Below are positions 1-32,000 of a DNA stretch of 32,000 nt, one piece after another. The notes beneath the pieces are model-generated. The model had not been told where the DNA came from. It saw only the letters and a program-made list of their open reading frames with translations, and searched no databases. Positions within the stretch are counted from its first letter, which is position 1. Each line of letters starts with the position of its first letter. This DNA is from Candidatus Iainarchaeum sp. (GTDB taxonomy: Archaea; Iainarchaeota; Iainarchaeia; Iainarchaeales; 0-14-0-20-30-16). The translations under genes were made by a program, and so were the position numbers. Where the stretch lies: NCBI GenBank assembly GCA_028710695.1, contig JAQTTP010000002.1:1-32000 (forward strand). Reading direction: 5' to 3'.

Positions 1-7277: not shown

Positions 7278-8426
7278 TCATTTCCTCAAATCATTATAGA
7301 TCATTGTTAAATCATTTATCTTTGATATTCTCTCTCCGTTCATTAAAGATTCTTTTAGGTATGGAATTTTCCAACCCACCGCTAATTGTGCAATTGTTGT
7401 ATCACAAGTTTCTCCAGACCTATGTGAAATTACTGGAGTTATACCCTTGCTTTTTGCTAAATCAACAACTTCCTTTGCTTTTGATAAACATCCAATTTGG
7501 TTTGGTTTAATTATAATTCCATTTGCGGATTTATTTTTTATTCCTTCTTTTAATCTTTCAACATTTGTTACAAACAAATCGTCTCCGCAGATTATCTTGT
7601 CTTTTCCGAACTTGTCAACAAGTTCTGCAGATGCGCCAAATGAATTCTCCATAACTGGATCTTCAGCATAAAACAAATTATACTTCTCAATTATATCTTC
7701 AATAAATTTTAAGTATTTTCTTTCGTTCATTTTTTTATTTCCAAAGAAATAATTTCCGTTTTTGTAATAACTTGTAGATGCAAAGTCTACACCAACACAA
7801 AAATTCTCTAGCTTACTCTTTGTTGCAATACTCAAAGATTCCTTGTAATCTCCTTTAAATGCAATTGCACCTTCGTCATTTTTTCCAAAAAATATTTTCT
7901 TATCTGTCAAATGTTTTTCAACGTTTTTGTAAAATTGTATTCCATCTTTTACTCTTTTTGAAAAGTCATTTTGTTTGCTTGTTCCCAAAATTTCTTGTAT
8001 GGGCATTTTGTTTTGTGTGTGCAAGCCACCACCAATTGTGTTTGACAAAAGGTAAGGCAAATCTTCTTTCTTTGGGTTTTTATTATATAATTCATAAACC
8101 TGCTTCTTCTTTTTATAAGCAGATATTTTAAGATTAAGTATAGACAAAGCTAATGAAACTGCAGATCCACTTTTTGAGAAGTTTTCCCCACAAAGTTTTT
8201 CTAATTCTGAATCAAAATCCTTTTGGTTGATTCCAAAATCTAATTTAGGGATTACTTTTTTTTCAGCAAACAAAACAGCTTTATCAATGCCGTCTGGAGC
8301 AACAGAAACTTCGTAAGTGCCAACGCTCTTTCCAGAAGGAGATTGTGCGAAAACTAGATTATCATATGTTGCCAATACAGTCTCGCTTGCTCTTGAATCA
8401 TATATTTTGTATACTTTCACAGCCAT
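7278..8426 (-). CDS. eno: Enolase (short, divergent).
   Basis: Signature motifs 'SHRSGET', 'CGDDLFVTN', 'IKPNQIG', 'AEDP' and N-terminal 'IYDSRAS'. It holds the conserved archaeal position next to uS2. The start was moved to the ATG after GGTGAAGATA. Confidence 0.9.
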   Translation of the reverse strand: MAVKVYKIYDSRASETVLATYDNLVFAQSPSGKSVGTYEVSVAPDGIDKAVLFAEKKVIPKLDFGINQKDFDSELEKLCGENFSKSGSAVSLALSILNLKISAYKKKKQVYELYNKNPKKEDLPYLLSNTIGGGLHTQNKMPIQEILGTSKQNDFSKRVKDGIQFYKNVEKHLTDKKIFFGKNDEGAIAFKGDYKESLSIATKSKLENFCVGVDFASTSYYKNGNYFFGNKKMNERKYLKFIEDIIEKYNLFYAEDPVMENSFGASAELVDKFGKDKIICGDDLFVTNVERLKEGIKNKSANGIIIKPNQIGCLSKAKEVVDLAKSKGITPVISHRSGETCDTTIAQLAVGWKIPYLKESLMNGERISKINDLTMIYNDLRK

Positions 8427-8483
8427 TATCTTCACCATTGGGGTAATACCAAACACAATTTTATGTCTTTAGACATAAAAATT

Positions 8484-8675
8484 TTACTTTTGATATTCCA
8501 TTAACTCATCGATAAACTCAACTGTAGTCAGATACATCCTTCTACAGCACGGCCTGTCTATCCCTAATTCTTTGAAAACTTCGTTTGTTGGTTTCCTTTT
8601 TGCAAGTTCTTTAAACTTTTCATAGTCTTCTGCAACTACTTTTCCACAACTAAAGCATCTTACCGGAACCATCAT
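8484..8675 (-). CDS. rpoN: DNA-directed RNA polymerase subunit N (Rpo10).
   Basis: 'MMVPVRCFSCGKVV...DRPCCRRM' is the zinc-binding Rpo10 signature. Confidence 0.9.
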   Translation of the reverse strand: MMVPVRCFSCGKVVAEDYEKFKELAKRKPTNEVFKELGIDRPCCRRMYLTTVEFIDELMEYQK

Positions 8676-8711
8676 AACGATCACATCTAATAATAAAAAA
8701 TATAGAGGATT

Positions 8712-9425
8712 CTACCTCTTAGATCTTTGTTTCTTTGCTCTTGCACCACGGCCTAATTGTTTCTTAGACTCTTTTCTTCTAGCATCATCTACTAGCAAAG
8801 ACTTATCATATTTCATAAACATTTCTTTTAATTTATCATCTTTATAGTATTCTACTAATCCTTTAGCAATACAGCCTCTTGAGGTGATTATCTGACTCAT
8901 GAATCCGCCGCCTTTTACTGCGATTTCAATGTCAACTCCATTAACTAATCCGTTTTTGAAGTTGTCAGTTAGCATTAAAGGCTCTCTAACTAGGTTATAA
9001 AGATGCTTGTTATCTATAACTGCAATTGGCTTTTTATTTATTGTTACTCTTCCTTTTCCATCTGAAATTCTTGCTGTTGCAATTGCGGTCTTTCTTTTTG
9101 CTTTAACTAAAACATATTTTTTCTTTCCTTTTTTACCTGCGGATTTAGATGTTTTTGCAGGGGCTTTACTAGTAACCTTGTCAGCAACTTTATCCTGTTT
9201 TTCTTTTGCTTTAATTGGTGCTGGCTCTTTCTTAGCTTCTACTTTTGGCTCTATTTTCTTTTCTGCCTTAGCCTTTACTTCTTTCTTAGCCTCTACTTTA
9301 GGCTTAGCTTCTACCTTGGCTTTAACTTCTTTTTTTGGAGCTTCCTTTTTTTCTGGTTTTGGAGCTTCTTTCTTTACTTCTTTAACTTTCTTTTCTATTG
9401 CTTTCTTAACTTCTTTAGCTACCAT
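8712..9425 (-). CDS. rps9: 30S ribosomal protein uS9 with a ~100-aa Lys-rich N-terminal extension.
   Basis: The C-terminal core 'GKRKTAIATARISDGKGRVTINKKP...GGGFMSQ...ARRKESKKQLGRGARAKKQRSKR' is uS9. The N-terminal half is KEAPK/PKVEAK low complexity. Confidence 0.9.
   Translation of the reverse strand: MVAKEVKKAIEKKVKEVKKEAPKPEKKEAPKKEVKAKVEAKPKVEAKKEVKAKAEKKIEPKVEAKKEPAPIKAKEKQDKVADKVTSKAPAKTSKSAGKKGKKKYVLVKAKRKTAIATARISDGKGRVTINKKPIAVIDNKHLYNLVREPLMLTDNFKNGLVNGVDIEIAVKGGGFMSQIITSRGCIAKGLVEYYKDDKLKEMFMKYDKSLLVDDARRKESKKQLGRGARAKKQRSKR
9166..9227 (-). repeat. Copy A (in the uS9 N-terminal extension) of a 62-nt segment that is 54/62 identical to 24310..24371 in the uL22 tail.
   Basis: Hand alignment of TTACTAGTAACCTTGTCAGCAACTTTATCCTGTTTTTCTTTTGCTTTAATTGGTGCTGGCTC against the uL22 copy. 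It encodes ..PAPIKAKEKQDKVADKVTSK.. Confidence 0.8.
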
Positions 9426-9430
9426 TAATA

Positions 9431-9901
9431 TCACCATTTAGCACCCAAAAACTTTGAAATTTCTGCAATTGCAACATTTTTTCTTAAAGGGTTTGCTATT
9501 GCTTTTTCAAGTTTTACCATCTTTACTGCTGGATCTGTCCCAACAAATACTTTTAATTTTCTATAAGCATCCATTCCTTTTGCTCTTTTGTGTTTTATCA
9601 TTCCCCTAATTGCTCTTCTAACTATTCCAGATGGATTTTTTGGATAGTGTGGGCCTTTCAAAGGGTTTCCTTTTCCAGCAAAATCTTGTTTTTCTTTATA
9701 TTTTTCAAATATGTCTGCCCTATTTCCATTTATAACTGCTTTTTCTGCATTATAAATGTTCACAGTATTTCCAGAAAGTATTTCTTTTGCAACATATGTT
9801 GCTCCTCTTCCTAAAACTGTGTTTTCAAAATCATAATTTATGATTTTTGGTTCTGGTTTAACAGCCCTGAATTTTCTTTTTACTTCGTTTCTTAATACCA
9901 T
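9431..9901 (-). CDS. rpl13: 50S ribosomal protein uL13.
   Basis: 'VLGRGATYVAKEILSGNTVNIYNAEKAVINGN' and 'IVRRAIRGMIKHKRAKGMDAYRKLKVFVG' are uL13 sequences. The ATG follows AAGGTG. Confidence 0.9.
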   Translation of the reverse strand: MVLRNEVKRKFRAVKPEPKIINYDFENTVLGRGATYVAKEILSGNTVNIYNAEKAVINGNRADIFEKYKEKQDFAGKGNPLKGPHYPKNPSGIVRRAIRGMIKHKRAKGMDAYRKLKVFVGTDPAVKMVKLEKAIANPLRKNVAIAEISKFLGAKW

Positions 9902-9911
9902 AACAGACACC

Positions 9912-10265
9912 TTATTTCACTAATATAACATTCTTTGGCTTTTCAGCAATTAATTCTTCTAAATTTTTTGCTTTTGCCCCGATATTTGCTAATTTTTTAA
10001 CTGCAACTGCGGAGTATGCGAAAGCATAAATATTCACTTTCTTTGTTATTACTCCAGTACCCAAAATTTTTCCAGGAACAACAAATACTGCCTTGTCATT
10101 CTTTGAAGCAAGTCTCTCAATTTTTGAAAGGTTAACAGTAAATGCCCTTCTAGATGGAACATCAATATCTTCCGCAATATCTAAAAGGTATTTTTGGCCT
10201 TTCTTTCCTGCTTTTTCCAATGCAATTATTGTTTTCTTCAAATTCAAATCCAAATTCTTTCTCAT
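9912..10265 (-). CDS. rpl18e: 50S ribosomal protein eL18 (L18e).
   Basis: 'PSRRAFTVNLSKIERL...VVPGKILGTG' is the L18e pattern, and the gene has the conserved position before uL13. Confidence 0.85.
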   Translation of the reverse strand: MRKNLDLNLKKTIIALEKAGKKGQKYLLDIAEDIDVPSRRAFTVNLSKIERLASKNDKAVFVVPGKILGTGVITKKVNIYAFAYSAVAVKKLANIGAKAKNLEELIAEKPKNVILVK

Positions 10266-10292
10266 TTCTATCACTCTTTAAACATTATCTCT

Positions 10293-10308
10293 GTGCCATT
10301 CATGGCAC
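10293..10308. promoter_or_regulatory. Relatively GC-rich palindrome GTGCCAT-TC-ATGGCAC in the eL18 leader.
   Basis: Perfect 7-bp arms read from the sequence, 28-43 nt upstream of the eL18 ATG. Confidence 0.2.
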
Positions 10309-10332
10309 TATTTTTTCTTTGGCGAACTTAGG

Positions 10333-10357
10333 CTTTCTTTTTTTTTAAAAAAGAAAG
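10333..10357 (-). terminator. A/T hairpin plus T-run immediately 3' of tRNA-Leu.
   Basis: + strand CTTTCTTTTTT-TTT-AAAAAAGAAAG (11-bp arms). On the minus strand the tRNA is followed by CTTTCTTTTTT. Confidence 0.3.
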
Positions 10358-10362
10358 GATAG

Positions 10363-10542
10363 TGTGGGGGGTGAGGCTCGAACTCACGAAGGCACTAAGC
10401 CACAGGATTTCCCACTCCCTTTTGAAAAGGGTAAGCACTTACAAACGGACTTATACCATTCTCTTTTCCGTCAACGCTTTTGCGCGAAAGCGGAAAAGGG
10501 TTGTCTTAAGTCCTGCCCGTTTGACCGCTTCGGTACCCCCAC
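10363..10542 (-). tRNA. tRNA-Leu (anticodon UAA) with a 96-nt intron at the canonical 37/38 position (intron 10409..10504).
   Basis: Minus-strand read: GTGGGGG-TA-CCGAAGCGGTCAAACGGG-CAGGA-CTTAAG | intron | A-TCCTG-TGGCTTAGTGCCTTC-GTGAG-TTCGAGC-CTCAC-CCCCCAC-A. It has a 7-bp acceptor stem, a 5-bp anticodon stem, a long variable arm (type II) and a canonical T-loop. No CCA is encoded. Confidence 0.8.
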
Positions 10543-10567
10543 AAGCCATTTGTAAATATTTTTCCCT

Positions 10568-11278
10568 CTATTTCAGTTTTGCTGAAATCTTTTTAAAATA
10601 TTCTTTCAAGTATTCATCAACATCAATAAAGATGTCTTCTAAATCCTTATTTTTGAATAATTCTAAATATAAATAAAATATATCTTCTGATAATTTTACT
10701 TTAAATCCTGCTTGCTCTAAGCAATATTTACAGAAATCATATGATGCAGTCTCAGAAATAACTAATTTATTTCCTTCTTTTTTTAACTGCCCTTCTGAAA
10801 CTAACTTTTCTATTTCCTTAGGAAGTTTGTCTTTTGTTTGTGCTTCTGCAAACTCTCTATAATAAACTAATGCTGGTTGGAATTTAACATGTTCTTTTCC
10901 AGTTCCTTTTCCCATTTTAAGCTCAATTTCTACTTCACAGTCTTTCTTTAATTTAACTAAAGGTATGTTTTTATATAGAACTTCAACATCGTTTGACTGA
11001 ATATCGTTGCTATAAACCATTCCGCCTTTCTTTTTTATATATCCTTTAGAATTATCGGATATTTCTCCTTTTATTGGAACTAGCCCAATTCTATTTGCTA
11101 AGAATTCATCAGGCATTACACTTTCATTCTTGTAGTATATTACCTCATCTACTGCCATTGTAGGAACTTCTGTTGTTATTGCTCTTCTTATAAAATTCAT
11201 AAAGGTGTAATCTACACCATTTAGAAGAAAGCAATACTTTCCTGTTTCCTTATCTGCGCTAACTAATTCCATCTTCAT
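10568..11278 (-). CDS. rpoD: DNA-directed RNA polymerase subunit D (Rpo3).
   Basis: 'FLLNGVDYTFMNFIRRAITTEVPTMAVDEV...NRIGLVPI' is the Rpo3/alpha-like dimerisation domain, and the gene follows uS11 as conserved. The ATG at 11278 (MKMELV) is preferred over the track GTG at 11323. Confidence 0.85.
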   Translation of the reverse strand: MKMELVSADKETGKYCFLLNGVDYTFMNFIRRAITTEVPTMAVDEVIYYKNESVMPDEFLANRIGLVPIKGEISDNSKGYIKKKGGMVYSNDIQSNDVEVLYKNIPLVKLKKDCEVEIELKMGKGTGKEHVKFQPALVYYREFAEAQTKDKLPKEIEKLVSEGQLKKEGNKLVISETASYDFCKYCLEQAGFKVKLSEDIFYLYLELFKNKDLEDIFIDVDEYLKEYFKKISAKLK

Positions 11279-11357
11279 AAAAACACATCCGCATATAGAT
11301 GCAAAACCGCTTTGGTCAGGCACCTACTTTGTTTTTGTTTGGACTTGGTAAGAAAAA

Positions 11358-11741
11358 TTATTTCTTCTCCTTTGATCTATATCTCTTCTTTCTTCTACAA
11401 CTATCATGTGGCATAGGAGTAACATTCTCAATCTCTAAAATACTCAACCCACCTCTAGTTAAAGAAGTTATTGCTGCTTCTGCTCCCGGACCTGGGTTCT
11501 TTGGTTTTATTCCACCTGGTGCTCGCACTCTTATTACTATACTACTTACGCCTTTGTTCTTTAAAGCATCAACTACTTGTTCTGCTGCCTTCATCGCGGT
11601 GTATGGGCTTCCTTCTTTATGTTGAGCTTTAGTTACCATACCACCAGTTACTCTAACTATAGTTTCTGATCCAGTTATATCTGTTGCCAAAATAATAATA
11701 TTATTGTGGGATGCAAATATGTTTACTATTGCTTTATTCAT
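11358..11741 (-). CDS. rps11: 30S ribosomal protein uS11.
   Basis: 'IFASHNNIIILATDITG...SPYTAMKAAE...PGPGAEAAITSLTRGGLSILEIENVTPMPHDSCRRKKR'. Confidence 0.95.
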   Translation of the reverse strand: MNKAIVNIFASHNNIIILATDITGSETIVRVTGGMVTKAQHKEGSPYTAMKAAEQVVDALKNKGVSSIVIRVRAPGGIKPKNPGPGAEAAITSLTRGGLSILEIENVTPMPHDSCRRKKRYRSKEKK

Positions 11742-12328
11742 TCAACCACCTTTTCTTCATTTTCAGTAACTGCCGGACTCATATCTACTGCTTGTTTAAC
11801 AGCCTCTGCCTGCATTCGCGGCTTTCTAAGTTCTACTTCTAAAACCTTTGGTTTCTTTCCTTTATAGTATGTAACCTTTGCTTCATCAACTACAGTAACT
11901 AATGAATTCGGAGAAGTTATTCTTCTTCCATTTATTGCTATATGTCCATGAACAATAAATTGTCTTGCTTGACTTAAAGTAGTTGCTAGCCCTTTTCTAA
12001 AAACTAACATAACCAATCTTCTTTCAAGTAAGTCTTCAATTTTCAAAGATAATACACTATCGATTGTTGCATCGTCTTTTAACAAGCCAAATTTCTTCAA
12101 AGAGTCAATTAAGATTTTCTTTTCTTTTTCTAATTGGTCTGATGGCAAAGCCAATATATCTCTTGCAGACTTTCTCTTTTTTCTTAGCATTGTCTTAAAC
12201 ATGAACAATTCTGTCTTGTTTCCTAAACAAAAGTTCTTTAACATGTCCCTCTCTTCAGGTATTCTTTCTTTATCGAACCTTTTCTTAGGAACACTATACT
12301 TCTTTGAAAATTTTCTTGGATCTCCCAT
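11738..12328 (-). CDS. rps4: 30S ribosomal protein uS4.
   Basis: 'MGDPRKFSKKY', 'LERRLVMLVFRKGLATTLSQARQFIVHGHIAINGRRITSP' (S4 domain). The SD is GGTGATAACA-ATG. Confidence 0.95.
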   Translation of the reverse strand: MGDPRKFSKKYSVPKKRFDKERIPEERDMLKNFCLGNKTELFMFKTMLRKKRKSARDILALPSDQLEKEKKILIDSLKKFGLLKDDATIDSVLSLKIEDLLERRLVMLVFRKGLATTLSQARQFIVHGHIAINGRRITSPNSLVTVVDEAKVTYYKGKKPKVLEVELRKPRMQAEAVKQAVDMSPAVTENEEKVVE

Positions 12329-12346
12329 TGTTATCACCGTTTAAAA

Positions 12347-12916
12347 TTATTTAGTTGCCTTTACAACTCCTACACTTCTTCCTTTACCTCTAAATCCTGC
12401 TTTTGTTTTTTGTCCTCTTACTGGCAGGCCTCTCATTCTTCTTATTGCTTTTCTATGTCTCATCTTACCTAATCTGTCTAATTCTTCTTTATCATTAAAC
12501 AATAAATCTGATCCTAAAAGGTGTTTTGCTTTTCCATCCCAAACGTCTTCTGGCTTGTTAACAAACCAATTTGGAAAACCGTGGTTTAAAGGATTCTTTG
12601 CAATGTCTTCTAGCAAAGCCAATTGTTTTTCATCTAGCTTTCCTATTTTTGTAGTTGGTGGCAATTTTGTTTTTAATTCAAAAATTCTCGCAACTGCAAC
12701 ATTGTATCTTGTTCCAATTCCTTTTATTTTCCCAAGTACAGTCTGAACAGACTTACCTGCTGAAACATCAGTATCAACAATTCTAACAATTCCTTCACTG
12801 GATTCTATCTTCTGTGGTTTTGGCACATAAGCTTTTTTTTCTGTTTTTACTTCAGTAGAATCTCTATCTTTATTTTTATCATTACCTTTTCCTTGTTTTT
12901 CTTCTTTTTTTGCCAT
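12347..12916 (-). CDS. rps13: 30S ribosomal protein uS13 with a ~40-aa charged N-terminal extension.
   Basis: 'IVRIVDTDVSAGKSV...IKGIG', 'FPNWFVNKPEDVWDGKAKHLLGSDL' and 'RGLPVRGQKTKAGFRGKG' are archaeal uS13 sequences. Confidence 0.92.
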   Translation of the reverse strand: MAKKEEKQGKGNDKNKDRDSTEVKTEKKAYVPKPQKIESSEGIVRIVDTDVSAGKSVQTVLGKIKGIGTRYNVAVARIFELKTKLPPTTKIGKLDEKQLALLEDIAKNPLNHGFPNWFVNKPEDVWDGKAKHLLGSDLLFNDKEELDRLGKMRHRKAIRRMRGLPVRGQKTKAGFRGKGRSVGVVKATK

Positions 12917-12935
12917 TAAATCACACCCATAATAA

Positions 12936-13145
12936 TTATAATTTCACTTTCTTAAGTTCCTCAATAGTCTTTACTACCTGGTCCAAAGGCCATAAGTGAA
13001 GCATATTTATTTTTCTTTTTTTGAACTTTAAACCTTCAACATCAACAATGTTTGATTTTGGGTCTACTGCAGTAATTATTACTACTTTTCCAAAATCATT
13101 TCCTTGCTTTATTATACAAACTCTTCCAACATCAATTATTTTCAT
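12936..13145 (-). CDS. rpl14e: 50S ribosomal protein eL14 (L14e, KOW).
   Basis: 'VGRVCIIKQGNDFGKVVIITAVDPKSNIVDVEG...KKRKINMLHLWP' matches the L14e pattern, and the gene sits after cmk as conserved. Confidence 0.75.
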   Translation of the reverse strand: MKIIDVGRVCIIKQGNDFGKVVIITAVDPKSNIVDVEGLKFKKRKINMLHLWPLDQVVKTIEELKKVKL

Positions 13146-13157
13146 GCAATCACGCCT

Positions 13158-13601
13158 TTATTTTTTCATCTTATTTAAATATTTTTCAATAACATCAATA
13201 ATTCCTGAAGAATTAATCTTATCTATATTAATTACTAAATCATAGTTTCCATAATCTTTTATGTTCAAACCATAATTATTTGTGAAATATTCTCTCATTT
13301 CACCATCTTTTGTTTCAATCTCTTTTTTTGCTTCTTCAATTGTTATTTTTTTATTTTCTACTAAGTATCTAATTTTGTTTTCTGAAGATGCTTTCAAAAA
13401 AATCCTTACATCCGGATCTTTTATTTTCCATACCGCCAACATTCCTTTATAGATTGTATCTTTTTTTGGCTTATTAAAAAAGCCTTCTTCTTTAGGAACA
13501 TTGTCTTCTATAGGTTCAAATTTCAAACCATATCTCATTGCAATGGCTTTACAGGTCGGTTCTATGTCTTCATAACCATTACTTGCAATAGTTATTATCA
13601 T
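13158..13601 (-). CDS. Cytidylate-kinase-like protein lacking a recognisable P-loop (probably not an active kinase).
   Basis: The C-terminal half 'RIFLKASSENKIRYLVENKKITIEEAKKEIETKDGEMREYF...YGLNIKDYGNYDLVINIDKIN' resembles archaeal Cmk, and the gene has the conserved eL34/eL14 position. Where GxxGxGK[ST] is expected, the sequence reads 'MIITIASNGYEDIEPT'. Confidence 0.6.
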   Translation of the reverse strand: MIITIASNGYEDIEPTCKAIAMRYGLKFEPIEDNVPKEEGFFNKPKKDTIYKGMLAVWKIKDPDVRIFLKASSENKIRYLVENKKITIEEAKKEIETKDGEMREYFTNNYGLNIKDYGNYDLVINIDKINSSGIIDVIEKYLNKMKK

Positions 13602-13660
13602 CACTTTCACCTATGAACAATATTTCCTGCCGATATTTTTACGCATAATTCTCTTTATAA

Positions 13661-13984
13661 CTACTTCCCAATTCTCTTTATTGCTTGAGAAACAAACTTC
13701 TTCATCGTTACTGTTAAGTCATCTTCTTTTTTTGCGCCTATTTTTACTTTTATTGCATTTTCAAAAACCTTGTCTCTACAAGTTGAGCACAAAACTCCAC
13801 CAAATACCACAGACGGCCTTTTTTCTGTTTTTGACAAACCTCTATTGTTGTTGGCAGACAATATTCTGTCTTTACAGATTCCACAACTTACTTTTGTCTT
13901 TTTTTGTCTTATAAGACTAATTCTAGATTCTCCACCTGGAACCCTTACCTTCTTTTTTTTCATTACTCTCTCGCTTGGTCTCAT
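13661..13984 (-). CDS. rpl34e: 50S ribosomal protein eL34 (L34e).
   Basis: 'MRPSERVMKKKKVRVPGGESR...CGICKDRI...GGVLCSTCRDKV' is the zinc-ribbon L34e pattern. The SD GTGATTATC precedes the ATG. Confidence 0.9.
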   Translation of the reverse strand: MRPSERVMKKKKVRVPGGESRISLIRQKKTKVSCGICKDRILSANNNRGLSKTEKRPSVVFGGVLCSTCRDKVFENAIKVKIGAKKEDDLTVTMKKFVSQAIKRIGK

Positions 13985-14001
13985 GATAATCACGCCTTAT
14001 T

Positions 14002-14445
14002 TTATCCAAATACTTTTTTCTTTTCTAACAAGTTAAATACAACACTGTAATAAATTCCTGAAACTATTGCAACTAGTATATACCATACTAATGCAGGGCT
14101 TAATCCCAAAAACTTTCCTACTGGAAATTCAGCATATAAGAAATATATTTGCACAATAAACAAAACTATTATTCCAATAACGAACAGGTATATCATATTT
14201 GACATATTTCCTTTCATCATCCCCATGGACAGTTCCATGATTTCTTTTTGTAGTTTATCTGCTTTTTCTTTTGCTTTGGGGTCTGTTGAAGAACTCTTCA
14301 TAAGTTCTTTCATTTCCTTTTGTTTCTCTTTTACTTCTTTTTGCTTTTCTTTTATTCCATACTTTTTTTCAGATCTTTTTTTCAAATAAAAACTAATTGC
14401 AGAAACTAATAATCCCAATGCACCTACAATAAACACTGCCCACAT
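14002..14445 (-). CDS. DUF106 / EMC3-TMCO1-like membrane protein (archaeal YidC-like insertase homologue).
   Basis: TM1, then a K/E-rich coiled coil ('KEKQKEVKEKQKEMKELM'), then two further TMs. It has the conserved position downstream of secY. Confidence 0.7.
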   Translation of the reverse strand: MWAVFIVGALGLLVSAISFYLKKRSEKKYGIKEKQKEVKEKQKEMKELMKSSSTDPKAKEKADKLQKEIMELSMGMMKGNMSNMIYLFVIGIIVLFIVQIYFLYAEFPVGKFLGLSPALVWYILVAIVSGIYYSVVFNLLEKKKVFG

Positions 14446-14451
14446 ATATTA

Positions 14452-15849
14452 TCACCGAGCCATAAACTTCCCTAACATTGGAAGCAATTGAGGTGCTTGT
14501 TCTCTTACCAATTCCTCATACATTCTATACAAAATATCAACTGTTAACAGTATTCCCATTCCGGTTCCTACTGCACCAGTAATGTCCGCAAATCCGGCCA
14601 TTAGTCCAACAAATATCGATCCCAAAATTGTAATTGTTGGGATATATCTATCCAAAACACCTTTTACTACTCTTGGGTCTCTTCTAAATCCTGGCAAATA
14701 CATTCCACTCTTATTTAGCTGATTAGCTAATGACCCGGAATCTTGTCCCGCCATCTGAACCCAAAGTACTCCAAACAAAACACATGCCGCAGTTAATACA
14801 ACAATATACAGTAAAGCAAATCCTATGCTAGACAGAATGTAACTCCATTCCGATCCACCACCAATTGCCTGGTTGAGGACATCTAGAACTACATTTCTTG
14901 TTGGATTAACCACCTTATCAATAAATGAAAATATTGTTGAAAATACTCCTGTGCCTTTTGCAATCCACTGCGCAAGCAAGTGTATATTTGCAAACAAAGC
15001 TGCAGCCAATATTACTGGCATATTGCTTACATAGAAGAACTTTACTGGGTACTTTCCCATAGCCCCTCTTTGTCCAACTGTTAGCGGAATATTTACGTGA
15101 ACTCCTTCAAAGTAAACAACTATGAAAAATACCACCAACGCAAATATTATAGGTAGGAGGTTGTTTACGAAACTTAATAGGAATCCACTTGTTCCTATGT
15201 TATGGAAAAATGACCATAACAATCCATCTGCAGATGCAAAATTAATTGCTGCATGTCCTATAGACAAACCTGCGCCCTGCGTAAATGGATTAAATATTCT
15301 AATTAATATTGTGCTGGCAACACCGCCCGCAATGAATAAAGAAATTCCAGAACCAAATCCGTAATTCTTTACAACTTCATCTAAATATAATAATATTATT
15401 GATCCTACTGCTACCTGCAATAAAACCCAGAAAAACATTCCTGGTTCTGGAGCCAAAAGCCCCATTTTTACATATATAAATCCTTCAAAGAAAGATAAGA
15501 TAATTGCTAACAATTTTTGCCAACTACTGAATTTTGCTCTTTGGGCAGGATCTGAAAAATCCATATTAATTATTTTACTTCCAACTAGCAATTGTAATAT
15601 AATGGATGCCACAACTATTGGACCTATACCTACACTAATTATTGTTCCGATTTTACTTGCCAATAAGTACTGGATGTGTTCTAAACCAATTTGAGCTGAT
15701 GCACTCAATCCGTAGATTGGGATCATACCCAAAACAAAGAACACAACTAGGATTAATAGTGTCCATTTAAGCTTAGATGTCAAAGATGGTTTTTCCTTTG
15801 GAGTTACAACTTCTGGAATAACCCTGAAAACATTATCCATTATACTCAT
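14452..15849 (-). CDS. secY: Preprotein translocase subunit SecY.
   Basis: A 465-aa polytopic protein with 'VIPEVVTPKEKPSLTSKLKWTLLIL...IPIYGL' and 'GSGISLFIAGG'. It follows uL15 with an ATGA overlap. Confidence 0.95.
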   Translation of the reverse strand: MSIMDNVFRVIPEVVTPKEKPSLTSKLKWTLLILVVFFVLGMIPIYGLSASAQIGLEHIQYLLASKIGTIISVGIGPIVVASIILQLLVGSKIINMDFSDPAQRAKFSSWQKLLAIILSFFEGFIYVKMGLLAPEPGMFFWVLLQVAVGSIILLYLDEVVKNYGFGSGISLFIAGGVASTILIRIFNPFTQGAGLSIGHAAINFASADGLLWSFFHNIGTSGFLLSFVNNLLPIIFALVVFFIVVYFEGVHVNIPLTVGQRGAMGKYPVKFFYVSNMPVILAAALFANIHLLAQWIAKGTGVFSTIFSFIDKVVNPTRNVVLDVLNQAIGGGSEWSYILSSIGFALLYIVVLTAACVLFGVLWVQMAGQDSGSLANQLNKSGMYLPGFRRDPRVVKGVLDRYIPTITILGSIFVGLMAGFADITGAVGTGMGILLTVDILYRMYEELVREQAPQLLPMLGKFMAR

Positions 15850-16274
15850 TCTATCTTTCCTCCCTTGCTTTCAACCATCTTTTTAACATTCTCAATAGCT
15901 TTTATATTTTTCAAAATGAATTTATATTTTGGCTCTTTTCTACCAATTACTTTAGTATATTTCTTAAATCTCTTATTTTCTGCAAAGTCAATTTCTATTC
16001 CTTTTTCAAGATCTGCTTTTTTAATTGTGCCTGCGTCAACAAGATTATCTACATACTCATTTAACATTAATAAAGATATTGCTATATCTTCAGTTCGTGC
16101 TCTTTGAGAAACTTTTGGTTCTTCATCCATGAACTTAATCCAGTGGTGCCCAAAGTGTCCAGCTCTTCCTCTTCCACCTCTAGAACCTGCACCTCTTCTT
16201 GCCTTAGTGTCTCCTGCACCTCTAGTTCTTGTTCCCAAATATCTTTTTTTCCTTCTTTCTTGTCTTACAACCAT
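15846..16274 (-). CDS. rpl15: 50S ribosomal protein uL15.
   Basis: 'RRKKRYLGTRTRGAGDTKARRGAGSRGGRGRAGHFGHHW'. Confidence 0.92.
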   Translation of the reverse strand: MVVRQERRKKRYLGTRTRGAGDTKARRGAGSRGGRGRAGHFGHHWIKFMDEEPKVSQRARTEDIAISLLMLNEYVDNLVDAGTIKKADLEKGIEIDFAENKRFKKYTKVIGRKEPKYKFILKNIKAIENVKKMVESKGGKIE

Positions 16275-16309
16275 AAAAAATCACTTCTTAGATTATAACT
16301 ATATAAAAA

Positions 16310-16765
16310 TTATATCATCTTATTCAAAAGAGTGTTTATCTCTTTTCCTCTTGGGCCTAAGTCTCCACCTTGTTTAAATGTTGACTTTATTGATACTAGG
16401 CCTTTTGATGCTGGGCTTAATCTAAACACTTTTTTTATGCCCAATTCATAAACTTTTTTTGGCTCTGTGTACATTTCAACTACTTTTTCCAAAGTAATTT
16501 TCTTTTCTTTGAAGAATTCTGGAGTCAGTCTTTTATTTCCTTCTAATCTTCCTCTTTTTTCAACCATTGCTTTCAATGTTGCGTCATCAATTTCACCATA
16601 AGTTACGTGATCTTTAACTTTGTCAAGTTGACCTTTCATAACTTCATCTAATTTAACAATAACACAATGGTTTACTCTTGTTAAGCCCATGATTTTCAAA
16701 GCATAATTTACTTGAGTGCTTTTCTTTGCAGCACCTCTTAATCTAATTACAGCTAATAAAGTCAT
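16310..16765 (-). CDS. rpl30: 50S ribosomal protein uL30.
   Basis: 'LLAVIRLRGAAKKSTQVNYALKIMGLTRVNHCVIV...VKDHVTYGEI'. The ATG at 16765 follows AGGTGGTAAA; the longer track ORF overlaps uS5. Confidence 0.9.
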   Translation of the reverse strand: MTLLAVIRLRGAAKKSTQVNYALKIMGLTRVNHCVIVKLDEVMKGQLDKVKDHVTYGEIDDATLKAMVEKRGRLEGNKRLTPEFFKEKKITLEKVVEMYTEPKKVYELGIKKVFRLSPASKGLVSIKSTFKQGGDLGPRGKEINTLLNKMI

Positions 16766-16766
16766 T

Positions 16767-17492
16767 TTACCACCTATTTGTCTTTGATAATGCATCTATT
16801 GTGGCTTTTACAAAGTTCAGAGTTGTTCCTGTGCTTCCAAATCCTCTGCCCCACACATCATTAATATTACATAAATTAAATACTTCCTTAATTGCTTTTG
16901 CAACAACTAATCCAGTTCCTTTTGGTGCTGGCTTTAGCTCAACTTTCACACCACCACATTTTCCATTTACTTTGTATGGAATACTGTGAGGAGTTCCGCA
17001 GTTACATTCCCAAGCTCCACATCCGTGATTTACTTTTATCACATTTAGTCTTGCTTTCTTTGCTGCTTTTGCAATTGCAGTTAATTTGTCCGGGTCTTTT
17101 TCTGTTCCTAATCCTAAGTATCCTCTTTTATCTCCAATTAATACAGTTGCTCTAAAAGAGTATCTTCTTCCTGACATCCTTACATAGGATGTTTTTTTAG
17201 TATCAACAACTTTCTCAGTTAGTTCCAAAAAGAAATCAATTATTTGTGGTTCCAATATCTTTAGTCCTTTTGCCAAAATTTCATCTAAAGACTTTATTTC
17301 TCCAGATTTAACTTTTTTTCCTAGAACAGTTTTTGGAGCCCAATCAGCCATTGAATATCTTGCCAATAGTTGCTTTTTTACAACCATTTCTCGGATATTA
17401 TCTTGCTTTTCAGTATCAGTTTTTTTCTTTTCTTCTACTGCGATTTTTTTATCCACTCTTGTCTTTCTTGCTAACTTATATTTATCTACCAT
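16767..17492 (-). CDS. rps5: 30S ribosomal protein uS5.
   Basis: 'WAPKTVLGKKVKSGEI', 'RFSFRATVLIGDKRGYLGLGTEKD...AIAKAAKKARLNVIKV'. Confidence 0.95.
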   Translation of the reverse strand: MVDKYKLARKTRVDKKIAVEEKKKTDTEKQDNIREMVVKKQLLARYSMADWAPKTVLGKKVKSGEIKSLDEILAKGLKILEPQIIDFFLELTEKVVDTKKTSYVRMSGRRYSFRATVLIGDKRGYLGLGTEKDPDKLTAIAKAAKKARLNVIKVNHGCGAWECNCGTPHSIPYKVNGKCGGVKVELKPAPKGTGLVVAKAIKEVFNLCNINDVWGRGFGSTGTTLNFVKATIDALSKTNRW

Positions 17493-17504
17493 GGATTATT
17501 CCCC

Positions 17505-17990
17505 TTAAAACTTCAACCCGTCAATTTTCTTTAAATATTCCTTCAATTCTGTTTCTGATTTTCCAGCCAATAATGTTTTCATATCTGGCAAAACTTCTGG
17601 TTCGTGAGCTATTGCCATACCAGAATCAACCATTCCTTTTAAAACACTAAAAAGTTTTCCACCTTTATGGATTTTTTGCATTCCTAAATCCAAAATTGCT
17701 TCCTTTTTTAATTTCAAAGCCACCACTTTTTTTCCAAAGTAGTAACCTGCCAAATATCCACTAAATCTGCTTTTATATGATGCTGTTTTAAGCCCGATTC
17801 CAGAGAGAACATCAGAGTATACGTTCAATTTTACATTGTCGCCCTTTAGGTTATGTAGAACATATTGCATTATTACTCTCTTGTTGGTTAATCTAACCAC
17901 AATTCTAGGGATCTTAGACTTTAACATACCGAATCTTTTTTCGTAGTTGGTTCTAAGCTCTGTTCTTCGTCTATAATCGTGCTTTTTCAT
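17505..17990 (-). CDS. rpl18: 50S ribosomal protein uL18.
   Basis: 'YRRRTELRTNYEKRFGMLKSKIPRIVVRLTNKRVIMQ'. ATGA overlap with eL19. Confidence 0.92.
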   Translation of the reverse strand: MKKHDYRRRTELRTNYEKRFGMLKSKIPRIVVRLTNKRVIMQYVLHNLKGDNVKLNVYSDVLSGIGLKTASYKSRFSGYLAGYYFGKKVVALKLKKEAILDLGMQKIHKGGKLFSVLKGMVDSGMAIAHEPEVLPDMKTLLAGKSETELKEYLKKIDGLKF

Positions 17991-18424
17991 TTTTTCACCT
18001 TATCAACATACAACTTTATGTGGCCTTTACTTCTAAAGAATCCACCTCTTACTTTAGCATAAAGATCTTTGTATAATGTAGAATCTATTTCGTTCTTATC
18101 TTTCATTTCTCTAATATATTTTCTTTGTGCCCTAACCTTCTTTATCCATTCTTCTTTAGGTCTTGTTCTTGCGGTCTTTACACCTTTTCTTGTTCCTGGA
18201 CCTCTTCTTCTTCCTGCGGTTTTCTTAGCTTTCAGCTTTCTTGCCCTGCCTCTACTTTGGCCAGATATTACTTTCTTTACTGTCCCATTATTCACCATTT
18301 CTTTAATATCGTCTTTTGTAATGGCTTTTTTTACTTCAGTAGTTGCATCAGGGGAAATCCAAACTTTTGACTTTCCAACATTAAGCAATTTTGAAACCTG
18401 TCCTCTAAAAGATTTCATATTCAT
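17987..18424 (-). CDS. rpl19e: 50S ribosomal protein eL19 (L19e).
   Basis: 'SKLLNVGKSKVWISPD', 'GQSRGRARKLKAKKTAGRRRGPGTRKG'. Three candidate ATGs (18430/18424/18418) follow GGTGAT. Confidence 0.9.
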   Translation of the reverse strand: MNMKSFRGQVSKLLNVGKSKVWISPDATTEVKKAITKDDIKEMVNNGTVKKVISGQSRGRARKLKAKKTAGRRRGPGTRKGVKTARTRPKEEWIKKVRAQRKYIREMKDKNEIDSTLYKDLYAKVRGGFFRSKGHIKLYVDKVKK

Positions 18425-18455
18425 ATTCATCACCAAAAAACATAATCCAATTTTT

Positions 18456-18968
18456 CTAATTCAATATCTTTATTCCTTTTTTCTCAGCTTCTTTTCTAAT
18501 AGACTCTTTCTTTTTCTTTCCAACTGTTGAGCTTATTCTTGCTGCGTGTGTTTCTTTCTTTACTTTTTCTAAATCTTTAACATTACATACTCTTGTTTCT
18601 CTATATCCTGATGGGTGTAGTCCTCTTATTTCCTCTGGGTTCTTATAACCGCCTTTAACTCTACAACCGTCTCCTTTTTTCCACTTTATATCTATTCCTC
18701 TTGGAACTCTCCACTTATTGAACTTGTCCTTAGCCTTACTTCTTATTTGTCTTATTCCAAATCTTCCTCTAAAAGTTGGGTGTTTCTTTTTCTTTGAAAT
18801 CAATTTCTTAAGTCTAGCTATCAAACTTGTAGGAGCTACTCTTTTCTTTTCTTTTTTTCCTTGTTTTGCTTTGGCCTTTGGTTTAGTTTCTTTTACTGGC
18901 TCGTTTTTAGCTTCTACCTTTGGTTCTACTGCTTTCTTAACAGTACTTGCTTTTTTAATATCACTCAT
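18456..18968 (-). CDS. rpl32e: 50S ribosomal protein eL32 (L32e) with a ~45-aa Lys-rich N-terminal extension.
   Basis: The core is 'FNKWRVPRGIDIKWKK...GYKNPEEIRGLHPSGYRETRVCNVKDLE'. The N-terminus reads 'KKAVEPKVEAKNEPVKETKPKAKAK'. The ATG at 18968 follows AAGGTGTTCAAA. Confidence 0.9.
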   Translation of the reverse strand: MSDIKKASTVKKAVEPKVEAKNEPVKETKPKAKAKQGKKEKKRVAPTSLIARLKKLISKKKKHPTFRGRFGIRQIRSKAKDKFNKWRVPRGIDIKWKKGDGCRVKGGYKNPEEIRGLHPSGYRETRVCNVKDLEKVKKETHAARISSTVGKKKKESIRKEAEKKGIKILN

Positions 18969-19491
18969 TTTGAACACCTTTTTCAACTATATAAATTCCG
19001 TCTTGGAAAATTCTTCTATCTTTAGATCTTACTTTTGCTTTACCTTCAATATTAGCTGCTACTTGGCCTGCAGCATCCTTATCTACAGAAATTATGAAAA
19101 TATCTTTTCCTTTAATTTCAACTTTTACATTGTCAACAAGCTTAATTTTTATTTGCTTTTTTTGACCTGCAAAATTGGATATTACAAATACATTGTCTTT
19201 TACTGCAACACTTAATGGGAAGTGAGAATATACTATACTCAATTTGTAATTATATGGTCTACAAACCCCAGATATCATGTTTTTAATATTCTTGGATAAA
19301 GTCATCATCTGAGCTCTTGCTGGCTTTTTTTCGTTTTTTGTTTTAAAGGTTATATCTTTCCCGTTTATTGTCAAGTCAACCAATCTTACTGGGTTCTTTT
19401 TTGACACACTACCTTTAGGCCCTTTAACAACGAAGTTTTTACCATCGTATTTTACTTCAACATTATCCGGAACTTTAATATTTGATTCCAT
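18961..19491 (-). CDS. rpl6: 50S ribosomal protein uL6.
   Basis: 'IKVPDNVEVKYDGKNFVVKGPKGSVSK' and a two-domain L6 pattern. The ATG follows GAAGGTGAAAAAA. Confidence 0.92.
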   Translation of the reverse strand: MESNIKVPDNVEVKYDGKNFVVKGPKGSVSKKNPVRLVDLTINGKDITFKTKNEKKPARAQMMTLSKNIKNMISGVCRPYNYKLSIVYSHFPLSVAVKDNVFVISNFAGQKKQIKIKLVDNVKVEIKGKDIFIISVDKDAAGQVAANIEGKAKVRSKDRRIFQDGIYIVEKGVQNE

Positions 19492-19502
19492 TTTTTTCAC
19501 CT

Positions 19503-19892
19503 TCAATATACATATGCTATTAATTTTCCGCCAATTCCTTGTTTCTTGGCTTCTCTATGAGTCATTATTCCTTTTGGAGTTGAAACTACCAAATAACCCA
19601 TGTTCTTAGATGGAAGATATCTCTTCTCAAATCTCTCATAATCTTTAATTTGTACAGAATATCTTGGCTTTATTGCCTTACATTCTGTTATTGCACCTTT
19701 AAGCTTAACTTCAAGGATTCCGCCTCTTGGATTTTCTTTAACATCGAATCCTTCAATATAACTCAGATCTCTCAAAAGACTACATGTTGCTACAATTAAT
19801 TTACTTGCTGGCTTTATGCTACAGCTTCTTTTAGCAACAAATTCTGAATTTTTCATCATTATCATTGCATCTGAAAATACATCAACACTCAT
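19503..19892 (-). CDS. rps8: 30S ribosomal protein uS8.
   Basis: 'DVFSDAMIMMKNSE...', 'YLVVSTPKGIMTHREAKKQGIGGKLIAYVY'. Confidence 0.93.
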   Translation of the reverse strand: MSVDVFSDAMIMMKNSEFVAKRSCSIKPASKLIVATCSLLRDLSYIEGFDVKENPRGGILEVKLKGAITECKAIKPRYSVQIKDYERFEKRYLPSKNMGYLVVSTPKGIMTHREAKKQGIGGKLIAYVY

Positions 19893-19903
19893 TTTAAACA
19901 CCT

Positions 19904-20038
19904 TTAATTATATTTTTTAAATCCTAAATTTATTGCATTATCTTTGAAACATCTTCTACAAACATAAAGATTATACTTTCTTACTAGGCCTCTATTTGTG
20001 CCGCAGATTTTACAAACAACCTTTTTCTTATCTGTCAT
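19904..20038 (-). CDS. rps14: 30S ribosomal protein uS14 (zinc-binding type, 44 aa). Absent from the ORF track because it is under 60 aa.
   Basis: Hand translation gives MTDKKKVVCKICGTNRGLVRKYNLYVCRRCFKDNAINLGFKKYN, with CxxC...CxxC. The ATG overlaps the uL5 TGA (ATATGA). It holds the conserved uL5/uS8 position. Confidence 0.9.
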   Translation of the reverse strand: MTDKKKVVCKICGTNRGLVRKYNLYVCRRCFKDNAINLGFKKYN

Positions 20039-20742
20039 ATTACATCAACCCCGAAGGTCTTGTTAACATAAGCAACTGCATCTTCTTTTGTAACTTTGTG
20101 TGTGTTTCCAATGCTTTTTCTGTAAAGCAATCTATTCTTTACTCTATATCCTCTTCTTTTTAAATTTACTATAACGTCAAATCCAAGCAATCCTAATTTA
20201 GGGTCATATTTCATTCCTTGTATATCAATGTATTCCTTTACACCCAAAGCAAAGTTTCCATTCTCGTCAAAGCTCTTTGATTTTATCTGGTTCTTATATG
20301 CTTTGAAAACTCTTGCCAAGATTTCTTTTGCTTTCTTGCCTCTCAAAGTAACTTTAGTACCAATTGGTAGGCCAGGCTTTATACCCCATTTTGGCAATCT
20401 TGTTTTTGCCTTAGTTTCAACAGGTTTCATTTCAGTTAATCTTACCAAAATTTCTTTAGCATTCTGCAGTTTTCCAGCATTATCTCCAACACACATATGC
20501 AGAACTACCTTGTCTAATTGTAGTTCTCTCATTGCATTGTTTGAGTTCTTAACAACCTTTGCACTAGTAGATTTAGTAGCCTTACTAGGAGTCAAAGCCT
20601 TTGTCTCTGCTTTACCTTGGTGTTCTTTGGCTTCTTTCTTTACTTCAACCTTTGGCTCTTTCTTAGCTTCTACTTTAGGTTCTACTTTAGGCACAGGTTT
20701 CTGTTCTACTGCCTTGCTTTCTTTTGCTTGCTCTTTAGACAT
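20035..20742 (-). CDS. rpl5: 50S ribosomal protein uL5 with a ~65-aa Lys-rich N-terminal extension.
   Basis: The core starts 'NAMRELQLDKVVLHMCVG'. The N-terminus reads 'KPVPKVEPKVEAKKEPKVEVKKEAKE'. Confidence 0.92.
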   Translation of the reverse strand: MSKEQAKESKAVEQKPVPKVEPKVEAKKEPKVEVKKEAKEHQGKAETKALTPSKATKSTSAKVVKNSNNAMRELQLDKVVLHMCVGDNAGKLQNAKEILVRLTEMKPVETKAKTRLPKWGIKPGLPIGTKVTLRGKKAKEILARVFKAYKNQIKSKSFDENGNFALGVKEYIDIQGMKYDPKLGLLGFDVIVNLKRRGYRVKNRLLYRKSIGNTHKVTKEDAVAYVNKTFGVDVI

Positions 20743-20761
20743 TGTAATCACACCCTAAATA

Positions 20762-21478
20762 TCATTGTACTAAATAATCAAATTCGTCCGGTAACATAAA
20801 TACATAATCCAACAAACTTCTTACTTCTTTTTTCTTTGTTTTAACAACAATTTCTGCTTTTCTTACCTCATCTCCAGAAACTATTGCTTTAACATTTCCC
20901 ACATTTCCAATGTGTGTTCCTTCTATGAAAATTACTTTTACACCTTCACTAAATTCATAGTGATCTTTTATCTTCTTTGCTTTAAAATCATAAGCCACAA
21001 CATCATTTACCTTGTACTTATCTTTATCTATATTTATATTATAGCCGTTGTCCAAAAATAACTGCTTTTTTCCACCTTTTACAGTTTTCTTTCCAACAAT
21101 TTTGCTTAATCTTAAATCTGGCTTTTTATAATCTATTTCTATTATTTCCATCTTCTTGTTTTTGTGTGGAACAAAAGTATATTTCTTTTTTGTATCTACT
21201 AAATCTATAATGTCAAACAATCCAACAGGGAATTTATAATCTTTTATTCTTACACCATTTACTAAAACAGTTTTTGTTTGCAAAACTTTTTTTACTTCTC
21301 TTAAGTCATTTGCAACATTCAAAATGTTTCTTAAAACAACAGTCATAGACACACATTTCTGCTCTGCTTTTGTGCCTGGAGCTGGTTTTACTAAAAAAGT
21401 ATGATCCTTTTTTAAAACATGCTTTGGTCCAGCATAACTTATTCTTTTTAAAGTTGAACTTCCACCTTTACTTGCCAT
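20762..21478 (-). CDS. rps4e: 30S ribosomal protein eS4 (S4e).
   Basis: 'LKRISYAGPKHVLKKDHTFLVKPAPG', 'VLVNGVRIKDYKFPVGLFDIIDL'. Confidence 0.93.
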   Translation of the reverse strand: MASKGGSSTLKRISYAGPKHVLKKDHTFLVKPAPGTKAEQKCVSMTVVLRNILNVANDLREVKKVLQTKTVLVNGVRIKDYKFPVGLFDIIDLVDTKKKYTFVPHKNKKMEIIEIDYKKPDLRLSKIVGKKTVKGGKKQLFLDNGYNINIDKDKYKVNDVVAYDFKAKKIKDHYEFSEGVKVIFIEGTHIGNVGNVKAIVSGDEVRKAEIVVKTKKKEVRSLLDYVFMLPDEFDYLVQ

Positions 21479-21483
21479 CTTAT

Positions 21484-22029
21484 TCACCTTTTCTTAACCT
21501 TGTCTTGTTTGCTCATAATTGCCAAATCCTTGCCTAATCTTTGTTTGTCTTGGTTTGCTTTTGACTCTTTTTTGTGTTCTTCTTTTTGAGTCTCTTTTTT
21601 AGGCTCTGCTTTTGGCTCTTTCTTTACTTCTTTTTTAACATCAACTTTCTTTGGTGTTTCTTTTTTTTCTTTATGTACTTTTTTTTCTTTCTTAAGCTTT
21701 GACAATCTAACATTGTCGTTCAAGCTAAGTTCTTTTATTATTAAATTTGAAGGCTGGAACTTTACGTAAATTTCCTTACCATCAACTTTCTTAATTTTTA
21801 GATTATCAATATTAACATAACTGTCGGCAACACTTGCTTTAACAATTTTTCCTTCTTTGCCTTTGTATTTTCCAACCATTACTTTTACTATATCGTCTTT
21901 TCTTACTTGTATGGCTCTCATCTTGTATTTATCTCTCAGTTCTTTTGATAAGTGAACCCTTAATTCCTTTTGCTTTCTATGCAAAGGAGCATTCATCTTT
22001 CTTTTTCTTTCTGAATCTGGTTTTACCAT
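21484..22029 (-). CDS. rpl24: 50S ribosomal protein uL24 with a ~70-aa Lys-rich C-terminal extension.
   Basis: KOW core 'VRKDDIVKVMVGKYKGKEGKIVK'. The tail reads 'KKEKKVHKEKKETPKKVDVKKEVKKEPKAEPKKETQKEEHKKESK'. Confidence 0.9.
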   Translation of the reverse strand: MVKPDSERKRKMNAPLHRKQKELRVHLSKELRDKYKMRAIQVRKDDIVKVMVGKYKGKEGKIVKASVADSYVNIDNLKIKKVDGKEIYVKFQPSNLIIKELSLNDNVRLSKLKKEKKVHKEKKETPKKVDVKKEVKKEPKAEPKKETQKEEHKKESKANQDKQRLGKDLAIMSKQDKVKKR

Positions 22030-22045
22030 TAAATCACCTTAAATA

Positions 22046-22444
22046 TTATACAATCATAGATGCTTTTCCTGCAATCTTAGGCCATCTTTCTCCAATTTCT
22101 TTTGGAACTGCACCTTTAACTTCTGTTCCTTTTGGAACTCCGTCTTTATCAACTAATACAACCGCGTTATCTTCAAACTTCAATTTCAATCCGTTTGCTC
22201 TTGTTAATCCGCTCTTTGTTCTTATTACAATTGCCATAAAAATCTTCTTTCTTAATTCTGGCTTACCTTTGGAAACAACTATATTTATCATATCCCCTAT
22301 TCCTGCTTTTGGTATTCTTCTTTTTCTTGTTTTCAAATTAAATACACTTATTAAGTATACTTCTTTTGCACCTGTGTTATCAGCACAAGTCATGTGAGTC
22401 TTTAATGCTACAGCTCTTTGTGGTGTTGCAGGCATTGCTTTCAT
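22046..22444 (-). CDS. rpl14: 50S ribosomal protein uL14.
   Basis: 'MTCADNTGAKEVYLISV', 'GDMINIVVSKGKPELRKK', 'FEDNAVVLVDKDGVPKGT'. Confidence 0.95.
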   Translation of the reverse strand: MKAMPATPQRAVALKTHMTCADNTGAKEVYLISVFNLKTRKRRIPKAGIGDMINIVVSKGKPELRKKIFMAIVIRTKSGLTRANGLKLKFEDNAVVLVDKDGVPKGTEVKGAVPKEIGERWPKIAGKASMIV

Positions 22445-22710
22445 TCTGAATCACCTTTAACTTTAGATACAATTATGAAATTTTTTGTTTTACTGATTTT
22501 TCTTGTTTCACCAATTCTTACAATGTCTCCTACTTCTACTTTTATTTCGTCAGGAACATGCACTGCAATTCTTGATTTAACTTTCGTATATCTTTCATAT
22601 TTCTTGATAAAGTGCACAATTTCTCTTTCAACAACAGCAGTTTTTGCACTCTTCATCTTAGTTATTTTTCCAACCAAAAATGAACCTCTCGGGATATATT
22701 TTGTTTCCAT
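22441..22710 (-). CDS. rps17: 30S ribosomal protein uS17.
   Basis: 'GKITKMKSAKTAVVEREIVHFIKKYERYTKVKSRIAVHVPD...VGDIVRIGETRKISKTK'. Confidence 0.93.
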   Translation of the reverse strand: METKYIPRGSFLVGKITKMKSAKTAVVEREIVHFIKKYERYTKVKSRIAVHVPDEIKVEVGDIVRIGETRKISKTKNFIIVSKVKGDSE

Positions 22711-22711
22711 T

Positions 22712-22975
22712 TTAAGTCCTCCAACATAATTTTATTCTTTCTTCCGGCCTGTAATTTATTTTATCTCCATTAACTAAATATTCTTCTTTTCCATTTCTAA
22801 ATTTAAACATCTTTCCTTTCTTTGGGATGGTCTTCAACCCATCTTTGCATTCAACAACAAAAACATTTTTCGTTTCGTTGTAAACTTTCCCTTTAATTCC
22901 TTTTTGGGAATCATCACTTGATTCCATTATTTCTATTTCCAATCCTAAATATTCCATTATCTCTTTTTTTCCCAT
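22712..22975 (-). CDS. rnp1: RNase P protein component 1 (Rpp29/Pop4).
   Basis: 'GLEIEIMESSDDSQKGIKGKVYNETKNVFVVE...KTIPKKGKMFKF...YRPEERI' is the Rpp29 Sm-like pattern. The gene precedes uS17 as conserved. Confidence 0.85.
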   Translation of the reverse strand: MGKKEIMEYLGLEIEIMESSDDSQKGIKGKVYNETKNVFVVECKDGLKTIPKKGKMFKFRNGKEEYLVNGDKINYRPEERIKLCWRT

Positions 22976-22993
22976 AAACTTTCATTTCCCTAT

Positions 22994-23290
22994 TTAACTT
23001 TTAATATTCTTGGGAGAAAATCCTCTTTTTATCAAGAAAGCTCTTGCTTTTCTTGTATGCCTTCCTTGTAGTTCAATTATATTATCTTTTGCTGTTCCAC
23101 CACAAGCTAATTCTTTCTTTAAATCTTTTGCCATTGATTCTACTTCTTTAGGATCAATACCGCTTATATCAGTTACCATTTTGAATTTTTTCTTAAATTC
23201 TCTTATTGTTATCTCTTCCTGTTCTGCCATTATTTTTTTACAAACACAAAGTTCTTTTGGCAAACCACATACTGCACATAAACCGCTCAT
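22994..23290 (-). CDS. sui1: Translation initiation factor aSUI1 (eIF1 homologue).
   Basis: An N-terminal 'CAVCGLPKELCVC' zinc knuckle and the SUI1 core 'ACGGTAKDNIIELQGRHTRKARAFLIKRGF'. Confidence 0.88.
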   Translation of the reverse strand: MSGLCAVCGLPKELCVCKKIMAEQEEITIREFKKKFKMVTDISGIDPKEVESMAKDLKKELACGGTAKDNIIELQGRHTRKARAFLIKRGFSPKNIKS

Positions 23291-23305
23291 TATGTCCAAA
23301 CTCCT

Positions 23306-23527
23306 TTATTTTTTAATAATACTTTTGGCTAGTTCATCCCTTTTCTTTTGAGAGATAACTGTTAATATTCTTGCAATATTTCTTCTTACATTTTTTATCT
23401 GATTTTTTTTATCATCCTTAGTTCCGATCTTTAGCTTAACTCTTTCTTCCATTAATTTTTCTTGTAATACATCAAGCTCTTTATTAAGCTCTTCGTAACT
23501 CTTTTTCAGATAATCTTTTGCTTTCAT
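23306..23527 (-). CDS. rpl29: 50S ribosomal protein uL29.
   Basis: 'SYEELNKELDVLQEKLMEERVKL...IKNVRRNIARILTVISQKK'. Confidence 0.9.
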   Translation of the reverse strand: MKAKDYLKKSYEELNKELDVLQEKLMEERVKLKIGTKDDKKNQIKNVRRNIARILTVISQKKRDELAKSIIKK

Positions 23528-23537
23528 AAAAATCCCT

Positions 23538-24218
23538 CTACTTCTTCTGCTCTTTGTCTAGAACTTCAACTTCTTTTTTCTCGTCCTCAGACATTATAGC
23601 ATATAATTTACTTACTTTATTCAAGATATCATCTTTACTAATTTTATCTGGGAAAACTGTTCCTGGCGGAATCAACTTTAAAGTAACTCCAATTGCTCCA
23701 GACTTTGTATATGCTGCACCAGTTCCAACTCTTACCTTTGAAACTTGGTCTCCAGCTTTTTTCATATAACCAAATGGAACTCTGTATTTCTGCTTTCTTC
23801 CACCTTTTGACATAAGTTTTCCTTTTATTAATAATTCAAATCCTTCTAAGTTTGTAGCAGTTAATTCTTTAACAGCCCTATATACAACAGATCTCCATGA
23901 AAAATTTCTTTCTAAACCGCTTATAATGCTGTTAACTATATGTTGAGCATTAAATTCTGGGTTCTCTATAGGCTTAATCTCTAATACTGGGTTCTTTATT
24001 TCGTATTTTGTTTCCAATATTTGAGTTAATTTCTTAACATTCTTTCCGCTATAACCTATTGCCAAACCAGGTTTTGCAACAGTAAGTATTATTTTTGTAG
24101 CCATTGGTGTTTTCACAATTTCAACGCCACTGAATCCAGCCTTACTAAGGTTCTTTCTAAAGAAATCCTCAATCTGTATCTTTCTATATGCTTGCTGTAT
24201 AAAGTTTTTCTCTATCAT
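23538..24218 (-). CDS. rps3: 30S ribosomal protein uS3.
   Basis: KH domain 'GFSGVEIVKTPMATKIILTVAKPGLAIGYSGKNVKKL', plus 'GRKQKYRVPFGYMKKAGD'. Confidence 0.95.
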   Translation of the reverse strand: MIEKNFIQQAYRKIQIEDFFRKNLSKAGFSGVEIVKTPMATKIILTVAKPGLAIGYSGKNVKKLTQILETKYEIKNPVLEIKPIENPEFNAQHIVNSIISGLERNFSWRSVVYRAVKELTATNLEGFELLIKGKLMSKGGRKQKYRVPFGYMKKAGDQVSKVRVGTGAAYTKSGAIGVTLKLIPPGTVFPDKISKDDILNKVSKLYAIMSEDEKKEVEVLDKEQKK

Positions 24219-24248
24219 GATTATCACGCCATTAATTCAATATAATTA

Positions 24249-24890
24249 TCACTTTCTATTAGGTATTTTTGTATGAGCCTTACTTATTGAAGCTGAAGCA
24301 AATTGTGTTTTACTAGTAGCATTGTCAGCAACCTTATCCTGTTTTTCATTTGCCTTGATTGGTGCAGTCTCTATTTTTGCATCTACTTTTGCTTCTACCT
24401 TTTTATCCTCTTTCTTTGTTTCTGCTTTTGGTGCTTTTGGTTTTAGTTTATGTCTTTGTCTTACTAAAACTTCCAAATGAACTGATTTAGTATATCTTAA
24501 TCTTCTTCTTCCACCAGGCTGGATAGTTGGTCTCCTTACTCCTGGATTTGCAACTACGCCCACAACTGCCAAGTCTTCACCGTCTAATCCTTTGTGCTCA
24601 GCATTACTCTTTGCTAAAGCCAAAGCTTTCTTGAAGAACTTTGCTGCTTTTACTGGGTATCTTCCGCTTTTTACTTTTCCTTCCATACCTGCTCTGTGAC
24701 CAACATCATCATTAAATCTTGGCAAAGGAACATATCTTTTCATTTCTATTACATCATCAAGATAAGCTATTACCTTTGAGTATGGTTTTCCCTTAATATA
24801 CATTCCCAACTCAGATGAAAATTTCTGAGAGATTGGGCAGTTTAGTAACAAAGCCCTTGCTTCATTTTCTTTTGCTTCAAAGTATGCCAT
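24249..24890 (-). CDS. rpl22: 50S ribosomal protein uL22 with a ~65-aa Lys-rich C-terminal extension.
   Basis: The core is 'ISQKFSSELGMYIKGKPYSKVIAYLDDVI...GRYPVKAAKFFKKAL...HLEVLV'. The tail reads 'KPKAPKAETKKEDKKVEAKVDAKIETAPIKANEKQDKVADNATSK'. Confidence 0.92.
   Translation of the reverse strand: MAYFEAKENEARALLLNCPISQKFSSELGMYIKGKPYSKVIAYLDDVIEMKRYVPLPRFNDDVGHRAGMEGKVKSGRYPVKAAKFFKKALALAKSNAEHKGLDGEDLAVVGVVANPGVRRPTIQPGGRRRLRYTKSVHLEVLVRQRHKLKPKAPKAETKKEDKKVEAKVDAKIETAPIKANEKQDKVADNATSKTQFASASISKAHTKIPNRK
24310..24371 (-). repeat. Copy B (in the uL22 C-terminal tail) of the 62-nt segment shared with uS9 (9166..9227).
   Basis: TTACTAGTAGCATTGTCAGCAACCTTATCCTGTTTTTCATTTGCCTTGATTGGTGCAGTCTC is 54/62 identical by hand count. 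Confidence 0.8.
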
Positions 24891-24918
24891 AAAATATCAC
24901 TCTTATTTCATATCATTA

Positions 24919-25314
24919 TTACTTCTTAGCTACATTCTTACTTGATTTTGTAGCTCCTATTCCTGCTTTTCCGTGAGATACTATCTTTCTAGAAAGAACA
25001 AAGTCTCCTATATAGCAGCCAATCATTTCTGGCTTTATCTCAACTTGCTCAAATGTTTTTCCATTATAAATACCAAGTTTCATTCCAACCATATCAGGCA
25101 TAACCAATAGATCTCTTGAATGGGTTTTTACCATGTTCTTTGGAGGATTTCCTGCTTTATTTGCTTCTATAGCCTTAAGCATTTTCTTGTCTAATTTTAT
25201 TCCTCTATTTATTTTTCTTCTTGCTCCGTAAGGCATTATTTCCTTCAATTGATCTATAGGCAATTTTTTTAATTGCTCTAAATCATAACCTTTGTAACTA
25301 AATTCTCTTGCCAT
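24919..25314 (-). CDS. rps19: 30S ribosomal protein uS19.
   Basis: 'VKTHSRDLLVMPDMVGMKLGIYNGKTFEQVEIKPEMIGCYIGDFVLSRK'. Confidence 0.95.
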   Translation of the reverse strand: MAREFSYKGYDLEQLKKLPIDQLKEIMPYGARRKINRGIKLDKKMLKAIEANKAGNPPKNMVKTHSRDLLVMPDMVGMKLGIYNGKTFEQVEIKPEMIGCYIGDFVLSRKIVSHGKAGIGATKSSKNVAKK

Positions 25315-25333
25315 GAAATATCACTTCTTTAAT

Positions 25334-26050
25334 TTACTTCTTTTTTCTTCCTGATCTGCTTGCACCTACAGAACCAACTTTCTGTCCTGGAGTTGAAAAC
25401 TTCTTGGATACGTTCTTCTTTCTTCCAGATGAGTTGTGTCCACTTCCTCCGTGAGGGTGGTCTGCTGCATTCATTGCGTATCCTCTTGTAGATGGCCAAA
25501 CTCTTCCACCTTTTGCTCTCATTAAATAAAAATTATTTCCTGCCTTATAAAGTGGCTTTTCCTTTCTTCCACCACCGGCAACTCTTCCAATTGTACATAG
25601 GCAATCTGGTCTTATTATTTTCTTTGCCTTTGATCTTAATTTTACATATACACCTTTTTCGTCTTTTCCAATTATAATTCCAAAAGTTCCGCTTGCTCTC
25701 ATAAATGAGCCGCCATCTTCTGGAATAGATTCAATATTTGAAACTACAAATCCCAAAGGAACATTTCCTATTGGCATTATATTTCCGATCTCTGGTCTAG
25801 CTGATGGGCCAACTTCTAATCTTTGGCTTACATAAGCACCTTCAACTGCAGGGACATACATTTTTCTTCCATTTTCCAAAACAATTTCGGAAACTGGTGC
25901 AGTTTTTCCTGTGTTGCTAATTATACCAACAACTTCTGCTTTACAGTCATCAGTCTTTCTAATATCGTATTTAGCCTTTACACCGCTTTTATTAGCTCTG
26001 TATTTTGGACTTCCTTTTCCTCTTCTCTGCTGATGCAATCTTCTTGCCAT
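25334..26050 (-). CDS. rpl2: 50S ribosomal protein uL2.
   Basis: 'GNIMPIGNVPLGFVVSNIE', 'MNAADHPHGGSGH'. Confidence 0.96.
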   Translation of the reverse strand: MARRLHQQRRGKGSPKYRANKSGVKAKYDIRKTDDCKAEVVGIISNTGKTAPVSEIVLENGRKMYVPAVEGAYVSQRLEVGPSARPEIGNIMPIGNVPLGFVVSNIESIPEDGGSFMRASGTFGIIIGKDEKGVYVKLRSKAKKIIRPDCLCTIGRVAGGGRKEKPLYKAGNNFYLMRAKGGRVWPSTRGYAMNAADHPHGGSGHNSSGRKKNVSKKFSTPGQKVGSVGASRSGRKKK

Positions 26051-26075
26051 TTAATCACCTTTGAGCTTATCAAAA

Positions 26076-26330
26076 TTATATCATTCCTATCTTACTTGCT
26101 AATTCTGAAGCTTTGAATTCTTTTGTTAGCTTCACTATTGCTTTCTTTCTTCCTTTCATATCTTTTAGGATATTTACTTTTTCAACTTTAACCTTATATC
26201 TGTCTTCTACTGCTTTCTTTACTTCTGGTTTAGTTGCGTCTTTTGTCACAATAAAAGTAATTTTATTCTGAGTTTCAATCATATTCACTGCTTTTTCGCT
26301 TATTACCGGATAATTTATTTTTGCTTCCAT
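26076..26330 (-). CDS. rpl23: 50S ribosomal protein uL23.
   Basis: 'YPVISEKAVNMIETQNKITFIVTKDATKPEVKKAVEDRYKVKVEKVN'. Confidence 0.92.
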   Translation of the reverse strand: MEAKINYPVISEKAVNMIETQNKITFIVTKDATKPEVKKAVEDRYKVKVEKVNILKDMKGRKKAIVKLTKEFKASELASKIGMI

Positions 26331-26372
26331 CTTAAACACCATTTTACTTCAAATTTTTTCTATCTCTAAATA

Positions 26373-27176
26373 TCATTCGTTCTTAGCTAATGCGTTCACA
26401 GCACCTTCAGTAAAGATTACTAATCTTCCTGCTTTTCCACCTGGAGCTAATTTCTCAACAGATAGGCTTTTAACAGTAGAAACATCTACCCCTTCTAGGT
26501 TTCTTACACCTTTTATTGCTTTTGCCTTATCGTCAGAAACAACAAAAAGGATTGATTTCTTTCTTCTGTAGATTCTTCCTCTCTTCTTTCCTTTTCCTGC
26601 CCTCATTGTTTTTTTCTTCTTAGCAGTTTCTACATCTTCTACTATCTTTAAAGATTCTAGAATATTATATATATCTTTAGTCTTGCCAATTCCTTCAACC
26701 TTGTCTTCTAATATTATTGGCAAAGTCATTTTTTCATCAAATTTATGCCCTTTTCCAAAAACTAGCTCTTTACTTGTTGTTGCTGCCAAAGCACATAACA
26801 AAGCTAATTTTCTTTCTTTCTTGTTAATCTTCTCTGCAATTACTGTCTGAACTTTAGGTGGGTGTGCCTTTGGACCTCCAACTACTCCTGGAATTCCAGC
26901 AACTCTTCCCTGAATCAGGTGTCTTGCGTTCTTTGTTCTTGGCTTTCTTGCTTCACCAACAGCAATCAAAGAATCTCTTATTCTTCTTTTTCCAACATAT
27001 AATGCTGATGTGTTTCTTCCTGCATCAATATATGTTCCTTTTGGTTGTATCTTTTTTGTCAAAGAAGAAACGTATGCCCTAGTTATCAATCTAGGTCTTA
27101 TTTCAGTATCAAAAGCCTTTGGCAAAGTCATCTGTTTCTTAACTTGCCCTGCTACGTCGTAAACATTTACTTTCAT
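26373..27176 (-). CDS. rpl4: 50S ribosomal protein uL4.
   Basis: 'VNVYDVAGQVKKQMTLPKAF', 'GEARKPRTKN...GRVAGIPGVVGG'. Operon position is between uL3 and uL23. Confidence 0.93.
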   Translation of the reverse strand: MKVNVYDVAGQVKKQMTLPKAFDTEIRPRLITRAYVSSLTKKIQPKGTYIDAGRNTSALYVGKRRIRDSLIAVGEARKPRTKNARHLIQGRVAGIPGVVGGPKAHPPKVQTVIAEKINKKERKLALLCALAATTSKELVFGKGHKFDEKMTLPIILEDKVEGIGKTKDIYNILESLKIVEDVETAKKKKTMRAGKGKKRGRIYRRKKSILFVVSDDKAKAIKGVRNLEGVDVSTVKSLSVEKLAPGGKAGRLVIFTEGAVNALAKNE

Positions 27177-27189
27177 CTTTTATCAACCC

Positions 27190-28164
27190 TTAATTATACA
27201 AAACTTCTGAAATGTCGAATTTAGTATCAACAAACTTTCTTATTCCATGTCTTAATGCAACCATTCTTTTCTTTGGACCTGGAATTGAACCCGCAACCAT
27301 AATTGCATCTGATTTTACTGTTCCGTATCTTCCAAAGCTCTTTGGCATTTTTGAGAAATCGCATTTTCCTACATATTTACAGTTAAGAATAGTTCTATTA
27401 TGGAAACCCATCTGACCAGGCATTGGAGCAGTCCACATTACTAAAGGAGGATGCCATGCACCTATTGATCCAACTTTTCTTGCACCTTTCTGTGATTTGT
27501 GGTGTCTTCTTTTTACTCCGTATCTCTTTATTACTCCTTGGAATCCTTTACCTATGGATACAGCAGTAACATCTAAAGGAGCAAACTCCTTACTAAAATC
27601 ATCAACAGTTATTGGCTTTCCTAGTTTTTCCTTAATAAAAGCCATTTGCTCGTCTAATTTCCCAGATAGGTATAGTTCAACCATTTCTGATTTCTTCTTA
27701 GGCAATCCAGCTTCTGCGGGGTTTGTTTCAGCCAATATTACAGCATTAGAAATAATTTCTTTATTTAAATTATAAAAATCGTCCATTTCCTTGATGTCTT
27801 TGTCTTTTCCTTTTCTTAAAGTAGAATTAGTCTTATCTATATTCTTTGATAGGAATTTCTTGAACAGGAATTCCTTAATAGGTTTCTTTCCAACCTTTCC
27901 CTTATAGAATCTAATTCCTGCAACAGAAAGTTTCGGAACCTCTATAATAGTTACCGGAATTTTTACCTTCATTCCATTATAGGCGCTTCCCTTGTGCTTG
28001 TTAACTCCAAACACCTGGTGCATTCCTACCTTATACCCAAAGAAATTCTGCACTTTTATTCCGCTTTCTTCCTTGAATGTATTAAACTTAGGAATTATAG
28101 ATTGAGCTCTTACTCTTGGATAAACTCCTTTAGATCCTGCCTTTGGTTTACTTGTACGACCCAT
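27190..28164 (-). CDS. rpl3: 50S ribosomal protein uL3.
   Basis: 'FGYKVGMHQVF', 'KGFQGVIKRYG', 'WTAPMPGQMGFHNRT'. It is the first gene of the ribosomal block, and AAAGGTGTGAAAA precedes the ATG. Confidence 0.95.
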   Translation of the reverse strand: MGRTSKPKAGSKGVYPRVRAQSIIPKFNTFKEESGIKVQNFFGYKVGMHQVFGVNKHKGSAYNGMKVKIPVTIIEVPKLSVAGIRFYKGKVGKKPIKEFLFKKFLSKNIDKTNSTLRKGKDKDIKEMDDFYNLNKEIISNAVILAETNPAEAGLPKKKSEMVELYLSGKLDEQMAFIKEKLGKPITVDDFSKEFAPLDVTAVSIGKGFQGVIKRYGVKRRHHKSQKGARKVGSIGAWHPPLVMWTAPMPGQMGFHNRTILNCKYVGKCDFSKMPKSFGRYGTVKSDAIMVAGSIPGPKKRMVALRHGIRKFVDTKFDISEVLYN

Positions 28165-28225
28165 TTTTCACACCTTTACATTTATTGCAATAAAAAAATT
28201 TTAATTTCTTTAAAATTTCAAGATT

Positions 28226-28242
28226 CAAAAACCCAAAAAAAG
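28226..28242 (-). terminator. T-tracts (minus-strand CTTTTTTTGGGTTTTTG) between the ASCH cluster and the uL3 operon.
   Basis: Read from the sequence. Oligo-T is the archaeal termination signal. AT-rich TATA-like stretches follow before uL3. Confidence 0.3.
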
Positions 28243-28357
28243 TTGAGTTTAGTTTAACTTATGATTTTACACAAGTTATTTTATTATATCTTATAATGTA
28301 CATAGGTTTATAAAAGATTCTCCTATTTTGACTCACAAAACAAGGCACAGTATACAA

Positions 28358-28798
28358 CTATTTCTTATAAATTCTTACTTTTTCAATATTTCCCACACAC
28401 ATCCAGGCACAAGCACTTCCAAATCCTGCCTTATTTATCTCAAATGGAGCTATTGCAACAGGATTCTTCAAAAATATTAGCAAGCAATAGTGCTTATTTC
28501 TAAATAATTCCACAAATTCAGGAATCTTCTTCTTTTCAAGTCCATCTGCATCGCCATACTTATTAAGGATTTCTCCTACCTTTTTTGAATTTAGATCAGA
28601 AAAAGACAAAACCTTTTCTACTTCTGCCTTTACAGTTACTGGTTCTCCAGAATCTTTAAAGTAAACAGTATCTCCAACTTGTATTCTCCCCCAAGGCGGA
28701 TATTTTGCCATATACCACCTACTTTCTATCTTCTTCTTTCCTGAGAGAATCTTTGGGAGTAGTTTCCAATCCGTTCTCATAATTGCTATGTGGTCCAA
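28358..28798 (-). CDS. ASCH (PUA-like fold) domain protein.
   Basis: 'WKLLPKILSGKKKIESRWY...IQVGDTVYFKDSGEPVTVKAEVEKV' matches the ASCH pattern (ilsGkKtiE.R ... vGd). The TTG start lies 2 nt after the upstream stop. Confidence 0.65.
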   Translation of the reverse strand: MDHIAIMRTDWKLLPKILSGKKKIESRWYMAKYPPWGRIQVGDTVYFKDSGEPVTVKAEVEKVLSFSDLNSKKVGEILNKYGDADGLEKKKIPEFVELFRNKHYCLLIFLKNPVAIAPFEINKAGFGSACAWMCVGNIEKVRIYKK

Positions 28799-28800
28799 TA

Positions 28801-29448
28801 TTATGGCCTCCGGTGTAATCTAACCATTTCATGTTTACAATGATCACAGAAGGTAATTCCGTTCTTATGTAATTCATGTGCCCTTCTTTTTGCCCCGTCG
28901 CCTTCTCTTGATTGTTGCATTATACAATCATTTGCACAGTGTACTCCCAAAAGTTCATAAGTGTTTTTTCTGCCTTTGGGGGTTGCCCCATACATGTGAC
29001 CCAATTCATGGGTCATAACATACTTAAAATGAACAGGATCAAAAACTCCAGAATTATAAAAACGATTAGTTGAAATTACTACAATATCCCTACCATCATG
29101 GGTAAAATGCCCTCCATGCACCCAACTTGTTGGTCGTCCACTATTATGCGCATACAAATCTTCTGGAATTAGCATTATTATTCTTGCATCACGGCCACGA
29201 CTTTGTACAAAAGGATGTTTTACAATATTTCCAATCAAAGCTTCTATTTCTACCTGTCCTCTTTGTGAATTAACAGATTGGCCCACTAAGCTTCTAGCGA
29301 CATTATATCCTTCCATATCAACTTGGCCAGCAGTTTTATCCGAATGTATTGTTCCAACTATTCCGGCCATATGATTTAATACAGAATACAGTACTTGGCC
29401 AGGAGCAAAACCTTTGCACCCATCCAATAAGACAACTTCATGAGTCAT
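28801..29448 (-). CDS. Archaemetzincin-like (peptidase M54-like) zinc metalloprotein, divergent.
   Basis: 'HELGHMYG-(15 aa)-HCANDCIMQQ-(23 aa)-CDHC'. This resembles the archaemetzincin signature HExxHxxGx3Cx4CxMx17CxxC but with altered spacing. Composition differs from the neighbouring genes. Confidence 0.55.
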   Translation of the reverse strand: MTHEVVLLDGCKGFAPGQVLYSVLNHMAGIVGTIHSDKTAGQVDMEGYNVARSLVGQSVNSQRGQVEIEALIGNIVKHPFVQSRGRDARIIMLIPEDLYAHNSGRPTSWVHGGHFTHDGRDIVVISTNRFYNSGVFDPVHFKYVMTHELGHMYGATPKGRKNTYELLGVHCANDCIMQQSREGDGAKRRAHELHKNGITFCDHCKHEMVRLHRRP

Positions 29449-29465
29449 ACTAAAAGATACACAAT

Positions 29466-30176
29466 TTAGTTATTATTTGTTTCTTTTTTGAAAAAATAGT
29501 TTTCTATTCCTTTACCGTGGAAGTTTTTAGAAACAAAAATTTCTATTCCTTGCAAATAATACCCTGCCCGTTTATTTCCTTTCCAAAGAATAATTACTTT
29601 GTTTTTTTCAAAATCTTCTTTTTTAATATTTGGATTTATTTTATTACAAAAAGAATAATCTTTTACAGTATAATTTTTTTCAGTAATTCCAAAAGGATTA
29701 TTTGCATAAAAATATTTTTTTGAATTTAATATTTTTTCAACAGTTAAATTCGTTTCATACCCATCTAGCATCAATTTAAGATATTTTCTTGGAACATTAT
29801 GTGCTGATTTTTTTACTAGTTCTTCTAAATCAAATTTAAAGTCAGTATCTGGCTCAGCCAAATAAACATTATATCCTTCTAGCAGCCCCATTTCCAAATA
29901 AGGTTTTATTTCCCAAGCACAAATGTTTGCATTATCTACCACCACTGGGCTTAATCCTTTTTCCAGCGCGTCCTTTACTCTATTCCTATTCCAGTCATGC
30001 GCAATATTTGCTTTTTCGATACAAAAAGAATATTTTCCATCTTTTGTAAAATAATCATCCGTGCTATACACATATTTTGATAGAGTTTTTGCATAAGTGG
30101 TTTTTCCGCTTCCAGATACTCCACGCATAATTAGTAAATCTTTATTTTTTTCGCCTTTATAGATAAGTTGTCTCAT
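29466..30176 (-). CDS. P-loop kinase of the N4BP2/N4BP2L (AAA_33, polynucleotide-kinase-like) type with an uncharacterised ~90-aa C-terminal extension.
   Basis: 'LIMRGVSGSGKTTYAKTL...STDDYF...AHDWNRNRVKDALEKGLSPVVVDNANICAWEIKPY...GYNVYLAEPDTDFKF', recalled from memory as closely parallel to N4BP2L1-type kinase domains. Confidence 0.7.
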   Translation of the reverse strand: MRQLIYKGEKNKDLLIMRGVSGSGKTTYAKTLSKYVYSTDDYFTKDGKYSFCIEKANIAHDWNRNRVKDALEKGLSPVVVDNANICAWEIKPYLEMGLLEGYNVYLAEPDTDFKFDLEELVKKSAHNVPRKYLKLMLDGYETNLTVEKILNSKKYFYANNPFGITEKNYTVKDYSFCNKINPNIKKEDFEKNKVIILWKGNKRAGYYLQGIEIFVSKNFHGKGIENYFFKKETNNN

Positions 30177-30194
30177 GTAAATCACTCTTCTTGT

Positions 30195-30503
30195 CTAAGC
30201 CTTATTATTAGCATATGACTTTTCTTTTATTACTACATATGAACAACACTTACTTTTTTTAATTATTCGGTGGAATTCATTTTTTTCTATCATTAATAAA
30301 TCCAATTTTTTTAAGGCCATATTTTTAGAACCAACTTCCAAAGTAAGAGACCCTTTTAAAACCAAGAAGTATTCTGCAAAATCTTTATGACTATGCTGAT
30401 CTTCAATTTTTAATGGCCTATTCTCAGAGTATTTTATTTGCAAAGGAGAGTTATTCCAATGCCCACAAAACCAGCCATCTTGATTTACAATATATTTCTT
30501 CAT
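30195..30503 (-). CDS. Small single-domain cupin.
   Basis: 'HSHKDFAEYFLVLKG' fits cupin motif 1 (HxH-x4-E-x6-G). '...EKNEFHRI' is a motif 2 remnant. Confidence 0.65.
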   Translation of the reverse strand: MKKYIVNQDGWFCGHWNNSPLQIKYSENRPLKIEDQHSHKDFAEYFLVLKGSLTLEVGSKNMALKKLDLLMIEKNEFHRIIKKSKCCSYVVIKEKSYANNKA

Positions 30504-30511
30504 AACAAGAC

Positions 30512-31321
30512 CTATTTTCTAAAATAAATCCCTAAGTCATATCTCTTCATTAATTTCCAACCTGCCTGTTTTGCTCTTTCTATTGTTGCGCTTGTAAGAT
30601 CTTTTCCTCTAAACTTATTTCCAGGATTTCCAGTATAGTGAAATAGAATACAACCCTCTTCTGCAAGCCCATACAAATCAGCATAGAATTCTTTTGTATA
30701 CAATTCTGGTGCGAATTTGAATGTTGGGGGATCATGCAAAATTTTTGTAAATTTTTCTTTTGATTTTTTTGCATAGTTAGTAGCATCATCAGTTATGATT
30801 TTTACATTTTCTTTTTTTAGTAATTCTTTTGTGTATGGATTATATGTCATTAATTCCAAAACTTCTTTGCTTTTTTCTATACTCACAACGTTCTTTGCTT
30901 TTTCCGCAAGCAAAAGAGTTTTGTATCCTGCGCCAGTACAAATTTCCAACACATCATCATATGTGCTTACTTCTAAACTATCCATCACGTTTTCATTGTA
31001 AGCATCAATCCCAAGATCTTTGGAAACATTCATTTTTACTGCGTTTATGTATAAGATTGGCTTGTTTTCATTCTTGTCTTTCCTTAGCGAGAAAATTCCA
31101 TTTTCATTTGAGATTTGTAGCTTTACTCCTTCTTTCTTTTTCTCATCATAGAATACAATATCTTCATTTCTTATTTTTGGGCATTTGTCTAATAGGGCTT
31201 CAAATTTGTCTATTGGCCAAGTAGTCTTTGATATCCCTAAATCAAAAGTAGTTTCAAAAGTAGTTTTGTTTTCTTTTTTAGCAATTAGATAATCCTGTAT
31301 GGTTTCCAAAGTTAAGTACAT
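30512..31321 (-). CDS. Class I SAM-dependent methyltransferase with an HDPP motif (resembles the 'predicted archaeal methyltransferase' COG2521 type).
   Basis: Motif I 'VLEICTGAGYKTLLLA', 'VVSIEKS', and catalytic-type 'ILHDPPTFKFAPELYTKEFY...LFHYTGNPG'. Confidence 0.7.
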   Translation of the reverse strand: MYLTLETIQDYLIAKKENKTTFETTFDLGISKTTWPIDKFEALLDKCPKIRNEDIVFYDEKKKEGVKLQISNENGIFSLRKDKNENKPILYINAVKMNVSKDLGIDAYNENVMDSLEVSTYDDVLEICTGAGYKTLLLAEKAKNVVSIEKSKEVLELMTYNPYTKELLKKENVKIITDDATNYAKKSKEKFTKILHDPPTFKFAPELYTKEFYADLYGLAEEGCILFHYTGNPGNKFRGKDLTSATIERAKQAGWKLMKRYDLGIYFRK

Positions 31322-31408
31322 ATTTAATTAAAGAAAGAATAGAATAAAAAGCAAATAGGGCAAGAACAGCATTAGTTAGGATTAAAGGATACAAGAAAAT
31401 AAGGCAAA

Positions 31409-32000
31409 TTATTCCTGCTTCACAAAAGCCCCATCTTTTATTGTTTTCATTATTATTTCTTTTACTGTATCTCCATCTTCATTCATTGTTGATTTACCGC
31501 TTGCACCATCAAAATCTTTTATTTTATATAACTCGTTTTTTATACATTCTGTATCTAATTTTCCACAATTATCATATGCTAATTTTAACATATACACCAC
31601 ATCATATCCCAACGCTGATGCACCAGAAGGAACGTTACCATATTTTTCCAAAAATGAATTATTGTACTCTTTTGATTTTTTGTTAGACAAATCAAAAAAA
31701 TGAGTATATATTGCACCATCCAATTCAGGTATTTTCAAAACTTCAGATCTTTCTATTGTATAGCCTGCAAAATAATTAAATTTCATTCCAAGTTCTTCGC
31801 TTTGTTTCATCATTGCCATTGTTTGTGAAGCAGATAAAATAATAAACATATTTTTCAATTGTGCATCTTTCATTTTTAAAATAAATTCTTTGTACTCAAC
31901 ATTATCTGGCACAAATTTTTCAGCAACAATAATTTTTCCGCCCAGATTTTCATATTCTTTTTTGAACCCTTCAAAGTAACTAGTCCCAGATTGGGTGTTT
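31409..32000 (-). CDS. Type I periplasmic-binding-fold (LivK-like) substrate-binding protein, 5'-truncated by the window edge.
   Basis: The C-terminus 'FDGASGKSTMNEDGDTVKEIIMKTIKDGAFV' is LivK-like. The frame stays open upstream of the track GTG (...NTQSGTSYFEGFKKEYENLGGKIIVAEKF-VPDN) to position 32000. Confidence 0.65.
   Translation of the reverse strand, partial: NTQSGTSYFEGFKKEYENLGGKIIVAEKFVPDNVEYKEFILKMKDAQLKNMFIILSASQTMAMMKQSEELGMKFNYFAGYTIERSEVLKIPELDGAIYTHFFDLSNKKSKEYNNSFLEKYGNVPSGASALGYDVVYMLKLAYDNCGKLDTECIKNELYKIKDFDGASGKSTMNEDGDTVKEIIMKTIKDGAFVKQE

Follow-up and report, generated by a model that had tools for sequence, protein, structure and literature searches.

Lysine-rich ribosomal-protein tails in an Iainarchaeota archaeon and a short DNA cassette shared between their genes

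Described tails and extensions on ribosomal proteins

Low-complexity regions of prokaryotic ribosomal proteins have been surveyed in a study that took in 102 archaeal proteomes, in which the archaeal cases include S3, S24e, L10, L12 and FtsY and lysine-rich regions are interpreted as nucleic-acid binding (Ntountoumi et al. 2019, NAR; PMC6821194). The tails considered here lie on six ribosomal proteins encoded within a 32,000-nt window, the whole stretch of DNA analysed, to whose positions the coordinates refer. The host of these proteins is a tiny uncultured archaeon of the Iainarchaeota (DPANN), whose genome is designated G000 and that of its sister species G002. Set against the accessible text of the survey, the G000 tails are likewise low-complexity stretches rich in A/E/K at the ends of conserved ribosomal proteins, with the same terminal placement, compositional bias and recurrence in other genera, and eS24 and FtsY are tailed in both sets. 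They belong to this already known kind, low-complexity ribosomal-protein tails, as that text describes it. Unlike in G000, the frequent archaeal cases named there do not include uS9, uL5, uL22, uL24, eL32 or uS13, and cassette sharing between tails does not figure among the properties it gives. The original prediction had not recognised the tails as a described feature, which stands only for this lineage and these proteins, but the general phenomenon had been published, as the same text makes plain.

Several individual proteins offer closer comparisons. The L32e of Haloarcula marismortui (PDB 1JJ2/1S72, 240-241 aa) has ~100 extra N-terminal residues on the same core, located at 121-231. It belongs to a halophile and has an independent origin. 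Its extension is presumably acidic and not built of repeated PKVEAK units. Eukaryotic uL22 (L17, ~184 aa) and uL24 (L26, ~145 aa) are extended at the same termini as their G000 counterparts, but their extensions are shorter, are conserved and take an ordered form at the surface of the ribosome; phmmer alignments to eukaryotic uL22 ran to query residue ~157-176, 10-30 residues into the low-complexity tail, an overlap that may be no more than compositional. Lysine-rich, low-complexity add-ons have also evolved independently in mosquito RpS6 and RpL23a, described as histone H1-like (Hernandez & Fallon 2007, as reported in the accessible text of PMC11764897), and in the PAKKA-type tails of bacterial nucleic-acid-binding proteins. 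Those tails, as described there, are K/A/P-rich and strongly basic, whereas the G000 tails combine 8-15 % glutamate with a low net charge. As with Rickettsia palindromic elements (RPEs), a DNA cassette, here termed module A, lies in frame in several unrelated genes; unlike those elements, it has neither a palindrome or hairpin nor intergenic copies.

Six tailed genes, their composition and their repeats

The six genes and their features are collected in Table 1. Pfam placed the conserved cores at 114-241 in uS9, from 72 in uL5, from ~73 in eL32, from 45 in uS13, at 4-114 in uL24 and at 17-143 in uL22 (uS9 and uL5 numbered on ORFs of 241 and 238 aa), and both Pfam and PDB alignments were limited to these cores, leaving the tails as terminal additions. 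Archaeal chains in the PDB measure 132-137 aa for uS9 (alignment beginning at ~residue 105-110), 148-149 aa for uS13 (beginning at residue 39-42), 123-130 aa for eL32 with Haloarcula excepted at 240 (beginning at residue 52-62), 165-188 aa for uL5, 118-122 aa for uL24 and 150-156 aa for uL22. The excess over solved archaeal orthologues is ~35-105 residues across the six proteins. The genes, coordinates and lengths of the original prediction were confirmed, and the typical archaeal lengths it had given for uS9, uL24, uL22 and uL5 were correct, since they match the solved chains and the alignments are confined to cores. The tails are real and without counterpart in the reference archaea, whose chains align to the cores alone, and they occur, as had been claimed, on proteins of both ribosomal subunits.

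Table 1. Positions of the tailed genes, repeats and cassette copies
Feature	Position	Strand	Detail or evidence
uS9 gene, 237 aa	8712..9425	-	N-tail codons 1-104, 9114-9425
uS13 gene, 189 aa	12347..12916	-	N-tail ~41 aa, 12794-12916
eL32 gene, 170 aa	18456..18968	-	N-tail ~45-50 aa, ~18819-18968
uL5 gene, 235 aa	20035..20742	-	N-tail ~65 aa, 20548-20742
uL24 gene, 181 aa	21484..22029	-	C-tail ~66 aa, 21487-21684
uL22 gene, 213 aa	24249..24890	-	C-tail ~63 aa, 24252-24440
EPKVEAK-coding 21-mer	9232..9252 (uS9); 18907-18927 (eL32); 20663-20683 (uL5)	-	Sequence matches
uS9 in-frame tandem repeats, periods 18 + 24 nt	9267..9381	-	Tandem Repeats Finder
uL5 tandem array, 12 nt	20663-20691		Tandem Repeats Finder
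uL24 in-frame tandem array, 27 + 12 + 9 nt	21556-21690		Tandem Repeats Finder
uL22 tandem array, 12 + 9 nt	24370-24441		Tandem Repeats Finder
Module A, uS9 tail copy (KKEPAPIKAKEKQDKVADKVTSK)	9165..9233	-	Identity to uL22 and G002 copies
Module A, uL22 tail copy (KIETAPIKANEKQDKVADNATSK)	24309..24377	-	DNA identity to uS9 copy
Module A, third copy, FtsY N-terminal region	G000:C3:164845-164879		

A count of composition agreed with the description of the extensions as K/E/A/P/V-rich: these five residues make up 56-86 % of the tails, with lysine at 24-38 % and glutamate at 8-15 % (proteome background 10 % and 7 %, respectively). Arginine is almost nil, and each residue contributes on average a net charge of +0.07 to +0.21. 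The term polycationic, used originally, captures this modest positive charge but not the glutamate, which makes the tails polyampholytes. Because the G+C content lies at 0.29-0.40 in the tails and at 0.32 in the genome as a whole, with Pro, Ala and Val codons being GC-richer, A/T bias does not explain the composition. The near-identical 21-mers were recovered at the places predicted, with 3 matches against 0 expected from 100 dinucleotide shuffles, and uS9 and uL5 share a 24-nt stretch at 100 % identity (9222-9245 vs 20653-20676).

Module A, a 23-residue unit (PAPIKAKEKQDKVADKxTSK), is common at the DNA level to the uS9, uL22 and FtsY tails. The uS9 module region matches 24309-24391 in uL22 at 85.5 % identity over 83 nt; the module itself is identical to the uL22 copy at 59/69 nt and to the uS9 orthologue of G002 at 62/69, where the differences comprise 6 synonymous and 1 non-synonymous (Fisher p = 0.04 vs the remaining tail). 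In G002, where module A is found in uS9, uL5, eL32 and uL22, an 88-nt stretch of the uS9 tail recurs in the uL5 tail at 97.7 % identity, its core matching at 69/69, and pS between the two species is ~0.45. Since the copies are identical within G002 (69/69) and the orthologues less so (62/69), the module was recently copied from uS9 to uL5 in the sister species. Independent JGI metagenome contigs show the same module arrangement as G002, and module A is kept in the uS9 of three species amid flanking repeats that have diverged. It was not found in genomes G001, G005 and G006, nor in any of the other metagenome matches, and by these comparisons it is confined to a sub-genus clade.

Every copy in G000 (3) and G002 (3-4) lies in frame and inside a K/E-rich tail, and a genome-wide search returned no copy between genes or out of frame. 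This restriction to tails with prior similarity to one another favours ectopic recombination or template switching as the route of copying. The folding of module A DNA did not surpass that of shuffled sequences (z = -0.55, +0.85 and +1.32) and no hairpin was found; with no hairpin core and copies only in K/E-rich tails, an RPE-like mobile insert is largely refuted.

Translation, constraint and distribution

The four N-tailed genes start with ATG at 9425 (uS9), 12916 (uS13), 18968 (eL32) and 20742 (uL5), preceded by GGTGAT at 10 nt, GTGAT at 8 nt, AGGTG at 11 nt and GTGAT at 9 nt, respectively. The Shine-Dalgarno (SD)-like motif GGTGAT/GTGAT likewise precedes nearly all other genes of the operon. 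No in-frame ATG, GTG or TTG lies between codons 2 and 129 of uS9, and gene callers predict equally long forms elsewhere. Ribosome-binding motifs, starts and open frames all indicate that the tails are genuine coding sequence and are translated.

For the single species pair G000 and G002, in alignments of low-complexity sequence, pN/pS was 0.22-0.48 in tails (uS13 0.22, eL32 0.28, uL5 0.29, uL24 0.48) and 0.05-0.15 in cores (uL5 0.05), 3-6x higher in the tails. Frames remain open although 1-30 codons per tail are gapped between the two species. These values show purifying selection on the tails that is weaker than on the cores but real, and that keeps their frames open. The structure-prediction check proposed originally was run with AF2 for two of the six tailed proteins, uS9 and uL22, and gave tails devoid of predicted structure: pLDDT was <50 at residues 20-93 and 151-208, respectively, with no DSSP elements, against core values of >90 and mostly >80. 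Both tails are predicted to be intrinsically disordered.

In 20 Iainarchaeales operons, tails were present on some ribosomal proteins of every genome, with 3-13 tailed proteins per complete operon. G000, whose 26 proteins sum to an excess of 582 aa, falls in the middle of the sampled range (~380-970), and the choice of tailed proteins varies from genome to genome. Of the operons sampled, 19 include uL22, and its C-tail occurs in 5/5 of those in the family of G000 (f1) and 0/14 of those in other families, and uL22 C-tails are present also in Woesearchaeota and other distant relatives. The long uL5 N-tail was seen in this sample only in the genus of G000 and one relative; many families have tails on uS9 (14 extended homologues), eL32, uS13 and uL24, but of unrelated sequence. 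A 30-140-aa tail on uS3 is found in all other sampled genera and is missing from the genus of G000. The claim of lineage specificity therefore holds for the uL22 C-tail at the level of the family and for the uL5 N-tail in the genus and one relative, but not for the four that recur widely. The single coordinated acquisition once envisaged is contradicted, as every complete operon is tailed, the G000 burden is average and the tailed set differs. Tailing is, on this comparison of operons, a habit of the whole order and also of other DPANN groups, and individual proteins gain, lose and replace their tails rapidly. Similar tails are borne by eL31, eS24, FtsY and MetRS of G000, that of MetRS being a 140-aa polylysine tail where the tRNA-binding C-domain usually sits.

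Possible roles and origins of the tails

The tails are probably what they seem, genuine, translated and disordered additions to Iainarchaeota ribosomal proteins, serving most likely in non-specific RNA contact and/or solubility. The tails lengthen and shorten as units of 9-27 nt are duplicated in tandem and in frame, and ectopic copying of short cassettes among the tail-coding regions of different genes is a second route of change. Flexible and weakly cationic, the tails would project from solvent-exposed termini, and selection would act mainly on composition and length rather than on sequence. Judging by charge alone, low-affinity electrostatic contact may be made with the rRNA surface, tRNA, mRNA and SRP RNA; keeping the particle soluble may be an alternative or added role. 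Tight RNA binding is argued against by the low net charge and the near absence of arginine, and the tails would be neither specific structural elements nor substitutes for missing rRNA.

A nearly neutral growth of low-complexity sequence, with slippage-prone repeats tolerated at solvent-exposed termini in small, drift-dominated DPANN genomes and serving no function, is an unlikely origin with several points in its favour. Turnover is very fast, neighbouring families differing in sequence on the same protein, the tailed set is different in every genome and the total burden widely variable, the tails are made of tandem repeats, their pN/pS exceeds the core value several-fold and the near-universal uS3 tail was lost in the genus of G000. 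However, the C-tails stay open for 63-66 codons at 32 % G+C (random-sequence probability ~0.007 by our own arithmetic), pN/pS in the tails falls far short of 1, lineages agree in composition and use GC-richer Pro, Ala and Val codons, and module A changes in the manner of a constrained core, at six synonymous differences to one non-synonymous.

It is doubtful that the tails are instead linkers displaying short linear motifs, namely module A and the uL22 end, to a common partner at ribosome sites and at the SRP receptor FtsY. Module A, with its core EKQDKVAD, would then be a functional motif docking a shared partner and spread among uS9, uL22, uL5, eL32 and FtsY by ectopic gene conversion, a proposal we hold to be improbable to the same degree. 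Its occurrence on several proteins in both species, its conservation in uS9 of three species amid diverging repeats and the uL22 C-terminal end (F-A-x-A-x-I-S-K-x-H-T-K-I-P-x-R-K), conserved between G000 and G002, are consistent with such a role. Yet module A is limited to a sub-genus clade, copying, shown by identity at the DNA level, alone accounts for the sharing, AF2 predicts no structure at the module, no candidate partner is known and the substitution count is small (7). If true, the motif would constitute a multivalent, ribosome-wide recruitment handle for the clade, evolving by cassette exchange.

Compensation for reduced rRNA or missing ribosomal proteins, raised in the original prediction, is very improbable: DPANN genomes are reduced and tails lie on both subunits, but the 23S and 16S rRNAs are of normal size (2,935 and 1,481 nt) and cover the full archaeal Rfam models end to end, which contradicts a reduced rRNA, and a tailed set that varies by genome poorly fits a fixed structural gap. 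Extensions that compensate for rRNA in the manner of mitoribosomes were rejected, as the rRNAs are not shortened. An artefact of mis-called starts or untranslated stretches, or an in-frame mobile palindromic element of RPE type, is scarcely credible, for although starts in the six-frame ORF listing come out 3-6 codons too far upstream ('MVILM...'), the GTG within the SD motif or a TTG ahead of the gene being taken for the start, SD motifs precede the tail ATGs, uS9 offers no alternative start, the C-tails are independent of start calls, and module A neither folds above shuffles nor occurs between genes or out of frame anywhere in the genome.

For non-specific RNA contact and/or solubility, the preferred reading, the similar tails of MetRS and FtsY fit a generic role as a cheap tether for RNA or another polyanion. 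The one new detail is that short DNA cassettes are copied between the tails of different genes.

The tailed proteins and their translation

The genome under study (0.90 Mb in 27 contigs, 86% complete, 32% G+C) belongs to a DPANN archaeon in the Iainarchaeales, and the nearest relatives bearing a name are MAGs labelled Candidatus Diapherotrites or Iainarchaeum. It carries fused ribosomal-protein operons, uL3 down to uS9, that occupy 8.7–28.2 kb of the window, all on the minus strand, with the window forming the opening 32 kb of contig C15. The genes and lengths of all six tailed proteins are as originally described, and the three 21-mers coding for EPKVEAK were found in the places given for them, none being expected by chance. 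Matches to Pfam models and to chains of solved archaeal ribosomes cover the cores of the six proteins and leave out the extra parts, which are listed in the table together with the other features described here. The tails contain 24–38% Lys and 8–15% Glu with almost no Arg, and have a net charge of +0.07 to +0.21 per residue; this makes them polyampholytes, with a slight excess of positive charge, rather than the polycations that had been proposed. AlphaFold2 modelling with alignments gave confident cores for uS9 and uL22; residues 20–93 of uS9 and 151–208 of uL22 scored a pLDDT below 50 and lacked secondary structure.

Features of the genome under study (G000) described in the text; window positions refer to contig C15
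Feature	Location (strand)	Extra or notable region	Solved archaeal chains
uS9		N-tail, ~104 aa	132–137 aa
uL5		N-tail, ~65 aa	165–188 aa
eL32		N-tail, 45–50 aa	123–130 aa
uS13		N-tail, ~41 aa	148–149 aa
uL24		C-tail, ~66 aa	118–122 aa
uL22		C-tail, ~63 aa	150–156 aa
uS3 (229 aa)	window 23538–24227 (-)	C-terminal K/E-rich tail absent	
tRNA-Leu(UAA)	window 10363–10542 (-)	~94-nt intron, canonical position	
FtsY	outside window, G000:C3:164509-165780 (+)	~115-aa K/E/P-rich N-terminal region before SRP54-type GTPase	
MetRS	outside window, G000:C10:5872-7908 (-)	terminal tail, ~140 aa, polylysine with valine and proline	
324-aa protein	outside window, G000:C13:2421-3413 (+)	two long K-rich blocks (KKVKKKKVKKVKKAKKKK...)	
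IscU/NifU-like protein (by eye only)	outside window, G000:C11:36752-37408 (+)	internal K-rich linker with TGKTLAPTKK	

Mis-called starts were rejected as a source of the N-terminal tails, given that in all four genes concerned a GGTGAT/GTGAT motif precedes the ATG of the tail, and that none of codons 2–129 of uS9 is ATG, GTG or TTG, so that internal initiation cannot yield a tail-less uS9. Within the window, GGTGAT or GTGAT lies 8–11 nt upstream of nearly every operon ATG, and Shine-Dalgarno use in this archaeon is strong. Six-frame ORF lists start 3–6 codons early (MVILM, MIIM, VITM) because the GTG of the motif, or a TTG upstream, is taken as the start; for the GTG the error is 3–4 codons. 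Between the eL18 and RpoD genes, an intron-containing tRNA-Leu(UAA) was read by eye, with acceptor stem GTGGGGG/CCCCCAC, T arm GTGAG-TTCGAGC-CTCAC, anticodon loop CTTAAGA and a long variable arm; it was detected by neither ARAGORN nor Rfam.

Tandem repeats and copying between tails

Tandem Repeats Finder identified in-frame periods of 9, 12, 18, 24 and 27 nt in the uS9, uL5, uL24, uL22 and uS13 tails. The tails also share sequence at the DNA level, with 83 nt at 85.5% identity common to those of uS9 and uL22 and 24 nt at 100% identity common to those of uS9 and uL5. The common block codes for a peptide termed module A (PAPIKAKEKQDKVADKxTSK), of which FtsY, encoded on contig C3, has a third copy (TKAKEKQDKVVDN) in its charged N-terminal region; that copy matches the uS9 one at 33 of 35 nt.

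In the sister species, G002, module A is hosted by uS9, uL5, eL32 and uL22, and its uS9 and uL5 copies are identical over 69/69 nt, or 97.7% over 88 nt. By comparison, the uS9 copies of the two species, which are orthologous, show 7 differences in 69 nt, and the synonymous divergence between the species is ~0.45. Since the module is present in uS9 of both species and of a third population, known from a metagenome contig, and in uL5 of the sister species only, it was recently copied there from one tail to the other, with uS9 as the donor and uL5, at a distance of 11.5 kb within the operon, as the recipient. The same uL5 and uS9 forms are carried by independent JGI metagenome contigs, which excludes an assembly artefact. 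A separate 55-nt perfect repeat in this species was discarded as duplicated flanks of an assembly gap.

Module A does not fold as a hairpin, and genome searches revealed no intergenic copy of it, so that a mobile palindrome of the RPE type was rejected; the module is also missing from three further relatives (G001, G005 and G006). The spread of module A is best explained by ectopic gene conversion, or by template switching, between repeat tracts that already resembled each other, and not by the movement of a mobile element. This copying of cassettes from tail to tail is a modestly new detail.

Distribution across Iainarchaeales and other proteins

The operon was also taken from 20 further Iainarchaeales genomes, of which six belong to the family of the genome under study and 14 represent 13 other families, and every orthologue was measured. 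In every genome with a complete operon, 3–13 ribosomal proteins exceeded the shortest orthologue by 30 aa or more, and the summed excess ranged from ~380 to 970 aa, placing the 582 aa of the genome under study mid-range, with some N-terminal values inflated by start calls that are too long. Tails of unrelated sequence occur in many families on uS9, eL32, uS13, uL24, uS4 and, above all, uS3. The uL22 C-tail was seen in each of the five genomes of the family for which data exist and in none of the other 14, and a long uL5 N-tail was confined, among the genomes sampled, to the genome under study and its sister species, with a shorter form in G006 (CG08_land_8_20_14_0_20_30_16). In G001 uS9 (131 aa) seemed to have lost its tail, an artefact caused by undetermined bases (N) within the tail, and the intact form is P0006 (235 aa). 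In other genera, each of the 16 operons with a uS3 gene encodes a tail of 30–140 aa on this protein, and the absence of that tail in the genus studied here is a lineage-specific loss, opposite in direction to the gains originally flagged. More distantly, uL22 C-tails of like composition were seen in Woesearchaeota and other homologues, 14 of the best 120 uS9 homologues were extended, and eL32 of Haloarcula has an N-extension of 100 aa.

Comparable tails are borne in the same genome by eL31, eS24, FtsY and MetRS. That of MetRS is 43% Lys, and its charge amounts to a net +0.38 per residue; a Pfam search of the protein gave no match to the usual C-terminal tRNA-binding domain (tRNA_bind), whose place may be taken by the disordered tail. 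The 324-aa protein with K-rich blocks has no Pfam match, and its N-terminal half is acidic and coiled-coil-like. The TGKTLAPTKK unit of the IscU/NifU-like protein recurs in the tails of uL5 in this genome and of uS9, uL24, uL22 and eL32 in sister genomes.

A/E/K-rich low-complexity terminal regions are documented as a common trait of ribosomal proteins in bacteria and archaea, and of FtsY in archaea, and the lysine-rich ones are read as nucleic-acid binding (PMC6821194). Insect ribosomal proteins with lysine-rich H1-like extensions have been described as well (cited in PMC11764897). A search of an incomplete literature collection found no paper on such tails in Iainarchaeota or DPANN specifically. 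The tails belong to a documented kind, that of low-complexity ribosomal-protein termini, and beyond their cost and the cassette exchange the feature is ordinary for the lineage. The original observation is confirmed, and its reading as a coordinated, lineage-specific gain is supported in part.

Possible role and significance of the tails

From the general architecture of ribosomes, the termini concerned should be solvent-exposed: the N-termini of uS9 and uS13 would sit on the head of the small subunit and that of uL5 on the central protuberance, while the polypeptide exit is surrounded by uL22, uL24 and eL31. If anchored at such termini, flexible K/E/P/A tails would sweep the ribosome surface and serve as solubilizing bristles, and would attract polyanions weakly and in a salt-sensitive manner, including rRNA, tRNA, mRNA, SRP RNA and perhaps membrane lipids close to the polypeptide exit. 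Composition and length would then be the target of selection, with which the constant composition and fast sequence turnover of the tails are consistent.

The main rival to this proposal is near-neutral growth of the tails. Between the two sister species, the reading frame is kept in all six tails despite 1–30 gapped codons, and pN/pS is 0.22–0.48 in the tails against 0.05–0.15 in the cores, so far as two genomes can tell a pattern of relaxed yet purifying selection. In a minority reading, the conserved modules are docking motifs; of the differences in uS9 module A between these species, six are synonymous and one non-synonymous, and the module is under tighter constraint than the remaining tail sequence (Fisher p = 0.04, with few changes counted). 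Growth of poly-lysine under A/T pressure alone is not supported as an explanation, the tails having a G+C of 0.29–0.40 against 0.32 for the genome and abundant Pro, Ala and Val. Compensation for reduced rRNA, also suggested originally, fails because the 16S and 23S rRNAs are both full length and the tails therefore replace no lost rRNA. A further idea is that the tails might serve as tethered substitutes for polyamines. Genes for polyamine synthesis are present in part: the 86% complete genome yielded an AdoMet decarboxylase homologue (73 bits) and a sub-threshold spermidine synthase match (19.5 bits); pyruvoyl arginine decarboxylase was not found.

DPANN archaea have minimal genomes, yet this one operon devotes ~580 extra codons to tails on some of the cell's most abundant proteins, a cost which suggests that they have some general use, for instance in charge management, weak RNA tethering or solubility. 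Phylogenies of ribosomal proteins should be built only after the tails have been trimmed off, given the paralogous sequence that these have in common. Tandem duplication together with ectopic copying provides a concrete mutational route to such appendages. The extensions of eukaryotic ribosomal proteins are fixed and ordered, and DPANN ribosomes offer a natural case for the origin of disordered appendages before their fixation as ordered extensions.
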